IMG/VR virus record: IMGVR_UViG_3300028048_003161
Source of the DNA: a virus
Taxonomy: Duplodnaviria; Caudoviricetes
DNA: 64,000 bases
Direction: 5' to 3' (one strand)
How positions within the stretch are numbered: the stretch's first letter is position 1; the number at the start of each line of letters is the position of its first letter. Position numbers and translations under genes: made by a program. The notes under the pieces are model-generated. The model saw nothing but the letters and a program-made list of their open reading frames with translations, made no database searches and was not told where the DNA came from. Below, in pieces: positions 1 through 64,000 of this stretch.

Positions 1-1
1 G

Positions 2-100
2 AAAAGAAAAGCATTAAAAGAAGAAATGAGAATTGCTAAAGAAAGGGAAGAGCGTATAAATAGAGCAAGGATCAGGAAAGAAAAACAATTGGACAGTTAA
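2..100 (+). CDS. 3' end of a basic, charged hypothetical protein (partial)
   Basis: Frame 2 is open from the window edge (KRKALKEEMRIAKEREER...) to TAA at 98-100. Confidence 0.5.
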   Translation, partial: KRKALKEEMRIAKEREERINRARIRKEKQLDS

Positions 101-179
101 AAGAAAGGGAAAGACAATGAGTTAAGTAGTAGGTTACAAAGTTTATTTTGATGGAAAACAGTTTAAAAATGAAGATACA

Positions 180-446
180 ATGAGTGAAGTACAGTCATTA
201 CCTGTAGACAGTACAGATATTTGGATGGATACAGTTGGACATGCTAGAGAAGCACTTGATAAGTACAATAAGCATATAGGGGAGATTAAGGTATGCAAGG
301 ATTGTGGTAGGTACTTCATTCAGTCACAAGATGAGGTTGATTGGTTTATTGAGAGAGACATGAAACCTCCTGTAAGATGCATTACTTGTAGGAAAAAGAG
401 AAAGAACGAGAAGAAGCAGGACAGTAGAAAGGAAAAGAAAGCATGA
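180..446 (+). CDS. zinc-ribbon protein (zf-trcl-like)
   Basis: CKDCGRYF...EVDWF...PVRCITCRKKRK is the CxxCG.xF...P.RCxxCR pattern; an in-frame ATG at 117 is cut off by TAA at 123. Confidence 0.75.
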   Translation: MSEVQSLPVDSTDIWMDTVGHAREALDKYNKHIGEIKVCKDCGRYFIQSQDEVDWFIERDMKPPVRCITCRKKRKNEKKQDSRKEKKA

Positions 447-946
447 TTGAAATATCAGCAAGCAGTGAGGTAATGGAGCAGCTCATCAATGATGAAAAGA
501 AAGACATTGAGAATGTAAGCAGGGCAGAATCAATTAAAAAGGTACAGCAGTTCATCTCAGATAAGCAGGAAACTAGTTTAGATGATGAAAAGATCAATGC
601 AGTGAATAAAAGATATAGCATCATATCAGTAATCGCCTTGGCAACTCTAATTACAATGGTCTTGGCAAGTATAATTGCACTGTTTGCAGTAGGAATATTG
701 TGGATACATGTCTTGGCTGTAGGCTTGGAATATGAGATTGGTTGTTTAGTCATCTTGTCTGTTTATTATACCTTGTGTGTTTCAAAAGACAGAAAACAAA
801 TCAAAGATGCTTACGAGAAAACAAATAAAGCAGTCAGTTTTGAGATGATTGATAGGGCAGATGAAGTGATGAGAGCACTGGTTGAAGGTAAGGCATACAC
901 AATTAAAGATGCTGAAGCAGTGGTATCATCAGTTAAGAAAAAGTAA
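443..946 (+). CDS. hypothetical membrane protein
   Basis: ATGA-coupled to the upstream gene; long central hydrophobic segment. Confidence 0.75.
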   Translation: MIEISASSEVMEQLINDEKKDIENVSRAESIKKVQQFISDKQETSLDDEKINAVNKRYSIISVIALATLITMVLASIIALFAVGILWIHVLAVGLEYEIGCLVILSVYYTLCVSKDRKQIKDAYEKTNKAVSFEMIDRADEVMRALVEGKAYTIKDAEAVVSSVKKK

Positions 947-969
947 GTATGATGGAGGACAGTTGAAAT

Positions 970-1734
970 ATGGAAAACAGCACTAAGAATTTTTACTTGG
1001 TACATCTCAATGTTGTTTATGATGGCATTGCTGGTGGATACAATGTCATTGGAGAGATTGACAGCAACAGTGTGGTAGACAGAGAGACAATAATTGAAAA
1101 CCTGGTAAGCAACAGTAGACTTGAGGACATGGATGATGTTGAGTGCATTGAGAGTGTAATGTTAATCAGTGAAAAAGATTATTCAAACTTGGTACAAATG
1201 TATGGGCATGTATGGTTTGGACCTTGTGGTAATGTATCAGGCACTGATTTGGTTTGTAAGAAAGAAGTTGAGACAGTATACAGAGACAAAGCAGGCATTG
1301 ATCTTGTAGAAATTAGCCTTAATGCAACAGCTCCTTACAGTGGAAATGAGTATTATGAGCATTATTGGATTAAGAAAGAGTCTTATGAAAAGATTAAGGA
1401 GGACTTACCTTCAGAGGAAAGTATCCCTGAATTAGATGGCAAACACAGTGAAGTTTCTGGAGATATCATTACTGAAGAGTATGGATACAATACAGATGAA
1501 GAATATGCAAAGGCAGGAAAAATCAGTACATTTGACAGTGATGATGAAATCCTGAAAAGATTATTGTCAGACTTATACAGTGAGGCAGGGTTAGATTTTG
1601 ACAGTGAGCAGGACGAAATCAATGAGTACTTCAATAATTTGGACTGTTACGTTGACTTAAATATTAAGGTGCCAGAGAGTTTAGTATCCGACATTGAGGA
1701 ATTAGTCAATAAATACATTCAGGAAAATAAGTAG
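970..1734 (+). CDS. hypothetical acidic protein
   Basis: 254 aa ORF with GGAGG RBS. Confidence 0.8.
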   Translation: MENSTKNFYLVHLNVVYDGIAGGYNVIGEIDSNSVVDRETIIENLVSNSRLEDMDDVECIESVMLISEKDYSNLVQMYGHVWFGPCGNVSGTDLVCKKEVETVYRDKAGIDLVEISLNATAPYSGNEYYEHYWIKKESYEKIKEDLPSEESIPELDGKHSEVSGDIITEEYGYNTDEEYAKAGKISTFDSDDEILKRLLSDLYSEAGLDFDSEQDEINEYFNNLDCYVDLNIKVPESLVSDIEELVNKYIQENK

Positions 1735-1752
1735 ACAGTTGGAGGTATAAAT

Positions 1753-1845
1753 ATGTATGCATTATTTGAGAGTGTTTTAGGACTTGTAATCTGTTGTGTG
1801 GCGTACAGTGGTGTAAAAAGTGTACATAAAAGAAATAAACAGTGA
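1753..1845 (+). CDS. small membrane peptide (30 aa)
   Basis: GGAGG RBS at 1741; MYALFESVLGLVICCVAYSGVKSVHKRNKQ. Confidence 0.5.
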   Translation: MYALFESVLGLVICCVAYSGVKSVHKRNKQ

Positions 1846-1869
1846 TGCATAAGAGAAAGGGTATCAAAC

Positions 1870-2013
1870 ATGGCAGCATTTTGGTTTATACTTGCAGTTA
1901 TTATAGTAGCATTTTTGATTTTCATGTTTCCTCATTTTGAGGGGATTGGAGATACAATTCTTAGGTTCTTTGGACTCGACAATGATGACAAGGATCATAA
2001 GGATAAAGAGTAA
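1870..2013 (+). CDS. small membrane protein (47 aa)
   Basis: GAAAGGG RBS; MAAFWFILAVIIVAFLIFMFPHFEG..., one TM helix, directly upstream of the SPFH gene. Confidence 0.6.
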   Translation: MAAFWFILAVIIVAFLIFMFPHFEGIGDTILRFFGLDNDDKDHKDKE

Positions 2014-2048
2014 TAAAAGAAACAGGACAGTTAAAAGGAGAAAAGGAC

Positions 2049-2954
2049 ATGACAAGAGAAGAAGAAAGACTAATTAAGAAAAAGAGAATCACAGGGATTG
2101 TGACAGTAGTACTTGTGTTTCTAGTGGTAGGCATTGCAGCGGCACTTTGTACAGTGAGGGTACCTGCTGGATATGCAGCTGTTTGTTACAGTATGAATGG
2201 GGGTGTAAGTGGAAAGACATATGGCCAGGGTTGGCACTTCAAGAATCCTACAGTTAAGACAACGAATTATACAGTAGGCATTGAGCAGAGTTACTTAACA
2301 GCAAACAAAAAAGGTGATTCACCTAAGGATGAAAGTTTTTCAGCATCTTCTTCTGAAGGTAAGTCATTAACAATTGATCTTACATACACTTACAAGTTTG
2401 AGAGAAAGAATGTTTGTAAGGTATTTACAGAGTTTAAGGGTCTTAACGGTGATGATGTAAGAGATACATTTATCAAACCTAACATTGTTTCATGGTCAAA
2501 AGAAGTGATCTGTAAGTATGAGGTTTCGGACATAATTGGTTCAAAACGCGATGAGGTAAATAAGGCACTGACAAAGAATTTGGCAGCAAGATTTGAGCCT
2601 TATGGCATTTCAATTAATAATGTGTCAATGCTTGATGTTTCAGTAGACAAGAAAACAATGAAAGTAATCAATGATAAGATTGCAGCTCAGCAGGATGCAG
2701 AGACACAGGCAATTAAGAATAAGACAAACATTGATAAGGCGAAAGCAGATGCAGAAGTGAAAAGGACACAGGCTCAGGCAGATGCAGATGCAAAGGTCAT
2801 TGAGGCTAAAGCAGAGGCAGATGCTAATAAGAAGCTTAACAGCTCAATTACAGAAAACCTCATTAAAATGAAAGAGGCAGAGGCACGATACAAACATGGT
2901 TGGGTCACTGTTAAAGGGGCAGATACAGTAGTAACTGATGCAAAAGAGAAATAA
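2049..2954 (+). CDS. SPFH/band-7/prohibitin-family membrane protein
   Basis: N-terminal TM, VPAGYAAV and QGWHFKNP motifs, C-terminal AEA/AQA coiled coil ending AEADANKKLNSSIT. Confidence 0.9.
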   Translation: MTREEERLIKKKRITGIVTVVLVFLVVGIAAALCTVRVPAGYAAVCYSMNGGVSGKTYGQGWHFKNPTVKTTNYTVGIEQSYLTANKKGDSPKDESFSASSSEGKSLTIDLTYTYKFERKNVCKVFTEFKGLNGDDVRDTFIKPNIVSWSKEVICKYEVSDIIGSKRDEVNKALTKNLAARFEPYGISINNVSMLDVSVDKKTMKVINDKIAAQQDAETQAIKNKTNIDKAKADAEVKRTQAQADADAKVIEAKAEADANKKLNSSITENLIKMKEAEARYKHGWVTVKGADTVVTDAKEK

Positions 2955-2983
2955 AAAAAGAGAGTGAGCAGAGAATAAGGAGG

Positions 2984-3781
2984 ATGAGCATTATGAGAAG
3001 TAAGAGTAAGTCATTGTTAATAATGATTTTAGCAATGTGTTTAATCATTGGTTGTGCATTACCAGTGAATGTTGAGGCAGCTAGTAAGAGTAAGAAAAAC
3101 ACTTGGAAAAATGTAGACAGTATCACAACTACATTGGTAGAAAGTGATTATTCTGATCAGCAAGATGTATATAAGCTTAAAGTTACAAAGGATTATCAGG
3201 TCAGATTTAAGATCAACCTTACAGATGTGGGGGATTATCCATTAAAGTTTGTTGGTTTTGATATTTTCGATGAAAATTATCATTACAAAACATCAATGAG
3301 AATTGATGAAAAAACAGGAGTTGGATACATTTACCTTGATAAGGGTACATACTATTATACCTGTTATGCTCAAAATAATGATATTTACCTTGATTGTCAC
3401 GGAGTTACTAACATTAAGATGAAACTTGACATTGCTGTAAGAAACATTACTAAACTTCCATCTACAATAGAGGTAAGATCAAAATACAGGGATAAGAGCT
3501 ACATTGAAATTAAGTTTGGTGTGATGAGTACATATCAAAATCAGTCATTGCTTTCAGGCGATAGGACAGAGTGGCAGATTGCTACATCAAAGAATATGAA
3601 AAAGAATAAAAAGTCATACACTGTTGCAGGTAGTGCTATAGAATTTGATAGGACTGATGGCATAAAACCTAACAAAGCTTATTACTTAAGAGCAAGGTCT
3701 TATTTGAAGTTACATGATGGTTCATATGCATATGGTCCTTGGAGTAAGGTAATCAAGATTGACAAAGCAAAGAAAGCATAG
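2984..3781 (+). CDS. secreted protein with C-terminal fibronectin type III-like domain
   Basis: Signal peptide ending VEAA; C-terminal YYLRARSY...YGPWSKV is typical of clostridial Fn3 domains. Confidence 0.75.
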   Translation: MSIMRSKSKSLLIMILAMCLIIGCALPVNVEAASKSKKNTWKNVDSITTTLVESDYSDQQDVYKLKVTKDYQVRFKINLTDVGDYPLKFVGFDIFDENYHYKTSMRIDEKTGVGYIYLDKGTYYYTCYAQNNDIYLDCHGVTNIKMKLDIAVRNITKLPSTIEVRSKYRDKSYIEIKFGVMSTYQNQSLLSGDRTEWQIATSKNMKKNKKSYTVAGSAIEFDRTDGIKPNKAYYLRARSYLKLHDGSYAYGPWSKVIKIDKAKKA

Positions 3782-3791
3782 CTAAAATAGC

Positions 3792-3831
3792 AAAAGCTGT
3801 GGGGTATAGAGGATATGCCTCACAGCTTTTT
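3792..3831 (+). terminator. rho-independent terminator
   Basis: AAAAGCTGTGGGG...CCTCACAGCTTTTT hairpin plus T run. Confidence 0.8.
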
Positions 3832-3863
3832 GAGTTTATGCAGGGAAAGGAAATAGAAAAGGC

Positions 3864-4274
3864 ATGGATGGTTTAGAGAGGTTGTTCACTGCGCTTATAC
3901 TGGGTATTGCACTAATGTCTGCAAGTTTTCTTATAATAACATGTTTTCCAGACATTGGAAATAAGTTAGAGACACAGATAGCTAGCTTGAATACAGAGTT
4001 AAATGAGAAAACAGCATCAACAGAAAAAATCAAAACAGTTAAGAAAGATAATACACCTAGGGATGATGAATCATACTTCAACAGATACTTGGTATTTATA
4101 CATAAGACATTTGGTACAGGTGTTACATATGTAGATGGAGTTAAACAGAGTGATAAATTTGATGCATCAAAGGAAAAGTACAATAAGCAGTACTATTATA
4201 GTCTGGACAGTAAGTTTAATTTGCAGCTTGAAAGTAAGAGTAAATACAGGGCAGAGCATAAAGAAACAGCATAG
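3864..4274 (+). CDS. hypothetical membrane-anchored protein
   Basis: N-terminal TM, 136 aa. Confidence 0.7.
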   Translation: MDGLERLFTALILGIALMSASFLIITCFPDIGNKLETQIASLNTELNEKTASTEKIKTVKKDNTPRDDESYFNRYLVFIHKTFGTGVTYVDGVKQSDKFDASKEKYNKQYYYSLDSKFNLQLESKSKYRAEHKETA

Positions 4275-4279
4275 GAGTA

Positions 4280-4894
4280 ATGGAAATGAGTGAGAAAAGC
4301 ATTAAGAGAGAAGAGAATGACATTGAAAAAAGGGAGCATAAGATTAAAAAGAAAAAGAAGCAACTTAAAAGTATGAGAATGGACTTTGAGGAAGAAGTAA
4401 GTGACTTTGAAGAAAAAATGAATGACTTTCAGGAAGAAGTTGAATCATTTGAAAATAGAAAAAGTATCTGTCATATTTGTGGTGATACAAGGATTGATGG
4501 CGAGTGTAGTAAGTGTAATATGAGAAAACAGGCATTGCATGATATCATTGAAATTAAGAGACAACTTGGGGATGATGCATTACTTGATTTTGATAGGGCA
4601 GAGATGTCATTATATGGACTTACGTTCACAGTAGCTGGGGCAGCACTGGTAGTATTGGCTGGACTTTTATTCCAGTGCTTTTACATGATACCAGTAGTAT
4701 TGGTACTAGGGTTGTTAGTGGCTGGATACGTTCAGAGAATTGCTAGTATCAAGAGAAAATGGATTGGAGTATTTAACAAACTGGAGTTATCTGAAAAGTT
4801 TAATCTTGATGATTTTATGAACGGCACTATTGATAAGGCAGAGGAGAGACTTAAAACAGGTCAGGCAGACACCTTATTTGAAGCACTTTCATAA
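4280..4894 (+). CDS. coiled-coil, zinc-ribbon membrane protein
   Basis: N-terminal coiled coil, CHICG...CSKC, two TM segments. Confidence 0.75.
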   Translation: MEMSEKSIKREENDIEKREHKIKKKKKQLKSMRMDFEEEVSDFEEKMNDFQEEVESFENRKSICHICGDTRIDGECSKCNMRKQALHDIIEIKRQLGDDALLDFDRAEMSLYGLTFTVAGAALVVLAGLLFQCFYMIPVVLVLGLLVAGYVQRIASIKRKWIGVFNKLELSEKFNLDDFMNGTIDKAEERLKTGQADTLFEALS

Positions 4895-4918
4895 TAAAAG
4901 AAAGGGAGGGCAGTTAGG

Positions 4919-5386
4919 ATGGAAAAGTTAGTAAGGAGAAGCAATGAGATCACTAGAAAATATCAATTATACACTGCTATTTACATGGGCATAGTAAGTA
5001 TGGCATTGATAGTCATGGATTGTGTTAGTAAAGTGCATAGTATTGCAAAGTGGGCAGATATAGCAATAATGCTAATTAGCATTGTTATGTTTGTACAGGC
5101 ACTTGTACACTTCACAATAGACTACGATGTAATAAATACAGGGAACAAATTCAAAATAGCAGTACTATTTGCAGTGATACAGTTAATCGAAAATATTGCA
5201 ATCCTAGTATGCCTTGTAATTGATACAGTCACAATAGAGGGGTACACAGTATTAAGAGCATTCTTTGTGTTCTTGTGTGGTTTGATGTTTGAATGTGAAA
5301 TAGTAGAGTACATTGCATCAATAAAAGATTTACGTATGAAAAGTAAAATTGGCAAGGATATAAAAAAGAACAGCATTGGCAAGTAA
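4919..5386 (+). CDS. 4-TM hypothetical protein
   Basis: Four hydrophobic segments; shares RxYQL and FxxxQxxEN motifs with the next gene. Confidence 0.75.
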   Translation: MEKLVRRSNEITRKYQLYTAIYMGIVSMALIVMDCVSKVHSIAKWADIAIMLISIVMFVQALVHFTIDYDVINTGNKFKIAVLFAVIQLIENIAILVCLVIDTVTIEGYTVLRAFFVFLCGLMFECEIVEYIASIKDLRMKSKIGKDIKKNSIGK

Positions 5387-5822
5387 GGAGAAGAAAGTGA
5401 AAGTGGTTGAAAGACAGTATCAATTATCATCAATTATAGTAATGTTTGCATTAAGTTGTGCTATGTTAGCAGTAAGTATTGCACCTGAATTGACAAGTTT
5501 AGCAGTAAAGAATACTGTAGTAATTTTTTGTTTATGCGGTTTGATGCTATTTCAGAGATTAGCTTGCATGATTCTTGCAGAACTTAAACAGGGATTAACA
5601 GATGATCTGCAGTTGTTATTTTCAGGAATGCAGTCAGTTGAAAATCTTGTAATTACTTGTTGCATTATGATAAATATAGTACAATATGGAATGAATATGA
5701 ACAGTAGAATTATCATTTTAGCAATGTTTTCAACTTCCTTCTTGATTGAAGTGATTGGATGCACTAGATGTATCAATAGAGTCAGTGCTAAAGAAGCAAT
5801 GAACACTAGAAAATCAGTTTAG
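5376..5822 (+). CDS. 4-TM hypothetical protein, paralog of 4919..5386
   Basis: RQYQL, FSGMQSVEN, IEVIGC versus RKYQL, FAVIQLIEN, CEIVEY. Confidence 0.7.
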   Translation: MASKEKKVKVVERQYQLSSIIVMFALSCAMLAVSIAPELTSLAVKNTVVIFCLCGLMLFQRLACMILAELKQGLTDDLQLLFSGMQSVENLVITCCIMINIVQYGMNMNSRIIILAMFSTSFLIEVIGCTRCINRVSAKEAMNTRKSV

Positions 5823-5959
5823 CATAAGAGAATGAAATATGCTTATTGGATTTAGGTATAATAAGCATATTGTAATGTTTGGATATACAGTAATAGTTTG
5901 ACATATGTAATACAGACATGGGTTCAGAAAATATTTGGAAAAAATTGGGTAATTAAAGC

Positions 5960-6240
5960 ATCAGAAAAAGGGATGAGCAGTGGTGGAAAATTAGGTATGC
6001 ATTGGTGAAAAATTAGGGTTCGACAGTGATGAAAATTTTGGTAAGCAGTAGGTAAAAATTGAAAGCAGTGAAATGGCTATTTAGCAATTTCATAAAAAGT
6101 GTTGGTTAGATGATAAATGAAAGGTCAAACTAATAAGTGAAATCAGCTAAAGATAGAGTATAGATAATACATAGTAAAAAGAGGTATGCAGTGGGTATAA
6201 ATTGAGTATACAGTGACTTGTAAGACATTGGGAAAAATTA
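5960..6240 (+). repeat. degenerate ~21-24 bp phased repeat (CA[G/T]TGG..AAAATT), intergenic
   Basis: cagtggtggaaaatt, cattggtgaaaaatt, cagtgatgaaaattt, cagtaggtaaaaatt occur in succession; no ORF. Confidence 0.5.
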
Positions 6241-6369
6241 GCGTGGGCATACATAGATAGACATAGTAGTTGGTTTATCTTTTACATATAGAAAATTGGT
6301 TTAACATAATAATTAGCATAAAGAGTATTAAATAATAAATTTATTTATTTTATTTAGGAGGATTGACTT

Positions 6370-7773
6370 ATGAATGCAAGTGATTGTACATATGACAAGG
6401 AAAGAAGAACATTGATTGATGATAATGGACAGCCATTTGCGGCTTCAAACATTGAGCAGTTTAGGACATACTTAAGAATAAATCCAGCATATATGTTAGA
6501 CATATGTACAAGGACAGTTGGCATTGGGGAAACTCTAAAAAACATGATTAGCTGGGATAGCGCACAGGAGAAATTTGATGAATCAGTAGAAAAGAAAGAT
6601 TACAAGTTCATGTATACAGTGCATTTATTTTTAGAGACAATGTCAGAATACATGAGCGTAGTAAAAAATGACTCTAACATGGCTAATTTGATGTATGAGC
6701 AAGATGAAACAGGAAGTTACTTTAGAATTAAAAAGAATGCACTTGATACTATGGGACCTAACAAGTTGTTTATTTGCAACGATGGTTTAAGTAGCAGTAG
6801 GTATGACAAATATACATCAGGTAAACTTGATTCAGACCAGATGAGTGTGATGGAGATACAGTGTTGTAAAACACTATGTACATATAACATAATTAACTGT
6901 GCAAGGTATGCTCAGAGTATGACATCTAAGAGGGAGTTTAATACAGAAGTAAGAAAGTTTAAGAAAGAGTTAGAAAAAGAATTGAGCAAGCTTGATGGAG
7001 AAGATGCAGCTAAAAAGATAGAGAATGTTAGTGAAAACCTAGGAGGCGGACAGGCAATAGAAGGCAATGGGCATGAGAGTGCAGGAGTCCAGCAGGTAGA
7101 GGAAAAGAGAGTAGAGACACATAGCAATAGTGAGTATACAAAAGCAGTTATGACAGGTGGGGTACTTCAATTTGCTAGACAGACAGAGGATGGAGAGAAT
7201 AGAATCAGGGTGTTTAGTAGTGAGGACAGTTTAATTGAGACTGCTGGACATTGTAAACAATATGTTGACTTCTTAATGGGAAAAGTAAGGAGTGCAGTAG
7301 ATAAATTAGTATCTGCATATGAGGAAGTGGATTCTAACTCTGAAACAGTAGATGAAGCAGTAGATAAATTGATTGAGAATCATCCTTTTGACATAAACTC
7401 CATGTTAATGGATGTGACCAACAGTGTACAAGAGGTACTGGTCATTACTAGAGGTAGAGAGGACATATATCAGGAGTTAAAAGATCATTTCATAATGTCA
7501 AATAAGAACATTCATGGAAAATTGTCTAAGGCATTTAAGGAAAAAGCAGACTTTGAGGATGAAAATAGTTCAGACATATATTTAGGAATTGTGTCTAAAC
7601 CTGTTGATAAGTTTGATACCCTGATTGACCCTTGGCTAAGCAGGGATGAGAAGAGAGAACTTGTAGATGGAGCAGAGCAGGCAGCTAGGATGCAGACACT
7701 TGCAATAATTAGAATGTCTAACTCAATTAAGAGTGATGAGTATACACTAGATACAGTGTGCACAATCAATTAA
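6370..7773 (+). CDS. hypothetical protein, paralog family A
   Basis: AGGAGG RBS; C-terminal LIDPWLSRDEKR...LAIIRM motif shared with 9544 and 33880. Confidence 0.85.
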   Translation: MNASDCTYDKERRTLIDDNGQPFAASNIEQFRTYLRINPAYMLDICTRTVGIGETLKNMISWDSAQEKFDESVEKKDYKFMYTVHLFLETMSEYMSVVKNDSNMANLMYEQDETGSYFRIKKNALDTMGPNKLFICNDGLSSSRYDKYTSGKLDSDQMSVMEIQCCKTLCTYNIINCARYAQSMTSKREFNTEVRKFKKELEKELSKLDGEDAAKKIENVSENLGGGQAIEGNGHESAGVQQVEEKRVETHSNSEYTKAVMTGGVLQFARQTEDGENRIRVFSSEDSLIETAGHCKQYVDFLMGKVRSAVDKLVSAYEEVDSNSETVDEAVDKLIENHPFDINSMLMDVTNSVQEVLVITRGREDIYQELKDHFIMSNKNIHGKLSKAFKEKADFEDENSSDIYLGIVSKPVDKFDTLIDPWLSRDEKRELVDGAEQAARMQTLAIIRMSNSIKSDEYTLDTVCTIN

Positions 7774-7795
7774 AAATAGTTTGGAGGACAGCTGA

Positions 7796-9523
7796 ATGGA
7801 CTTTAGTATCATAGAGGCAGATGATAAATACATAGGTGGAGATAGATATGTACTTATAGACAATGATAGTATAATGGAGTTTGACACAGTAGATGAATTT
7901 GTCAGCATGGCTAGGAAAGTTAGTAGACTTAACAATATAGTGCTTGGCAATCTGAGTTTGCTAGCACATACACTTATTGAAAGATATAGGCCTAGATACA
8001 ATAAGAGTTTATCACTAAAGAGTTTATTTGTTCAGTTGAAATCAGAGGACTGTACAAGCATAGAACTGGAAAATACATTCAGAAGTTTTGCTGAACTTAA
8101 GATAATATATGATATACTTATGGGAAGATATCATAGACATATGAAAGAATTCTTCCTGCATAATAAAAATAGAAAGGTTGACACTCTTTACATAAGGGAT
8201 GCGTTGGAATATGTGAAAATTAGCACTGGTATTAAAAACTGGGCAGACAGTAATGAGGTTTATGCAAGTAGCAGAGAACTAAAAGCAATGAGTTTAATTG
8301 AGCATGCATATAATATTGAGCATATAAACAAGAAGATTGGCATTGACTTTGATGTAGTGTATCAGCATGGAATTGATACAGGCAGCATATTGGGGGATGT
8401 GCAAGTTGTACCCGGTGAAGTCATAGGATTTCCTGATGATGCTAGCAACTGGTTTGTAAGGAGTGTATCACTAGGTATTGGGGATAAACAGGTGCCGATT
8501 GGTCAAGCAGCATATAATACTGTTACACATGAAAAGGTGTTCACTTCAGACAGTGATCAACCTGGTAGCATTTATTATAAACCTTCGTATCATGGAGACT
8601 ATATAATAAGTCTTATTGGTTCTAATTTGGAACAGTTGAACTTTAAGGTTGATGGATATGTAATACATATAAAACCTATGGATATACTTAGGGATAAAGC
8701 AGGTAATACAGGGTTTTATGATGTGTTTAGCAAGGAAAGAAAGGCAAGACTTGTAAGAAATAATCATTTTGTAGGATTTGAAAGCCTTGAGGAAACATTA
8801 AATGCATTTAACAGTAATGTTGAGATCTTAGGTGCTTTTAAATTAGGTTTATTAACAAATATACACTTATTTAAGGATAAGATCATGTATATATTTAATA
8901 AGGAACAGCTGCTAAAGAAGATAGTATCATTTAATGAATTACTTGACAGTGGAGAGACAGTAGATAGCTTAAATAATAGAAGGTACAGCATACTAGAAGA
9001 CTATGTGGTACATGCAAGAGCAGTAGTAGAGGCATATCAATTATATAGTATACTTACTGATACAAAGAGAGGATTAAGAATATTAAGAGGGCTTCCTGAT
9101 AACTACATATTTTCAATGAATCCATCATTATGGGGAAATATTGAGGGCAATGTAGTAGAAGGAAACAGCAGTGGAGAAGCAAAGTTTAGTCAACTAGATT
9201 GCAGTATACACAATGGTAGAGAAATTGAAATCTCTGATATAATAATGAAGGACATACTGGATGAAAGCGAGTACATTGATTATAAAAATAGTTTAGACAA
9301 GTGGACAGCTAATAATAGAATTGGACACAATGATAAATTGAATAAGTCATATGTAATTGCAGCATATAACATTTATGTAAAATTTAAGGCTATGTATGAT
9401 AATTATTTAGCACGAGTAGGGTATTCAAGGTTACCTTTGGAAGATATAAAGACATTGGATAGTTTAAGGGTAAAAGAGTTTGGTAGATTGAACTCTCATG
9501 GAAAAGTGATGATACAAGAATAA
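7796..9523 (+). CDS. hypothetical protein, family A-related
   Basis: 575 aa; EFDTVDEF and GFESLEETL internal repeats, C-terminal IAAYNIY. Confidence 0.85.
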   Translation: MDFSIIEADDKYIGGDRYVLIDNDSIMEFDTVDEFVSMARKVSRLNNIVLGNLSLLAHTLIERYRPRYNKSLSLKSLFVQLKSEDCTSIELENTFRSFAELKIIYDILMGRYHRHMKEFFLHNKNRKVDTLYIRDALEYVKISTGIKNWADSNEVYASSRELKAMSLIEHAYNIEHINKKIGIDFDVVYQHGIDTGSILGDVQVVPGEVIGFPDDASNWFVRSVSLGIGDKQVPIGQAAYNTVTHEKVFTSDSDQPGSIYYKPSYHGDYIISLIGSNLEQLNFKVDGYVIHIKPMDILRDKAGNTGFYDVFSKERKARLVRNNHFVGFESLEETLNAFNSNVEILGAFKLGLLTNIHLFKDKIMYIFNKEQLLKKIVSFNELLDSGETVDSLNNRRYSILEDYVVHARAVVEAYQLYSILTDTKRGLRILRGLPDNYIFSMNPSLWGNIEGNVVEGNSSGEAKFSQLDCSIHNGREIEISDIIMKDILDESEYIDYKNSLDKWTANNRIGHNDKLNKSYVIAAYNIYVKFKAMYDNYLARVGYSRLPLEDIKTLDSLRVKEFGRLNSHGKVMIQE

Positions 9524-9543
9524 GATAAGGTAGGACAGTTAAA

Positions 9544-11004
9544 ATGGTAGGAATACATAAATCAGCATTTAGACCTTGCATGGATAAAGTGAATGGAGTC
9601 TTAAGATTAAGAAAAATTAGCACAGATACAGAGGATCTAGCAGGAGAGAAAGTAAATGACAATAACTATACAGATTATAGCACTATTGATGAAATGTTTG
9701 ATAGTTTTAGATCAGACAATAGGGTTGTAACCCAGTTTATGTGCAGAACATGTGATATAGTTTACAGAATAGTTGAAGCATACAGGGATAAAAACAATGC
9801 ATATATCATGGAGCATACAGAATATCATAAGGACTTATTAGAGTTAGCATATAGGTGGTATGCATGGGAATCACTTAAAAGCAAAGACAAGTGTGTAAAG
9901 ACATACTTTAGAGAAGATATGACACCTGAGAGAATAGTAGACAAGGAGAGCAGAAGATATAAGCTTGCAGCAACAGTGAAGGACAAGGGTGAAAAATTAA
10001 GGGTACTTGGTATTTGGAGTAGTGTACCTAGTGAATATGAAGCTGACATTAAGAAAGAAGTGGTTCAGCATTACTTTGGAATAGAAAGCAGTAATGATGA
10101 ATTGTTTATACTTAGTGCAGTTAAACTTGCAAGAGAGATTGATAAGGACTTCTACAATAAAGGGGTTAATCTTGGTTTGGTTTATGATCACACAATAGAG
10201 TCTGGGTTGCAAATTATCAAAGGAAGATACCTTGACATTAACACTAGTAGTCGTATAGTATTATGTGAGTTGTTTGCTAGTGATGGAGTAAACAAGTTCT
10301 TTATTGGTATAGCTGAATGGCATGGGCTAATGACTAACCTGCTTAGTGTATATCAGCAATTTGCAGTACGTATTGGTGGAAAGACATATGATATATCATC
10401 ACCAAGCATTACTCATATGAACAAGCGCTATTCAAAGTTTTTACATGCAGACACTTATGGTCTATTGTCAGATAGGGGAGTAAGGGTAACGTATGACACA
10501 GCTGATGAGGCACTTACAGCAATAAGAGAATGCAGTAGTTTTGTTTCTGTTACACATAATCATTTGATGCTGGCATGTGGAGAGTTCTTTAGAACATTTA
10601 AGGATGTAAATCAAGAAGAAAGTAAATTTAGAGAATACATATATGGTACTACTAAATACTCCGATGATGCAGGAGATATACTTCATTATTTACTAGGGTC
10701 ATATGTAGAAAATTATGTATTAACATATGAGAATACTGACATGGCATTGGAGGTAGCACATGAGGCAGGGTTTATTATGTGTAATAAACAGGGTTTTTGC
10801 CTTGAGTTTCCAGATATAGAGGATGCATACATAGGTGATAAAATACTTGAGCAGTGGTTAACAAAAGATGAGCTTAAGAAATTAAGGACAAGTGACAGGG
10901 ATAGAGAGATGCTATGGCTTGCAGCTTATAGGATTGCAATGAATCTTAGGACAGAATACATGAAATATTCTGAAGTTATGAGTGACTCGTGGGATAGACT
11001 TTAA
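9544..11004 (+). CDS. hypothetical protein, paralog family A
   Basis: ILEQWLTKDELK...LAAYRIA; GLVYDHTIESG resembles DVVYQHGIDTG in 7796. Confidence 0.85.
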   Translation: MVGIHKSAFRPCMDKVNGVLRLRKISTDTEDLAGEKVNDNNYTDYSTIDEMFDSFRSDNRVVTQFMCRTCDIVYRIVEAYRDKNNAYIMEHTEYHKDLLELAYRWYAWESLKSKDKCVKTYFREDMTPERIVDKESRRYKLAATVKDKGEKLRVLGIWSSVPSEYEADIKKEVVQHYFGIESSNDELFILSAVKLAREIDKDFYNKGVNLGLVYDHTIESGLQIIKGRYLDINTSSRIVLCELFASDGVNKFFIGIAEWHGLMTNLLSVYQQFAVRIGGKTYDISSPSITHMNKRYSKFLHADTYGLLSDRGVRVTYDTADEALTAIRECSSFVSVTHNHLMLACGEFFRTFKDVNQEESKFREYIYGTTKYSDDAGDILHYLLGSYVENYVLTYENTDMALEVAHEAGFIMCNKQGFCLEFPDIEDAYIGDKILEQWLTKDELKKLRTSDRDREMLWLAAYRIAMNLRTEYMKYSEVMSDSWDRL

Positions 11005-11071
11005 GTAGGACATTGGTATCAAGAGGAAGAGTATTTTAATTAAAATTTGTTTGGTTTGGAGGCATATAGAA

Positions 11072-11662
11072 ATGGGCAGTAAGAAAGCAAAAAGACTCGC
11101 TAAAAGAATGGCACAGCAGGCTGGTTTAGAGTCAGCATTTGAGGATGAAAGTATTGACATGGGGAATGAAAACGTAAGCAGTATGGGAGTTACTAGCTTT
11201 GATGAGGTTGCATTAGATAGAGGAATAAAAGCACTTGTAGATAAAAGAATCAAGAAAGTTTGTAAGAAATACAATGAGGATGAGCCTCTGGACATTCAGG
11301 GAATTAGGAATGAAATTGGGGCATATGCAGCTACACATACAGTTAAGCATTGTAGTTTAGTAGGAGCAGAGTTTGAGACACTTGATGACTTTTTATCTTA
11401 TGTGGAGTCATTAAAAGGTTGCTCAGTGTTTGTAGAACAGCATGAGGAATATATTGCAGCAGACACAACTGGATTGAGTGATAGCATTTCTGAATATGTG
11501 GATAAGGCAATCAGAAAGAAAGGTTTAACCTTTGATATGGTAACTTTCAGTACAGGTGATGCATATATTAGAATTAAGAGCAGAGAGAAGAAATATGGAC
11601 TTAATAAGTTAGGTAAGAGACTCATTGATGATATATACACTATGGGATTGTATGAGTCATGA
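11072..11662 (+). CDS. hypothetical protein
   Basis: GGAGG RBS before ATG at 11072; contains EFETLDDF, like the family A motif. Confidence 0.75.
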   Translation: MGSKKAKRLAKRMAQQAGLESAFEDESIDMGNENVSSMGVTSFDEVALDRGIKALVDKRIKKVCKKYNEDEPLDIQGIRNEIGAYAATHTVKHCSLVGAEFETLDDFLSYVESLKGCSVFVEQHEEYIAADTTGLSDSISEYVDKAIRKKGLTFDMVTFSTGDAYIRIKSREKKYGLNKLGKRLIDDIYTMGLYES

Positions 11663-11776
11663 GATAGAATGTACCAAATCAGTGAAGAAATGGGAGCAGA
11701 CACAGGTAAAATCATTTGAACATAGTAATGTTAAGGTAGTTGCATAGTAAAATAAAAAGAAATTTCGTTAAGAATT

Positions 11777-11815
11777 TAAGACAAGCATTGAGTTAAAAAG
11801 TGCTTGTCTTATTTT
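11777..11815 (+). terminator. rho-independent terminator
   Basis: TAAGACAAGCATT / AGTGCTTGTCTTA stem followed by TTTT. Confidence 0.75.
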
Positions 11816-11832
11816 GTGCTTTGTGATATAAT
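11804..11832 (+). promoter_or_regulatory. sigma-A promoter
   Basis: TTGTCT-17 bp-TATAAT with extended TG. Confidence 0.6.
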
Positions 11833-11875
11833 ACTATTATAGGAAAATTAGAATTGTTGGGCAGGAGGAATAAAT

Positions 11876-13198
11876 TTGGCAGACAGTAATAAAAAGAAGT
11901 TAAACATAGAGTTTAAGGATGATACAATACTGGTAGGACAAGCATACACAGATGTAAATGACTTGTATGTGGACCTTAACTTAGATAATGAGGTCATAGC
12001 ATATATTGTAGGTTGCATGGCAATAAATGCATGGAGATTAAGAAAGCACATTGAAAACATTGAGTACAAGCAGAGAATGTTGTCTGCATGGACACTTTGG
12101 AGGGTACTCGAGGGTTGTTTAGAGGAGGAACTTGACTTCATCTTTGCAGTCACAGATGAAAATGATAATTACATTGGAGTTAAGACACTTATAGGATGGA
12201 GTGACATTGAGACAGTAGGAAAATACATAAATGATGGAAAGATGAGCACTGACAATCCTAGATATGTCATGAATGCAATACTGTCAGAGTGTGAAAGTAA
12301 TGGAGTGGTGCTTAGTAAATTATGTGAAAGAGACAATGGTAGATACGGGATATACTATGATAAGTTTATAAGTGTACCTAATGGTTCAGGTGCAGAGTGG
12401 AGATATAAGGTGAGACTTGACTCACATGGAACTAACATTGGTTTAGAGAAATTGATCAACAGTATTGAATTTTATTACATTCCTGGTGTTACAATAAATG
12501 CAAGTATGACTTTACAAAAAGATATAACTGACATGTGCCATGAAGGTATGGCATTTGAGATGATGCATAATGGCAAGGTAGAAACATTTAATCTCTATGA
12601 TTTGTTGATACCTGACCCTGATGATGTAAATATGACAGTGCAAGATGATTTAGACCACTTTATGGTTGATGATATTACAAGATTTAAAAGGTTTATATAC
12701 ACAGTTACATTTGGTGATTACATTTCATATAGGAGATGTAGCAGTGTTATAACAAGTCACAACAGACTTAATTTCTATTCAGACTTGCTTAGTGCATTAA
12801 GAAATTGGACTGACTTTGATCTTCTCAACTCTGCAATTGTATTAAAATACATGAACTATTTGCTTTACTACAAGCTAGATATCAATAGAGCTATTAAGTT
12901 GGCAAAAGAGACAGGCGGTTTAGTTTTGGATAACATACCTAAACAAGGATTCTACTTTGTTGGAGAGAATGAGTGCATGACACAAACAACTAGGATGAGT
13001 GTAGTAATTAGTGATGAACCAGATATTTCTTTAAGAAGGCTTGCAAGTTATGATGGATTTACACTTAAAGAAGATGAGGGAGAAACCAGTTTATTGTATA
13101 GGGTGCTTAAGAGATATGAGTCAGAAGCAATGAAATGGATGAATGACCCTTGTAATAAATGGGTTATTAGCAAGTACTATAAAGATGGCATATTATAG
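11876..13198 (+). CDS. hypothetical protein, paralog of 13213..14538
   Basis: IVGCMAINAWR, ERDNG...DKFISVP and LASYDGF shared with the next gene. Confidence 0.85.
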   Translation: MADSNKKKLNIEFKDDTILVGQAYTDVNDLYVDLNLDNEVIAYIVGCMAINAWRLRKHIENIEYKQRMLSAWTLWRVLEGCLEEELDFIFAVTDENDNYIGVKTLIGWSDIETVGKYINDGKMSTDNPRYVMNAILSECESNGVVLSKLCERDNGRYGIYYDKFISVPNGSGAEWRYKVRLDSHGTNIGLEKLINSIEFYYIPGVTINASMTLQKDITDMCHEGMAFEMMHNGKVETFNLYDLLIPDPDDVNMTVQDDLDHFMVDDITRFKRFIYTVTFGDYISYRRCSSVITSHNRLNFYSDLLSALRNWTDFDLLNSAIVLKYMNYLLYYKLDINRAIKLAKETGGLVLDNIPKQGFYFVGENECMTQTTRMSVVISDEPDISLRRLASYDGFTLKEDEGETSLLYRVLKRYESEAMKWMNDPCNKWVISKYYKDGIL

Positions 13199-13212
13199 TT
13201 GGAGGAAATGGC

Positions 13213-14538
13213 ATGAGGTTTAATAGTGATAACAATACAGTATGGTTTGACAAGAATTTTAAAAACATTGGTGAGGCATATGCATTTAGTAGAAACAACA
13301 ATGAAATTATATCATTTATAGTTGGTATTATGTGCATCAGCGCTTGGAGAAGATACACCTGTGAGAAGATGGAGTATGCATATGAAAGATTGCATGAATA
13401 TGAGAATAAATATACAGGGCTTATGCTGGCAGCTAAAAATTGCTATGAGGCATTGATAGGTGTGACTGCAAGCATAGCAGGAATGCATAGACATTTTATA
13501 TTTACTAAAACATCTGGTAGAGTAAAAGGCATTAAGATTGAAGCATGTCAGCTTGATACAACATTCACAAGCTCTGCAGAAATAGCTAGTACAATGAATA
13601 AAATAATTCTACAGTGTTATAAGAAAAACATCAGGTTGGGAAGTGTATTTGAGCGTAACAATGGAGAGAAAAGCATTGTATGGGATAGGTTTATTTCAGT
13701 ACCTAAACATGGTGGACAGTGGTTATTTAAGTTGAAGGCAACATCCAGTAAAAGACCTGCATTTGCATATTGGGTAAATCAGCAAATGTTTACACTTGCA
13801 GAGGATGCTGAATACATTGAACCTGTGGGGTGTGAAAAAGTAAACTTACTTGGTGGAACAGATAAGCCTTTTGTAGCAGTGAAGTACAGTGGAAAATGTG
13901 AAATAATCAATACAAATGATGCTGCACTGCCTAGTCCATTAGACATAGGTGTTAGAGTATTTAGACCTGGTGTGTTGGAAAATGGCATGTTTGGAAAAGA
14001 CTATAGAGAAGAGGCAATTACATTTAATACAGCTAGAGACTTTATTCTTTATTTAAGGGCGTATCCAGAAAAGGTAAGAGACACTTGTGATCAATTTTAC
14101 ACAGCAATTTATAATGCAGCTTATTGTTTGTATACAGGTAAAGGGTTTGCTGACTACAATAGTGTAAGGTATTATTACTTTAGATATTTATTATTTACAA
14201 GATTAGGTATTGATATGGCTTGTAAATTGGGAAAGAATACAGGATGTATAAGCACTAAATTCAAAATTAGAGATGCTATAACATTTGGTGATGGACCTGA
14301 AGGCTATATGGTGGACATTGGAACATATGACCTGGATGAGAACATGAATGCAGACATTGCTCATCTTGCAGCATATGAGGGATTTGAAATATCTGGGGAT
14401 CCTTTAGATCAGCTGAAACAGCTTATAACATACTATGCTGATACAGTGAATAATTGGTGCACATATTGGGGTTTAGCAAATACAGGTGTGCTATATAAAT
14501 GGCATGAGGTTGGTTCTGACTGTTTATATTTTAAGTAA
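13213..14538 (+). CDS. hypothetical protein, paralog of 11876..13198
   Basis: IVGIMCISAWR, ERNNG...DRFISVP, LAAYEGF. Confidence 0.85.
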   Translation: MRFNSDNNTVWFDKNFKNIGEAYAFSRNNNEIISFIVGIMCISAWRRYTCEKMEYAYERLHEYENKYTGLMLAAKNCYEALIGVTASIAGMHRHFIFTKTSGRVKGIKIEACQLDTTFTSSAEIASTMNKIILQCYKKNIRLGSVFERNNGEKSIVWDRFISVPKHGGQWLFKLKATSSKRPAFAYWVNQQMFTLAEDAEYIEPVGCEKVNLLGGTDKPFVAVKYSGKCEIINTNDAALPSPLDIGVRVFRPGVLENGMFGKDYREEAITFNTARDFILYLRAYPEKVRDTCDQFYTAIYNAAYCLYTGKGFADYNSVRYYYFRYLLFTRLGIDMACKLGKNTGCISTKFKIRDAITFGDGPEGYMVDIGTYDLDENMNADIAHLAAYEGFEISGDPLDQLKQLITYYADTVNNWCTYWGLANTGVLYKWHEVGSDCLYFK

Positions 14539-14551
14539 TTTGTGGTATAAT
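14523..14551 (+). promoter_or_regulatory. extended -10 promoter of the truncated methyltransferase
   Basis: TGGTATAAT at 14543-14551, with TTTATA 17 bp upstream of the -10 hexamer. Confidence 0.55.
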
Positions 14552-14574
14552 AGAGGTAGGAAAAGAGGAACAAG

Positions 14575-15519
14575 ATGAAATTTAGTATTGTCATTGGAAA
14601 TCCTCCTTATAACAAGGGGATGGATATAAATTTCATACAGATAGGATACAAGATCAGTAGAGAGGTTTGTTGCATGATAGTTCCTGCAAAGTGGCAAACA
14701 GCAGATGATGAGTACAGTGGGACAAATTATGCTAACTTTAGAAAAGAAATAGTTCAGCATATGAAAGAAGTGGTATTTTATCCTTGTAGCAAGGATATCT
14801 TCGATATATTACAAGTAGATGGAATTACATACTTCTTATTAGACAAAGAGGTACATGAGAAATGTCTAGTGTCTAACAGATGTAGTGTGTATAAAACACT
14901 AGAAAGTGATGGAATATACAGAGATATAAGAAACAGACAGAGTTTATTAAACTTTGTTGACAATATAATAAATAGACTTGGGCAGTATGAGAAATTTAGG
15001 TTCAATCATATAAGTATGGGCAGCAGGTTCAGAGTTTATATGAACAATAAGGCAGGTGGTGGAGCGTTTGCAAGTGCAGACATAACAGAGGGATGTAAGG
15101 ATAGGGAAACTAGAAAAGTGTTCTTTACAGGTGCAAGTTATATAGAGGACACTTTGGGAATAGATAAGACATGTGGGATTCATAGAGAGAATAGGACAGC
15201 TGAACAGTTAGTTTTTACATCAGACAGTAAGGAAGAATGTGAGAACTTTATAATGTATTTGAATACAAGGTTTGTTCAGATGTTACTTTCTGGAAATCAG
15301 AGTAAACTTAGTTGCATTTTGACAGATGATTGTTTCAGGTTTGTACCTAGCATTGAAAATGAAATTGGTACAGATGGGAAAATAGGGTACCAACATAAGT
15401 GGACTGACGAGGAATTATATGAGAAATATAACATCACAGAGAAAGAACAGAGAGACATTGAAAGTTATGTAAATAGACGTGAGAATTATGGATTGATGAA
15501 AGAGAAAGATGGTGAATAA
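14575..15519 (+). CDS. Eco57I-like N6-adenine DNA methyltransferase, catalytic and TRD half only (no motif I)
   Basis: Starts MKFSIVIGNPPYN; PAKWQ and C-terminal FRFVP...WTDEELY present; lacks the ~140 aa N-terminal part of its paralogs. Confidence 0.8.
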   Translation: MKFSIVIGNPPYNKGMDINFIQIGYKISREVCCMIVPAKWQTADDEYSGTNYANFRKEIVQHMKEVVFYPCSKDIFDILQVDGITYFLLDKEVHEKCLVSNRCSVYKTLESDGIYRDIRNRQSLLNFVDNIINRLGQYEKFRFNHISMGSRFRVYMNNKAGGGAFASADITEGCKDRETRKVFFTGASYIEDTLGIDKTCGIHRENRTAEQLVFTSDSKEECENFIMYLNTRFVQMLLSGNQSKLSCILTDDCFRFVPSIENEIGTDGKIGYQHKWTDEELYEKYNITEKEQRDIESYVNRRENYGLMKEKDGE

Positions 15520-15844
15520 CATGTATTATAGATATGTTGGCAGAAGACTAAATGGAACAGACATTAGATTTAAGGGCATATTTGAGATCTTTACACCTGA
15601 CGAACGAAGAAAGTGGAGCAGTTGTTTGGCTACACCTAAATGGTACAGCGAGCATCCTGGTGTTGAGACTGAGGCGTGGTTTACTCAACATGGATATGAT
15701 AAGTGGCATGGCAAAATGGATGCAATAATCAATGATTTCTTAGATGCATACGGTAGAAATAATTATGAGGTACATTTATTAAGGGTAGAGACATTAAATA
15801 ACATCGTGTCTAAAGGAAAGACACAGTGTATTGTGAGAGTGTAA
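15509..15844 (+). CDS. hypothetical protein
   Basis: 111 aa ORF overlapping the methyltransferase stop. Confidence 0.7.
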   Translation: MVNNMYYRYVGRRLNGTDIRFKGIFEIFTPDERRKWSSCLATPKWYSEHPGVETEAWFTQHGYDKWHGKMDAIINDFLDAYGRNNYEVHLLRVETLNNIVSKGKTQCIVRV

Positions 15845-15891
15845 CAGTTAGAAATAGAAGTAGGACAGTTAAAATATCTGGGGGAGATACA

Positions 15892-16521
15892 TTGAACAGA
15901 AAAGTGTTTAACATTAACAACTTAAAGAATTGCATACTTATACAAAGATGGGATGGAGATATAGGCATTATTGACCTTGAGTATACCATTGGTACAACTG
16001 AAGTGATAGACTATGATTTCTATAACATACCTGATGGAAGTAATATAGAGTTCATTGTTGGAGCAGGCAGGACATATGAGAAAATGAGTGAGGACAGAGC
16101 AATGGTATTTAATAAACATAAGCTCAAAGAGGATGATCAATCAATATTTCCGTTATACAATAAGGAATATGACTATGTTGACATTCATAAAAACAATGAT
16201 CTTATCTTTTGGGATGGCAAGAACTTAACAGATGTAATGTTAGACGTATGTAATAAAAAGATATCTTATATGTGTACTAAGGTATGCAGTTTACTGCTAG
16301 AGAATAACAGTGGTTATAGGACAGTTGATAGGTTTGATACACTTCTGTCTAGGAGAGATACAGTAGAGTTAATAGATAAGACAGGATTCATTACAGATCT
16401 GACTAGTGAGTATGATATAGCAAACATGCTTAAAGGAGAAGAAATCATGTATTTTAAGCATGGTCCTTTCAACATTGTGTATCAACCTCGAAAAATAAGT
16501 GTAAGGAACATTCCATTTTAA
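15892..16521 (+). CDS. hypothetical protein, MLG-motif family
   Basis: TTG start after GGGGAG; FNINNLKNCILIQRWDG matches the next gene; ITDLTSEYDIANMLKG. Confidence 0.75.
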   Translation: MNRKVFNINNLKNCILIQRWDGDIGIIDLEYTIGTTEVIDYDFYNIPDGSNIEFIVGAGRTYEKMSEDRAMVFNKHKLKEDDQSIFPLYNKEYDYVDIHKNNDLIFWDGKNLTDVMLDVCNKKISYMCTKVCSLLLENNSGYRTVDRFDTLLSRRDTVELIDKTGFITDLTSEYDIANMLKGEEIMYFKHGPFNIVYQPRKISVRNIPF

Positions 16522-16542
16522 GAATGAAAGGTAGATGGTACA

Positions 16543-17211
16543 GTGAGAAAAGAGAAGTTTGACATTGACAATTTAAGAGATTGTATAGTAATACATAGAT
16601 ATGATGGGAGCATTGACATTATTGATATAAGACAGGCAAGAGAGAAAGATAGAGTTATTGAGTCTGAATACTATGTCATACCTGAAGAAAGCAATATTGG
16701 GTTTATTACAGGCATCAATAGAAAATATGTTACAGATAATAGAGAAGCATTAGGGCTTGCACTTGTTTATAATAACAGTAAGTTTAAGAGATCTAGCATG
16801 AATGTTATTGGTTATACAAGATGCTCATTACATTATAGGGACAATAGTGCATATGATAAGTTTATTATATACAATGGGGATAGCTTAAGAGATGCAGTCA
16901 AGGTTAAAATAGACAACACAGATCTTGAGTTTGAGGTAGTTGGTGATTTTGCTATTTGTAAAATGGCTATTTTACCAAGTATAGCTATTGTACCAAGTAT
17001 TGATATAAGATATACATATGTTAATAATTTTAGTACACTAGTTTCTAAAGATGATACAATTGAATTGATAGATTCAGCAGGTAATACTAGAGATTTAACA
17101 TATGAATGTGATGTACATGCAATGACAAGCGAAGAAGATAAGTACAGAATTATGCTTAATGAACTTGCTATATACATTGAGAATGAGAATCTATGCATTT
17201 CGAGACTATAG
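16543..17211 (+). CDS. hypothetical protein, paralog of 15892
   Basis: FDIDNLRDCIVIHRYDG; FSTLVSKDDTIELID. Confidence 0.8.
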   Translation: MRKEKFDIDNLRDCIVIHRYDGSIDIIDIRQAREKDRVIESEYYVIPEESNIGFITGINRKYVTDNREALGLALVYNNSKFKRSSMNVIGYTRCSLHYRDNSAYDKFIIYNGDSLRDAVKVKIDNTDLEFEVVGDFAICKMAILPSIAIVPSIDIRYTYVNNFSTLVSKDDTIELIDSAGNTRDLTYECDVHAMTSEEDKYRIMLNELAIYIENENLCISRL

Positions 17212-17225
17212 TATGATACATTGAT

Positions 17226-17504
17226 ATGAGGAGAAAGTTCCTAGAGAAACTAGACAAAGATAGTTTAATTGAGAGGCTTATGATAGCTGAAGAGTTACTC
17301 AACGAGGAAAAAGCAGATGCACGAGAATGGACAGGTTCAGACGGTATGCTAGGAAAAATTAGCAGTATTGTTTATAACGAAAACAGCGTTAATTATGATA
17401 AGGAACTTGCTGAAAAGTGGACAGACTTAATAAACAAAATTGAAGTCATGTCATTTGGAGCAACTTACAGAATAAATGAGAGGATACAACACTATGATAA
17501 ATAG
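17226..17504 (+). CDS. hypothetical protein
   Basis: 92 aa ORF in the gene run. Confidence 0.65.
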   Translation: MRRKFLEKLDKDSLIERLMIAEELLNEEKADAREWTGSDGMLGKISSIVYNENSVNYDKELAEKWTDLINKIEVMSFGATYRINERIQHYDK

Positions 17505-18432
17505 AGAGATACAGAGTTTCTGTGTACAGGGCACTAGAAAATCACATGCAGACTTGAATGGTAATACACATGATATGAGAGTATTAGAATTTGAGACTAG
17601 TCGTGGTTTAAATAATAAAATGCAATACAAAAGTTTAACTACAACTGGTAGAATAGATTTTGTACAGGATGGTTTATGGGATCAGCGTTACAATGTTATA
17701 ATAAGAGACAATGACTATGATGACATTAAGCATCCACATTTTGATTCTTTGAAATTAAACCAGATTACATTAACATGCCCTAATGATACAGATATAAAAT
17801 TGAATGTACTTTGGAATGACGGAACTAAGGAGGTTATAGACATAGTAGGTGACCTTTTTACACATGTAATGTTAGGATTTAATCATTATGCTACAAGAAT
17901 AGGCTGCTATGAAATTACACTAACACTTACAGATGATTCATTGATCATGTGGCTAACAGACATGTCTAGATTTGACTACGTTAAATGGGTAGAAGTTCAG
18001 CAGGTCAAGAAAGAGGACAACAGGGTTGTGTTTGACTTTGATGCATATGATAGTAAAGATAAGTTGTCATGTGATAAGTTTAAGGGCAGTAACTCAAAAC
18101 TAATGTGCAGTGGTCATATTGTGTTTAATACAGATCATAAAACACTGACAGCAGAGACAAGAGGTTATGATGCATATGGATTAAGAGAATATGACCTTAA
18201 TAAAATGAAAGATGAGAGGGTACTGTATATTGAATTGGATGATACCAGTGATACAGAAGTGAAGATCATGGGAGAGTTGGAGAATGGCAGTATCATAAAT
18301 ATGAATGTACGTGAGGTATTGGACATGTATGCAAGACATGTGATAAATGACAATGAAATAAATTGTGGAGCATTAAAAGTCATAGTAGATTGGGGTAAAA
18401 TTGTGATTAAACTTTCACATAACTTGTATTGA
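17476..18432 (+). CDS. hypothetical protein, MLG-motif family (two motif copies)
   Basis: EVIDIVGDLFTHVMLG and IINMNVREVLDMYA. Confidence 0.75.
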   Translation: MRGYNTMINREIQSFCVQGTRKSHADLNGNTHDMRVLEFETSRGLNNKMQYKSLTTTGRIDFVQDGLWDQRYNVIIRDNDYDDIKHPHFDSLKLNQITLTCPNDTDIKLNVLWNDGTKEVIDIVGDLFTHVMLGFNHYATRIGCYEITLTLTDDSLIMWLTDMSRFDYVKWVEVQQVKKEDNRVVFDFDAYDSKDKLSCDKFKGSNSKLMCSGHIVFNTDHKTLTAETRGYDAYGLREYDLNKMKDERVLYIELDDTSDTEVKIMGELENGSIINMNVREVLDMYARHVINDNEINCGALKVIVDWGKIVIKLSHNLY

Positions 18433-18493
18433 GGGGGAATGATGCATAGGACTAAACTTGACAGGCACACAATAAAGAAGATGAGGCAGTGAT

Positions 18494-18837
18494 ATGAATG
18501 AGCTAAGAGATTGTGTAGTAGTAGAGTTCACTAATGGTATCAAGTTTTACATTGGGTTTGACAGTAGTAATAAAAAATAGAACATTGGGGAATATGACTT
18601 ATGTGCATATTTAGGTGAAATTGGCATATATAATAAGTTAATGAAGCATCTAAAGGATGAAAATAGTGCATTGGGTAGTTTATGTGTTCCTGTGGAGAGA
18701 TACTTGACATATTGGAAGATATATGTATACAGGAAATGTTAGGATATGAACTTATGGATAAAGTAGAGTTCAGTTATGCAAGTGGAGCTGGCACACTTAG
18801 TTTAGCAGTGAAATGTGCAAATGAGAGTGTGCAATAA
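18494..18837 (+). pseudogene. degraded MLG-family gene
   Basis: MNELRDCVVVEF..., in-frame TAG at 18578, then a frameshift into GEILDILEDICIQEMLGY... Confidence 0.55.
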
Positions 18838-18940
18838 CAGTAAAAACTGCATTTAGATATAATAATTATAATTTAATTATTAAAATACAGATCAAAGACA
18901 AGCTAAGAAAAGCAATGAGCATATAAAAGGAGAAAAAGAC

Positions 18941-19465
18941 ATGGTAAATGGTTTATTTGTACGTATCAGATCAAAAGAGACAGAAGAAGTTTTATTAAAG
19001 TGTCCCCTGTCTGAAAAGGTTAGCTCAGATGATATAGAGGCAATCAAAACAGAGTGTGAGCAGTGCGGAATCAAGTTAGTGGACAGTATAGTTCCTGAAT
19101 CCTCAAGATTAGCTAGTAACTCTACATTTTGGACAGTCTTGTGGGATGATTACAATTATGTAGCATTAGAAGTTGGAATATATGACCAGTATTTGTATGA
19201 TGTTACAGTGGCTTGGGATGAAAGCAGGCATATGGCAGAGGTTGTTTGGACTGATGATAATGGAGAAGAGCAGGTATTTGATTTAGCATCACAGCGTGAA
19301 TTAAGTGCAATGCTTGGTCAGGAATCTTGGAATACAGACTTTGGATGTAAACTGACACCTGGTAAATTGGAGGACAAGCAGGTGTTTAACTTGGATACAA
19401 ATGAAGTAGAGAATATGGAATACAGTAGTGCAGTGATTACAGTGAGAGAATCAGAGGATAAATAA
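18941..19465 (+). CDS. hypothetical protein, MLG-motif family
   Basis: EQVFDLASQRELSAMLG. Confidence 0.8.
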   Translation: MVNGLFVRIRSKETEEVLLKCPLSEKVSSDDIEAIKTECEQCGIKLVDSIVPESSRLASNSTFWTVLWDDYNYVALEVGIYDQYLYDVTVAWDESRHMAEVVWTDDNGEEQVFDLASQRELSAMLGQESWNTDFGCKLTPGKLEDKQVFNLDTNEVENMEYSSAVITVRESEDK

Positions 19466-19494
19466 AAGAGCGTGCAGTTGGAGCATTGAAAAAA

Positions 19495-19544
19495 TAAATA
19501 AGCCTGTGTCATAGGAAATAAAACCATGACACTAGGTTTATTTT
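19495..19544 (+). terminator. rho-independent terminator
   Basis: AAATAAGCCTGTGTCAT...ATGACACTAGGTTTATTTT. Confidence 0.7.
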
Positions 19545-19574
19545 AGCACTTGGGTAATTGCAGGAGCATAGGGA

Positions 19575-20726
19575 ATGTTAGATAGACAGGGTTTAGGTTT
19601 GGAGTTAGACAATACTAGTTTATATTTGATCTTTGTAAGAGAGGGCAAATATGCAGTAGTTAATTTAGACAAGACCATTGAAAATAGTAAAATTGACATA
19701 GCAGGTGATTATTGGACAGTTAATGAGGATGTTAACTTGCATCAACTTGAATATACTGAGGCATTGATTAAAATAACAATTAGCAGCTATTTTCAAGACA
19801 GACTTGGATGTGCAGTCTCTTTTAATTGTAATACAGGCGAGGAAATAACTGGAGTTACACTTGATAATTTATTTGAGAGAGTTACAATTAAATCTAGGAC
19901 AGATACAGATGTGTATTTGGTCAGAGGAAATAAAGAGATATACATTAGTGAACAAGTTGGTTTGGCTTCAGCGCTTGGATGTGACGGTACAGAAGTTGGT
20001 TTGGACAACCTGATAGATAATGTCAGGGTTTCAGGGTTTATTAGTCCTATGACTAATTCAGATGGGTTTATAGAGGGTTGTCTTAGCATTAGAGTTGAGA
20101 TATATAGACAACCATTGGAGGAGGATAACAATACAGAAGTTATTATACTGCGTGACAAAAGAAAAATGGACAGATATGAGGTAGAGGGGGAGGAGAGCAG
20201 CATTGGAGAAAAGAGCATTGGAGAAAAGTATGAGTTGGAAGAGGCATTTAGAATTAACTTAGGCAGACCTCTTAATTTAAGAGCTGGTACATGTGGATTT
20301 CATATAGACAATTCAAAGAATATTAAAATTACAGTGAGTAATAATCATACACCTTTGACAGATAGAGGTAGAAAAAGCTTCTATAGGGGAAGTTGTAGGA
20401 TACCTGTAATAACAAGTGAACTCACTAGAGTAGGAGTGTTCATTGGAAGTGACACAGTAAATCTATGGATCAACATAGATGACTATGGAAGAGTGCATAG
20501 GGCTGATTTATTTTGGACAGATAAGAATGAGGATGTGCAAGTAATAGTTGAGAATAAGGCACTTGGACAAAAAATGGTTTATCAAATGTTTGATAATGAT
20601 ACATATGAAAATGAACCTGATACAGGGATTGGATGTTGGGTTGTGCATGAGACAATTTCAAAAGATCCTGATGAAATTTCAGAGTTCATAAGGTTAAATA
20701 GTAAAGAAAACGGGTTGAATACATAG
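19575..20726 (+). CDS. hypothetical protein, MLG family long subgroup
   Basis: LYLIF; IYISEQVGLASALGCDGTEVGLDNLI; C-terminal IGCW. Confidence 0.85.
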   Translation: MLDRQGLGLELDNTSLYLIFVREGKYAVVNLDKTIENSKIDIAGDYWTVNEDVNLHQLEYTEALIKITISSYFQDRLGCAVSFNCNTGEEITGVTLDNLFERVTIKSRTDTDVYLVRGNKEIYISEQVGLASALGCDGTEVGLDNLIDNVRVSGFISPMTNSDGFIEGCLSIRVEIYRQPLEEDNNTEVIILRDKRKMDRYEVEGEESSIGEKSIGEKYELEEAFRINLGRPLNLRAGTCGFHIDNSKNIKITVSNNHTPLTDRGRKSFYRGSCRIPVITSELTRVGVFIGSDTVNLWINIDDYGRVHRADLFWTDKNEDVQVIVENKALGQKMVYQMFDNDTYENEPDTGIGCWVVHETISKDPDEISEFIRLNSKENGLNT

Positions 20727-20777
20727 ACAATGTAGAAAGACATGAAGTAAATAAGAGTTAGGGCAGGGGTTATAAGA

Positions 20778-21977
20778 ATGGGATCTGGAGTATATCATAT
20801 CGAGACAATAAAAGTAAAGAGTAGGGCAACAGGAAATGTGGTTGTGCAGTTTAGATTGGATGCTAAATACAAGAAAACAATAATAAAGCCATCAGAGATG
20901 AAACCACTTATAGGGGCTATGTTGATCAGTAGTAATACAGGGTACAGTTATGATTTTGAGAAATTGGCAAGAAATTATAAGTATGTGCCTACTAGAAGTA
21001 TAAGGGCATACATACCATATGTACATACAGCAGTATACCATACAAGCATTACAAAGAAAGAGATTGATACACCTGATTTGACAGAGTGTCATGTGATTAG
21101 TTTATTGCATGATTTAGGTACAGAGTATTTAGCAGCAGTTGCATTTAATTCACTTGATAACAGGAAATATGAGTACATATACACTGGAGAGAAAGAGATA
21201 AACTTATCAGAATTATATGAGAAGCATAGACAAGTTGGAGTAAAAGAGATTGATAGCACTTCAACAAGAAACATATACATGGCAAATGAGATTTTGTTTA
21301 TGACTTCAAAAAGAATAGACTTCTATGAAATGGGTAAGCTTTATGATGCATCTAGTACATGTAAAATAGATTTGGTTCCTACAGTATTGAAAATTGAGGA
21401 ATCAAAAAGAAAAAAGAGAGGAAAGATTAGCATTGAGGAACAGGCAGAGGAAAATAAGAAAGAATACAATGAAAGATTAGAAAGGGCTAAAAGAAAAGGA
21501 AATATATACATTGAAATTAACAATGACATTGACAAAATTTTGATTGATACAGGGGCTGAAAAGATGGAGGACATTGTGACAATTCTTCAGAGCAGTAGGT
21601 TTAATTACAGATTAACTCATGGAGAATTGGAAACAAATGTTAGCAACATGTCTTTTAGGTTGGAGTACAGAGATCCTAATAAAGAGGCTCTAAAAAGTTC
21701 AAGAATTGTGGAAGGTAGTGTTGTTGTTGATACCTTAATTCCTAGGGACAGGTTTATTTGTGACATTTATTTTTTACATAATCAGTGTAGCATATTCAGG
21801 TTCAAAAAGAATGATATATATGTAAAAGTATGTGGAGGGCATGAAGACTATGACCTTAATGAATTAGTTGGCATAGCTGATATGACAGGCGGCAATAAAT
21901 TTCTTTATGAAGACTGTGCTATTGGGATAAACAACTTTGTGTTTGTAGGGATTGGCAATGGAATGAAAGAGATTTGA
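20778..21977 (+). CDS. hypothetical protein, MLG-motif family
   Basis: C-terminal DYDLNELVGIADMTG. Confidence 0.8.
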   Translation: MGSGVYHIETIKVKSRATGNVVVQFRLDAKYKKTIIKPSEMKPLIGAMLISSNTGYSYDFEKLARNYKYVPTRSIRAYIPYVHTAVYHTSITKKEIDTPDLTECHVISLLHDLGTEYLAAVAFNSLDNRKYEYIYTGEKEINLSELYEKHRQVGVKEIDSTSTRNIYMANEILFMTSKRIDFYEMGKLYDASSTCKIDLVPTVLKIEESKRKKRGKISIEEQAEENKKEYNERLERAKRKGNIYIEINNDIDKILIDTGAEKMEDIVTILQSSRFNYRLTHGELETNVSNMSFRLEYRDPNKEALKSSRIVEGSVVVDTLIPRDRFICDIYFLHNQCSIFRFKKNDIYVKVCGGHEDYDLNELVGIADMTGGNKFLYEDCAIGINNFVFVGIGNGMKEI

Positions 21978-21993
21978 CAAGGAAAAAGAAAAG

Positions 21994-22549
21994 ATGAGCA
22001 AAGGATTACAGGTAACGGACAATGGCAGAATAATGGGATGTACATTGGATGAATTTGAGAAAGTCATTAAAAAAAGAAAGAGTTACGAGCGATGGTTTAT
22101 TGCTGAACATCAATAATGAGTTTAGGGCATATATTCCTTTGAACTTGGGGCTTGTACATGGAAAGTTAAACATGTATACAACAGAGATTGGACATAAATC
22201 TAGTATGGGGTTTAATTATATTGAAGATGATGGGCATATAAAAGTAAATTTGGTCTATAGGACATGGCTAATTGGCATGTGTGAGTATAAGCAAGGAGTA
22301 AAAAATAAATGGGTATTACATAAGATAATTTTAATACCAGGTAGTATAATATCAGAGTTTGATGCTGATTACATAACAATTGATGAAAAGATCAGTTTAT
22401 CTGATGTGTTGGATGAGTCAAGGATGTTTGGGATATTAACATGGTACAATGTCAAAGAGATTAATGGCATGTGGTTAAGTTTGGATGGAGGTAATATGTT
22501 TTTAAGTGATCATATGTACAATCCTAAGGACTTAAAGGTTTATGGATAG
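21994..22549 (+). CDS. hypothetical protein, MLG family (frameshift in A7 at 22069-22075)
   Basis: MSKGLQVTDNG... joins the 22049 ORF if one A is removed; SRMFGILTWYNVKEINGMWLS. Confidence 0.6.
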
Positions 22550-22596
22550 AACATAAGAAAATAGGAAAATGGACAAGGAGTAATGGGAAGTAGATC

Positions 22597-23190
22597 ATGG
22601 GAAGTGATTTAGATAGCATAGTCTTAAGAGGGGATCAAGCAGCTAAGACAGTTATAAAAGACCTTGATACAATTAAAGAATGAAATAAACATGTTGAAAT
22701 TGAAAGCAAACATAAGGGTTGCTTGATATTCACACTGAAGGATTGTAAGATACTTTTCTCATTATGTGTTTATTACAGTGATAATACACCAGAGACACAT
22801 TTATACGTGTATAAGCATAATGGAAAAGCAAAGGTGTCCACAGAAACAGGAAAGATGCTTGGGAGAATAATAGACACAGCAGTAATGTTTAATGATGAGA
22901 CAGCTATACACTTGAGATTTGAGCTTAAGGATGACAATTGGTCAGCTACAGATATTGAGTGAGATGCTGGGGTATTGAGTGGTACTACAGAACTTACACA
23001 TGTACATGGGGATGTGCATAAAAACTTATTAGAAAACATTGATATGATCAATATGCTTGGGATATCAAGTTGGAACAACATAGAGGAAATAGATAACTTG
23101 TGGTTGAGTATAAGTGCAGGTAAATTTGTTTATTTAACAAGTAAGCAAGCAGTACCTATCAATTATAAGGAATATACAGTGACAGATTGA
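22597..23190 (+). pseudogene. MLG-family gene with two in-frame TGA codons
   Basis: One frame from 22597 to 23190 with TGA at 22681 and 22960; NMLGISSWNNIEEIDNLWLS. Confidence 0.65.
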
Positions 23191-23214
23191 GGGTTAGACA
23201 TAACAAATGGGAGC

Positions 23215-23898
23215 ATGACATTGGATAGTATAACATATGAATTGATAAAGCAGAGATTAAGAAAAGCAATGAGTAAATCAACATCTATGAAAGATAATAA
23301 ATGCATGGGTAATGGTAAAGATACAGCAGTCTATCAGCTCTGCAAAATTGATAACCTGGTTGATTTGAATAAATAAATAGAAATTGAGAAGCAACATGAC
23401 GGTTGTTTATTGATGCAATGGGAAGAACACACAATGATGCTTTCATTTTGGATACCTGACTGTAATGATAGGAAAGACATCATTACAATTTATATGGTGG
23501 ACAATGTACAAATCTGGGACCTGGAAGATCCAGTCATAGAAGTTCAAAAGACAAACTGGGATTCAATTAGTGTTGGTATATATTATTATGGATATGACAT
23601 TGTACTTGTAGACTTTATATGGGATACAGATAAAAAGAAATGGACAGTGGCAAATTGTGATTGTGGCATGGTAGAGGTATCTAGACATACAGAAGTTACA
23701 TATATAACAAAGAATGGACAGTGGAAATTATCAGAAAACATTGATTTAGCTAATATGCTTGGTATTAAGGTTTGGCATAATATGAATAAGATAGATAATA
23801 TGTTTGTTAGCATAGTAAATAAAGGAATATCATTAAGTATTCAGAAGAAAGCACCTGATGAATTGAGAGTATTTGAAACAGACGGAGAAAAGCAGTAA
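23215..23898 (+). pseudogene. MLG-family gene with in-frame TAA at 23374
   Basis: NK*IEIEKQHDGCLL aligns with NKHVEIESKHKGCLI of the previous gene; NMLGIKVWHNMNKIDNMFVS. Confidence 0.6.
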
Positions 23899-23918
23899 AA
23901 GAAAGGACAGGCAGTAGA

Positions 23919-25024
23919 ATGAAAGTTTCAGACTTTGGAATTTATGGAATTGACAATGGAGATGCATACTTATTATTTAAGAGAATAGGATCAAACAATC
24001 TTGACTGGTCGTGGTTTAATTTAGATGATACAGTTAAAAATGAAGTGAATGGAGCACAGGTTTATGGTAAACAGCTTAGACTACAGGAGGATGCTATTGT
24101 AGATACCTTATATGGTAGTAGGTGTGGTAAGCTGGATCGTAACTTTACACTTGGCATAACTGAATATAGTGAATGTCAGTTCAATAAAAAAACACATACA
24201 GCAAATGAAATTGGTGCATATAATATAACAATTAGGAGCATTGATGGAAATATAGACTCTGTTAAAATGAAATACAATATACAAACATATGAGTCATATC
24301 TAGTAAAGGGAGATACAGTAATAGATATTAACAAGTGTGCAGGAGTTAGACAACTTGCAGGGTTTTGTGGAGAGTTAGGGCTCGAGAGTTTAATACAGAA
24401 CATACAAATTATATTGGATACAGCTGAAAGAAAAGATGGTTACATTGGAATTTCAATATATAAAGCAGTATTTGATTGGGATAGCAGTACATATTTACAA
24501 ATGGTAGCACACAGTATGGGAAAACAAACAGTGTTTGACCTGGGATACACAAATGAGGGCATAAGTAGTAATAAATATGACTTGTATTCTTTGAGGCACA
24601 TGAATGTAGATTTGGATAGACCTGGAGTTAAGAGCTTTTCTTACATTAGATGTAGTAGCTTAACTACTAAAGAAGAGGATAGTATTATGGAATATGACAT
24701 GTGGTTACCTGATAGATTGTATGTGATGGCATTGTTAGACGGAGAAAAACGCTTAAGTAAAATGAATGTATTGGTAAAGATACTCGTACAGATAAAATTG
24801 AATTTATACTTAGGAAAACAGAGGATGGCAACACAGTAGATAAATCAGTGTTACTTATTGATAATGAAGGATGCGTTAAAGATGGTAAGAATAAGTTTTC
24901 AAAAGAAGTACTTGGGCATTGGGTATTAGAATATAGTCCTAGTGTAAAGGGAAGATGGGCAATAGGTATAAATCATTTGAGCAATACTGGAAAGATGCCT
25001 TCATTTGCATTTCTTGGTATATAA
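23919..25024 (+). CDS. hypothetical protein, MLG long subgroup (frameshift near 24760)
   Basis: VIDINKCAGVRQLAGFCGELGLESLI; the -1 frame continues IEFILRKTEDGNTVDK...LGHW, matching paralog C-termini. Confidence 0.65.
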
Positions 25025-25073
25025 AAGTCAGACAGAAAAAAATTGTAGTCAAAAGTTGGACAGGTGGTTAAAA

Positions 25074-26105
25074 ATGAATGGCTGTAAATTTGATAAAAGA
25101 TACAGTAAAGGCTTATGGTTAATCTTTAGAGAAAAGAGTGGTAGGACTTGGCATAAAATAAAGTTTGGCAAGGGGTTTAATGCAAAAGACAGTGGACTCA
25201 ATAAATATGCATATGGTAAAAGGGAAAGGTCTTATTTTCCTAGGTCATTAGCATTACTTGGCAACAGGTTTGACATATACGACTTCTTGTTACATGAGGG
25301 TACTTATGAATGGAATAGTTCTACATTAACAATTAGAACAATAGATAGTGTAATAGACAATGTAGTTTTTGAATTTGACAAAGACTTATTTGAGGCATAC
25401 TTAATAAATGAGGGGTACATCATTGATGTTTATAAGGAGATAGGAGTAACAAATGCATGTGGCAGTAATGGTACAGAAATAGGTTTGAACAAGGTGGTAC
25501 CCGGAGTTGAAATTGAGTACTCATATAAATGGAAAGGGATGATCCGTCTAAGAATAATAAAAGAGCATATCAAGTATGACTATAATGAGGAACTTGAATG
25601 CAAGGTTACAGTTAATGGTACAGTGGAGTTTGACTACAATATCAGTAGTCCACTATTTGATGGACCTAAGGGGTTGGATATGAGGAACAATATTAAGGAC
25701 AAGCATCTGGATATAAGAGACTACTATCACTATAGAATTAGGAGTGGATACAGGCTAGGAAAAACAATAGCATTTGAGAGTTACTTATCACTCTACGAAA
25801 ATCTGGGTGTATACACACTTGAAATTGAGAATGACATGAAACTATGTGCTATAGAAATTAACCCTACAGTTAGATGTTTAGCTGGCAGTGATGCAACTAT
25901 AGAGTTGACACGATTGAAAAATGGGAAAGAGATTGATAAGCTAGAGTTATTATACACTAAAGATACAGATGATAACATATATAAATGGTTTGGACAGTGG
26001 ATGATATGGAAAGAGGGCAGTATACTTAATATAAGACATAGTTCATGTCTTGGAGAGTTTGTAGTTTGCAGACTTGGTAGTGAAGAAGATGGCATAGTGA
26101 TATAG
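25074..26105 (+). CDS. hypothetical protein, MLG long subgroup
   Basis: GLWLIF, LTIRTIDSVID, IIDVYKEIGVTNACGSNGTEIGL, FGQW; ATG at 25074 after AGGTGG. Confidence 0.8.
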   Translation: MNGCKFDKRYSKGLWLIFREKSGRTWHKIKFGKGFNAKDSGLNKYAYGKRERSYFPRSLALLGNRFDIYDFLLHEGTYEWNSSTLTIRTIDSVIDNVVFEFDKDLFEAYLINEGYIIDVYKEIGVTNACGSNGTEIGLNKVVPGVEIEYSYKWKGMIRLRIIKEHIKYDYNEELECKVTVNGTVEFDYNISSPLFDGPKGLDMRNNIKDKHLDIRDYYHYRIRSGYRLGKTIAFESYLSLYENLGVYTLEIENDMKLCAIEINPTVRCLAGSDATIELTRLKNGKEIDKLELLYTKDTDDNIYKWFGQWMIWKEGSILNIRHSSCLGEFVVCRLGSEEDGIVI

Positions 26106-26109
26106 GAGA

Positions 26110-27264
26110 ATGTACATGATATCTGAAAGAAAACACTTCTTAGAAAAAGTTAATATCATGGAGAAGTTAGGATTAGGCAAGGATGGTTTATATCTTGTAC
26201 TTAGGGGAAAGTTAACAGGCTGTGTTGGAAAATGGTCCTGGTTAAGATTAGATACATGTTTAAGTAATAATGACATTGACAAGTTGAATGGAGGTGCATG
26301 GCATGCAAGTGTAGAGGCAACGGAACAAAGAAGAGAGCATACAGAACAAACACGTAATACATATAAAGGAAGAAGTATGTTATATGAACCTTGGTGTGTT
26401 GAGCATTTCAGTTTTGCAGAATCACTTGATAATTATGGAAGTCACTTAACAGTAAGAGCATTTGATAATAAAGTTGACAAAGTTAAATTTGAGTATGTGT
26501 CTGATAATTATGATATGTACATTGTGAGTGGGAATAGTGGCAGTGTAATTGACATAAATAAAGAGGCGGAAGCATTATACTTAAGCGGTTTTGACAATGG
26601 AGAATTAGGACTTGATAGTTTAATTCCTGGTATCAGCATAGAGTTTGTAAGAGTTCATAGATACAAAGTTCATGGGCATAAAAAGTATATTATTTATATT
26701 AAGTTCATAAGTTTTAAGGAAGATAGACATGAAAGATTGGGTATTAACTTTTTGTTTGATGGCACAAGCAGGTTGAGAATTAAGAGTGTTGATGACATTA
26801 AATCTCAAGACTCCTTAAATTGGTATATTGATGATGGAATTGAGGATAGAGGTTATACTTATAGAGCTGGCAGACCTGGTGCACCTTTTAATAGACATTG
26901 TTATAAATTAGCTGATATACATAAGAGTTATAATAGATATGGTTTAATTGTAGGTCATCAGACATCTATAGATTTTGTAGTAGAAAATGATTATAGCACT
27001 AAGCTCATTGATATTTCCTTGTGTCCTAAGATAATTGATGTTGGGAAGGATATAGACATTATAATCACAAGGGAATACAACGGAGAAGTGATTGATACCA
27101 TTAAAATAAATAACAGTCACCCTGAAGTATTAAGGGATAAGCAGAGCAGTTTTATATTTGGCAATTGGATTTTTATAAGTGACGTCTCTGATAGTGTGGT
27201 AGGTTTATGTAGATATAAATTGATGCATAAACAAGGAACAGCAGAATTTATACATGAAATATGA
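26110..27264 (+). CDS. hypothetical protein, MLG long subgroup
   Basis: GLYLVL, WSWLRLD, VIDINKEAEALYLSGFDNGELGLDSLI, FGNW. Confidence 0.85.
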   Translation: MYMISERKHFLEKVNIMEKLGLGKDGLYLVLRGKLTGCVGKWSWLRLDTCLSNNDIDKLNGGAWHASVEATEQRREHTEQTRNTYKGRSMLYEPWCVEHFSFAESLDNYGSHLTVRAFDNKVDKVKFEYVSDNYDMYIVSGNSGSVIDINKEAEALYLSGFDNGELGLDSLIPGISIEFVRVHRYKVHGHKKYIIYIKFISFKEDRHERLGINFLFDGTSRLRIKSVDDIKSQDSLNWYIDDGIEDRGYTYRAGRPGAPFNRHCYKLADIHKSYNRYGLIVGHQTSIDFVVENDYSTKLIDISLCPKIIDVGKDIDIIITREYNGEVIDTIKINNSHPEVLRDKQSSFIFGNWIFISDVSDSVVGLCRYKLMHKQGTAEFIHEI

Positions 27265-27316
27265 AGCATAAAAGAAATACTTTGGAAACAGTCGAGAAAC
27301 AGTTGGGGAATGAAGT

Positions 27317-28386
27317 ATGGACATAAATAAAAAATTGTACAACTTTGATAAAAGTAAACTAATCAATGAAGATTTGTATCTAATCATTGAAAAAGAGGAT
27401 AAAGACACTGGAGAATCAAGATGGGCATGGATAGATATAGATAAACCATGTAATGATGAAAGAAGTAAAATTGTGGTTTATGGGGATGCATGGGAGGATA
27501 GTGGAATTACATGTAATGCATATACAATATGGCAACAGCTTTATATAGGAGAATTTGAGGACTATTTTGATACTCTTATAACAGTAGATAAAGAGACAGG
27601 GTTCTGTATTAGTATAAGGATTGTACATAATGAAAATAAAGTTGATCAGGTAGGTATAAAAATCAGCACTAAAAAGTCAGATGGCTTAGCAATTTATTTA
27701 TATCATTTGGGAAAGATAATAAACATGACAGAAGAAACTAAGATATGCTATCTTAGTGGGGGGAGTTTAGCAATGAAATTGGGTTTGGAGACTTAATAAA
27801 TAATGTAAGAGTTAGCTTTGCAATAAGTGGTAAGGTGACAGAGTTTAGAATCAACAGGGTAATAAATAACTGGGACTATAGACACAAGACATGGTTCAGT
27901 GTAGAGGCAAGTAATGATACAGCATTTGAGATAGATGCAAAAGCAGCAATAGATGTTAAAACTAGCATAGGAAATAAAAAGAAACTTGACATTGTAGATT
28001 ATATTGGTAGACCTAATTATTCATATTATAGGAGCACTTTTAGAGATCCTAGCATTTACAAAGAACCAACAGAACTTCGTCTAAAGTTGGGTAAGAAAGT
28101 GTTTTTGAAAATGGTGCACGATGAATATGGAGGTATAATCAGTATGGTGGTTAAAGCACATCACCTTAAACCTGGAGACTTCAAAATGAAAATAACTTGC
28201 ATTGATGAGACAGAAACTACAAAGGAAAATGAGGGCGGAAAGAGAGAGATATATGAAATAGACAATGTAAATAAGAAAGATACAGAAGTGGCAGAGGTTG
28301 GCAATTGGTTAATTAGCTATGACATTCAAAAAGAAGTAGTCAACATACATGTTTTTAATAAAGACTACACTTGCATGACAGTGTGA
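27317..28386 (+). CDS. hypothetical protein, MLG long subgroup (frameshift in G6 at 27758-27763)
   Basis: One extra G restores CYLSGGEFSNEIGFGDLINNV, matching paralogs, and joins the 27835 ORF (VGNW). Confidence 0.7.
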
Positions 28387-28436
28387 TATAATAGATAAAG
28401 ATAAAAAGTAGTTAGAAGGATAAGGGCATATAAATT

Positions 28437-28895
28437 ATGAAGAAAGCAGTATTAAAAATTGAAAAAGATGGAGTAAAAATATTTGAGGCATCCTTATCAA
28501 ATGGTATAGGATTGATTTATCAGGACAGTGAAGTTGCTATTTATGATCAGAGACTAAATATTGAGTACTATACTCATTTGATCAGTTACAAGGATAAATT
28601 AGTTGCAATGATTATCAGTAGTGACAATGATGTTGCAGAAGTAAACCTGTTCATTAAAGATGGATCATTGAAAGCTTGGTTCACTACAGATGCTGGGGAT
28701 GGAGATATCATTGATGCTGGTTTAGTGCAGAATATGTTAGGAACTAAGTTCAAGGGATTTGGAGAATTATATGATATAATTACACAGGAGTATGAGGATA
28801 TGACATTGATAACAATGTATACTAACATGTCACCTGATGGTAAATCATATAAACCCAATACAAAGCATTTGGAGTGGGCATACACACAGGCATAG
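28437..28895 (+). CDS. hypothetical protein, MLG-motif family
   Basis: KIFEASLSNGIGLIY; IIDAGLVQNMLG. Confidence 0.8.
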   Translation: MKKAVLKIEKDGVKIFEASLSNGIGLIYQDSEVAIYDQRLNIEYYTHLISYKDKLVAMIISSDNDVAEVNLFIKDGSLKAWFTTDAGDGDIIDAGLVQNMLGTKFKGFGELYDIITQEYEDMTLITMYTNMSPDGKSYKPNTKHLEWAYTQA

Positions 28896-28913
28896 TGAAA
28901 GAGGTAGCATAGA

Positions 28914-29372
28914 ATGATAAGTAAGTTACTTTTGCAATTAACATATGACAAAGAAAAGATATTTGAGGCATCTGTATCAAGTGGGCTTGGACTAATTTAT
29001 ACAGGAGAGGACATTGAATATAAGGAATTTACATTTGGTCCTGATTACATAGCAGTTGTAGTTTATAGAAAAGATAAAGTGATTGCACTGTTTGAATTAG
29101 ATTGTAACATAGTGAAATCAATTCATACATTCAGCAAGGATAATAATTTAGATGCATATGTCATTACAAAAAATTGTAAGGAAAGTGTGGATGCTGCAGT
29201 TACACTAGGTGTAATGCTTGAGCAAAATGTATGCACAGTGGCTAATAAGTTCAATGTACATTGTAAAGTATTGGATGGCATTCAAGTCACAAGTATGTAC
29301 ATTGACTTACAAGATTATATCAGAGATAAAAATACAGCACTACGTTATAGTTGGGTATTAAATAAAGTTTAA
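28914..29372 (+). CDS. hypothetical protein, paralog of 28437
   Basis: KIFEASVSSGLGLIY; VDAAVTLGVMLE. Confidence 0.8.
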   Translation: MISKLLLQLTYDKEKIFEASVSSGLGLIYTGEDIEYKEFTFGPDYIAVVVYRKDKVIALFELDCNIVKSIHTFSKDNNLDAYVITKNCKESVDAAVTLGVMLEQNVCTVANKFNVHCKVLDGIQVTSMYIDLQDYIRDKNTALRYSWVLNKV

Positions 29373-29383
29373 CCGCATGGGTA

Positions 29384-29412
29384 TTGATTTTTATGGAAAT
29401 AAGTGGTATAAT
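29384..29412 (+). promoter_or_regulatory. sigma-A promoter
   Basis: TTGATT-17-TATAAT with TG; a very similar design occurs at 33810-33838. Confidence 0.7.
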
Positions 29413-29443
29413 TTAATTATTAAGAGTTGGAGGTAAGAGATAG

Positions 29444-30322
29444 ATGAAAGCATCAAATAAAATTTTAGGAGCAGTATTAGCATTAGCTATGACAGTAGGA
29501 ACAGTAAGTGGAGCACCTGTTGCAGGTGATGTACTTGGAGCAGAAACAGTGCAGGCAGCTACAAGAACAAAGAGTGTTACAATTAGTAACGTTAAGAATG
29601 GAAAAGCTACCTTATATACAGGGCAGAGTTTATCATTTAAGACGAACTATAAAGAAAATCAGTTGAAAGTGTCTACATCAGATAAAAGCGTGGTCAGCGT
29701 AAAAGGTATTAAGATCACAGGAGTAAATAAAGGAACTGCAAAGATTACAGTGGCTGTTAAAAGCAATACAAAAGTAAAAAAGACTATTACAGTAAAAGTT
29801 GTGGATAGGTATATTATCAGAAAGGATGATGCAGGTGGTAATGCAGTTACAGAAAAGTATGACAGAAAGACAAAGAAGAGCACATATACAGTAGAAGTAA
29901 AAGGAAAAGACGTATGTAATAATGTTGACATGAATATAAAATATAAGTTTACTTCTAAAGATACACATATGGCAGGTACAGGATTTGCAGGGGAATTAAG
30001 TAATGGTGAAGGTTGTGGTCTTAAATTATACAACATGACAAAAGATGACTCATACAAACAGATTATTGATTTTAACAAGAAATCAGATAAAGAGCTTTAC
30101 AAATATTATGAGCTGACAAAGGCAGAAATCAAGCAGACAAAGTTTACACGTAATAATACAGATGCAGGGTATGTGATGGCATCTGTTGTTCCACATGGCA
30201 AAAACGGACTTGTTAAGGAATGTTTAATCAAAGACAAGGAAACAGGAACATTATATAAATTAGAGTATCGGGGTAGCGAAGATCCGTATGCAGTATATAA
30301 GAGTGTAAAAGTCATAAAGTAA
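29444..30322 (+). CDS. secreted protein with bacterial Ig-like (Big_2) domain
   Basis: Signal peptide ending TVQAA; TSDKSVVSV.GIKITGVNKGTAKITV...ITVKV. Confidence 0.8.
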   Translation: MKASNKILGAVLALAMTVGTVSGAPVAGDVLGAETVQAATRTKSVTISNVKNGKATLYTGQSLSFKTNYKENQLKVSTSDKSVVSVKGIKITGVNKGTAKITVAVKSNTKVKKTITVKVVDRYIIRKDDAGGNAVTEKYDRKTKKSTYTVEVKGKDVCNNVDMNIKYKFTSKDTHMAGTGFAGELSNGEGCGLKLYNMTKDDSYKQIIDFNKKSDKELYKYYELTKAEIKQTKFTRNNTDAGYVMASVVPHGKNGLVKECLIKDKETGTLYKLEYRGSEDPYAVYKSVKVIK

Positions 30323-30355
30323 CAAGCATAAATAACTAAAGATTTAGTTGTTAAC

Positions 30356-30392
30356 AGAGGACTCAGGTGTTTGGACACTTGGGTCCTTTTTG
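30356..30392 (+). terminator. rho-independent terminator
   Basis: GAGGACTCAGGTGT-TTGG-ACACTTGGGTCCTTTTT. Confidence 0.75.
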
Positions 30393-30468
30393 TGTACATA
30401 AATTTCTACATGAATTTAATTAAAATTGAAATTTTATATTTTTAATAATTTATAAGAGGTAATAGAAG

Positions 30469-32213
30469 ATGAGCATGTTATTAAGAGGACAAGACAGTAT
30501 TGATGAAGTTTTGAGGCTATCTAAAGATCATGATAGCATTGAAAAACTTAATGAGACACAAGAAAGTGAAGATAACATTGGGTACACAAAAGGAAAAGAA
30601 CTGGAAAATTCTGGAAATGAGGAGTCAGAGTTAACAGACAATAAAGAAAAGGCAAAAGGCAGTGAGTCAGCTGAAAATAACATTGAAGAAGAAAACAAAC
30701 AGGAGGATAAGAGTAAATCATTAGGGGGTTTAATTAAACGCGGAGCAGAAGCATTAGCAACACTAGGATTAATAGCAGTCACAGAAAAGCAGATAGAAGA
30801 GACACATCAATTGAGAGTCTTTGCAACTTGTACATGTAAAGGTTCTTGCGGTAATAATTGTAAAGGTTGCAGTGGTAGTTGTAAAGATAGTTGTGTTTCA
30901 GGTTGTACAGGAAGTTGCAAAGGTGACTGTAATACAACATGTCATGGTGGCTGTAAAAATGGGTGTCATACAAGTTGTAATGGCGGTTGTAAGGGTGGTT
31001 GTAATAAGTTATGTAAAGGCGGATGTAAGACGTCATGTAAAGATGGATGTGCAAATGCATGTGGTGGGTGCAAAGGTGGTTGTGCACATGACTGTGCTAA
31101 TTGTAAAGATAGTTGTAAGGGTGGTTGTATACATGGTTGTGGTGGTGATTGCAAAGGTTCATGCAAGGAAGGATGTAAAGGTTCATGCAAAGGCAGTTGC
31201 AAAGGTGAGTGTAAAGATGGCTGCAAGGGAGATTGTAAGGGCAGTTGCAATACTGGATGCAAGGGAGATTGTAAGGGCAATTGCAAAGGAAGTTGCAACA
31301 CCGGCTGTGATAGTTCATGCAAGGGAGGTTGCAAGACAGGTTGTAACACTTCATGTACAGGCAGTTGTAGTGGCGGTTGTAATACTTCATGTTCAGGAGG
31401 ATGTGATGGCTATTGTGGAGGTTCTTGCAGTAGTTCCTGTGGTGGAGACTGTTCAGGAAGTTGTGGATCCTGTGACTCAGGATGCTACAGTTCTTGCAAG
31501 ACAGGCTGTTATCAAGGATGCACAGGAAGTTGTGGACAGGGATGTGCAAGTGGATGTGATAGTACATGCACAGGATCCTGTGACACTAGTTGTAATACTT
31601 CTTGCAATACAAGTTGTACTGGATCATGTGGTAGTGGGTGTGAAAGCACTTGTGAAGGATCATGTAAAGGACAATGTGACACAGATTGTAATGGATGTAC
31701 AGGAACTTGTAATGGTAGTGCAGCAAGTACTTGTGGTGAGAGCTGTGAAGGTGGCTGTAAGACAACATGTAATACAAGTTGCACGGGGGCATGCACAACT
31801 AGTTGCAGTGGAGAAAGTAGTGGATCAGACACAGGTTGTAATGGATCATGTAAGGCAGAATGTACAGGCTGTACAACTACTTGTGGAGCAGATTGCTCAA
31901 GTGGATGCAACACAAGTTGTTCAAGTAGTTGCAGTAACGGATGTAAAGGCAAATGCACAGATTCCTGTACAGGCAGTTGCATAGGACAATGTTAGGTACT
32001 TGTATAGGCACATGTAATACAGGATGTATGACAGGATGTAAGACAGGTTGTAAAGAGGCATGTGCAGGAACTTGTTTAGGTGGATGCACCGGTTCATGTA
32101 AGATGACAGCCCAAAGTACAACACCTGGTGGAGGAAATGGTGGGACAGTTGTGCCTGGTGAACAACCTGGAAGCACTAACAGAGATAGAATACATACAGT
32201 AATAGTAAATTAA
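30469..32213 (+). CDS. giant Cys-x-x-x repeat protein, candidate radical-SAM RiPP target (frameshift at 31992)
   Basis: About 118 aa leader, then ~390 aa with Cys mostly every fourth residue; one extra T (TGT TTA GGT) continues the repeat into the 31953..32213 frame. Confidence 0.8.
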
Positions 32214-32229
32214 ACAAAGTGTTTATAAG

Positions 32230-32265
32230 TAGGACATGTCATATAAAAGGCATGTCCTATTTTTA
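32230..32265 (+). terminator. rho-independent terminator
   Basis: TAGGACATGTC-ATATAAAA-GGCATGTCCTATTTTT. Confidence 0.8.
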
Positions 32266-32322
32266 TGCATAGAAGTATAAAAAGAGAATTTTTATTTTTA
32301 ATTAAAGTTGGGAGGAATAAGC

Positions 32323-33662
32323 ATGTCTGATGTAATTGAGCAGTTATATGGAGATAGGGTACCTGGTACAAATATAGTGTTTACACCTGAAAATGTTGTA
32401 GAGGAAATGATGAGTAGACTTCCTGAAGATTTCTGGACACCTGACAAAAGAATATTGGACATATGCAGCAAGTCAGGTAGATTTCTGAAATATGCATTTA
32501 ACAAATTATATAAATCACCTTATTTAAGTGAAATGACACCTAATGAGAGAAAGAGGCATATAATTGAAAATCAGTTGTTTGGACTGTCAAATGACTTTAC
32601 ATGTCTAGTTTTGGCAGAAACAACACTATATGGTTTTGCACAGTATGGAAAAAGAAACATTAAGCTTGTATCAAATTTAGAGGCAGTAGTAAAAAGAGTA
32701 GATAGACAGAGTGAACTTGGAAAGGAGACAGGTTTTGATATGCATTTCGACTTAGTAATTGGAAATCCCCCTTATAATAAGGGCATGGATATTGATTTCA
32801 TAGATCTTGGCTATGAATTAAGTAAACAGTATACAGTGATGATAGTGCCTGCAAAGTGGCAAACAGCAGATGCAAATCAGAGGATCAGTAGTAAAATGAG
32901 TTATGGACAGTTCAGAGAGAAGCTAGTCCCTCATATGAAATATGTATGTTTTTACCCTGACTGCTTAGACGTTTTTGGTATTCAAGAGCAGTCTGGGGTT
33001 AGCTGGTTTATTTTAGATAAGAGCAATACATATGAGGATAGTTGCACAGTAGAAAATAAGTGTAACTTACAGAAATATGCTAATGGCATTGAGAAAAGAG
33101 ATATAACTCACAGACAAACCTTATGGAACATAGGAAATAAAATAATTGAGCACTTAAATAGGGGGGGCAGTACAAATCATATGAGTTTAGTCCTATAGAA
33201 AATAGAAAAGCATACACACTTAACATGAATACACAAATGGCACTTGGTACATGTTCATCTGGTGCATGGGATTTCGACATGGGTGGAATAAAGAAAAGCT
33301 TTATAGGCAAAGGTGGAGTATTGTTTAATCAGAGTGGACAATTGAATCTAACAAATAAAGCACGCTTATTAAGAGGGGTTGAAAAGTCAGGCATAAGTGC
33401 ATCAAAAGATGTCTTTACTTCTGATGACATAGACGAGTGTAAATCTTTTTATACATGGATAAATAGCAAATTTACAAGGTTTTTTATACTGATCAACATT
33501 AGTTCATTAACAATTTTAAATGACAACACATTCAGGTTTGTCCCTTGTCCTCCTCATAATTCCTTTGATCACCTGTATACAGATAAGGAGCTGTATGATT
33601 GGTTTAACCTACCAGAGGAATATAGGGAAGTCATAGATAGTATCCTACGAGACCGTAAATAA
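32323..33662 (+). CDS. Eco57I-like N6-adenine DNA methyltransferase, frameshifted in a G7 tract (33161-33167)
   Basis: VFTP (motif X), ILDICSKSGRF (motif I), VIGNPPY (motif IV); G8 would join the TRD ORF ending FRFVP...YTDKELY. Confidence 0.85.
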
Positions 33663-33809
33663 TAAAATCACAAGCAGTATAATAAATTTAGTTTAACAGG
33701 TTGTAAAAAGAGAGATTCATAAATAAAAGAAGATACACAGATATGAAAATAAGATATAGCATTTGTATAAAATAATATACATTGAGTTATAGGTCTGATA
33801 TGCAATAGG

Positions 33810-33838
33810 TTGATTTTTATAGAAAAACATGGTATAAT
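33810..33838 (+). promoter_or_regulatory. sigma-A promoter
   Basis: TTGATT-17-TATAAT with TG. Confidence 0.7.
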
Positions 33839-33879
33839 ATAAATAGAGATTGGAAGAGAGTTAAGCGAGGGACTCAAGA

Positions 33880-35280
33880 ATGAAAATAAGCAGTTCAGAA
33901 TTAGCAAGAGTACAAGGACAATTATGTGTAAGTGCATATAGATATTTAAGAGGACTTAACAGAGAAATAAGTGATAGTTCTGAGGATAAACTCTTAGATG
34001 ATTTCAATGATGCATATAGAGAATATGCTAAGGTCATGCATGATGAGTTTAATACATTAACTCCTGCAACAGCACCAGAGATTGCTAAAACAATCGTAGA
34101 AGAGTGTAATAGATGCAGCCTTGACTTGAGTGCATTCTGGGAAAGAAGGATAAGTGATGCAGTAAAAATCAAGTATGGAACATTCAAGAGAATAATACCT
34201 GACATAAGTAGATATGAGTTTACAGTGATTTGTGAAATTGATCATGTGGATTACGAGATCGGATGCATTGACATTTGGAGAAATAGTTGGAAATTCTATA
34301 ACATTGCAGATGAGGCAATGGAAGTTGATGACACAATTACAGTAATGATAGACGGAAGGGCACATGATATTTGTAAAGTACACTTTTTAAGTGTAAAAGA
34401 TCCTTTCTGTAAAAATAACATAGCAATGTATAACAGTTATTGCATAAAAGTTGAAAGTTACATTTACAATTATGATTATGCAATAGGCTTTAATAGTCAG
34501 GAGGCTTTAATTAGAGAAATACTTAAGGAAAATTACTTTACAAATAAAGTAGAGGAAAAGGCATATAAACATATACTTAGATTCGAAAGTTTATTTGGAA
34601 ATATATCAGAGGAACAGTTTTTGGACATTATGGATGTTAGAAAAGACTCTGAAAGAAAGAACCCTGTAAAATTTATTGATCATGAGATGAAATTTGTAAG
34701 TGACGTATGTGATAATGAAGTTGCAGAAGAGTGGTATGACCCTGGCAGTCAATGGGTTTATATAAACTTATGTGATGGAATATATGACGTATCCTTATTA
34801 AGTATATGCATGTTAAAGGATAAAGATGAGGCAGTAGAGAAGATCATGGAAATGGTCGATCTGCAGACCTTAAGCTTGATAGACAAGTATGGTATACGCT
34901 ACGAAACAATAGTTTATGATATTGGCAATAAGAATACTACAAATAGAATGTATACAGGCATTGATGATCATATCATACACGTATCAAATAAAGAGATTGA
35001 GCGTTGGTTAACACCTGATGAGCAAAGGATGTTTGATTATAGACATAAGTTAGGCGATGAGGCAATGTCACTAACTTGCATAAGTCTAGCAATGGCATAC
35101 TACAGAATGTGTAAATACTTTATGCAAGATGCAATTGCATATGCAGTTAATAATGAAGACATGGTTCAAAGAATGTGGGGAGTTAAGGGCAGAGTTCAAG
35201 ACTTCATTACTAAAGGGGTATGTGATGAAAAGACATTGAAGAAAATACTATATCGTAGAAGTTTAAACATTGATAAATAA
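33880..35280 (+). CDS. hypothetical protein, paralog family A
   Basis: GFNSQEALI; EIERWLTPDEQR...LAMAYYRM. Confidence 0.85.
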   Translation: MKISSSELARVQGQLCVSAYRYLRGLNREISDSSEDKLLDDFNDAYREYAKVMHDEFNTLTPATAPEIAKTIVEECNRCSLDLSAFWERRISDAVKIKYGTFKRIIPDISRYEFTVICEIDHVDYEIGCIDIWRNSWKFYNIADEAMEVDDTITVMIDGRAHDICKVHFLSVKDPFCKNNIAMYNSYCIKVESYIYNYDYAIGFNSQEALIREILKENYFTNKVEEKAYKHILRFESLFGNISEEQFLDIMDVRKDSERKNPVKFIDHEMKFVSDVCDNEVAEEWYDPGSQWVYINLCDGIYDVSLLSICMLKDKDEAVEKIMEMVDLQTLSLIDKYGIRYETIVYDIGNKNTTNRMYTGIDDHIIHVSNKEIERWLTPDEQRMFDYRHKLGDEAMSLTCISLAMAYYRMCKYFMQDAIAYAVNNEDMVQRMWGVKGRVQDFITKGVCDEKTLKKILYRRSLNIDK

Positions 35281-35500
35281 AGGAAAGCATGTGAAAATGG
35301 AAACAGATGATGAGACACTAGATAGGGTATTATATAGTCATATGTTTTATAATAATAAAAGATAAGACCAAAAGCGGACAAGTTGTTAATGTGGTGTAAG
35401 CAAAGGATATGAATAAGACATTGGCTATTTGAAAATATGCAAAGTTTATTTTAGTATAAAAAGCAGTGTTTGAACGAGAAATAAGCATAGGTAGAAAAAT

Positions 35501-35548
35501 GGTGTAGACACTGGGGGTCAAATCTGGTGTCTACATTATTTATTATTA
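35501..35548 (+). terminator. probable terminator hairpin
   Basis: GTGTAGACACTGG...CTGGTGTCTACAT followed by an AT-rich tail. Confidence 0.6.
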
Positions 35549-36331
35549 AAATGAATAAATGATAAATGAAAGGTTAAAATAAGGAGTGTAAAAAGCTAAT
35601 CACAAAATAGAAATTAGCATTGAAAAGTGGTATCTGCATGTGATTTCGACATTGAAAAATTTAGGCGCGACAGTGGGTGAAAATTTGATAGACAGTCCCT
35701 TGTATGCATTGGTTTTGAAAATCTTGAAAAATTAGAGGGGTTGAGAGACATTGTAAAAAGAGAGATGCAGTGAGGTATAAAGTTAGACATATAAAATGGG
35801 ATTGACATGTGGTTTATAGAAAGAATGACATAGACCAAGAGAGTCTAAACATATAGACACAAGTAAGCATATAAGAATAAAAATCGTGCAGATATAATGA
35901 CATATAAGACAATTAGAAATAAAAAGATTATTTTTTAATTAAAGAATAAATTCAGGTAAATAGGCATTGAGAAAATTGATATGCATTGGATTTATTGTTC
36001 AATTAAAATATAAACAAAACGAGGTACAAGTATAAAAGATTGGGTAATACATGAGTGTTTATCCTCAACTTGAATAAAACACAAATTAACATGACAAAAT
36101 GAATAGAATACTTAAAAATCAAGTCAGTTAAATTGGAATCACATACACTGGGAGGAAACAGGGGCAGTCATAGGGGAGGAAACAGTGGACATTGGGGGAT
36201 ATAGGGGAAGTCATGGAGGATAAAAGGGAGAGTCCTTGGATGATAAAAGAGGTTCATTAGGGAATAAGGGACTTGTCATAGCAGTAAAAGTGGATTAGCA
36301 TAACAAACTAAAAGGAGGTACTTATATTAAA

Positions 36332-37192
36332 ATGTTAGTAACATGTATAAATAGAGAGCGCAACAGTAGTGGACAAATATTATACTATGATATAATGGAT
36401 GAAAGCAATAATAAAATTAGGTTAACATCTGAACAACTGAAGAGTGCAATTAGGAATAAAAAGTTCATCTGTACAAATTTAACATTAACAAAGAATAATA
36501 GGCTAATGCTTACTAAAACAAAAGCAATTGCATATGAAAATAGTGAAAATAGACACCTAGCAAATAATTTGTCACAGTTGGATTTAAGCAAGCTAACACT
36601 AGATGAAATAAAAGCACACATGGAAAGAGTAATGCAGGCATATATAAAAGTAATGTTTAGGTCAAATAATCAGTTAACTTGTTGTGTAGGGCATTTACCT
36701 TTAATAATGGATAGGCTTGAGGATGGTGGTGTAGGGTTTGACATACCCTTACCTCTAAAAGATATAGACAATAAATACTTGAAGGGCTTTGACAGAGATG
36801 GGGAGTTCATCTATATGGAAATAAGTCCTGCACAGCCTAATTTGCTATATAACATATGTGACTTATATAGGCATTATTCACTCAAGACTACAGTGATACC
36901 TAATTATGATACAGTATTTGACTTACTAGGTAAAGCACTAGGAAAAGCTTGGGGCAGTAGTTTCGTAATAGATGAGCTGTGGTCACAAGATGCTGGACAA
37001 TATTGTTTAGTTTATAACATAGATGCTAAAAATGCAGTAGCATCACTAAAAAGTACCTTGCATGGATATGAGTGCATTATTGAGAAAGATAGTCATAGTA
37101 AAAGTGTAAGGATAGACACACTTACAAAAAATATATCACAGCAGAAAAATGTGTATACATTATTATATTGTTTAGCACAGCAGATAAAGTGA
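36332..37192 (+). CDS. hypothetical protein: N-terminal NLxLT tag domain plus CCxGHL domain
   Basis: TCINRERNSSGQILYY...LKSAI...CTNLTLTKNNRLM; CCVGHLP; LHGYE. Confidence 0.85.
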   Translation: MLVTCINRERNSSGQILYYDIMDESNNKIRLTSEQLKSAIRNKKFICTNLTLTKNNRLMLTKTKAIAYENSENRHLANNLSQLDLSKLTLDEIKAHMERVMQAYIKVMFRSNNQLTCCVGHLPLIMDRLEDGGVGFDIPLPLKDIDNKYLKGFDRDGEFIYMEISPAQPNLLYNICDLYRHYSLKTTVIPNYDTVFDLLGKALGKAWGSSFVIDELWSQDAGQYCLVYNIDAKNAVASLKSTLHGYECIIEKDSHSKSVRIDTLTKNISQQKNVYTLLYCLAQQIK

Positions 37193-37930
37193 ATGCAGTG
37201 GAGGATAAGTAGGAGATGCATAGGAGTAAAAAGGGAGACACAGTGGTACTTAAGAACAGTTGCATAGGAGTAAAAAGAAAGTTGCATCACTAAACAAGTG
37301 GTTTAATCATATACAATAAAGCAGATGCATAGGAGTAAAATGGTGGATTCCTAGCAAATACTAAATAGGTGCACTGGTATAAAAGGGTTGATGTACCACT
37401 ATTGAAGGATAGTTGCATAGCAATAAAGTGGGTGATGCATAGCAAATAAAAAGCTGATACATAGTTGAATGATAAGTTTAACTCCTCTATTAAAACAGAT
37501 GCACTAGTGGAAAAAGCTGATGCATCACAGAGTAAAAATTGAGACATAGGTGAAAAAGAGCAGATGCATCACTTTGTTAGTTGTTTAGCTTTACTATTAA
37601 GGGTTGATGCAATACAGAGTAAAAATGCTAGCATAGGAGGATATGGGTTGATGCATAGCAAAACCAAAATAGATGCATTACTAAAATAAAGCTAATGCAT
37701 CGCTAACAGATGGTTTAGCATAGGAGGATATGGGATAATAAACATATGTACATTGGAAGATAGGTGCTAATACATAGCTAACTTAAAATTGATGCATAGC
37801 AACTTTAAAATTGATGCATAGCAACTTTAAAATTGATGCATAGCAACTTTAAAATTGATGCATAGCAACTTTAAAATTGATGCATAGCAACTTTAAAATT
37901 GATGCATAGCAAGCTTAAAACTTGTGCATT
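37191..37930 (+). repeat. degenerate ~22-bp phased array of GATGCATAG-like motifs
   Basis: Motif recurs about every 21-23 bp across ~740 bp of non-coding DNA. Confidence 0.75.
37783..37912 (+). repeat. perfect 22-bp tandem repeat TTAAAATTGATGCATAGCAACT, ~6 copies
   Basis: GATGCATAGC at 37791, 37813, 37835, 37857, 37879 and 37901. Confidence 0.95.
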
Positions 37931-38023
37931 ACAATAAAATTGGTTTAACTCTTATAACTTAAGGTTAAGCATAGAAACAAAAACTTATAAACATAGCAAA
38001 TTGGGAAAGGCAAGGTACAAACT

Positions 38024-38944
38024 ATGAGATTAACATGTACAAATAAGTTTAGAAACATGAATGGTAAAATCATGTACTATGAAGTTAAGGATGAGCATAA
38101 CAGTTATTACACAGTGACACCTCAAGATTTAAAGAATAAATTGAGACAGCCTGGAGTTACATGTACAAATTTGAAACTTACATCAAATGGTAGGTTAATA
38201 AGCAGTGGTTCAAGTAATATGTTTAGCAAGTTGAATCTTGAGGAGCATGTATCTGGAGATGCTCTTGCAATAGCATTAACTAAGGCTTTGAGGCAGAATA
38301 TAAAAATTCCTTCTAATGGATACGTTGATCACTGTTGTTTTGGTCATTTGTTAATGATAGCTGACTGGGATGATCCTGTTGACAGATATGATGAATATGG
38401 GGATATGTACACCGTAACAATAGATATGCCATTACCTACAAATGAGATAGACCCTAATTTGTTAAGGAATTACACAATTAAAAATGGAATGGTACAGTCA
38501 ATGTACAATAATAACAATAAGGAAATGTTAGCTGACTTGTGTGCAATTTATAATACATATGCACTAAAGAGTACAGACATTATAGGGTATAGTACAATGA
38601 GTGTATTATTAGAAAAGGCACTAGTAAAGTCAGTAGAGGGTTTAAAGTATAAGAGTAATGGCAGAATGTGGGAAATGGAAGCATATGGAGGAGGACCTTG
38701 TGGTGCAGCAGCTCTGGGAGGTTGGACCTGTGATACTTGGGAGGCAGGCGATCTGTTAATAAAGCTGATGAGTCATGTTTGGGGATATGAGATAGTAGTA
38801 GAGGATGAAGATCATCCTGGAAGGTTTAGACAGACAATGCAGATAAAAAGAGGTACATTGGATAAGAAAAAAGTGACAATTGAAATGTATAACTTCTTTA
38901 GAAGGACAATATCAAATTATGTAAGAATGACAAATAACGACTAA
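38024..38944 (+). CDS. hypothetical protein: NLxLT tag plus CCxGHL domain
   Basis: TCTNKFRNMNGKIMYY...CTNLKLTSNGRLI; CCFGHL; HVWGYE. Confidence 0.85.
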   Translation: MRLTCTNKFRNMNGKIMYYEVKDEHNSYYTVTPQDLKNKLRQPGVTCTNLKLTSNGRLISSGSSNMFSKLNLEEHVSGDALAIALTKALRQNIKIPSNGYVDHCCFGHLLMIADWDDPVDRYDEYGDMYTVTIDMPLPTNEIDPNLLRNYTIKNGMVQSMYNNNNKEMLADLCAIYNTYALKSTDIIGYSTMSVLLEKALVKSVEGLKYKSNGRMWEMEAYGGGPCGAAALGGWTCDTWEAGDLLIKLMSHVWGYEIVVEDEDHPGRFRQTMQIKRGTLDKKKVTIEMYNFFRRTISNYVRMTNND

Positions 38945-38965
38945 AGTAGTTGGAGGACAGCATAA

Positions 38966-39884
38966 ATGATGAAAACAACCTGCATTGAAAAACAAAGATA
39001 TAAAGGTGGAAAGATTGTCAAATACATCATTAAAGACCTTAAGTCAGGTCAATATTTTGAGTTTACACCTGCTGAATTAAAGAGTGTCATTAGTTCAGGA
39101 AATATGGAATGTGATAACCTAATGTTGACAAAAGACAATAGACTTATGGATAAGAAAAAAACCACATCAATGTAAAGCAGAAGATGCAATGTGGGATACA
39201 TTTAATAAAATAGGCATTACTGATATGAGCATTGCAAAATTAAGAAAGTACTTACAGAGTAGACTTGGACTTCCTATGAAGCCTTTGAAAACGAAGGTGA
39301 GTGGTGAATATTGTTGTGTGGGTCATTTACCTATGTACATTGAGATTCTCAATGATCAATATGATGGAGTTTATTTTGAGTGTCCTTTACCTGTAGTTGA
39401 GATCAGTAACAAATATTTAGAAGGCTTCATATATAATGCTAAGTCATGTAATTTTATAGTTTATGGGGAGGACTTAGAACAAATAGACAAGGTTTTGGCA
39501 ATATACAAGCAGTATGCATTAGGTGATAAGGTAATTGCAGGCTTTGATGAAATAGTGAGTATTGCATCAAAGGCAGGAAAGTACATATCAAATCACTATG
39601 GGATTGGCATGAGTTGTAACATAGAAAATTGTGATGGACAGTTAGCATGTAAAGTAATGGTTGGTTTAGAGGAGGATTTTCCTGCATACTTAATCATTAA
39701 GAGTCATACATGGGGATATGAGATGAATGTACATTATAAACCACTCAATGGCAATGAAGAAATCAGAGAGACAGTTAAAATTAAGGGGAAAGATAACAGA
39801 GACATTAAGGAGGACCGAATGGACATTTATAGAAAGATGGTAAGAATGTTGGAAAGAGCAGTAGTAGAGCAGTGGACAGCATAA
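38966..39884 (+). CDS. hypothetical protein: NLxLT tag plus CCxGHL domain (frameshift in A7 at 39155-39161)
   Basis: CDNLMLTKDNRLM, then CCVGHLP and HTWGYE; removing one A gives the same architecture as the two paralogs. Confidence 0.75.
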
Positions 39885-39980
39885 GGGTTGCAGCAGGGTT
39901 GCAATGTGTTTAGTGCGACTAGCAGCCCTGTATAAAGTTAATCACTAAAAAAATAATTAAGCAAGCGGGAGGAATTAAGA

Positions 39981-41551
39981 ATGCTAGCAACTCATAGAGT
40001 GAGAGACAATAATAAAACAATTGGGTTTATAGTGAATGGAGTGTTTGCATCAAATATAACCATTAGACAGAATATAGGGCTGATTGACAATTTAAAAATC
40101 ACTAAGAATGGAGTAATCAAGGCAAAAAGAGATTACCCGAAGTTACTTATAGGGACAGTGTAATAAGGAGTCTGTACAATAAACTAATGAAGAATAATCC
40201 TTTTGTAAGAGATATTCAAAAGGACTTAACGCGCTGGAAACAAGACCCTGAGCATGGAATTTTACAGTTAGAGGGAGCAAGACAAATAGGCAAAACAACA
40301 GAAATATTGAAATTTGCATACAGAAATTATAAGTATGTTATCTATGTAAATTTAGCTAGTGACATGTATAAGTTTCAAAAAGCATGCGAGCAGGACATTA
40401 ATTACTTTACAATGCTTGACTATACAGAAAGAGCACATTTACCAGGGTATGTTGACAATAGGGATACAATACTAATTATTGATGAGATTCAAGAGAATAT
40501 GGAAATGTATAACAACATTAGAACATTTGCAAATAATCTAAATTGTGAAATCGTAGTAACAGGAAGTTACTTGGGCAGATTGTTAGCTGGGCTAAAGAAA
40601 CCAGATGAGGACACAGATAAAAAGGCATTTATACCTACTGGAATAGACCTATTAAATATGTATCCTTTATCATTTGCAGAGTTTTGCAGAGTTTTTAATG
40701 CAGAGGACACATTAATGAGCATAAGTTTATATGGAGAGTCATCTGACAGGAAATATAAGAAACTTGATAAGCTGTATGATATATACAGACAAATAGGGGG
40801 TTATCCAGCAGTTATAAAAGAATATATTAAGACACAGGATATAAGTGCATGTCATATGAGAATTGGAAACTTACTTGAATTATTCAAGGCAGAGTCTAGA
40901 GAATATTTTCATGATGAGGTGGAGATAGAAATATTTGACATGGTATATGATTATACACTTTATGAAATGTGTTCAAATCATGCTGGAACAGCTAAGAGGA
41001 CCATAAAAGATGTGACAAGAATAGTAGAAGATAAAACAAAAGGCATGACATCAACTAGGGAGTTGAGAAATGCAATCACTTGGCTAAGGTATTCGGGTAT
41101 ATTGGGTACTTGTATATTGGCAGAAAATGGAGAGACATCATTCTCTACAGTAAAAAAGTTTTACTTTTTTGATTGTGGCGTTACATCTTATTTGGCTAAG
41201 AGAGCAAATATAGATGCTAGCAGTCTAGATGGAATAATTACAGAGACATTTGCATTTGATGAGTTGATAAGATTATACAGTAAAAATACAAAAGATCCAA
41301 AAGTTAGACCTTATTTGTACTATGGTAGACTTGGTAATTACGAATTAGACTTTTTGGTTTGCAGTACAGACAATAAGAAGTATGGAATAGAAATTAAAAC
41401 TAATACAGGAGATCCTAAATCTCTAAAGCAGTTTTTGAATAAAAGGCTTGTAGATAAGGGGATAGTTGCAAAAAGAACAAAGGGTGGGCACTCTGAAAAA
41501 TTGGATACAATACCAATATACACAGTTGGTTGCAGATTTCCTTATAAATAA
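39981..41551 (+). CDS. AAA_14 ATPase with DUF4143 and PD-(D/E)xK-like C-terminus; N-terminal tag split off by a frameshift in A5 at 40124-40128
   Basis: GARQIGKT (Walker A), ILIIDEIQ (Walker B), VTGS, PLSFAEF, GGYP, YFFDCG, ELDF...IEIK. Confidence 0.85.
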
Positions 41552-41576
41552 CAAATAAGTAGGAGGATTTGATAAT

Positions 41577-41913
41577 ATGTCATCATACAAAGTAGTAACA
41601 GCTCAGGGAAAAGTTGAGGTAGTTGAAGCAAATTCACCTTTAGCAGCAGTGGAAAAAATATACTAGCACTGTATTAGATTTAAGCATAAAAGCAATAAGA
41701 CTAACAACAGAAGAAGCAATGAACAGTGGTTGGCAGTTTAGAGCAGAGCTATTAGAGAATGGGGCTAAGGCTAAAAAGAGTTATTACAGAGTAGAGGATA
41801 GAGAGGAATATGAAATTAGCATAAACAATTTTTTTTACCGGACAAGATCGGAAATGAATAAAAATTATATAAATATGTATAATATACAGTTTCAAGTCAG
41901 AACTATACATTAA
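41577..41913 (+). CDS. hypothetical protein (frameshift in A6 at 41653-41658)
   Basis: AGGAGG RBS; MSSYKVVTAQG...VEANSPLAAV joins the 41719 ORF. Confidence 0.5.
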
Positions 41914-42213
41914 GAACACTTTTCTGAAAAGGGAGTAAATTAGCAACAGGCAGACATTAACACCCTACACTATTGTGATTATTTGATTCTACATTACAAT
42001 TAGATTCTGATATAAGAATATAGCACTCAATGTTGATTGTGTTTTAAAATTTAGAAATCTACATTAAAAATTGGTATTTTGACATAAAAATAAAAGTCAT
42101 TATACATGAAATGTGATTTTCAAGTAATACATTAAGTGTTAAATGTGAGATTCAAATACACATAGATAAATTAGATAAGCGTTAGATAAAAATTAAATAA
42201 CATGAGTAAATTA

Positions 42214-42272
42214 TGAGTGCAGTATAAGGTTATTGTTTAGACACAACAATAATTCTATATTGCACTTATTTT
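42214..42272 (+). terminator. long hairpin, probable terminator
   Basis: AGTGCAGTATAAGGTTATTGTT / AACAATAATTCTATATTGCACT followed by TATTTT. Confidence 0.6.
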
Positions 42273-42318
42273 ATTATGTAATACATTAGTAACTGCATTG
42301 AGATTGTGATATTTGTCC

Positions 42319-42347
42319 TTGACAAATGATGGAAAATGTGCTATAAT
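42319..42347 (+). promoter_or_regulatory. consensus sigma-A promoter
   Basis: TTGACA-17-TATAAT with extended TG. Confidence 0.85.
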
Positions 42348-42497
42348 GATAATAGAAATTTTAGAGAAGTTTTATGGGCTATATGAAAACTAGTTATCAA
42401 TTATGCTTAGCATGAAATAAAAATAACTAGACACCTAGCAGTTATAGTATCATTAAAAATAGTAGTTTGCATTGATTAAATTAACATAGTCATTACT

Positions 42498-43142
42498 ATG
42501 TTAAGGTTTAACAGTGGATATAGCAGGAGTAGTTTAATGTTAGAACTTCAAATAGTAGAGAATGGACAAGAAAAAATAAAGATAGAATTATTGCAGAGGT
42601 TAGTTAGGTGTCCTATAGAGAATCCTCACAGTATTAGATACACTATGATTAAGGATAATGTACCTACAAATGTTTATGTTGACATGTGGGGTGATGAGAA
42701 CATCACATATAGTAAGTTAGCAACTTCTTTTGGTACAATAGATTTATGCTTAGACTTTGTGATGGGGCGTATAGCAATTGTTGATTTTAACAGTACAAAA
42801 GAGACAGAACAGAGATTAAATAAGCAGTTGCAATGTTTGTCAGATGAGGACAATATTCTAGTAAAGACAGACAATGAGATATTTAATGTTAGCAGTTTAT
42901 TTGATGTTATGCTAATTACAAGTAATGATAATTTCAGTACAGAAGTTAAGACTGCAGGTGGTGTAGCTAAGATGTACTTGGAAATAATAGATAGAAATAC
43001 ATTTATAAGAAATCATTGGGCATATTATTGTATAAATAATATAAAGGTAGAACAGTTAGAAGAGACTTTCTACTTTTTGGATATAAGAGGACTTTCGAAT
43101 ATTACAGTGGAGCAAGGACAGGATGAAAATGAGCAGTATTAA
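42498..43142 (+). CDS. hypothetical protein, MLG family cluster 2
   Basis: LQIVENGQ; SFGTI; DNILVKTDNEIFNVSSLFDVML. Confidence 0.8.
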   Translation: MLRFNSGYSRSSLMLELQIVENGQEKIKIELLQRLVRCPIENPHSIRYTMIKDNVPTNVYVDMWGDENITYSKLATSFGTIDLCLDFVMGRIAIVDFNSTKETEQRLNKQLQCLSDEDNILVKTDNEIFNVSSLFDVMLITSNDNFSTEVKTAGGVAKMYLEIIDRNTFIRNHWAYYCINNIKVEQLEETFYFLDIRGLSNITVEQGQDENEQY

Positions 43143-43806
43143 AGAGAAGTTAAACATGGCAAGATTGAGCATCACTAAAAAGAAAAATAAATTAGATAGT
43201 TGTACATTAACAATTATTGAGAATAGCAGAGTCAAAGTGGTGTTTGACTTCAATAAACCCCTTTGGAATGGTAGGTTTATTAGCAATCACAATATTGTAG
43301 GTTTACATACACTAATAAATGGTAGGAAAGGCATAAAATTTGTTACAGCAACCACTAGTTCAAGGTGTGTATTCACCAAAGATTGTGATCACTACTTACA
43401 ACTAACATATAACTTTGGTACAATACTCGTGGAGTTTAATAGTAGAGGCATTGTCTATGGACTTTGGATGTCTAATAAACCTTTTTGGTTTACAGAGAAA
43501 TACACATGGAAAATAAAAGATAAGCATGCAATTACAGAGAAGGACAATATAATTTTAGAGGTCAACGGTGATAAATATGACTTGTTTAATGATATGGACA
43601 ATACAATGGTAATGCAGGTGATTGGACGAGATGTAAATAATACATATAGATTGGTGAATGAAGAATGTGAAGTTTGTTTGGAAATTGATTCAGATAAACA
43701 AGACACAGAGGATAAAAAGGGTATACCTTATTTCTTTAGGGCGCAACTTGGCAGGGATTCAAGAGGAGCATTTACTAATGGGTGGCTTTTAAGTAAATGT
43801 AAATAG
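43123..43806 (+). CDS. hypothetical protein, MLG family cluster 2
   Basis: LTIIENS; NFGTILVEFN; DNIILEVNGDKYDLF...MQVIG. Confidence 0.8.
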   Translation: MKMSSIKEKLNMARLSITKKKNKLDSCTLTIIENSRVKVVFDFNKPLWNGRFISNHNIVGLHTLINGRKGIKFVTATTSSRCVFTKDCDHYLQLTYNFGTILVEFNSRGIVYGLWMSNKPFWFTEKYTWKIKDKHAITEKDNIILEVNGDKYDLFNDMDNTMVMQVIGRDVNNTYRLVNEECEVCLEIDSDKQDTEDKKGIPYFFRAQLGRDSRGAFTNGWLLSKCK

Positions 43807-43848
43807 ACATATAGAAAAGAATAAGGGGCATAGGAAGTAGAACATAGT

Positions 43849-44347
43849 ATGGAAATAACGAGACTTAAGGTAATTGAGAATGGACAATTAACATATAACC
43901 TGGACTTATCAGAAAAAAGTGTTTATACACAGAGGAATGGTTGGAATGGTTTGCAACATACCTGCAGTTGTGAATGGTAAGAAGCAAATATTAGAAATAA
44001 CAAGCATTAAGGTTTTTGATTTATTAAATTGTCAAATAAATTTGTCATTTGGTAATTTGTTCATAAGATTTAATAAAAATGGCATACTGACTAGTGTGTG
44101 TCTTGAGAATTATGTTCCTTATGGACATGTTCAAAAAGTGTATAGACTTGATAAAGATAACAATGTGCAAATAGAAACAGACGAAGGTACATATGACATT
44201 GATGAGACAATCAGTGTAAAGTTTATGTTGGACAATGTAGAGTATGATAAGTTCATACACCTGGATGCTAACTCAACATTAAAACTTTTTAAGGAGTCAA
44301 GTAAATGTGGATTTCCTGCACTAATGTGGGAAGTTGAAAACTGGTGA
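43849..44347 (+). CDS. hypothetical protein, MLG family (frameshift in A6 at 43913-43918)
   Basis: MEITRLKVIENGQLTYNLDL joins the 43919 ORF; TYDIDETISVKFML. Confidence 0.65.
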
Positions 44348-44410
44348 TTAAGAAGTGAGGACAGACAGTACTAGAAAATGGTATGACAGGATAATGGAAA
44401 AGATGGACAG

Positions 44411-44935
44411 GTGGAAAAGATGTTTATATTTAATAGAAAGAAAGATTGGGACACTGCAAAGTATACATTGACAATGATATTAGATGGGCAAGAAGTTTTT
44501 ACAGTGGACCTTACTGAAAAGTTGAACAAGCATAAAATTAAGAATTGGATCCGATGTTCTAAAGAAGTAAAGGAACGAATTGAGTTTATCATGGATGGTG
44601 TGCAAGTATCACTTCTATTTGTTGGTATCATCATTACATTTAACTTGAATACCTTGGGTTATGTGACAGGGATAAGCATATGGGGAAGTTTTAATTTTGC
44701 AGACTTAGATGAGGCTAGTGATATAATTTTAAGACTTAACGATGAGGAGTTTAGTGCATATGACATAATAAACATGGCTAATATGTTGGGTATGAGAAAT
44801 GGATATAAAGCAGATGGCAGTTACTTCACAGTGAATACACATGATGAAATACTTCTTGACAGTTTGACAATTAACTTTGGCAGTACTATAAAGTGGTCTG
44901 ACATGATCAATCAGAAGATGCAGCATGAGGGATAG
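44411..44935 (+). CDS. hypothetical protein, MLG family
   Basis: LTMILDGQEVFTVDL; EFSAYDIINMANMLG. Confidence 0.8.
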   Translation: MEKMFIFNRKKDWDTAKYTLTMILDGQEVFTVDLTEKLNKHKIKNWIRCSKEVKERIEFIMDGVQVSLLFVGIIITFNLNTLGYVTGISIWGSFNFADLDEASDIILRLNDEEFSAYDIINMANMLGMRNGYKADGSYFTVNTHDEILLDSLTINFGSTIKWSDMINQKMQHEG

Positions 44936-45179
44936 GATCAGGGAGAATAAAAAGATTGACCTTAATGAAATAGTTAGTTTGGCTCAAATGTTGGGTGCTG
45001 GCTATGATAAGGAGTATGTTACAGAGTATAATAATGCAGTTGCACGATTGGCTATGACTAGACTTAACTATTCAAACAGAGATGCAATAAAGCTTGAGAT
45101 TGATATTGATTATACTAAGTTAGACAAAGAGGAAGAAGAGTGGTTTAATAAAGTAATAGGAGAAACATTGGGAGTTTAG
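44925..45179 (+). CDS. short MLG-family protein or fragment
   Basis: KIDLNEIVSLAQMLG near the N-terminus. Confidence 0.65.
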   Translation: MRDRIRENKKIDLNEIVSLAQMLGAGYDKEYVTEYNNAVARLAMTRLNYSNRDAIKLEIDIDYTKLDKEEEEWFNKVIGETLGV

Positions 45180-45184
45180 ACAAT

Positions 45185-45262
45185 AGACAGGAGGATAAAT
45201 AGTGGACAGGGGATAGTAAAATAGACATGAAGGATAATGAAACAGACAGGAGGATAAATAGT
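45185..45262 (+). repeat. ~20-bp tandem repeat of an RBS-containing unit
   Basis: AGACAGGAGGATAAATAGT exact at 45185 and 45244, with two degenerate copies between. Confidence 0.7.
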
Positions 45263-45822
45263 TGATATCATTAAAAGTGTTTAGCGATACGAAAGAAATG
45301 AATTTTGATATAGGTAAAAGGGTCAAAATGCAGACAAATGGTGGACTAGTAGAGACAGATACTGGACAGATAGAAATGAATTATAGACATATAACATGTT
45401 CTAAGCATATAAGTAAACTCCTTGGCTGTAAGTATATTCATGAGTTCCTTGGTTCTTCTGTATTGTCATTTAGAATAGATGAGACAGGCAGTATTAAAGC
45501 TATTTATTTTACATTTGGAGTTGATTCTTATGCATCACATAAAGTAGGACAAGCAATGGGAAATGGAGAGATACAGAGGAGTTCAGAGTTTATAATTATA
45601 ATAAATGATGAGGTCATTGACATAAATGAAGAATTGGCAGTGTTTAATATGTTAGGATATACTGAAGGAGTTTATGACATTGATAGTAAATATGTCACAG
45701 CAACATATGAGGTAAAGAAGAGTCCTTCCATAGGTAGTATGTATAAGACACTTGTTACAGTGGAGATAAAATGTGAGCAGGGTTTTGACAAGTTAGAAAA
45801 TTTGGAGGACAAACAGGTTTGA
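45262..45822 (+). CDS. hypothetical protein, MLG family
   Basis: INDEVIDINEELAVFNMLG. Confidence 0.8.
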   Translation: MISLKVFSDTKEMNFDIGKRVKMQTNGGLVETDTGQIEMNYRHITCSKHISKLLGCKYIHEFLGSSVLSFRIDETGSIKAIYFTFGVDSYASHKVGQAMGNGEIQRSSEFIIIINDEVIDINEELAVFNMLGYTEGVYDIDSKYVTATYEVKKSPSIGSMYKTLVTVEIKCEQGFDKLENLEDKQV

Positions 45823-46209
45823 TGGTTTGGTGTAGTTGTGCTTTGTTGTTATGAAAACAGACACACTAAGGATAAGTTGAGATTTAATTTGTTATGACAG
45901 TGCTAATTTAATAGAGTTGGCATGACCAATAAAGTGTAATAGCATTATAGATAAAAATGAAAGTAATTAAATTAGAAGAAAACTAGGACAATTTGTAAGC
46001 AAGTATTAAAAAGAATTAGACAATGGACTAATATGATAAATACACTTGAAATTTAGAGTGGACAATGAATATCAATAGGGATAGCATTGCAATTAAATGC
46101 TATAGACAATAGTAGTTTAATTTGGTTTGGATAAATAGACAGAAAATAGTATCAAGCGATACACAAGATTTGAAAATAGATAAGCATTTAGGTTTGGAGG
46201 TATAGACAC

Positions 46210-46695
46210 TTGGAAATGAAAGGCAGTTGTAACTTAATGAAAGACAGTGTAGAAAAAGACATTGATAAAGATTTCATAGAACTTATAGAAAATGGTAAGG
46301 TACTCCTAAGGTTAAATTTGGAACAAGAAATAGGGTTAATTGCTACAGACAACCTTTATACTAGTTTTGAATATGATTTAACATTTGATAAAATTTGTGG
46401 TAAAATAGTAAAGAAACCTAGTAAGCTCAGGTTTGGAGATACCAGCATAAGATATGAAATCAATGGACACGGGTTTAATGTGTACGCAACAATGAGACAG
46501 ATTAAGACCATTGAAGTTAAAGACATACTTGGGTTAGATATGAGATTACATATAAATGGTAATGATGCATTGGTGTCAGACCTTATGGAAGTAAGTAGTT
46601 TAGTTTCAGGAGATTTAGATACATTGTTTGAAAATAAGTGGAGACTTTCAGAGATTGATTCAACAGTGATATTAAGTAGAGAAAAGCAGTGTTAA
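46210..46695 (+). CDS. hypothetical protein, MLG family
   Basis: IELIENGKVLLRLNL; INGNDALVSDLMEVSSLVSG. Confidence 0.75.
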   Translation: MEMKGSCNLMKDSVEKDIDKDFIELIENGKVLLRLNLEQEIGLIATDNLYTSFEYDLTFDKICGKIVKKPSKLRFGDTSIRYEINGHGFNVYATMRQIKTIEVKDILGLDMRLHINGNDALVSDLMEVSSLVSGDLDTLFENKWRLSEIDSTVILSREKQC

Positions 46696-46717
46696 GTTGA
46701 AAGGAGATTGAGACAAA

Positions 46718-47233
46718 ATGACCGATAGCATTGAAAGAAAAGAGAAAGACACAGAGAGAAAAATGGGTTACCTTGCTGCTAAATATAAGGGCAAAGAGGT
46801 ATTTAGAATGTACATGTATGGAGATAAGAATAGACTTGTGAAAAATGAGGATAACACAGACCTTAAGGAAGAAGGCTTTGAGATTAAGACAAAGAAGGCA
46901 GTGGATGGAGAAGTATGTTCAGAGGTAATTGAGGTTAAGCAGGACGAAGTTTGTATGCTTGCAGTGACTAATGTGTATGTGCAGGGTAAGGTTTCATATA
47001 GACTTTTAGTGACCTTGAAAGACAGTTTAATCGTTGACATTGAATATGTAGACAGTAATGGAAATATCAATGACTTTAAGAGCATGAAAGATGTGCAGGC
47101 AATGTTGGGTAGCAGTACAGAGAATGGTTTGTACAGAGACAGTAATGTTATAGTTGAGGACTATAGTGGTAATGCTGGGCAGTTTGGATATAGGTATATG
47201 TTTGAAATAAATGGCATTGGTAATGTGTTATAA
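46718..47233 (+). CDS. hypothetical protein, MLG family
   Basis: KYKGKEVFRM; INDFKSMKDVQAMLG. Confidence 0.8.
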   Translation: MTDSIERKEKDTERKMGYLAAKYKGKEVFRMYMYGDKNRLVKNEDNTDLKEEGFEIKTKKAVDGEVCSEVIEVKQDEVCMLAVTNVYVQGKVSYRLLVTLKDSLIVDIEYVDSNGNINDFKSMKDVQAMLGSSTENGLYRDSNVIVEDYSGNAGQFGYRYMFEINGIGNVL

Positions 47234-47250
47234 CAGGGGTCTAAAAACCA

Positions 47251-48150
47251 GATGCAGTGGGCGATTAAAGGGGGATGCAGTGGACAGTTTGAGGGTGAAC
47301 CATAGGAGATAGTAGGGTTGATGCATAGCGATTAAAAAGAGTGATGCATAGGGATTAAAAAGGTTGATGCACTGGAAATAATGAGGGTTGATACATAGTA
47401 AAATTAGTGTGTTGATGCATAGGTAAAATAAAAATTGAGTCATGGGTGTTAAATTTGATAATGCACTGGTGGAAATTTAGATGCTTGGGTAGGAAAATTT
47501 AATATACATAGTAAATTTAGGAAAAATGATACCATTGGTGCTAAAAGGGATGCAGTGGTCTAAAAGGGTGTTGCATGGGTATAAGAGAATGATATCATTG
47601 AAAAGGTATTGTGATACCAGTGGTATAAAAAAGATGATACCTTGGTATTGTGTTTAGTACCATAGTTTGAAAAAGTGAGGTACCATTGGTATAAAACTTG
47701 ATGCTCTGGTAGAAAAGGATAATACCAGTGGTCTAAAGGAATATACCATTGGTATAAGGTTGTTTGTATCATTGGTATAAGGTTGTTTGTATCATTGGTA
47801 TAAGGTTGTTTGTATCATTGGTCTAAGAGGATAATACCAGTGGTCTAAAAAGTGGATGCTTAGGTCTAAAATGGTTTGTAACATTGAGAGGATAGGAGTG
47901 TAGCACTGGTTAAAATGGAGATACTAGGGCATAAGAGAGTGATGCTTTAGTATAAAATGGTAATACCATTGGAAAGATGTGGTGATACCAGTGGTGGATA
48001 AGGGTGATACCAGTGGTATAAAGTGATAATACCATTGGTGAAAAAAGGTAGATACTTTGGTATTAAATAAATGTACCATTGTTGTAAAAGGTAGATGCTT
48101 GGTTAAACAGTAAGGTGAGGCACTGCCTTTGTGAGAGATGCCATTGGTCT
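47251..48150 (+). repeat. degenerate 21-23 bp phased array (GATGCAGTGG / GATACCA[G/T]TGG)
   Basis: Motif starts at 47251, 47274, 47297, 47320, 47343, 47366, 47390, 47414, 47437 and onward to ~48137. Confidence 0.8.
47747..47822 (+). repeat. perfect 23-bp tandem repeat CATTGGTATAAGGTTGTTTGTAT, three copies plus a partial
   Basis: Unit starts at 47747, 47770, 47793 and 47816 (partial). Confidence 0.95.
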
Positions 48151-48194
48151 AAAAGAGTTATAACAGGTTGGTTTATTGAGAGGACTATTGTAAA

Positions 48195-48635
48195 ATGGAT
48201 AATAGACTTACAATTAAAAAGAATGACAATAAAATTATAGAAATAGACCTTAATGATAAGTTTGTGGTACAACAGGCAATTGGAAAGAGATATGAAATTA
48301 AGTATCAGTTCCCTGTTTGTTATAGAGATAAACTTTTGGAGATAGAGAATAATGCAAGTGGTACTGGGTTATACTATGGAAAGTTAACTGTATACGTGAA
48401 TAAAAAGTCTTTTGACGATAGTATTGGAGATATAGCCATATATAATTGTACCAAGGACTTTGATTTAGAGGTTGTGTGGAAAAATGAAGTGATAAATGTA
48501 CAGGAGTTATTGGATATTAGGACTATGGTTGGAATGGATAATAGCATTACTATTGATAGGCAGGGTTTTAGAATGTATTGTATGAGGCAGGGTTTGTTTA
48601 GAATTAGTCTATATAATAGTAATATGTTACAATAA
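48195..48635 (+). CDS. hypothetical protein, MLG family
   Basis: LTIKKNDNKIIEIDL; KNEVINVQELLDIRTMVG. Confidence 0.8.
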   Translation: MDNRLTIKKNDNKIIEIDLNDKFVVQQAIGKRYEIKYQFPVCYRDKLLEIENNASGTGLYYGKLTVYVNKKSFDDSIGDIAIYNCTKDFDLEVVWKNEVINVQELLDIRTMVGMDNSITIDRQGFRMYCMRQGLFRISLYNSNMLQ

Positions 48636-48639
48636 GTAA

Positions 48640-51600
48640 AAGGAAATGACTTATGGATTAAATTGTGTGGACATCCAGTAGTATAGATAATATGATAAAT
48701 TGGTATGTTATTAGACAATGAAGGCTCTAGTTTTGTAATGTAATAAACAATAAGAAAAAGAGAATGACATATGAAAGTTTAGTTGTATGTGTGTTAGGAT
48801 AAATTGGTGTGTTATTGGACAATAAAAGGTCTAGTTTTGTAATGTGAGTGACAATGAGAGAGTGGAGTATAGACAGATAGGAAATAAAAAGAATTATGAG
48901 TGAGATTATGTGGACATTTAGGTGTTTGTGTATTATGATAAATTGGGTTGTTATTGGACAATGAGAGGTCTAGTTTTATGGAATAAATGACAATAAGAAA
49001 AAGAGGTATAGACAGGTAGAAAAGGTTATGAATAATAGTAGTTTAGATAGAACTTTTATAAAATAGTAATAGGCATTTAGATGTGAATAATAAGAGAAAA
49101 AGTGCGCTTATTGGTCTTTTGTTGATCAGGTTTTGTGAATAAAATCACATGCAGTATTAAGGGATAGATAAGTAATGATTTGGTGTAATAACATTCGATA
49201 GGATAAAAGAGATTGAAAGTATATTGAATAGACAATTTGATAAGTGAGAGTTGTCTTTAGTTAAAAGAGAATTGACCTTTGATTGTGATATAGACAATTA
49301 AGAAAGAATAGGAGATTGAATTATGTGGAATAGACATTGGTTTTAATATATGAAATAAAATAATGAAGTATATGGACTTAGGTGTTTTGGTTGATATGCT
49401 TTGATTTTGGTATTAGGTATTTGTGGTTTATTGGATCAGACAATGATTTTGTGTGTAGACTATGTGTGTGGACAATTAGAAAAATGGAAGTAACTTTTGG
49501 TTAAAAAATAAGTTGCTTTTATTAGGAAATAAAGTATAAAATAGTTAATGAGAGGAACAATTGTGTTGTGTTATATACAATTGTTTTTTATTGCTAAGAG
49601 ATAAAGAAAATTAGATAACCAGTGACTAAATTGTTGAGGTGTTGAATATGTGTGAATTAGGCACTGATAGGTTTGGGAGTGACTTTTGTTAAAATAGATA
49701 GAGATAGGAAAGAAGGATAATAGACTTTTATTTTGATTAAGTAAGATAAAGGAAAAGAGTGGATGGCTTTGATTATGATTGAAAGAGATAATGAAAAGGG
49801 TAGATGGACATTTATTAGAATTGAAGGAGATAAGGGAAAAGATAGAATGGCTTTGGTTATGATTGAAAGAAATATAAGAAAAATTGAAAGAGATATGATA
49901 AAAGAGTGAAGGACTTTTGTGTTGTAATATGGAGTTAGAAATGTTTGGTTTATATTTGGAATAAATTGTAAAGGACTTTGATTGAAAGATAATAGGACTT
50001 TGACTAAAAGAGAAAGAGATAAGAGGACTTTGACTAAAAGAGAAAGAGATATAAGAAAAGAGAGAGGATCTTTGATTAAAATTGAAGTGTTTTGTGTTTA
50101 ATTGAAACTACTTTTGAAAATTGAAATTGGTTTTGAATGAAAGATAATAGGTCTTTTGATAAATGAAAAGGACTTTTTGGAATTTGAAAGAGAAATTGGA
50201 ATTGGTTCAGGACGTTTTATTTTTGAAAATGATTAGGAAATAGACATTGTTTTTATTAAAGTTAGAAAAATATTTAATAATAAAATTTGTGGTATGTTAT
50301 AGGATTTTGAATTGGTTGGGAGATATGTTCCAGATTTAAAATTTAAGGGATTTAAGGGATTTTTGGTGGATTTTGATATAAATGTATGGGTGGGGGATAT
50401 TGGTTGAAACGTGAGTATAACAAGAAATTTTTATTTTATTTTAGTTAAAAAATTAGTTAATTTTGTTATGTAATTTGAAAAATGAACGACGTTTTGATTT
50501 TTGTTGTAGGTCTTGATTAAAAAATTGAATGTGCTTTTTGTAAAAATTGAAAGAGAATTTGAAAAATGAATTAGACTTTTGTTTTGTGAATTGATGTTTT
50601 GGAGAAAGTGAAAGAGATTGAAATAAAATGGAAAGACTTTGATTAAAAGTGAAAGAGATTGAAATAAAATGAAAAGACTTATGTTAAGTGAGGTAGTTGT
50701 TTTGATTTGTGGAATTAGACTTTTGTGGAAGTGATAGGTGTTGAAATGTTGAATAGTTAGTCTTTTATTAAAAGTGGTGGAGATTGAAAGAAAATGTGAT
50801 AGACTTTGGTTAATAAGTGATTGTGTTGGAATATATGGGATAGGTCAATGATTGTTTATGGTGAGTGTTGGGAAAATATGAATTGGACTTTTGTATTAAA
50901 GATAGGAGATTGAAATGATTGTTAATGGACTTTTGTATTAAAGATATGTACAATTAGTTAATGAGATAGTGTTTAAAGGTAGGTGGATAGATCAATGGTG
51001 TTTGTGATAGGATTGTTAGAATAATGGTATTGACCTTAGTGTTTTGATATGAGGGCTTTTGGTATTTTGATAGGTATTGAAAATAGTATAGGGTAGACAA
51101 TAGGGAAGTGGTAAAGAGATTGAAGTTGGGTGGGAATAGACAATAGGAAAGTGAATGGTTTGGTGGTTTGTTTAAGTGGACAATTGAAATGAAAGTAAGG
51201 TATGAGAGTTAGTGTGAATAGACAATTAAATTATGATAAGGAGTTTTAATAAAATAATAAGTTACTTTGATTAGATATGTATGGTGTTTTAGAAAAGAGT
51301 AATAGACAATAGCAAGTGTGATAAAGTAGGTGTGTGGACAATGAGTAAAAATTGAGAGAGATAAAAAAATTGATAGATAGACAATGTGGAAATAGTGATA
51401 TACCTTGTGATAGTTGATAAGTGTTTTAAAAAGATAGAATAGGCAATGAATATGGTTGATAGATTGTTGTGGTGTTTGAGGTAGACAATAACTTTTGTGA
51501 TAGTCGACTTTTATATGAATTGTGGGATATGAGAAATAAAATAAATAGCAATTATATTTGTATTTAGACAATTGAAAATATAGATAGATTTGATAGTAAT

Positions 51601-52000
51601 TTATGTATAGACATTGATATGAGTAATTGAATATTTTATGATAGATAGAATAGACAATTTAGTGTCTAGTTTTGAATTGAAATAGACAATGTTAATTGTA
51701 AGTAGGTGTTGTTAAAATTGATAGATATACATTTGATTTGAAATATGTCAATGACTAGTTTATTTAGACATTTAAGAAAGGAGTTGAATTAAAATAAACG
51801 AGATAGAGTAGACAATTTTAGGTCAAGTTTTGAAAATTGGTTGACATTTGAAAGTGGGTGAAAGATATGGGAATTTAAGTATAGACACTTAAGGTAAATA
51901 GAGAGTAAGAAATAATGTCTTTTTGGCTGACTAGTTATGAAAAGATATAGACATTAGCTAGTTAAATAGACAATAAAATAAAGAGTGACTTTAGAAAAGG
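48640..52000. other. 3.4-kb non-coding, C-depleted repetitive tract (candidate replication origin)
   Basis: No credible ORF; C occurs mostly within AGACAAT/GGACAAT/GGACTTT/AGACTTT; several local duplications. Confidence 0.6.
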
Positions 52001-52010
52001 AGAGATAGAC

Positions 52011-52697
52011 ATGGCTAAGAATTTATTAGACGAGAGTAAGGTATATTTACCTAATTTTTATAACAATGGAGAATGGGTTGAAAACCCTACTTTGAAAGTG
52101 GCAGGCAAAGATATAGATAAGAGAGTCATTGAGTTTATGGAAGAATACTATAGATTTTTGTTTAATAGCACATTTTTAACAATGGCATCTTTGTTGTGGT
52201 TAGAGAGTAACCTGTCAAGTGTGAAAAAGACCATTGAATTGTATAATGAGAGTTGTTATGAGGTTGATAGATTGAATATGAACACATCTCAAACTAACAT
52301 TATGCATGATAAAAAGAGACTGGAAAAGTACTTTAGCCCTGAATTGTTTAAGAATATCATGTATTATCCAGAGGAGCATTTGGAACAGGCATTTGAGACC
52401 CTTGCTCAGCTTGAGTTAAAGTATATGAAGAAAAGTAAAGAGTATAGAGAGTCTTTGGTGGTTAAGGTGCCTAGGACAGTGTTGTGTAAGAGTGTTGACG
52501 ATAATACATGGGGGTTATTGAAGCAGTTTATTAACTGTTATAGTAAGGAACGTATTAAAAAGATTGAAAGACTTGAGGACGAAACAGTTGTACCTGCTGT
52601 AATTGGTTATTACAATTATTTGATTAGTAATAACAGGTTAAGTGAGGTAGATAAGCAGAGGTTACATGAAATTAGACAATTATTGTGTTTGGAGTAA
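52011..52697 (+). CDS. hypothetical protein, paralog of 53362
   Basis: AAGGAG RBS; LFNS, KRLEKYF, VIGYYNYLISN. Confidence 0.85.
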   Translation: MAKNLLDESKVYLPNFYNNGEWVENPTLKVAGKDIDKRVIEFMEEYYRFLFNSTFLTMASLLWLESNLSSVKKTIELYNESCYEVDRLNMNTSQTNIMHDKKRLEKYFSPELFKNIMYYPEEHLEQAFETLAQLELKYMKKSKEYRESLVVKVPRTVLCKSVDDNTWGLLKQFINCYSKERIKKIERLEDETVVPAVIGYYNYLISNNRLSEVDKQRLHEIRQLLCLE

Positions 52698-52811
52698 GAG
52701 AGGGAAATAAAATGGGCAGACTTATTGTAAAGGTATTAGACAGTGTTGAGAATTTTCTAACAGTAGTGTCTGATTGGTTTTATGAATAGAAAGATAGGAG
52801 GCACATGAGAA

Positions 52812-53090
52812 ATGTTTAGGAAAGTAAGAAGATTGTGTATGGACCCTAGAAAGGATAAGGAGCCTAAAATGCACTCTTTGTATGAATGTACAGGCAAGGT
52901 AGGTACAGGCCCAAGCACTATGATTTGGTTTTTGGACGAACCAAAAGTAGGTGAGACAGTGTATGGAGTAAGTAGTGATGATAGGGTGTCACCTTATATG
53001 GGAGGACAGGCATTTAGATATGATGAGTTTCATCCTTATGTGATCGACAATGTTTATATGACAGGCTTTGTGATTTGTCATTATTCATAG
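52812..53090 (+). CDS. hypothetical protein
   Basis: AGGAGG RBS, 92 aa. Confidence 0.65.
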   Translation: MFRKVRRLCMDPRKDKEPKMHSLYECTGKVGTGPSTMIWFLDEPKVGETVYGVSSDDRVSPYMGGQAFRYDEFHPYVIDNVYMTGFVICHYS

Positions 53091-53317
53091 AGAAAAGATT
53101 GATAGACAATGGTAAAGGAGTGAATACAGTGAGTAATGTAAGATACTATTTGATAATTGGACTTATATTGTTGATTATGATACTTCCAACAATTATGGTG
53201 TTCTTTAATACATCAATACACATTGATTGTTTAGTGGCACGTATTGTTTTAATTTGTTGGGCAGCTTTTATTATTCTTCTTGTTTTACCTGATAAAAAGA
53301 ATAAGACAAATAAGTGA
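53075..53317 (+). CDS. small 2-TM membrane protein
   Basis: Two hydrophobic helices and a basic tail; true start is probably a GTG after AAGGAG near 53120-53129. Confidence 0.65.
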   Translation: MSLFIEKRLIDNGKGVNTVSNVRYYLIIGLILLIMILPTIMVFFNTSIHIDCLVARIVLICWAAFIILLVLPDKKNKTNK

Positions 53318-53361
53318 CTAGTTATTGGAAAGGTAAGCATTAAGAAAGAGAGGTAAGTACA

Positions 53362-54126
53362 GTGCATACAGACGCGGTCAAGGTATTAAAGAAATACTAC
53401 AGTGATATTGAGAAATATAAGCTGACAGGTGCCAAAGAAGGCATTATGAATTATGTGGACGAGACACGATTGGGAAAGATTGAAACACTCTTTGACATTG
53501 TGTTCAATAGTGACAACATTACAGACGAGACTAAGTTCTTTATTAAAACAGATATGTCATTAGCTGAGGTTAATAGGGAAGTAAATAGGTTGCGTACAGA
53601 AGTATCTAGGAGACTTAAGAAAAATATAAGAGAGACATCTTATAATAATACAACGACAGTTGTTAAGAGAGATTGTACTAAATTAGAGAGTGTATTGACA
53701 GATAAGTTTTTAAGGTCAATCGCTTATGATGAAGTACTTGACCAAGAGGAATATAAAGAGACATTATTAAAAATGTTAGATACTTTTGGAGAGAGAAATA
53801 ACCTTAGAAATAATTTGAATATACCTATTGATACAGACATATGTGAAAAGAGCGACAATGTTGATAGTTCAGACTTCTTTGAAATGTTAGAAAGTCTGCA
53901 GGTTTATTTGAGTAAGAGAATTGACTTAATTATTAAGGCAGTTAATGATGACAGGGACTTTGTTGGGTATTTTAACTATCTCTTGAGTAATAAAGGATTG
54001 CTTGACGAAACAGTGCAAGAGGACAGAAAGAAGTTGATTAAGTTCTTGAATAATGAACCTATCGACAGTGACGAAGATAGTGAGCATTTAGAAGAAAGTG
54101 ATAACAGCGAGGGTATAGAGGTTTAA
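53362..54126 (+). CDS. hypothetical protein, paralog of 52011
   Basis: VFNS, TKLESVL, FVGYFNYLLSN. Confidence 0.85.
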   Translation: MHTDAVKVLKKYYSDIEKYKLTGAKEGIMNYVDETRLGKIETLFDIVFNSDNITDETKFFIKTDMSLAEVNREVNRLRTEVSRRLKKNIRETSYNNTTTVVKRDCTKLESVLTDKFLRSIAYDEVLDQEEYKETLLKMLDTFGERNNLRNNLNIPIDTDICEKSDNVDSSDFFEMLESLQVYLSKRIDLIIKAVNDDRDFVGYFNYLLSNKGLLDETVQEDRKKLIKFLNNEPIDSDEDSEHLEESDNSEGIEV

Positions 54127-54133
54127 TTAAGAA

Positions 54134-54206
54134 GTACATATAATATGTACATAACAGCAACTAGTTGTTAAAAATTATTGACATTTGGAAAAATGTAGTA
54201 TAAAAT
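54134..54206 (+). promoter_or_regulatory. sigma-A promoter with upstream palindromes
   Basis: TTGACA(54178)-17-TAAAAT; inverted repeats GTACATAT-A-ATATGTAC (54134-54150) and CAACTAGTTG (54158-54167). Confidence 0.65.
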
Positions 54207-54299
54207 AGAAATAAATGGAAATAATCAAGGAGTTTGTGCAAATAGCATGAAAGGAAAGAAATAATTTTGTAGAATTTCGTAGGAATTTGCTACATTATG

Positions 54300-54328
54300 T
54301 TGACAAAATTTGGCAGATAGTATATAAT
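54300..54328 (+). promoter_or_regulatory. consensus sigma-A promoter
   Basis: TTGACA-17-TATAAT. Confidence 0.85.
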
Positions 54329-54365
54329 ATTAGGGTAGACATTTTATGGTGCAAGTTGTAGAAAG

Positions 54366-55682
54366 TTGAGGTCGTTCATGTTAAAAAAGAAGTTAAAGGA
54401 AATTTATAGTGTAGACACTATAAGTCAAAATAAAAGTTGGGAAAAAGTAGAGGAACAGTTAAAGCAGTTTGAGGGGCAGGAGATGGAATTGGATATGACA
54501 GGGGTAAATGTAATTGACCCTTGGAATTGTGATTCGTTCAAGAATATTATTAAGAATGACAATCTGTATTTGAAATTTACTAATGCAGAGGATACAGCGA
54601 ACAAGATTAAAATGATATATGTGCTTCAGGGTTTAGACCATAGACATGTAATCAACGAGGTAATTGAGACAGAAGCGGAAAAGACACCTGAAGAAATTAA
54701 GATAGAAACATTTGGAAAAGCTTTGATGCCTTATTTTAAGAAGGACGAGCAGACAGGAATTGTGACCTTTGTAGTTGCAGATAAGTTCAGTCAGTTGCAT
54801 AACACACTAACAGCGAATTATGTGAAATATGTAGTTGGAGAAATGAGCAGGGAGCAGGGAGTTACTGATTTTATCATTGATTTAGGTAAGCTAAGCATCC
54901 TTGATAATGTCATTGAGGCATTCGTTGAGGTTATTACATATTATGAAAAGTTGGGTATCACAATTGAAGTGAATACCGACATTCCTGACACACAAAAGCA
55001 ATTCAAGTTATTTTTATACAAGAGTAAAGCAAAGAATTATACAGAGGCAGAAAGATTGCAGGAGTTTAAGAAGTTGAAGCCTGGCACTGCTGGTATACTC
55101 ATTAAGTATAAAAAGAGTAGAGCACTTGATGATTTTGGTAGACATGGTAAAGGTGAGGTAGTGTCTAGTAGAATAGCAAGATTCTTGGGCATTACAAATA
55201 GTAAGCGTGGACCTATGTTTTCTGTGGAGACATATAATCAGAATACTTTCTACACACATTTGAATTGGGCACTTGAGCATGATATGGAACAGCCTACAGA
55301 ATTAAAGTCAGACAAGCTGGATATTGCATTGGAACAGATTGGTTTTGACAATAAGTTTATGGGTAGTAGCTATCATTTTCTGTTTCCTGTGCAGAGGGAT
55401 AAGTCAGAAAGCATCAATGTTATTGTGGACATTGATGAAAATGGTTATAACATCAAAAAGTTAATGACAATACCTGAAAGAATGAAAGAAGTCTTTGATG
55501 ATTGGGAGATTGAATATGATCATGAGTCATTGGACAAGTTTATTGGGCAGACAAAAGAGAAGTTAGCTCAGGCAGAAAAAGAGGAAGAGCAGGGCGAAGA
55601 TAAAGAGACACAAACAGAAATGGGACAAGTTGCATTGGACAATGAAGGACAAGCAGACTTAAATAAGAATGGACAGGTATAA
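54366..55682 (+). CDS. hypothetical protein, possibly with tandem STAS-like domains
   Basis: 438 aa; MELDMTGVNVID and FIIDLGKLSILD resemble the STAS beta-strand D-hydrophobic motif. Confidence 0.75.
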   Translation: MRSFMLKKKLKEIYSVDTISQNKSWEKVEEQLKQFEGQEMELDMTGVNVIDPWNCDSFKNIIKNDNLYLKFTNAEDTANKIKMIYVLQGLDHRHVINEVIETEAEKTPEEIKIETFGKALMPYFKKDEQTGIVTFVVADKFSQLHNTLTANYVKYVVGEMSREQGVTDFIIDLGKLSILDNVIEAFVEVITYYEKLGITIEVNTDIPDTQKQFKLFLYKSKAKNYTEAERLQEFKKLKPGTAGILIKYKKSRALDDFGRHGKGEVVSSRIARFLGITNSKRGPMFSVETYNQNTFYTHLNWALEHDMEQPTELKSDKLDIALEQIGFDNKFMGSSYHFLFPVQRDKSESINVIVDIDENGYNIKKLMTIPERMKEVFDDWEIEYDHESLDKFIGQTKEKLAQAEKEEEQGEDKETQTEMGQVALDNEGQADLNKNGQV

Positions 55683-55694
55683 AGGAGAATAGAT

Positions 55695-57971
55695 ATGAGT
55701 GAGTATCTGGACAAATTGGAACAAGAGTTGAGGTCAGAGGGCGTTGGGGCATCTCTGACATCTTCTAGTGCATGTGTATCTCCAAGTGACTTTGATTTAA
55801 GAACTATACTTGAGATTGAACAGATTACAGGGTTTAAGTATAGTGACGAGCAGAAAGAAATTCTTAAGTACAGAGGTAATGCTTGTATTCTTGCATGTGC
55901 AGGTAGTGGAAAGACAAGTACAACAGTACACTTGATTGCAAAGAGAATCAAGACAGGAGAGATTAAAGATGTCAACAAGTTGGTTTATGCAACTTATAGT
56001 AAAGCTGGCAAAGATGAAATGAAAGATAGACTTGACAAGTTACTCAAGCAGCTTGGAGTAAATAAGCAAGTCAAGGTTTGTACATTACACTCTTTCTTTT
56101 TGAATATATTAAGACTCTTTGGTGTTACAGCAGACATTATCAAAGATGGGGATAGACGCAGAATGATTTTAGAGTCATGTAAAGATGCAGGGTTTATTCC
56201 TAAGGATGATGAATTGATGACAGTTGATAATTTAATTTCATATCAGATTAACTGCTTGTTATCAGATAGGAAAGCCATTGAATGTCCTGTGAATACACTT
56301 GAAGATTTGACTCTTGAGCAGTATTCTGCTATTAGGGCAGGGTATACTAATAGGAAAACAGCAGCTAAGTTAATTGATTATGATGATATGCAAACTTATC
56401 TCTACTTGTGGGTGGTCAAGTTTGCAAAAAGTCCTAACCCTCAACAAAGTGAGACAGCACGTCAGATTAGACAGTATTGTCAGGCAATGTGGCATGACTT
56501 CTACATTGATGAGGCTCAGGACGTCAGTAAGATTCAATTTGCTATACTTAAGGGATTGATTACTAATCCTGAAGAACCTAATAAGTTGGTTGTGAATTTG
56601 ACACTGATTGGTGATGATGATCAGTGTATTTATGCATGGAGAGGTAGTGACCCGAGTATTATTTTAACAGCAGCACCTATGTTCAATATGAGAAACTTTG
56701 TGTTAAGTACAAACTACAGGTGTAAGAGTGAGATTGTCAATTATGCAGCTACAGGCATTGTGTTTAATGACAAGAGGTTTAATAAGGGGATGTCAGCTCA
56801 TGAAGAGGGTGGACAGGTCAAAATTGCAGTATCACGTAGAAAAGATTTGTGTTCATTAAGTATTGTAGGGCTTAACCAGATTAAGAAATGGATTGAGCAG
56901 GGAGATAAAGAATCAGACATTGCAGTACTGGTAAGAAATAACTTTCAAGCATCTATTTTGAGTAATATGTTGCTTAGGGAAGGAATATATTGTGCATGTA
57001 CAGAGGAATCTAAACTTACAAAGAGTAGTATGTATGCAGATATTAAGATGCTGATTGAAATGTGCGAGCCTTGTTGGAAAACAGCAGTATTGAGCAATAT
57101 GCTTTGGAAAATGTGTAAGTACATGAATACTGGTACAGCTAGGGCAATTGCTAACTTTCAGGATTCAAGTGCATTGAGCATTAAAGATGCTCTTGGTTGG
57201 CTAATTAAAGAGTTTATTGACACTTCAATTCAGTTTAATGCAAAGGTCACAGTTAGCCTGCAGTCAAAAGAGAAAATGAGATACTACATTAACAGAATGA
57301 TGAATGACACTAAGGCTGATATGATTGCATTATACAATGCATTATGCTGTGAGGATAAGGCACAGTGTTTAAGAACCTTAACTACATTCTATTTAACTTC
57401 AACAGGTTTCTTGTACAAAACAGAGGATAAACAGAGGTCAATAACTGGACTAGTTGTGTATATTAACAACCTTGTGAAAAAAGATGGGTTTGATAACATG
57501 AAAGACTTCTTGAGAGTGACCGAGCAGTATGAATCAGGTAGAATGGGTATTATTGGAGATAAATTGACCATTTCAACAATTCACAGTGCAAAGGGTAGAG
57601 AGTGGAAAGACGTGATCATGCTTGCATGTGATAATGTGAGTCAACCATCATTTGATGGAATAGTCAAGATGATAGATGACGGTGTACCTGTTGCTGATAT
57701 ATGTGACAGATTGGATGAGGATAGACGTCTGTTCTATGTAGGTAATACAAGAGCAAAAGAAAACCTGCTTATTGTTACTTATGTAGAGCCTAGTGTATTT
57801 ATTCTTGAAGCATTAGGTTTATTCAAGGCAAAAGATGGATTTTCAAACAACAGTAAAATTGTTGAATTAGCAAGTGCAGGAGAGGGGCTTGGACCTTTCA
57901 AGGGTGTTGCCGACGACCTGTTATTAAAGAAAGACAGTAAGTATTTTTATGAGATAGACTGGCAGAAATAG
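55695..57971 (+). CDS. UvrD/PcrA/Rep superfamily-1 DNA helicase
   Basis: ACAGSGKT, IDEAQD, IGDDDQCIYAWRGS, LSTNYR, STIHSAKGREW, EDRRLFYVGNTRAK. Confidence 0.95.
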   Translation: MSEYLDKLEQELRSEGVGASLTSSSACVSPSDFDLRTILEIEQITGFKYSDEQKEILKYRGNACILACAGSGKTSTTVHLIAKRIKTGEIKDVNKLVYATYSKAGKDEMKDRLDKLLKQLGVNKQVKVCTLHSFFLNILRLFGVTADIIKDGDRRRMILESCKDAGFIPKDDELMTVDNLISYQINCLLSDRKAIECPVNTLEDLTLEQYSAIRAGYTNRKTAAKLIDYDDMQTYLYLWVVKFAKSPNPQQSETARQIRQYCQAMWHDFYIDEAQDVSKIQFAILKGLITNPEEPNKLVVNLTLIGDDDQCIYAWRGSDPSIILTAAPMFNMRNFVLSTNYRCKSEIVNYAATGIVFNDKRFNKGMSAHEEGGQVKIAVSRRKDLCSLSIVGLNQIKKWIEQGDKESDIAVLVRNNFQASILSNMLLREGIYCACTEESKLTKSSMYADIKMLIEMCEPCWKTAVLSNMLWKMCKYMNTGTARAIANFQDSSALSIKDALGWLIKEFIDTSIQFNAKVTVSLQSKEKMRYYINRMMNDTKADMIALYNALCCEDKAQCLRTLTTFYLTSTGFLYKTEDKQRSITGLVVYINNLVKKDGFDNMKDFLRVTEQYESGRMGIIGDKLTISTIHSAKGREWKDVIMLACDNVSQPSFDGIVKMIDDGVPVADICDRLDEDRRLFYVGNTRAKENLLIVTYVEPSVFILEALGLFKAKDGFSNNSKIVELASAGEGLGPFKGVADDLLLKKDSKYFYEIDWQK

Positions 57972-57985
57972 AAAGGGCATTTAGG

Positions 57986-58441
57986 GTGAGTACAGAGTTT
58001 ATAAAAGAACTAGTAAGGTCTGTATCAAGTTGGATTGCACTCGTTGCAATTGTGGTTTTAAGTTTAATTGTTATAATTGGCACTGATTATTTTGCAATAA
58101 GACATGTAATCACTGAAAGCATGGAACCTGCAATTGAGAAAGACAGTATAGTTGTGATTAAGAAATGCGATATTGACAGTATAAAAGAGAATAACATTAT
58201 TTGTTTTAAGTATGGAGATAATGACATTATTCATCGAGTGATGAGCATTGACAAAAATAAAGAGATACAGACAAAAGGGGATAATAACAAAAGAAATGAT
58301 GATATTTTGGTATCATCTGATATGCTAGTTGGTGTAGTTATATGGCATGCCAAAATAAGTGATATAACAAGGGTAATACTTGGGGCAATCTTTGTAGTAT
58401 TTATACTTGCAGTAAGTTTTATAAATGGAGGTAAAAAATAA
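57986..58441 (+). CDS. sipW: signal peptidase I, SipW/ER-type (S26B)
   Basis: TM, ITESMEP (catalytic Ser), IIHRV (His), TKGDNN..D, C-terminal TM. Confidence 0.85.
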   Translation: MSTEFIKELVRSVSSWIALVAIVVLSLIVIIGTDYFAIRHVITESMEPAIEKDSIVVIKKCDIDSIKENNIICFKYGDNDIIHRVMSIDKNKEIQTKGDNNKRNDDILVSSDMLVGVVIWHAKISDITRVILGAIFVVFILAVSFINGGKK

Positions 58442-58442
58442 A

Positions 58443-58916
58443 ATGAAAGAGCATAGTAGTGGTGGAACAGCATTCAAAGTAAAGTTGTTCATTGGAGTAA
58501 TGTGTGTAATGCTTGTACTATTAGTTGTTTGTACCTTTAGTCTTATGTATGACCGTCATACAAATGTAGAGGTATTCAATAATGATGGAATGGCTTGCAT
58601 TAAATTGAATAGGACTAAACAGGTATGCAAATTACTTGACAAAGATGGAAAGTATTTGACATACAAAGAGTATAAGGATGACCAGAATAAGAATAAGACA
58701 AAGCATGAGTTTGAGATCAATAAAGCCAATAATTTGGTAGTAGTCACAGATACAGCAACAGGAAATACATATATTAGCTTTGATAAAAGTAAAAAGCACA
58801 TTAAGTCAAGTGGAAACATTGCTGTAATGTATGATGGCAATGAGAAAGATGTATTTGACAGTACAAATAAAGTAGAAGATACAGAGACAAAGGTAGAGGA
58901 TGCAGAGAGGAAATAG
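58443..58916 (+). CDS. secreted or membrane protein, possible SipW substrate
   Basis: Hydrophobic segment followed by CTFSLMYD.......F. Confidence 0.7.
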   Translation: MKEHSSGGTAFKVKLFIGVMCVMLVLLVVCTFSLMYDRHTNVEVFNNDGMACIKLNRTKQVCKLLDKDGKYLTYKEYKDDQNKNKTKHEFEINKANNLVVVTDTATGNTYISFDKSKKHIKSSGNIAVMYDGNEKDVFDSTNKVEDTETKVEDAERK

Positions 58917-58917
58917 C

Positions 58918-59370
58918 ATGGAAAAAGAAAATGAAAAGGAACTTGAGTTAATTACACTCAAAATAAATGGTGTTACATTTGGAATCGACTCTGATTATGT
59001 GGTGTCTATTGATAAGGAATTATTAAGTGAAGATATTCCAAGTGATAGTGCATTGGTAGAAAGAATGGTTGCATTCAGAGGTCAAATTATACCTCAAGTA
59101 AGCCTTGGCAAGATTTTGTTCGGACTTACATCAGCAGAAAATGACAAGTGTGTTGATATAGTTTGTACAGTGAATGGAAACATGGTTGCCTTAAGAACAG
59201 AGAGTGTTGACAGTATTATTAAAAGTGATACTTCAAAGATTATTGAGAGAGGTCCAATACTTAGTTCACATGCTCATGAAGTAAGTGGCTTCTTGCAGGA
59301 GAAAGACAAGACAATCGTTGAAATTCTTGATATTGAACAGGTGGTTAAGGAACTTGGACATGAGGGATAA
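58918..59370 (+). CDS. cheW: chemotaxis coupling protein CheW
   Basis: ITLKINGVTFGIDSDYVVSI, MVAFRGQIIPQVSL, VALRTESVDSII, IVEILDIEQV. Confidence 0.8.
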   Translation: MEKENEKELELITLKINGVTFGIDSDYVVSIDKELLSEDIPSDSALVERMVAFRGQIIPQVSLGKILFGLTSAENDKCVDIVCTVNGNMVALRTESVDSIIKSDTSKIIERGPILSSHAHEVSGFLQEKDKTIVEILDIEQVVKELGHEG

Positions 59371-59536
59371 GAAACAGCATACAAGCAAGAAAAACAAGTG
59401 CAGTGAGGATATTGAGGGCTGCACTTGTTTAGATTGTTTAAGAATAAGAAAATATGAAAGACCTAGGTTTGACGACCTTGAGCAATTTGACAATCTTGAT
59501 ATATTTAAGAAAGACAACATCTTATTTAAGAAGTAA
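59360..59536 (+). CDS. small Cys-containing hypothetical protein
   Basis: C......CxCxxC motif; overlaps the cheW stop. Confidence 0.5.
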   Translation: MRDKKQHTSKKNKCSEDIEGCTCLDCLRIRKYERPRFDDLEQFDNLDIFKKDNILFKK

Positions 59537-59564
59537 AACAGGGGGTAATAGGAGGACAGATAGA

Positions 59565-60026
59565 GTGGAAAAAGCAAAGGTAGTTGAAGGAGACATTGGT
59601 TTAGACTATGATCAGGTGTTTAATGACCTGAGACATAAGTTAAGAGTACATAACAGAGACAAATGTACATGGTTGAAAGAAAATTCACCTGTAAATTCAA
59701 ATGGGGACAAGAGAATTAACTTCATATACCATAATGGGAAAGATAATGCAGTTCTTGGCGGTTTGTTTGGTCATATGGAGTATAATTGGATTCACTTAGA
59801 GCAGTTGTATGTAGATGAAGGGTATAGAGGTCAGGACATTGGTACAGAACTTATGAAAAGTGCAGAGACATATGCAAAAGAGAAAGGTGCAACAGGTATT
59901 GTATTTGAGACATGGAGTTTTCAGGCAAAACCTTTCTATGAGAAGCTTGGGTATGAGGTCTTTGCAGAGTTAAAGGATTGTCCTCCTGGAACAGTAATGT
60001 ACCTGTTGAGAAAAGAACTTGCATAA
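59565..60026 (+). CDS. GNAT-family N-acetyltransferase
   Basis: LYVDEGYRGQDIGTELM, TWSFQAKPFYEKLGY; GTG start after AGGAGG. Confidence 0.92.
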   Translation: MEKAKVVEGDIGLDYDQVFNDLRHKLRVHNRDKCTWLKENSPVNSNGDKRINFIYHNGKDNAVLGGLFGHMEYNWIHLEQLYVDEGYRGQDIGTELMKSAETYAKEKGATGIVFETWSFQAKPFYEKLGYEVFAELKDCPPGTVMYLLRKELA

Positions 60027-60052
60027 AAATAGGATAGGAGGACACTGAATAA

Positions 60053-61018
60053 ATGGAAGATGTACTTAATATTGTAAAGACAGATCTTGGTGTTTATTTG
60101 TTAGATATAATGGAAAAGAATGAATGTACAGAGAAAAGTTTAGCAAAGAACATTGAAGCATTTTTACAGAAAGATAAAGTAAAGGCATACAGTGACAGGA
60201 CAGACATTGGGGCATTTGTAAATGCATTTCTATATAAAGTGCATTGCACTATCAACAATGAGAATGTACAGCAGGCAGTTGTGGATTCAGTTGTGGATAT
60301 GGACTTGGTTGAGAAATTAAAAAGCATGAAAGTAAGAGTTGGACATAACTTGCATTTGGATAATACACATGATATGGTAAAAGAAATCATGGTTATTAAA
60401 GATGATCAGACAGTTTCTGAATACAAGGCATATGATAACCTTATTTTAATGGGAATACCCAGTGAACACTTGAATGAGCAGTGGGAACTTGATATGGAGT
60501 ATTCTGCAATTAAAGCAGGACTTGAGTTAAGAAATGTGATTTACAAATACATGTTCAACGTAAGAATAAGATACGGTACAGAGGTAAATGATAAAGAAAG
60601 CATTCTTGGTCAGGTGTTTAACAGTGACAAATACAAGATTACACAGCCAATGACATTTGAGGGCATGGCAAGTATTCCTGATTGGGTTTATTTCAACATG
60701 GATACTCATTTACCAGATACAAAGAAAAGCAAGAGCATTTCCAAAGCAAGTTTTGTATATGAACTTGCATCTAAATTCAAACTGTATGCGATTGGAGACA
60801 ATTTAGTACCAGAGGATGTATTGGAGAGTGACATTGAATTTGAAAGGGCACTTGCTGAATGTTCAGATAACATCACAGTTAATACATTCTACAAAATTCT
60901 TGAGAATAATGTGTTTAAGGGGTATGACACCTTGTTAAGTATTAGTGACAAGATTGGTGCAAAGTCTAACATCAAATTAAAGAAATTTCAGCAAGAATTA
61001 AGGCTTAGGCAGGATTAA
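60053..61018 (+). CDS. hypothetical protein
   Basis: 321 aa with AGGAGG RBS. Confidence 0.85.
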   Translation: MEDVLNIVKTDLGVYLLDIMEKNECTEKSLAKNIEAFLQKDKVKAYSDRTDIGAFVNAFLYKVHCTINNENVQQAVVDSVVDMDLVEKLKSMKVRVGHNLHLDNTHDMVKEIMVIKDDQTVSEYKAYDNLILMGIPSEHLNEQWELDMEYSAIKAGLELRNVIYKYMFNVRIRYGTEVNDKESILGQVFNSDKYKITQPMTFEGMASIPDWVYFNMDTHLPDTKKSKSISKASFVYELASKFKLYAIGDNLVPEDVLESDIEFERALAECSDNITVNTFYKILENNVFKGYDTLLSISDKIGAKSNIKLKKFQQELRLRQD

Positions 61019-61130
61019 AAATAGAGTATACATTTATATCTACTGTTGTAACCTGTCCAAGTACACTTGATATAAGAAAAGATATATTTATTAAAATTAT
61101 TTTGGGCTGGTTATTACAGATGGAGGAAGC

Positions 61131-62588
61131 ATGGAAGCAGTTAGATTGTACAGATTATCAGGAATAGAGACCTTAAGAGAAAGATTTAGGGCAGTAAGAG
61201 TAATTACAAATACATATGGAGCGCCTCTTTCAGACGAGGATATTACATTGTGGCTAGTTAATCTTTTTACAGGTGCAAGTGGTTTCACAGTGGACATTTG
61301 GAATAAACTCAACATCAATGGTTTAACTGAAGAAAGCTTCACTAATGATATAAATGTTGGTACTAGAATATCAGGTGGCATATATTTTTATAATATGTTA
61401 CAGGATAAAATTAGTAATAAGGAGATAAACTCAACAGAGGACTTTAGGGAGTTTGTCACTTACTTTAAGAATGATGTACTAACCGAATTGGAGTCTAAAG
61501 CACTTCTTGACCAGTTCATACTTGATAGATATAGTATTGAGCAGATTAGTCAGGAGGTACCTACAGTGGATTTAGATTCGCAAGTATATGTTCATTATCC
61601 TTATGATAGTGAGACAGATGTCTTGGCAGTTTATGACCTGGACTCTGGAGTAATTGTTAAGACCATTAAGGGTTCAGAGCATGAGACTGTTATTGAGGAA
61701 GATCAGACAGCTGAATCAGTGATGAGTCAGAAGCAATTAGAGGATATGGAGCATCAGGCAAAGAAAGAGACAGAGGAATTGCAGGAACTAATGAAGAGGG
61801 ATAAAGCAGTGGACAGTGAAAATAAGACAGAGAGCAATGAAAATAAAGTTGAATCAGTAGCTCATTTTGGACCTACAGTCAAAAAGGAAGATAGGAAAAA
61901 GTTTGATTTTAGTACTGCACAGGAATTAGTATTGTATGACAAGCAGTTGAAAAGTAAGTACATAGAAATTTATATTATTGGAGCTAAGAAATATGAAGTA
62001 CTTGGTACAGGTAAAGTGTATGAGACAGGCAGAGTGTTTGTATACAATGACCTTGGTAGTGGTACATGGCATAGTAATTTAAGTTCAGCATATACAGAAT
62101 TATGTAATCAGAAGCTGGGTGAATTTGCATCTTATAATTATTTCAAGTATACTTGTGATATAGAGGGTCAACCAGTGGATAACTATAGAGTCAATGAGAG
62201 TTACAAGCGACTTCGTGTTAGGGACGCAATTCAAAATTATTGCCTCTTTAGGGTTGATTTTACACCTATAGCTAAGGGTTTAGGCACCATTGAATTAAGG
62301 TCTGATGAACTTAACAAGTATGTTAAGATAAAAGATATAGACAGTGATCGTTGTACATATGAAAATGACTACAACTATGACAGTGGTTGGTATACATTGT
62401 ATTATATCATTGAAAAAATGTGCAAAGACATGAAATGCGCAATCAATAAGTTTAGAGTAGAGGCAATATTAAAGACTTTCAAACCGTCAGATATGAGGTT
62501 TAGTCTTTCAGACTTAATCACAATAAAGTATGAAAAAGTGATTGATGACATAACAGAGTTTATACCTGATTATGAGTTTGAATTTTAA
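61131..62588 (+). CDS. hypothetical protein
   Basis: 485 aa with GGAGG RBS. Confidence 0.85.
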   Translation: MEAVRLYRLSGIETLRERFRAVRVITNTYGAPLSDEDITLWLVNLFTGASGFTVDIWNKLNINGLTEESFTNDINVGTRISGGIYFYNMLQDKISNKEINSTEDFREFVTYFKNDVLTELESKALLDQFILDRYSIEQISQEVPTVDLDSQVYVHYPYDSETDVLAVYDLDSGVIVKTIKGSEHETVIEEDQTAESVMSQKQLEDMEHQAKKETEELQELMKRDKAVDSENKTESNENKVESVAHFGPTVKKEDRKKFDFSTAQELVLYDKQLKSKYIEIYIIGAKKYEVLGTGKVYETGRVFVYNDLGSGTWHSNLSSAYTELCNQKLGEFASYNYFKYTCDIEGQPVDNYRVNESYKRLRVRDAIQNYCLFRVDFTPIAKGLGTIELRSDELNKYVKIKDIDSDRCTYENDYNYDSGWYTLYYIIEKMCKDMKCAINKFRVEAILKTFKPSDMRFSLSDLITIKYEKVIDDITEFIPDYEFEF

Positions 62589-62596
62589 GAGAAAGT

Positions 62597-62632
62597 AATA
62601 GGGCATGGCAATAAAAGTCATGCCCTATTTTA
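62597..62632 (+). terminator. rho-independent terminator
   Basis: AATAGGGCATGGC-AATAAAA-GTCATGCCCTATTTT. Confidence 0.8.
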
Positions 62633-62684
62633 TGCATATAAATATATTAAATGTATTTTAATAATTTAATTTGGAGGCTATTCA

Positions 62685-64000
62685 ATGTTATTAGGTAATG
62701 ATTATAGGAATGATGCTGTAGAAAAATTGTATGGAGACAGAATCGGAGATAGTTCAATCATCTTTACTCCTTGGGATACAGTAGAAAATATGTTAGATCT
62801 AATACCAGAGGACTTCTGGACACCTGATGTTACTATATTAGATATGTACTGTAAGTCAGGTAGGTTTCTTGTTGGGGCATTTAGAAAATTATATAATTCA
62901 CCTTATTTGGCATACTTGTCAGAGAGCGAGAGAACACTACATATCTTAAATAAGCAGTTATTCGGTTTGTGTGCTGACATGACATGTATGTTATTGTCAG
63001 AGGCTAATTTATATGGTCATGCTCAATATGGTAAAAAGCATATTAAATTAGTTGACACATATGATTATAACAGTGTAGTTAAGCAAAGAAAAGATGGTAT
63101 TATCAATAGGACATTAGAAGGGAAGTTTGGACAAATGAAGTTTGATCTGGTCATTGGAAATCCTCCATACAATAATGATGCATACATAGATTTCGTAGAG
63201 ATTGGACATAAATTAGCCACACAGTATAGCTGTTGGGTAACACCTGCAAAATGGCAAGCCAAAGCAGATAAAAAGAACGACATGTTCAGAAAAGCAATAG
63301 TGCCTTATATGAGTAAGATACTATTTTATAAGGACAGTCATGATATATTCAGCATACAAGAATGGGGTGGCATATCATACTATTTAGTAGATAAGAGTCA
63401 AAAAAGTAATAAAGTACAGATAAGGACAACCTGTAATAGTAATGATAATCTTAATTCAAGCTTTGAAGAACATGATGAGTTAAGTCCTGTACTATACAAT
63501 AGAAAAATTTTGCAACTAATTGGCAAAGTTGGTACACTTGGGGAAGGATTTAAGCAGTCGTTGTATGTAAAAAATACAGATCATGGGGAGAGTTGCATCG
63601 CTGGTACACTTGGGTTTAAACGACAGACATTTGTACATGAACAGGACAGAGGTGAATCTGCTATGAACAGTAACTATGTGGAGATAATGCAGGGAGATCA
63701 AGTATGTGGATACAAAAATAAAAAAGATTTATATACTCAATTGAACATTGATAAATGGAAGTGCATATGTTCAATTATGCCTGGTGCAGTATCACAGTTT
63801 GATCAAAACGGTCAAGTGCTGGGCATGATTAAGATAAGCATTATTGGACCTAATCAAGTACCTAAGGGCAGTTTTCCTGTGTTAAAATATTTTGACAGTA
63901 AGGAAGAATGCTATTCATTTGTGAGTTATTGTAATACAAGGTTAGTTAGTTTTCTGTTCTATTTGGGTGTATGCGGAACAACCTTAACTAAAGAGTTCTT
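62685..64000 (+). CDS. Eco57I-like N6-adenine DNA methyltransferase (runs off the window end; not in the ORF track)
   Basis: My translation: MLLGNDY...LYGDRI...IFTP...PEDFWTPD...ILDMYCKSGRF...MKFDLVIGNPPYN...PAKWQ...FDSKEECYSFVSYCNTR. Confidence 0.9.
   Translation, partial: MLLGNDYRNDAVEKLYGDRIGDSSIIFTPWDTVENMLDLIPEDFWTPDVTILDMYCKSGRFLVGAFRKLYNSPYLAYLSESERTLHILNKQLFGLCADMTCMLLSEANLYGHAQYGKKHIKLVDTYDYNSVVKQRKDGIINRTLEGKFGQMKFDLVIGNPPYNNDAYIDFVEIGHKLATQYSCWVTPAKWQAKADKKNDMFRKAIVPYMSKILFYKDSHDIFSIQEWGGISYYLVDKSQKSNKVQIRTTCNSNDNLNSSFEEHDELSPVLYNRKILQLIGKVGTLGEGFKQSLYVKNTDHGESCIAGTLGFKRQTFVHEQDRGESAMNSNYVEIMQGDQVCGYKNKKDLYTQLNIDKWKCICSIMPGAVSQFDQNGQVLGMIKISIIGPNQVPKGSFPVLKYFDSKEECYSFVSYCNTRLVSFLFYLGVCGTTLTKEF

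Follow-up and report, generated by a model that had tools for sequence, protein, structure and literature searches.

Twenty-five ORFs and fragments on the + strand of the 64,000-nucleotide stretch analysed here (the window) form a lineage-specific family, to which three of them are only weakly tied. In it, a short MLG box would be the folding core of a domain with variable surfaces and the members would act as interference binders; we give this reading as a whole about an even chance. They lie at 15.9-29.4 kb (cluster 1) and 42.5-48.6 kb (cluster 2), in agreement with the two clusters of MLG-box ORFs described in the initial annotation, and no candidate occurs elsewhere across the 64 kb (Table 1). 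The family is carried by an uncultured element of giant size, plasmid-like in character, from gut bacteria of cattle and humans. Member proteins are small, cytoplasmic and mostly acidic, with a median pI of 4.95 vs 6.09 for the remaining proteins of the window.

Table 1. Candidate family members and the promoter match ahead of cluster 2. ORFs are named by position throughout.
Cluster	Feature	Position	Strand	Remarks
1	Subfamily A, copy 1	15892..16521	+	TTG start at 15892; motif ...ITDLTSEYDIANMLK; BLAST to 16543, E 3e-24
1	Subfamily A, copy 2	16543..17211	+	Degenerate motif ...TRDLTYECDVHAMTS
1	Singleton, 318 aa	17476..18432	+	Likely start 17494; seed HMM E 1.5e-20; orthologue P0016; MLG motif at residue 132, second degenerate hairpin-helix at ~residue 285 (by eye)
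1	51-aa fragment, motif only (EILDILEDICIQEMLG)	18682..18837	+	Leave-one-out rank 1, E 0.054
1	Singleton, 174 aa, motif VFDLASQRELSAMLG	18941..19465	+	Leave-one-out rank 1; hhalign with 17476 motif on motif
1	Subfamily B, 383 aa, two domains, motif EIYISEQVGLASALG	19575..20726	+	BLAST to 26110, 25005; seed HMM E 2e-3
1	Singleton, 399 aa, C-terminal motif (DYDLNELVGIADMTG)	20778..21977	+	Leave-one-out E 3.4e-6, at predicted place
1	Subfamily C, 166 aa, motif ISLSDVLDESRMFG	22049..22549	+	Seed HMM E 2.5e-3; BLAST; N-terminus shortened by extra A in A7 run at 22069 (vs strains X3, X8 and P0019, 184 aa)
1	Subfamily C pseudogene	22723..23190	+	ORFs 22723-22962 and 22975-23190, in-frame stop between; BLAST to 23410, E 6e-10
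1	Subfamily C, 53 aa + 162 aa, motif KLSENIDLANMLG	23215..23898	+	Relatives P0015, P0026 are a single 227-aa gene
1	Subfamily B, 306 aa + 58 aa	23919..25024	+	Frameshift near 24.8 kb; orthologues P0044-P0049 of 368-384 aa
1	Subfamily B, 366 aa	25005..26105	+	BLAST
1	Subfamily B, 384 aa	26110..27264	+	N-domain (~residues 12-225) with motif VIDINKEAEALYLSG; orthologues P0040-P0043
1	Subfamily B gene, split	27317..28386	+	Frameshift at G6 run, 27758; ORFs 27317 and 27835; frame 1 carries on with the family's G.EIGFGDLINNVRV block
1	Subfamily D, 152 aa, motif DIIDAGLVQNMLG	28437..28895	+	Seed HMM; orthologue P0024
1	Subfamily D, 152 aa, degenerate motif ESVDAAVTLG	28914..29372	+	BLAST to 28437, E 1e-10
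	Sigma-70-type promoter, perfect consensus match only	42319..42347	+	TTGACA, 17 nt, TG-TATAAT; 12/12; upstream of cluster 2
2	Weakly linked member, 214 aa, motif EIFNVSSLFDVMLI	42498..43142	+	Leave-one-out rank 1, E 0.13; hhalign 22.2; absent from L001
2	Subfamily E2, 227 aa, basic (pI 9.1)	43123..43806	+	Linked only via 43919: BLAST E 7e-4, hhalign E1-E2 27.4; L001 orthologue 75% identical
2	Subfamily E1 (ORF 43919)	43804..44347	+	Relatives P0030, P0033-P0035 of 165 aa; N-terminal hairpin (MEITRLKVIENGQLTYNLDLSEK) cut off by frameshift, A6 run near 43913; absent from L001
2	Subfamily F2, 174 aa, motif FSAYDIINMANMLG	44411..44935	+	Seed HMM
2	84-aa 5'-truncated remnant, motif KIDLNEIVSLAQMLG	44925..45179	+	Full-length relative P0025 of 182 aa; absent from L001
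2	Subfamily F1, 186 aa, motif VIDINEELAVFNMLG	45262..45822	+	Motif block is top conserved window, 13 orthologues
2	Weakly linked member, 161 aa, IKTIEVKDILG	46210..46695	+	No significant profile link; conserved in L001 (91%)
2	Singleton, 171 aa, motif INDFKSMKDVQAMLG	46718..47233	+	Seed HMM, leave-one-out rank 1, hhalign
2	Singleton, 146 aa, motif VINVQELLDIRTMVG	48195..48635	+	Seed HMM E 5e-4; leave-one-out E 2.9e-5; final gene preceding 3.4-kb gene-free tract

Relationships between the subfamilies

The shared core consists of strand-turn-strand followed by [D/N]-h-x-E-x(5)-h-x-x-M-L-G. Member proteins (5,201 residues) contain the tripeptide MLG 10 times, where shuffles predict 0.85, and the 12,075 residues of non-members contain it three times, with two of the three located inside the clusters. 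A strict pattern, [ILVFY][DN][ILVFM]x8M[LVT]G, matched seven members and none of the non-members (12,075 residues; 0.02 expected from shuffles), while a loose pattern matched 13 members and two non-members. Six tandem subfamilies emerged from BLAST: A (15892/16543), B (19575/23919/25005/26110/27317+27835), C (22049/22723+22975/23410), D (28437/28914), E (43123/43919) and F (44411/45262). An HMM seeded with 10 MLG proteins recovered 48195, 19575 and 22049 at the E values of Table 1, the top decoy standing at E ~1.3. When one subfamily at a time was left out, the HMMs were significant for 45262 (4e-5), 44925 (1.6e-4), 48195 and 20778, and the held-out protein ranked first for 23410, 18682, 18941, 46718 and 42498. 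Finally, 16 subfamily profiles and eight control families were aligned all against all with hhalign: the top 22 pairs were all member-member, and 16 member pairs exceeded the best control, 20.9 (Mann-Whitney p = 4e-7). Motif fell on motif in 32/120 top alignments, a count inflated by the choice of weak-member anchors by eye.

The superfamily of about 25 members proposed initially is thereby largely retained, with most subfamilies linked by BLAST, HMM or hhalign, while 46210, 42498 and 43123 belong to it only weakly, as judged from their sequences. A motif HMM, which had been suggested as a check, reached several held-out subfamilies; in its diluted form it failed for families A, B, D and E, which are linked by hhalign or BLAST only, as well as for 46210. 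The N-terminal L.h.ENG strand that many members were said to share is not significant, its leave-one-out E values running from 0.018 to 46 with one decoy scoring equally well.

These failures are what would be expected if the proteins were not one superfamily, with about 13 true MLG proteins standing beside orphan families of other descent (A, B, E2, 42498, 46210) and the likeness coming from a hairpin and a capped helix, a combination that is frequent in low-GC proteomes rich in Asn, Asp and Gly. Most hhalign probabilities are moreover below 50%, and SRCR repeats (...VVCRMLGY...) are also caught by the profile, so that the pattern can arise independently. We nevertheless regard this alternative as unlikely. 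The seed HMM does find 19575; the pairs F1-B (29.3) and A-46718 (33.2, probability 49%) score above all control pairs, motif on motif; 17 proteins, A and B members among them, keep exactly the same distance between D(-10) and G(+2); the models of B and F agree in element order and have fold-search matches in common; and every candidate lies within the two clusters.

The MLG box as a putative folding core

In the 17 members whose spacing is identical, low entropy is limited to seven columns, namely D/N at -10, E at -7, the hydrophobic positions -9 and -3, and the M, L and G at 0, +1 and +2, whereas the solvent-side helix columns (-8, -6, -4, -2, -1) reach ~3 bits, the same as the unconserved flanks. 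Conserved caps and hydrophobics combined with variable exposed columns are characteristic of an amphipathic helix that is buried and capped. From these patterns, the -10 residue is predicted to be the helix N-cap, E at -7 its capping box and G at +2 the C-cap. Members would share an alpha+beta domain made of an antiparallel sheet and a single helix, the box being its folding core: a beta-hairpin would run into the helix, which would pack against the sheet through positions -9, -5/-6, -3, 0 and +1, the Met and Leu being probably buried. Two features qualify this proposal. Met at position 0, present in 12/17 members, is more specific than usual for a purely structural hydrophobic site and counts against a folding core, and the polar helix positions that are invariant among 45262 orthologues leave room for a functional surface.

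The beta-hairpin and following helix anticipated from the sequence were seen in the AF2 models of both 45262 (E109-114, E117-120, H121-131) and 26110 (m197a99b416f6; E134-140, E145-148, H149-158). The models are of low confidence (mean pLDDT ~50, pTM 0.52). In that of 26110 (family B), the C-terminal beta domain is poorly modelled, and prediction is best (pLDDT 71-83) in the part that includes the motif hairpin and helix. Both models display the element order bb-bbb-bb-alpha-bbb, in subfamilies without significant pairwise similarity, and their top-50 lists from 48,161 chains have 10 PDB entries in common. These entries, all at Z <6, could simply attract any model made of a sheet and a helix. 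Element order and common entries may point to a fold shared by all members.

The initial annotation had viewed the box as an exposed docking helix by which a library of adaptors, with F-box proteins as loose analogues, would bring a common partner (such as a protease, RNA polymerase or clamp) to the targets of variable scaffolds; PRANC proteins would be a further parallel. The persistence of a short motif while the remainder diverged beyond recognition, the unusual specificity of Met-Leu-Gly and the 45262 orthologues, in which the entire block, down to its polar positions, is the top conserved window (rank 1 of 169), would suit such a role. Yet we consider it improbable: across paralogues only caps and hydrophobics are conserved, the motif sits mid-domain between strands in the AF2 models with no separable terminal module, it is no more conserved than the remainder in the orthologue groups of B1, E1 and 17476, Pfam revealed neither an F-box-like nor another adaptor domain, and no partner candidate emerged. 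The annotation had itself named a buried structural core as the outcome that would count against docking, and the sequence signature fits such a core.

Distribution, decay and selection

A search of 1.84 billion (1.84e9) representative proteins gave 13 matches, namely 11 orthologues from related giant gut elements and two eukaryotic repeat proteins; the scan beyond the element therefore yielded orthologues from those elements and no other family members. No relative was found in Pfam, PHROGs, NCBIfam, PADLOC, PDB, GTDB genomes, IMG/VR, PLSDB or INPHARED. In the databases searched, the family thus appears lineage-specific, its occurrence limited to a set of giant extrachromosomal elements (>460 kb) in gut Firmicutes of cattle and humans. 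In the human-gut relative L001, cluster 1 is missing and its place is taken by two ORFs, a methylase-like one of 926 aa and a transposase-like one; 42498, 43919 and 44925 are also missing, and cluster 2 and its adjoining non-coding tract are conserved. The clusters are accessory, strain-variable islands, one occupying the slot of the relative's large methylase/restriction-like gene.

No fewer than seven copies have been disrupted or cut short, three of them at homopolymer runs, which bears out the decay noticed at first sight. They include the stump 44925, the fragment 18682, the in-frame stop between 22723 and 22975, the TAA at 23376 (nucleotides 23377-23379, stop of ORF 23215..23376; Gln in relatives), the frameshifts at 43913 (A6), 27758 (G6) and ~24.8 kb, and the extra A at 22069. 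The homopolymer cases could reflect phase variation or sequencing error instead; at 27758, the 96 nt seen here are 94 nt in strains X3 and X8, which puts the two halves in one frame there. Birth-and-death turnover likewise holds, given the absence of cluster 1 from L001, the lack of the subfamily A pair (15892, 16543) in the bovine strain X3, fused or truncated forms and pseudogenes. Tandem duplication would have been followed by divergence of all but the core into ~16 subfamilies, with a second beta domain gained in family B and a tandem fusion in P0023, a 369-aa relative of 44411 in which two F2-type modules are joined.

Orthologue dN/dS ranges from 0.13 to 0.70 vs 0.02-0.22 in neighbouring genes, indicating purifying selection that is weaker than in the neighbours. 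Identical contigs, with uneven coverage, came from two RNA libraries of one sample and cover 17476; together with the dN/dS values, they indicate real genes. Since the motif's Leu, Gly and Asp are encoded by freely varying codons, selection acts on protein and not on DNA. Turnover and moderately raised dN/dS may suggest an arms race. The hypervariable scaffold, by comparison, was overstated: orthologues of each paralogue are on average 72-93% identical over their full length, and the motif is the top conserved window in the 45262 group only.

Possible functions

No known defence, toxin or anti-defence gene neighbours the family, whose products are probably host- or competitor-interference proteins. 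They might be orphan immunity proteins directed at the polymorphic toxins, of Rhs, LXG or T7SS type, that rival gut bacteria produce, the arrays being an acquired interbacterial-defence island carried by the element. Small, acidic, cytoplasmic products of tandem, strain-variable genes on a mobile element would fit, and both models retrieved Rhs immunity proteins among their best matches, namely RhsI1 (6xtd_B; Z 3.7 and 4.1) and the YdcD double-wing 8wj5_A (Z 3.4 and 4.7), but by the calibration of the tool these scores do not rise above noise. With no toxin gene or fragment found nearby, no matching immunity family in Pfam or NCBIfam and a restriction to one element lineage where immunity families are usually widespread, we hold this origin to be improbable. 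That cluster 2 products bind phased DNA-repeat arrays or replication/partition machinery is very improbable: cluster 2 is interleaved with repeat arrays beside a putative origin, L001 keeps it with the adjacent non-coding tract and a strong consensus promoter precedes it, but members are mostly acidic, Pfam revealed no DNA-binding domain, cluster 1 is dispensable and copies are often broken.

To conclude, the family would most likely provide a set of stoichiometric binders built on a conserved folding core, each neutralising a different host or competitor protein through its own variable surface. Such binders would be comparable to anti-defence or immunity proteins, and not to adaptors with one common partner.

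A motif shared by two clusters of ORFs

The MLG box (a beta-hairpin, then a helix ending Met-Leu-Gly) was located as a candidate motif in 25 plus-strand ORFs or fragments, distributed over two clusters (Table). For the most part, its presence in both clusters, as first noticed in the initial annotation, is borne out. The string MLG occurs 10 times in the 5,201 residues of the members, against 0.85 times in shuffled sequences and 3 times in 12,075 non-member residues, while the strict pattern [ILVFY][DN][ILVFM]x8M[LVT]G finds seven members and no non-member, with 0.02 expected from shuffles. The spacing from D/N to Gly is identical in 17 of the 25 proteins; the helix of subfamily C is two residues shorter. 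Six tandem subfamilies are recovered by BLAST alone. Since synonymous codons of the conserved motif residues vary freely, selection acts on the protein, and a DNA-level origin of the motif (embedded site or gene conversion) is ruled out.

Positions of family members and other features (members are named by start coordinate; L001, human-gut relative; X3, bovine strain)
Feature	Position	Remark
Cluster 1	15.9-29.4 kb	16 loci
Cluster 2	42.5-48.6 kb	9 loci
Subfamily A	15892 (A1), 16543 (A2)
Subfamily B	19575, 23919, 25005, 26110, 27317+27835
Subfamily C	22049, 22723+22975, 23410
Subfamily D	28437, 28914
Subfamily E	43123 (E2), 43919 (E1)
Subfamily F	45262 (F1), 44411 (F2)
Helical ORF with MLG	17226-17504	92 aa
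Segment absent from X3	15969-17476	includes the A pair
Longest RNA-library match	15922-18527	contigs identical
A7 run	22069
Stop codon	23376	Gln codon at the same place in relatives
G6 run	27758	family-B gene 27317|27835
G run of at least six	33161	methylase gene 32308|33225
A6/A7 runs	39155, 39947
A6 run	43913
Promoter of sigma-70 type	42319	perfect; ahead of cluster 2
Segment of low dS	44411-45822	L001:9220-10555
Cluster-1 slot in L001	L001:1293-4959	corresponds to 15.9-29.4 kb
Paralogue family, ~450 aa	6370-14538	orphan
CC.GHL/GYE paralogue family	36332-39884	orphan

Whether these proteins form one family was addressed by three tests. A profile HMM built from ten MLG proteins detects 48195 (E 5e-4), 19575 (2e-3), and 22049 (2.5e-3); among 553 six-frame decoys, none does better than an E of about 1.3. 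When one subfamily at a time was left out, 45262, 44925, 48195, and 20778 were found at significant scores (E 3e-6 to 2e-4) and the held-out protein ranked first in five further cases, but the profiles failed for A, B, D, E, 46210, and, unexpectedly, 17476. Against a rival reading in which partly unrelated families carry a convergent motif stands an all-against-all hhalign comparison of the subfamilies, enriched with large-database orthologues, with eight unrelated paralogue families of the window as controls. Its 22 best pairs are all member-member, and 16 member pairs score above the best control (20.9; Mann-Whitney p = 4e-7), including F2-44925 (42.7), F1-F2 (33.5), A-46718 (33.2), F1-B (29.3), F2-E1 (28.8), and E1-E2 (27.4); these pairs are not independent of each other. 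The top alignment sets motif on motif in 32 of 120 pairs, a count favoured by anchors of weak members having been picked by eye. From the three tests taken together, membership is supported for about 18 loci (13 MLG-type proteins and family B) and probable for A1, A2, 28914, and 43919, whereas 43123 (through 43919 only), 42498, and 46210 are weakly tied. A further feature noted initially, an N-terminal strand of the form L.h.ENG...h.hDL, can be made out by eye in family D and cluster 2. In the leave-one-out tests, where one decoy scored equally, this strand was not significant, and it is not retained.

MLG also occurs, outside any hairpin context, in a short, apparently helical ORF of cluster 1. 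This ORF extends over the annotated start of 17476, is missing together with the A pair from strain X3, and shows no family membership by profile.

The MLG box as a probable folding core

Column entropies were computed over the 17 proteins with identical spacing (Met counted as position 0). Low entropy marks positions -10 (D/N, 94%), -9 (hydrophobic, 100%), -7 (Glu, 47%), -3 (hydrophobic, 94%), 0 (Met/Leu/Ala, 100%; Met in 12 of 17), +1 (Leu), and +2 (Gly, 82%); the signature of the proposed MLG-helix domain, strand-turn-strand followed by these columns at fixed spacing from -10 to +2, is present. Positions -8, -6, -4, -2, and -1 show about 3 bits, the same as the unconserved flanks. In helices, a capping box is formed by D/N-x-x-E and the C-cap is usually a terminal Gly, and the hydrophobic positions of the MLG box fall on one face of an amphipathic helix. 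AlphaFold2 models of 45262 (20-sequence alignment; strands 109-114 and 117-120, helix 121-131) and 26110 (16-sequence alignment; strands 134-140 and 145-148, helix 149-158) both place a hairpin and then a helix at the motif. The models are poor overall (mean pLDDT about 50, pTM 0.52), the motif region being the best-predicted part of the 26110 model (pLDDT 71-83).

With caps and hydrophobic columns conserved, exposed ones variable, and the modelled helix following the hairpin, the MLG box would be the folding core of a domain common to the members. The initial annotation had instead taken the helix for a conserved docking surface, the members forming a library of adaptors that recruit one common partner. 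That idea was to fall if the motif proved to be buried core, which is what we infer from sequences and models. In the orthologue group of 45262, the polar helix positions do not vary either, and no window is more conserved than the motif (rank 1 of 169), which does not hold for the groups of B1, E1, and 17476. A short and striking conserved motif can be explained by helix capping and core packing, without a common binding partner. That the proteins are one family with a core motif seems to us quite probable.

The check by structure prediction covered two subfamilies. Both models share the element order bb-bbb-bb-alpha-bbb, and ten PDB entries (6jau, 6xtd, 4ygt, 9j9w, 8wj5, 1xkp, 3c5p, 5bnd, 7dfs, and 4ifa) occur in both lists of the top 50 among 48,161 chains searched. 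Since all score below Z 6, no known fold can be assigned, and the overlap suggests only that the 45262 and 26110 subfamilies may fold alike, as a sheet with one helix packed across it. The best matches of the VIA-align search of these chains (Z 3.9 for 45262; Z 5.5 for 26110, to YfeY) are both under the tool's own background. Foldseek against PDB and BFVD gave nothing at E <= 0.001, the ESM Atlas no usable match for the two proteins, and PDB sequence profiles no match for three alignments. At the sequence level, Pfam returned no family at E <= 0.01 for any of the 25 members (sub-threshold noise for ten of them at E <= 1), PADLOC-DB no defence-system component, and PHROGs and NCBIfam no match. 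In the 26110 protein, residues of about 203-350, the C-terminal half of family B, gave weak beta-sandwich (Ig/fn3/C2-like) fold-search matches (Z 3.4-4.7, pLDDT below 50), and this half may be a second, separate domain.

Distribution of the family and its carrier

The window is a one-strand stretch, low in GC (about 33%) and strongly GC-skewed, and most of its proteins have no family match. Its DNA is present in bovine gut metagenomes from 10 studies, and contigs of 464,735, 505,756, and 549,993 bp carry orthologues of its genes. No relatives were found in 185,579 GTDB species genomes (queried with the F-family alignment and the neighbouring gene 52011), in IMG/VR, or in PLSDB and INPHARED (by tblastn). 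The JGI/ENA metagenome contigs yielded two related loci, of which only L001 (ENA ORTT01000003), a close relative from a human gut assembly, was useful.

Among 1.84 billion representative proteins, a motif-region profile matches 13 at E <= 1e-3. Of these, eleven come from related elements and are orthologous to window members, and the other two are eukaryotic repeat proteins, one with SRCR repeats (...ALVVCRMLGYSDG...), whose score sums many weak repeats. With these as sole matches, the MLG family is, as judged from sequence, confined to the lineage of this element. The window also holds two more paralogue families (at 6.4-14.5 and 36.3-39.9 kb), both without Pfam or PHROG match, and consists largely of lineage-specific expansions.

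Turnover, selection, and expression

In cluster 2 of L001, members 43123, 44411, 45262, 46210, 46718, and 48195 are kept at 75-92% amino-acid identity, and 42498, 43919, and 44925 are missing. In place of cluster 1, L001 carries two other ORFs, one methylase/restriction-like (926 aa) and one transposase-like (185 aa); the slot, flanked by the half-methylase and the Ig-like protein, is an exchangeable island. Strain X3 lacks a cluster-1 segment (Table), and the related protein P0023 consists of two 44411-like modules fused in tandem.

The decay of members noted at first is confirmed by several broken copies. Protein 44925 (84 aa) is a 5' stump when compared with P0025 (182 aa), 43919 has lost its N-terminal hairpin through a frameshift (165 aa in relatives), and 23919 is frameshifted (orthologues of 368-384 aa). 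Besides, 27317 and 27835 are halves of one family-B gene, an in-frame stop separates 22723 from 22975, and the stop at 23376 stands where relatives have a Gln codon. Homopolymer runs lie at three frame breaks (A6 43913, G6 27758, and A7 22069), and these cases may represent decay, contingency-type phase variation, or systematic homopolymer error. The only two G runs of at least six in 64 kb lie exactly at frame breaks of split genes, one of family B and one a methylase. Among the A6/A7 runs (22069, 39155, 39947, and 43913), several are at split genes or in gaps beside them. Strains X3 and X8 show length differences around 27758 and at 22069 that restore the frame. Contigs of the two probable source runs include all words sampled from 19.5-29.4 kb, so that assembly error is less likely at 22069 and 27758; 43913 is not within this range.

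Compared with L001, dN/dS is 0.13-0.70 for members and 0.02-0.22 for neighbouring genes. Members are thus constrained genes that evolve faster than their surroundings. Genes 44411 and 45262 differ in having a dS of 0.06-0.09, against 0.17-0.51 in neighbours, and a dN/dS of about 0.7; this suggests a recent exchange of this 1.4-kb segment between bovine and human-gut elements.

In two RNA libraries of a single rumen sample, there are contigs that match 15922-18527 and shorter cluster-1 pieces without any difference; their cover is uneven, unlike that of DNA runs. This gives a weak hint of cluster-1 transcription in that sample, and parts without such contigs (e.g. 20.2-21.1 and 27.6-28.1 kb) are not evidence of silence. 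Promoter and terminator scans gave counts equal to those of shuffles, with the exception of the perfect promoter at 42319.

Discussion

The members are devoid of signal peptides and membrane segments and are mostly acidic (median pI 4.95, against 6.09 for other window proteins). DNA mimicry of the extremely acidic type was rejected, as acidic residues make up only 12-21% despite this pI. Members sit in strain-variable islands, one of which is swappable with a restriction/modification-like gene, and one fold would be kept while their surfaces diverge. On these grounds, the simplest reading is that the members are binders of the anti-defence/immunity type, with a separate host or competitor protein as the target of each one, which we put forward as a tentative possibility.

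One rival is an arsenal of immunity proteins. RhsI1 (6xtd_B), the YdcD double-wing (8wj5_A), DUF4309 YjgB (4ygt_A), and YfeY (2qzb_B) are likewise small alpha+beta proteins with a sheet and a helix. They are among the best fold-search matches of both models, with Z values of only 3.4-5.5, too low for a fold call by the tool's calibration (6xtd_B, 3.7 and 4.1; 8wj5_A, 3.4 and 4.7, on two low-confidence models). Tandem arrays that vary and lie on mobile DNA occur among immunity genes as well. The MLG proteins show no sequence similarity to any of these proteins and lack a toxin partner in their vicinity. No member matches an immunity family in Pfam or NCBIfam, Pfam scans of flanking proteins show no toxin domains, and next to the array lie a half-methylase, a secreted Ig-like protein, a Cys-repeat protein, and non-coding arrays.

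The adaptor library draws on a likeness to F-box, PRANC, and SOCS-box proteins, in which a short helix-containing motif is also conserved on otherwise dissimilar proteins. Such boxes sit at a protein end as modules of their own and bind Skp1 or elongin through exposed residues. In contrast, the MLG motif is placed mid-domain between strands in the two low-confidence models, across paralogues only caps and hydrophobic, presumably core positions are conserved, and no F-box or related box domain is recognisable by Pfam profile in the 25 members. A more elaborate scheme would combine both views in a switchable arsenal, the bacterial-plasmid counterpart of viral adaptor/effector multigene families with contingency-locus control. 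Different paralogues would knock out different host or competitor systems, slippage in short homopolymer runs would switch individual copies, and the MLG helix would be a common handle for one element-encoded partner. It is based on the runs exactly at frame breaks (27758, 22069, and 43913), and we consider it a long shot. Maintenance of the element itself is the remaining function considered for these proteins.

The giant extrachromosomal elements of gut Firmicutes have hardly been characterised, and literature searches on such elements and on the double-wing domain turned up nothing relevant to the MLG family. With about 20 kb of the 64-kb window, this family is the largest gene expansion of the element seen here. 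If its paralogues inhibit host defence or competitor toxins, they would represent a new fold class of such inhibitors and offer a first way to approach how these elements become established and are maintained in gut bacteria of cattle and humans.

A likeness of another kind concerns the SRCR domain core (...G.VEV..NG.WGTVCDD.W....A.VVCRxLG...), in which a beta-hairpin is also followed by a helix ending hydrophobic-Leu-Gly, the helix being cradled by the sheet. The profile matches P0021, the 1,603-aa SRCR-repeat protein (summed E 1e-7), through this hairpin-helix core (...VVCRMLGY...). SRCR is an extracellular, disulfide-rich animal domain with six to eight conserved cysteines, whereas MLG proteins have no conserved Cys columns or signal peptides and a spacing that is off by 3-4 residues. 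The fold-search lists contain no SRCR chain, and no member has an SRCR match in Pfam. SRCR membership is rejected, and the likeness looks like convergence on the same supersecondary unit.

Closer in organisation are the anti-defence islands of phage early and plasmid leading regions, such as Ocr/ArdA-type and Acr loci. MLG proteins are similarly small, acidic, cytoplasmic orphans in one-strand clusters behind strong promoters, with fast turnover and adjoining methylase genes. They differ by having no homology to known anti-defence proteins and by one putative fold in place of the usual mix of unrelated ones. Finally, multigene families of giant viruses and large mobile elements include ASFV MGF360/505, the poxvirus ankyrin/PRANC proteins, and the paralogue families of mimivirus and jumbo phages. 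As in these, MLG genes form tandem arrays of very diverged, lineage-specific paralogues in accessory regions, with strain-dependent copy number, truncated and fused copies, and purifying selection that is present but relaxed. Here, however, the carrier is a bacterial plasmid-like element, and the domain has no match among described families. Multigene families that are arrayed in tandem, turn over fast, and lie in the accessory regions of giant mobile elements are already known from large viruses and plasmids, while the MLG proteins themselves are a previously undescribed, lineage-confined family.

Follow-up and report, generated by a model that had tools for sequence, protein, structure and literature searches.

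The window analysed here, a stretch of 64,000 nucleotides, encodes on its plus strand a protein that consists of an acidic, Cys-free leader followed by a long ladder of cysteines, most of them four residues apart. This architecture of leader and ladder only, with no globular domain, is distinctive: the protein is an orphan, nearly pure-ladder variant of the CXXX-repeat class, its leader defines a new family, and the gene belongs to a very small family of gut Lachnospiraceae and their mobile elements. The best explanation, which we advance tentatively, is that the product may be a leader-guided substrate, thioether cross-linked in trans by an enzyme of the TIGR04115 type. This reading draws on the PF27846 matches of the ladder's relatives, on the ladder statistics and the match of its units to those of ladders adjacent to TIGR04115 enzymes, on purifying selection, on conservation of the leader and on the precedent of the CrpA/CrpC system.

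Before the one-base deletion, the product comprised a 120-aa leader, a ladder of ~460 aa holding 106 Cys, and a short tail of Gly and Pro; the window copy makes at best a 508-aa form containing the leader and 97 Cys. In the proposed scheme, conserved motifs in the leader would recruit a TIGR04115-type radical-SAM/SPASM maturase encoded elsewhere and acting in trans, and this enzyme would turn many of the ladder Cys into intramolecular thioether bridges of the ranthionine or sactionine type. Cross-linking of this kind could yield a rigid rod or sheet that resists proteases, and the product may be exported to act at the cell surface alongside the secreted Ig-like protein of the upstream gene. 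The features of the locus are as follows.

29444-30322, plus strand: gene for a secreted 292-aa protein with a signal peptide, a Big_2-like Ig domain and a beta-rich C-terminal domain (AF2 model, pLDDT 83; Foldseek)
30354-30393, plus strand: terminator hairpin with T-run, separating the ladder gene from the gene upstream (-21.9 kcal/mol, z -4.8)
30454-30460, plus strand: ribosome-binding site (RBS) AAGAGGT, 8 nt before the ATG; AGAGGTA is invariant across three aligned loci
30469-30828, plus strand: leader-like region, residues 1-120 (HMMER relatives and alignment)
30829-31992, plus strand: Cys-x-x-x ladder, residues 121-508, 97 Cys (spacing statistics; dN/dS against the related locus L014)
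31992-31995, plus strand: lesion, one T missing relative to L014 (TGTTTAGG -> TGTTAGG; pairwise DNA alignment), which makes a TAG stop at 31993-31995
31992-32213, plus strand: last 73 aa of the protein, displaced into the -1 frame; the 9 Cys here all stand four residues apart and lead to a tail of Gly, Pro and Thr, closed by a TAA stop
32227-32268, plus strand: terminator hairpin (32227-32262) and T-run (-20.2 kcal/mol, z -6.7)

The cysteine ladder and its leader

Consistent with the first-pass annotation, which had described about 100 Cys at mostly four-residue spacing, the open reading frame (ORF) at 30469-31995 (plus strand, 508 codons, with the RBS AAGAGGT in place) encodes 97 Cys, or 106 when the displaced tail is included. 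The first of these is residue 121 and the last residue 508, at the end of the ORF. A spacing of exactly four residues is found in 87 of the 96 Cys-to-Cys steps, the others being of three (six steps), two (one), 8 (one) and 11 residues (one); with both frames combined, the count is 95 of 104. The ladder unit can be written C-[K/N/T]-[G/T/S]-[S/G/D], and the core is composed mainly of Cys (25%), Gly (22%), Ser (16%), Thr (10%) and Lys (8%), with aromatic and aliphatic residues nearly absent. Lys makes up 33% of position x1; Asp amounts to 7%, 6% and 9% at x1, x2 and x3, respectively, and Glu to at most 2%. The two halves of the ladder differ largely as the annotation had it, the first being rich in Lys (26 residues versus 6) and the second in Ser (40 versus 21) and Thr (27 versus 12), but the Asp enrichment also attributed to the second half is not borne out (9 residues versus 11 in the first).

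At the DNA level the repeat units are only 60-75% alike, with the exception of one 36-nt duplication, indicating that the period of the ladder is held at the protein level; this had been proposed from codon variation between units, and TGT/TGC switches relative to L014 agree with it. ORFs on the opposite strand or off frame over the ladder are taken to be by-products of the repeated codon composition, and selection acts on the plus frame. The gene is bounded by terminators, again as first described, with hairpins and T-runs at 30354-30393 and 32227-32262. The stem of the upstream hairpin is kept in two related loci (L007 and L009), and the downstream terminator sits after the displaced tail, not after the premature stop.

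The leader (residues 1-120) has a net charge of -12 and contains zero Cys. An exhaustive HMMER search of 1.8 billion representative proteins with the first 125 residues returned only six relatives, which together with metagenome loci fall into two lineages, and the leader architecture is conserved between these at ~40% identity. It comprises an invariant start (M-S-x-x-L-R-G-Q-D-S-I), an acidic spacer whose length varies among relatives, a conserved hydrophobic helix (I-(K/M)-R-G-A-E-A-(L/I)-A-x-x-G-x-(I/V)-x-V-T) and, directly before the first Cys, a junction of the form R/K-V/L-x-A (R-V-F-A in the window). Conserved motifs flanking a variable acidic spacer in the N-terminal 120 aa uphold the earlier description of a RiPP-like leader, and, as far as an alignment can indicate, this is the RiPP-leader pattern of a recognition element and a junction. 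Neither a signal peptide nor a twin-arginine motif is present in the N-terminus of the ladder protein; the nearest Tat-like element is K-R-G-A-E-A-L with a 12-residue hydrophobic stretch (residues 89-103), which lacks R-R. The N-termini of the Bacteroidales relatives start with N-R-R-R-F-F-K-K.

A search for the leader in 401 Lachnospiraceae genomes gave no match, and the window and the gene are unmatched in phage, plasmid, viral and metagenome contig sets by DNA and tblastn comparison, the latter being probably blinded by its low-complexity filter. The ladder protein has no Pfam match even at an E value of 10, no sequence relative in the PDB and no usable match in an ESM Atlas feature search. 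An AlphaFold2 model of the 508-aa protein, built from a 6-row alignment, shows no readable fold (pLDDT 33, pTM 0.17).

The frame break and the fate of related copies

The related locus L014 (86% identical DNA) carries one extra T exactly at 31992, beyond which its tail is colinear and in frame; its junction reads C-I-G-Q-C-L-G-T-C-I-G-T-C in a single frame. Since L014 reads through, the window copy has a one-base deletion, and the ancestral protein was 581 aa long with 106 Cys. The one-base correction at 31992 that had been predicted to yield about 580 aa is thus confirmed by a relative, and the indel whose verification had been called for is real with respect to it. A Logan contig (L001) that matches the window with 100% identity along 7,522 nt shows the same break; to judge from this identity it probably represents the same population, and hence does not confirm the break independently. 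Programmed frameshifting at 31992 was considered and rejected, as the site has no slippery heptamer, its local fold has a z of -0.8 against shuffled sequences and the relative simply has an extra T. An alternative genetic code was likewise rejected: the lesions involve TAG (window), TAA (L013) and TGA (L034), and all three codons end ordinary ORFs of the window.

Comparison with L014 over 423 aligned codons yields a dS of 0.65 and a dN of 0.11 (dN/dS 0.17). Cys is conserved at all 101 aligned positions, with 28 TGT/TGC switches, and a 138-aa block is identical in protein sequence despite 23 nucleotide differences, which are silent. Judged from these codon comparisons, the ladder is selected at the protein level and the plus frame is, or until recently was, a genuine gene; by the same measure, the residues between the ladder Cys matter too.

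Every long copy examined carries an inactivating lesion. In addition to the deletion in the window, these comprise a G5 run lengthened by one G in the leader of L014, a TAA stop in the leader of L013, and a TGA stop followed by a frameshift in L034. Four other loci (L009 to L012) have kept the leader and lost the ladder, and copy length across the family scatters from 114 aa (L035) and 126 aa (L007) up to 581 aa. Such damage, absence of ladders and length scatter would be expected of a decaying remnant, that is, a family functional until recently and now being lost, whose window copy is inert; this would be compatible with either a modified or an unmodified ladder. We consider decay quite unlikely. 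The dN/dS value, the full conservation of Cys and the identical 138-aa block point to selection having been strong for most of the divergence, and the window lesion costs the protein only its final 13%, with start codon, RBS, leader and 97 Cys unharmed. No further damage is seen in the displaced tail, so that the lesion is either recent or an assembly error, and short-read assemblies of such repeats are error-prone.

In the four ladderless loci, each from a different Logan run, the leader homologue stops past the conserved helix, and unrelated, GC-richer DNA replaces the ladder. Their 118-aa product is identical in all four runs, indicating that this deletion or replacement allele is widespread. 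Rfam shows nothing at 28-34 kb of the window, nor in L009 and L013.

Relation to radical-SAM maturases and other thioether systems

The assignment of the ladder class to radical-SAM targets, which the first-pass annotation had made from the repeat itself, is supported by Pfam: all 259 of 259 sequence relatives of the ladder carry a precomputed match to PF27846 (tSAM_targ_Cxxx_rpt), often marked weak or faint. Scoring with the TIGRFAM CXXX-repeat models, recommended as a check, remains below the curated cut-offs, with 19.7 bits versus 20 for TIGR04114 (one stretch reported for the 508-aa protein, P0001) and 28.1 bits versus 50 for TIGR04117, against which a short relative (P0127) scores 23.3 bits. 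The accompanying statement that such proteins are usually far shorter does not hold, since many relatives span 500-890 aa and hold 85-92 Cys, and the Bacteroidales targets adjacent to TIGR04115 are themselves ~500-590 aa long. One relative of the ladder has an unbroken run of 83 units. With 97-106 Cys, the window protein is at the top of the range of its relatives and is no outlier.

Ladders directly adjoin TIGR04115 enzymes at four loci (L004, L005, L006 and L043) and in Lachnospiraceae genomes. Against a cut-off of 350, the enzymes score 631 bits at L004 and 429 bits on L005, a contig of 204 kb that looks phage-like, and the Bacteroidales operons (L004 and L043) share the order target, TIGR04115, TIGR04119, TIGR04116, TatA, TatC. 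In these TIGR04115-adjacent ladders, position x2 is G/S/T and x3 is S/T/G, compared with K/N/T, G/T/S and S/G/D at x1, x2 and x3 of the window, so that the unit composition is close except for the Lys-rich x1. For the TIGR04115 enzymes that adjoin related ladders, PapB (NF047865) is the second-best model at 180-188 bits, which suggests Cys-to-side-chain thioether chemistry. In four Lachnospiraceae genomes (G339, G099, G317 and G351; loci L036-L039), TIGR04115 lies in open frames of ~700-725 aa and looks fused to a second domain; these genes adjoin short ladder peptides of 65-193 aa, which are unlike the window leader.

Several observations count against maturation in trans. The CxxxCxxC motif is absent from all other open frames of at least 80 codons in the 64-kb window, in agreement with the earlier statement that no maturase lies there, and no radical-SAM gene is found within ~10 kb of the family members at L007, L008, L034 and L035, whereas canonical targets directly adjoin their maturase. 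TIGR04115 exceeds its cut-off in only 9 of the 401 sampled Lachnospiraceae genomes. The sub-cut-off NCBIfam scores and the lesions in all long copies weigh in the same direction.

The missing neighbour and the rarity of TIGR04115 in the host family also favour the rival explanation that no enzyme modifies the ladder, and that its thiols either bind metal or Fe-S in the manner of metallothioneins or join into a network of disulfides, the protein then having a structural role, or one at the surface or in spores, together with the Ig-like neighbour. The composition of the ladder, with Cys at 25% followed by Gly, Ser, Thr and Lys, resembles that of metallothioneins, and some phage ladder proteins also have no radical-SAM gene in 10 kb, among them the large protein P0098. 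We nevertheless judge an unmodified ladder to be somewhat unlikely. Its strict period of four and its unit composition fit the TIGR04115-adjacent ladders and not the CxC/CxxC clusters of metallothioneins, only 7 of the 96 spacings being of 2 or 3 residues; neither Pfam nor the PDB links the protein to a family of metal binders; and the protein has no signal peptide or twin-arginine motif that would export it to an oxidising compartment.

The reading as a substrate cross-linked in trans has its closest formal parallel in the CXXX-repeat system, which consists of TIGR04114/TIGR04117 targets, TIGR04115, TIGR04119, TIGR04116 and often TatA/TatC, and which is known only from comparative genomics. 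The window protein shares with it the long period-4 Cys runs, the units of small residues, the PF27846 relatives and a size within reach of targets of up to ~500-590 aa. It departs from it in having no adjoining maturase or helpers, no twin-arginine signal, no score above cut-off, no globular domain and 33% Lys at x1, as well as in possessing a leader of its own that is unrelated to the Bacteroidales N-termini.

The only related case known of protein-sized thioether cross-linking, published in 2026, is that of Methanococcus voltae, in which the TIGR04463 radical-SAM/SPASM enzyme CrpC puts ranthionine bridges on the 28.8-kDa CrpA (PMC13692751). A 17-residue repeat carrying C-x-x-Q/D acceptor motifs makes up CrpA, whose N-terminal recognition region is conserved and whose gene lies adjacent to that of its enzyme; a link to metals is suspected (PMC13692751). 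Like CrpA, the window product would be a protein-sized, repeat-built and Cys-rich substrate with a conserved N-terminal region, but its period is four, Asp occupies only 6-9% of each position and no enzyme gene is nearby. Freyrasin, the short ranthipeptide made by PapB, carries six C-x3-D motifs (PMC9413430), unlike the window protein with its 106 Cys and few acidic acceptors. The acidic or amide acceptor that ranthipeptides and CrpA place at a fixed offset (C-x3-D/E, C-x-x-Q/D) is missing in the window ladder.

Phage proteins provide a further comparison. The 508-aa protein matches PHROG 6085 with an E value of 2.6e-17, a similarity restricted to the ladder that may be compositional. Proteins of this group (PHROG 6085; the P0098/P0049 family, 750-890 aa) resemble that of the window in having 85-92 Cys, mostly at period four, and in being carried by mobile elements of gut anaerobes, and two of the phage ladder proteins (P0012 and P0043) adjoin radical-SAM genes. 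They differ in their large N-terminal globular parts and in a ladder that starts with C-R-G-x-C-T-G-L-C.

An extended version of the trans-acting scheme, which we regard as a long shot, would make the ladder an orphan client of a candidate operon, combining a radical-SAM enzyme with a private Tat system, on the same replicon. The N-terminal motif of the leader would recruit the maturase, K-R-G-A-E-A-L with its hydrophobic stretch and R-V-x-A would form a non-canonical export and cleavage signal, and a 460-residue poly-thioether rod would leave the cell fully cross-linked, the recurrent lesions reflecting on/off selection on a costly product. If this were true, few RiPP-like products would be larger, and both its maturation and its export would take place in trans.

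Ladders of Cys placed at every fourth residue occur widely among gut bacteria and the phages of these, and to our knowledge no experimental study has addressed them to date; literature searches on this class (PF27846, TIGR04115) and on Cys-rich thioether proteins of phages turned up nothing relevant. A near-minimal version made of a leader and a pure ladder offers a clean substrate for studying maturase chemistry, the number of bridges per chain and the resulting material, its value being limited by the broken frame of the window copy and by a cognate enzyme that is only putative. As ladders can sit far from any maturase, RiPP mining based on gene neighbourhoods would miss them.

The upstream gene and the carrier element

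Foldseek searches with the model of the upstream secreted protein return only Big_2 and S-layer Ig matches. In the second lineage (L007, L034 and L035), in chromosomal contexts, the gene before the ladder gene encodes a homologue of 32-36% identity, indicating that the pairing of the Ig-like and ladder genes is old. This recurrence beside a secreted Big_2 protein in two lineages is a further point in favour of an unmodified, structural ladder protein. Set against it, the conserved terminator stands between the two genes, and the Ig-like gene is often found without the ladder gene (L015, L026, L028, L029 and L031). The predicted complex of the upstream Ig-like protein with the leader has a score of 0.02, which speaks neither for nor against an interaction.

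The 3' 750 nt of the Ig-like gene (29582-30325 of the window) recur as 81-91% identical DNA in at least eight unrelated contigs (L015 and L026-L032), the flanks of which are unlike the window, so this part of the gene behaves as a small moving or recombining cassette. The closest genomic homologues of the Ig-like protein are found in Lachnospiraceae MAGs, which makes the Lachnospiraceae the likely host family.

The window itself, at 33.7% GC, has all of its genes on one strand, and nearly all of them are ORFans; those recognisable encode several Eco57I-type methyltransferases, a UvrD helicase, an AAA_14 ATPase and an SPFH protein. Phage hallmarks are absent among the window matches, and a PHROGs search of ten large ORFs located between 6 and 25 kb gives no capsid, portal, terminase or tail. 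The window represents an unclassified mobile element of a gut bacterium, possibly a megaplasmid.

A region of ~2.5 kb (48720-51200) has zero ORFs of at least 100 aa on either strand. The AAA_14/DUF4143 ATPase and the UvrD-type helicase are encoded at 40187-41551 and 55695-57971, respectively. Three paralogous methyltransferases of the Eco57I/N6_Mtase type lie on one strand, at 14575-15519, 32308-33198 and 62685-63998. The first of these lacks the N-terminal half, and a separate 145-aa ORF (33225-33662) after the second may represent the C-terminal part of that gene, split off.

Follow-up and report, generated by a model that had tools for sequence, protein, structure and literature searches.

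The DNA analysed here, a stretch of 64 kb (the window), contains a gene-free tract of 3375 bp, followed on the same strand by genes for a conserved 228-aa protein, a distant paralog of it, a 438-aa protein and a UvrD/PcrA-type helicase (Table 1). Comparison of all gaps between ORFs of at least 100 aa confirmed this tract, described in a preliminary account as ORF-free over 3.4 kb, as the largest non-coding gap of the window, and the number of credible genes within it was zero.

Table 1. Features of the tract and its surroundings (positions in the window; L013, close relative).
Feature	Position	Strand	Remarks
Satellite mini-array, six type-A boxes	45960..46210	+	ends at start of gene 46210
Gene-free C-depleted tract	48636..52010	+	3375 bp; 64 GAC boxes on 10.5/21-bp lattice
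Left flank zone, type-A boxes	48700..49480	+	consensus (A/T)T(A/G)GACA(A/T)T; about neutral versus L013, 86% identity
Conserved unique island 1	49300..49655	+	overlaps end of left type-A zone
Central zone, left half, type-B boxes	49680..50243	+	(G)GACTTT(T)G with TTGAAA/GATTGAAAG words
Conserved unique central island	50236..50575	+	AT-rich with G-rich patch
Family-wide ~90-nt core	50335..50423	+	2-3 GGATTT repeats ~10 nt apart, then GGGTGGGGG run
Central zone, right half, type-B boxes	50574..50930	+	not alignable to L013
Right flank zone, type-A boxes	51090..52010	+	
228-aa all-alpha protein, conserved	52011..52697	+	syntenic marker of tract
254-aa distant paralog of 228-aa protein	53362..54126	+	E 4e-5; same position in relatives
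438-aa protein, STAS-like domain at residues 116-222	54366..55682	+	two consensus promoters upstream
UvrD/PcrA-type helicase	55695..57971	+	syntenic in all relatives

The plus strand of the tract was composed of A.377, C.039, G.239 and T.344. The extreme C depletion noted earlier was thus readily confirmed (3.9% versus 10.7% for the whole window), with C fractions of.099 for intergenic DNA outside the tract and.069 for 4-fold sites. GC skew reached 0.70-0.78 in the tract as against 0.25-0.56 in the rest of the window. The further claim that C mostly occurs within GAC was correct for about half of it (64/132). G accounted for 24% of the tract but only 9.8% of 4-fold sites, indicating that its composition is not simply the 4-fold-site equilibrium; low C as a simple neutral equilibrium was therefore dropped. 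Four of the ten lowest-GC 200-bp segments of the window lay in the tract, and two of the ten overlapped the central island. Coding under another reading was dropped as well, all three stop codons being frequent. Minus-strand ORFs of 114-120 aa were present, as expected from the rarity of G on that strand, and the one of 120 aa lay in DNA not conserved in the close relative L013. The tract sequence was identical between independent JGI and ENA assemblies, which settled the concern about an assembly artefact.

Two kinds of box populated the tract: TAGACAAT-type boxes (type A) occupied both flanks and GGACTTTTG-type boxes (type B) the centre. GACAAT occurred 22 times, at 48714-49471 and 51096-51969 and never between; 13 of the 15 GACTTT lay in 49681-50928, and TTGAAA (n=26) was mostly central, so the zoning proposed from the first inspection, with GACAAT in the flanks and GACTTT and TTGAAA in the centre, was borne out. 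None of these motifs was found on the reverse strand of the tract, all boxes having a single orientation. Fourteen of the 26 occurrences of TAGACAAT in the window were inside the tract, and the last type-A box overlapped the start codon of the 228-aa gene (ATAGACATG). The local duplications listed previously were real (49987-50051, period 30, 97% matches; 50605-50677; 50886/50928), and the left half of the central zone held local tandem copies of 30 and 42 bp. In the satellite mini-array, gaps were 32, 42 and 44 between the first four boxes, then 34 and 66. A separate palindromic 22-23-bp array lies at 47234-48194, with similar arrays elsewhere; by eye, other arrays in the window seem to have C-poor linkers as well.

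The spacing of the boxes followed the helical repeat of DNA. In 88% of cases, the gap between neighbouring GACs deviated by no more than 2 bp from a multiple of 10.5 bp; chance would give 48%, and GACs in coding DNA gave 46%. By number of turns, we counted 10 gaps of 2, 6 of 3, 19 of 4, 2 of 5, 5 of 6, 5 of 8 and 3 of 10. Pairwise GAC distances gave a mean cosine of 0.44 at period 10.5, against 0.083 +/- 0.043 for random placements, the highest of 2000 trials being 0.244. The presence of odd turn numbers argues for a helical constraint rather than for one duplicated unit. Only 8-10 bp of each unit were conserved, the linkers carrying no information, and box gaps varied from 19 to 105 bp without long exact repeats. 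These properties ruled out a CRISPR array, in which near-identical repeats of 24-48 bp alternate with unique spacers of similar length. A reading of the boxes as sigma-70 promoters was also rejected: despite the likeness of T(A/G)GACA to a -35 element, no conserved -10 followed downstream, and promoter-like sites were not enriched (53 vs 43 +/- 6.7).

We then compared the tract with L013, ~85% identical to the window. Most of the tract was unconserved even at 85% genome identity: the arrays were evolving neutrally or had been replaced, their positions diverging at about the 4-fold-site rate, and the left half of the central zone showed heavy indel turnover (372 gap columns). Indel lengths included 11, 11, 21, 21, 42 and 63 bp, and whole units had been gained and lost. 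C inside GAC was preferentially retained, being kept at 34/35 positions versus 36/47 for other C (p=0.011); GAC was 91% identical and control trinucleotides 80-88%. Two unique islands departed from the neutral pattern. Island 1 was 93.8% identical versus 85.6% at 4-fold sites (p=2e-4) and contained an inverted repeat, ACAATTGT...ACAATTGT, with a T run after it. The central island, centred in the tract, was 95.6% identical (p=3e-6 against the same 85.6%), and the two 100-bp bins that begin at 50200 and 50400 were 80% AT.

To our first observation by eye of a ~90-nt core in the central island, nhmmer added confirmation in six lineages, with one plus-strand match per tract-bearing locus, always within the tract. 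The L002 match appeared only in leave-out nhmmer runs, and the core was not detected in L020. In L012 the gap is only 556 bp, yet the core is present. Blastn-short found no similarity between distant tracts. A hairpin following the G run was present in L012 and L009 only and was discarded as not conserved.

A gene-free array tract upstream of the 228-aa gene and UvrD module recurred in seven lineages (window/L013, L001/2, L003, L005, L009, L012 and L020), so that the tract cannot be called missing in relatives. Its length ranged from ~0.56 to 5.6 kb and was of kilobase scale in 6/7 lineages; where long, the relatives' contigs measured 100-465 kb, and contig assemblies broke inside the tract. 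C depletion was seen in six lineages, strong (1.3-3.9%) in window/L013, L001/2 and L005 and moderate (4.8-7.7%) in L009, L012 and L003; in L003 and L020 it was graded mild or nearly absent. A strong lattice was found in four lineages (window/L007/L008/L013, L001/2, L005 and some L020 sub-arrays). Motifs were lineage-specific whereas the architecture was retained: the independent motif families of different lineages all used 21/42-bp spacing, plus 3- and 5-turn gaps. The called genes in the sequence covered here were all on one strand, with a GC content of ~34%. No relative was found in IMG/VR, and phage records gave no DNA similarity.

The UvrD assignment of the preliminary description was solid (Pfam 1e-39), and its two strong promoters matched 11/12 (54178) and 12/12 (54300) consensus positions. 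The paralog pair also noted there exists, though the relationship is weak (22% identity). The 228-aa protein belongs to a divergent family with 333 cluster representatives at E<=1e-3. Its model gave no Foldseek match and VIA matches of at best Z<=4.1, and consequently no fold was assigned; matches to sigma region 4 (Z 3.1-3.9) were at noise level. Tblastn found no match to it in PLSDB or phage records. In the 438-aa protein, the STAS-like domain aligned with RsbS over 96 residues (Z 9.2, rmsd 2.9); the protein had no tblastn match in PLSDB and nothing in the ESM Atlas, and Foldseek on its model returned nothing. These conserved neighbours were acidic (pI 4.7-6.1) and without a convincing DNA-binding fold, and the small neighbouring ORFs matched no Pfam family. 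The relatives' loci carried three RNase H genes and a PC4-like ssDNA binder in L020 and a DHH (RecJ-like) protein in L003. With UvrD/PcrA throughout, the neighbourhood has a replication/repair flavour.

Known replication and partition genes were searched for around the tract. Pfam and PHROGs searches of most ORFs of at least 120 aa at 23.9-64 kb, together with precomputed Pfam calls for the genes of the relatives' loci, identified no Rep, DnaA, primase or partition family; an adjacent initiator gene of Rep_3, RepA_N, Rep_trans, DnaA-like or other known family, as expected of an iteron origin, was thus lacking in this set. No ParA, ParM, TubZ or known centromere-binding gene was present among the ORFs scanned at 44-64 kb (at least 120 aa, plus two smaller) or in the relatives' 20-kb loci, and the tract did not adjoin an operon for a partition NTPase and adaptor. 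The only ParA-like gene, in L003, has a T2SSE ATPase as its neighbour; we read this as pointing to a pilus role.

Taken together, these results support the view that the tract is a cis-acting region with many protein-binding sites, since its boxes are one-oriented and on a lattice, the C of GAC is retained and the architecture recurs with different motifs. The many initiator sites postulated in the preliminary description fit as such protein-binding sites, which would presumably be occupied. Most likely, the tract is a candidate replication or maintenance site of the element, of a scale not described for bacteria. Its identification as a protein-coated maintenance locus acting in cis, most likely a unidirectional origin, is the account we favour, held at somewhat less than an even chance. 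In its favour are the conserved AT-rich unique core at the centre, the co-oriented direct repeats at whole helical turns and the replication/repair-flavoured surroundings; the central island, an AT-rich unique segment beside the repeats, is a candidate unwinding element. Against it stand the lack of a known initiator among the ORFs scanned, acidic neighbours that show no convincing DNA-binding fold, a box number well above that of known iteron origins, the near-neutral evolution of individual array positions, the mild C depletion of L003 and L020 with no core detected in the latter, and the lack of a significant DnaA-box cluster or of any skew or orientation switch. Only two TTATNCACA matches were found (49082 and 49134), not above chance, both conserved in L013, and a DnaA-box cluster was dropped as not significant; such clusters occur in many, not all, iteron origins. 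Within the window, GC skew and gene orientation were unchanged across the tract; the pattern usual for a bidirectional origin is thereby excluded, and a unidirectional one gains no positive signal either. A bidirectional origin or terminus is not supported, given this likeness of the two sides, and we found nothing in support of a packaging region, another suggestion of the preliminary description.

According to the favoured account, the tract would work as duplex DNA under a coat of sequence-specific proteins and would contain the vegetative replication origin for a family of extrachromosomal elements from gut Firmicutes that are giant and coded on one strand. Replication would start in the central island, which holds the core with its GGATTT repeats and G run. 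The flanking kilobase arrays, type B inside and type A outside, would present their boxes in one direction and on the same helix face, every 2, 3, 4 or more turns. Element-encoded factors could bind them co-operatively, building or restraining an initiation complex and setting copy number in an iteron-like manner. Because genes are co-oriented on both sides and skew does not switch, we propose that replication is unidirectional and co-directional with transcription. With C nearly absent from a sense strand of 24% G, neither strand would form G-C hairpins, Rho would find no C-rich loading sites on an RNA copy, and R-loops would be favoured by the non-template strand, which would suit priming of an RNase H or Pol I type. 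We infer protein binding, origin function, replication direction and any role of R-loops or Rho from the features shown above, namely composition, zoning, lattice, conservation, synteny and lack of RNA structure; an origin is plausible. More tentatively, and with greater doubt, the tract may represent a type of maintenance locus not described before, with a ~90-nt core in kilobases of fast-evolving, helically phased and zoned arrays with an almost C-free strand, a bacterial counterpart of the 'regional' satellite-like centromere or origin. It would be served by new families of initiator or binding proteins, possibly the 228/254-aa paralogs, and possibly replicated from an R-loop primer in one direction, which would also explain the co-orientation of all genes covered here.

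The main rival is a centromere or tethering site. Here the tract would be a very large partition site, whose binder coats the phased boxes and links them to a segregation motor or the nucleoid, and selection for incompatibility would account for the rapid divergence of motifs between lineages. Known centromeres are indeed defined by phased direct repeats, and a repeated, phased array is what we found, its architecture kept as motifs differ between lineages and its units gained and lost whole; the binder is only putative. We nevertheless consider this reading unlikely, as the ORFs scanned at 44-64 kb and in the relatives' loci include no ParA, ParM, TubZ or known binder gene, the palindromic array at 47234-48194 is an equally good candidate, and neither the conserved AT-rich unique core nor the strand composition is explained. 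Regulation offers a different and still less probable explanation. As a sink, the boxes would titrate a transcription factor, which would also control genes 46210 and 52011, both preceded by boxes and with translation start regions that type-A boxes overlap; as a long untranslated leader, the tract would be a Rho-proof, terminator-free spacer crossed by RNA polymerase on its way to the UvrD operon. The flanking genes are co-oriented and no terminator was found. Rho loads on C-rich RNA at rut sites, and the C-poor, G-rich transcript would have none. The STAS-like domain next door has a fold typical of partner-switching regulators, and the sigma region 4 matches of the 228-aa protein are a lead at most. 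These matches are within noise, however, and the proteins acidic; 64 or more sites over kilobases go far beyond known operator arrays, the conserved core is again left unexplained, and the strong promoters directly upstream of the 438-aa gene make read-through unnecessary.

It is about equally improbable, or slightly more so, that only the islands are functional, for example as a promoter/operator of the downstream operon, and that the arrays are a neutral slippage satellite which inherited its lattice from a duplicated unit and its low C from mutation bias on the non-template strand. Divergence of array positions at about the 4-fold-site rate or their outright replacement, the weak conservation of boxes over non-boxes at short distance, the L012 core in its 556-bp gap, assemblies that break within the tract and the C-poor look of linkers in other arrays (by eye) would all suit a satellite. 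Neutral decay, on the other hand, should erase unit positions equally, and instead 8-10 bp stand out from random linkers; C is retained more in GAC than elsewhere, G far exceeds its share at 4-fold sites, the motif families of separate lineages share 21/42-bp spacing and also 3- and 5-turn gaps, and a kilobase-scale tract has been kept in 6/7 lineages. A long non-coding RNA or small-RNA array acting as RNA, the alternative named in the preliminary description, appears highly improbable. The tract does lie on the sense strand of co-oriented genes with a few promoter-like sites (e.g., 48668 and 48911), and RNA poor in C would lack structure and might scaffold protein. Searches for tRNAs and Rfam families, however, gave no match (Rfam, at gathering score or E<=1), the mean folding z was -0.4 with an MFE weaker than that of the flanks, and the core showed no consensus structure or covariation, RNAalifold predicting 0 pairs; the tract thus resembles no known family and does not fold above background. 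Furthermore, most of it is unconserved even between close relatives, and a 10.5-nt lattice would be expected of B-form duplex DNA rather than single-stranded RNA. A CsrA-type GGA sponge was dropped because the 70 GGA counted match the ~73 predicted, by hand calculation, from composition.

For the replication and segregation of the 100-465 kb elements of uncultured gut Firmicutes, sequence homology gives no entry point, since their proteins are mostly orphans. The locus offers one: a clonable core with box arrays, a lattice that predicts co-operative binding on one helix face, and a protein family with hundreds of divergent members that marks the site. New here are the lattice, the identity across assemblies, the recurrence in seven lineages, the contrast of neutral arrays with conserved islands and the core shared by six lineages. 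If the tract is an origin or centromere, no other bacterial array of that kind would come near it in size; it would show satellite-like turnover around a fixed core and would furnish a replicon part for building vectors for such elements or for tracking them. The near absence of C from one strand raises a question of its own, relevant to Rho, R-loops and strand-specific mutation.

Among known systems, iteron-type theta origins (P1 oriR/incA, RK2 oriV, R6K gamma, F oriS) have 3-15 iterons of 17-22 bp adjoining a recognisable rep gene. The tract resembles them in its co-oriented direct repeats at about two-turn spacing, which would place bound proteins on one face, in the AT-rich unique segment alongside and in extra repeat sets that could serve copy control. 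It differs in having 64 or more boxes of 8-10 bp, of two kinds, over 3.4 kb (~5.5 kb in relatives), zoned symmetrically round a core, with no known Rep nearby and one strand almost free of C; we know of no iteron origin with more than ~15 repeats. R-loop-primed unidirectional origins are exemplified by ColE1 RNA II, with RNase H and Pol I, and by the mitochondrial CSB G-run. They share with the tract a G-rich, C-poor non-template strand, here with a conserved G run in an AT-rich core; the RNase H genes near the L020 tract extend the likeness, and co-oriented genes fit unidirectional replication. Unlike in those origins, a primer transcript and its promoter are only hypothetical, GC content is low overall and G clusters are scarce beyond the core, and ColE1-type origins have no kilobase box arrays. 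Archaeal Borgs likewise have co-oriented genes, in their case within each replichore. Their repeats are near-perfect, whereas the tract has units that are degenerate except for the short box, a helical lattice and one syntenic locus around a conserved core.

Borg tandem repeats are described as recently formed and rapidly evolving, also creating protein regions (PMC9879509), so that these giant extrachromosomal elements and the tract family have in common pervasive fast-evolving direct repeats. For plasmid centromeres the cited papers describe repeats arrayed in phase on which a nucleoprotein scaffold is built, as we propose for the tract (sopC, PMC3177203; parC, PMC2241845; parH, PMC3130281; TubR-tubC, PMC6009700). 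The F sopC array comprises 12 units of 43 bp, ~4 turns, matching the commonest gap of the tract (PMC3177203); R1 parC has 11-bp iterons (PMC2241845) and TP228 parH degenerate short boxes with AT-rich spacers (PMC3130281). Known centromeres measure ~0.1-0.5 kb and abut their partition operon, in contrast to a tract of kilobases that has no adjacent partition genes, non-palindromic boxes in two zoned classes and a conserved unique core at its centre. 'Hodor' gut megaplasmids carry a non-coding region of >2 kb next to Rep_3, designated a putative oriV from context alone (PMC12934698); that account, as far as covered here, mentions no phased arrays, C depletion or conserved core. Hodors have 45-47% GC with Rep_3 and ParAB adjoining, whereas the tract family has ~34% GC, no Rep_3 near the tract, marker proteins without homologue in PLSDB and called genes, as far as covered here, all on one strand. 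Shared by the two is nonetheless a non-coding region of this size in extrachromosomal elements of gut Bacillota (>300 kb), with a separate helicase gene in the module (PMC12934698).

The spacing of the boxes marked the tract as an element of duplex DNA. Gaps between neighbouring boxes were quantised, clustering at 21, 32, 42, 52, 63, 84 and 105 bp, and the mean cosine of pairwise box distances was sharply maximal at 10.5 bp (0.44, versus 0.083 ± 0.043 for random placement, highest value 0.244 over 2000 trials). Within the tract, 88% of neighbouring gaps differed by no more than 2 bp from a multiple of 10.5 bp; chance would give 48%, and GAC in coding DNA of the window gave 46%. Such quantised spacing reflects B-form duplex DNA and puts all boxes on one face of the helix. 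Alignment of all boxes restricted information to 8-10 positions, with the consensus (A/T)T(A/G)GACA(A/T)T for type-A boxes (flank zones) and (G)GACTTT(T)G for type-B boxes (central zone); linkers carried no information and no -10-like element was present 3' of the boxes. Taken together, the evidence points to an element that works as duplex DNA, would be coated on one face by proteins recognising its sequence, and has a unique AT-rich core that is conserved.

The preliminary description of an ORF-free, extremely C-depleted tract with zoned motifs, genuine local duplications and its C mostly within GAC was borne out in full. The tract is the biggest gene-free gap in the window (GC ∼34%), where the + strand carries all credible genes and G>C skew is strong throughout. 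C amounted to 3.9% of its + strand, against 6.9% at 4-fold sites, 6.8-12.3% in the remaining large non-coding gaps and 10.7% in the whole window. G made up 23.9%, the 4-fold-site value being 9.8%; compared with these sites, the tract is thus poor in C and rich in G rather than merely at their equilibrium. GAC accounted for 64 of the 132 C. GACAAT (22 copies) was restricted to both flanks, GACTTT (13 of 15 copies) and most TTGAAA lay in the centre, and the tract's other strand had none of the three. Because C is nearly absent, G-C hairpins cannot form on either strand, and an RNA copy would be without the C-rich sites required by Rho. Selection may have produced this C-poverty, with its hairpin and Rho consequences, or it may be a by-product. 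In the only left-flank stretch without boxes, the DnaA-box consensus TTATNCACA is matched exactly twice, a count not above chance; both sites are kept in the close relative L013.

Two independent assemblies, L018 (JGI 3300026549) and L019 (ENA ERZ27252073), carried the tract without any difference from the window, excluding an assembly artefact; the sole difference over 5 kb upstream of the 228-aa gene was a palindromic array one 23-bp unit shorter in L019. The tract also proved to be present in relatives, lying gene-free 5' of the 228-aa gene and UvrD module wherever upstream DNA sufficed. No shared sequence was detected by blastn between distant tracts, and motifs differed: AATGTATAT at 21-bp spacing in L001, and C-containing AGCTTTGATAA-type units in L005, where they follow a 42/63-bp lattice. 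The lattice was clear in three lineages (L001, 92% of gaps; L005, 80%; L007, L008 and L013, 87-89%) and confined to some sub-arrays in L020; the same analysis gave no clear signal in L003 and L009. In the window, L001 and L009, the flank zones had in common a looser box family, T(A/G)(G/T)(A/T)CA(A/T)T, which appeared inverted as the L001 central motif. There, the 21-bp-spaced AATGTATA is the reverse complement of flank boxes TATACATT/TAGTCATT, thus one box in opposite orientations, and strand bias is unchanged although box orientation flips. Assembly breaks within the tract were frequent: L002, L004, L007 and L008 stop in it, and the tract of L001 contains four 100-N gaps.

Features of the tract, its surroundings and its counterparts in relatives (window positions unless a locus is named)
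Feature	Position	Remarks
AAA_14/DUF4143 ATPase and two Eco57I-type N6-adenine methyltransferase paralogs	40187-41551, 32308-33198, 62685-63998	first paralog appears truncated
Six type-A boxes upstream of gene 46210	45960-46210	first four spaced 32, 42, 44
Palindromic array, just upstream of tract	47234-48194	about 40 units, 22-23-bp spacing
Tract	48636-52010 (+)	3375 bp
GACAAT zones	48714-49471, 51096-51969	
DnaA-box matches	49082, 49134	reverse strand, 52 bp apart
Left type-A zone		86% identity to L013, about neutral
Left type-B zone		76% identity to L013, 372 gap columns
Island	49300-49655	93.8% identity to L013, p=2e-4
Central island	50236-50575	95.6% identity to L013, p=3e-6
Core	50335-50423 (+)	
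Replaced segment	50576-51500	54% identity to L013, effectively replaced
228-aa gene	52011-52697 (+)	
254-aa gene	53362-54126 (+)	
Sigma-70 promoters	54178, 54300	
438-aa gene	54366-55682 (+)	
UvrD/PcrA-type helicase gene	55695-57971 (+)	758 aa
L001 tract centre	4227-7827	3.6 kb, practically C-free (0-0.7%)
L001 tract flanks	3027-4200, 7800-8549	
L001 UvrD; L005 UvrD	14570-18712; 14874-18827	1317-1380 aa
L001/L002 tract		5.5 kb, C 1.3-1.5%
L005 tract		5.4 kb, C 2.7%
L013 tract		3.7 kb, C 3.8%
L003 tract		2.2 kb, C 7.7%
L009 tract		1.2 kb, C 4.8%
L020 tract		5.6 kb, C 9.3%
L012 tract		0.56 kb, C 5.4%

Inside the central island, which is AT-rich with a G-rich patch, a ∼90-nt element common to six lineages was first spotted by eye and then seen in an alignment. 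It consists of two or three GGATTT repeats ∼10 nt apart and, ∼20-40 nt further on, a GGGTGGGG-type run, and AT-rich DNA flanks both sides. An nhmmer profile of this core matched each tract-bearing locus once, in every case within the tract and on the + strand, with no further matches over the window and 15 loci. In five lineages the core lay near the tract centre, and in L003 towards the gene; the more distant L020 gave no match. Leave-out models recovered L012, L009 and L003, not the window and L005, and the L002 match was obtained only in such runs. L012 retained the core within a gap of just 556 bp; thus the core stays constant and the arrays vary.

Divergence from L013 (∼85% identical) was gauged against 4-fold sites of four flanking genes (85.6%; 363 same, 61 different). 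Indel lengths in the tract included 11, 11, 21, 21, 42 and 63 bp. In alignable arrays, 34/35 C within GAC were retained versus 36/47 other C (p=0.011), and GAC conservation was 91%, eight control trinucleotides ranging over 80-88%. Zone-by-zone identity, unit-size indels and GAC-C retention therefore indicate that the arrays behave as redundant, fast-turnover site sets around fixed unique elements.

Recognisable proteins near the tract were few: the UvrD/PcrA-type helicase, an S24/S26-like peptidase, CheW, a GNAT acetyltransferase, Eco57I-type methyltransferases and an AAA_14 ATPase. A search of 1.84 billion representatives placed the 228-aa protein in a large orphan family (333 cluster representatives at E<=1e-3, 181 at 1e-10), nearly all 220-240 aa and without annotation, with homologues on contigs of 100-465 kb. 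Among three distant members inspected, both with enough flanking DNA adjoined a UvrD helicase, and one sat downstream of a 5.6-kb gene-free tract. The confident all-alpha model (pLDDT 89) had no Foldseek match and no convincing solved relative in VIA-align (Z<=4.1), where several rows were sigma region 4 at noise level. The proposed paralogy of the 254-aa protein stood, but weakly; the two strong promoters are indeed near-perfect sigma-70 sites upstream of the 438-aa gene. This 438-aa orphan, conserved beside the helicase, carries a STAS-like domain (residues 116-222; Z 9.2 to RsbS; Pfam STAS E 0.006) of anti-sigma-antagonist fold, and its model suggests a similar alpha/beta unit N-terminal to it. 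All three proteins are acidic, and so weak candidates for the box binder. Relatives' neighbourhoods add RNase H, a PC4-like ssDNA binder and a DHH protein, giving a replication/repair flavour. The syntenic UvrD helicases of L001 and L005 are long because of an inserted intein (Hint and Intein_splicing matches; LAGLIDADG in L005), which the window's copy lacks. The unit core of the palindromic array gradually changes from GATGCATAG into the palindrome TACCAGTGGTA. As RNA or ssDNA, this array far exceeds shuffled sequences in folding stability, and a dimeric protein may bind to it.

Our preferred reading, held tentatively and at somewhat less than even probability, is that the tract may be the origin region of the element. 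GC skew and gene orientation were the same on both sides, and therefore the bidirectional form of the origin proposed earlier, like the terminus proposed with it, is unlikely; a unidirectional origin would show no change in either. Neither a Rep nor a Par family turned up among the ORFs scanned at 23.9-64 kb or in relatives' loci. A centromere or tether is the foremost of the alternatives, albeit an unlikely one; the palindromic array is itself an alternative centromere candidate.

A regulatory sink or leader is less probable again. The last type-A box before gene 46210 sits between ribosome-binding site and start codon, as it does at gene 52011, which hints that the putative box binder may also regulate both genes; within the tract, promoter-like sites were not enriched and no terminators were found. 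Slightly lower still we place the reading that neutral satellite arrays surround a functional core of small size: array turnover and the closer pair L007/L008, where the box effect on conservation was not significant, would suit it, and GAC retention against L013 speaks for constrained boxes. That the tract acts as RNA, the long ncRNA of the preliminary description, is very improbable: Rfam gave no match at gathering score or even at E<=1, folding z-scores averaged -0.4 (down to -5.8 in the neighbouring palindromic array), and RNAalifold predicted no pairs in the core.

A limited literature search found no description of five features jointly: kilobase scale, two zoned box classes, a lattice kept despite motif change, a near C-free strand and a conserved core. 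Among known systems, iteron origins come closest, together with centromeres such as sopC (12 x 43 bp; PMC3177203). Among gut megaplasmids, the nearest published parallel is the >2-kb non-coding putative oriV of the Hodors, assigned by context alone; with 45-47% GC and Rep_3, however, Hodors form a different family from the window's element (PMC12934698).
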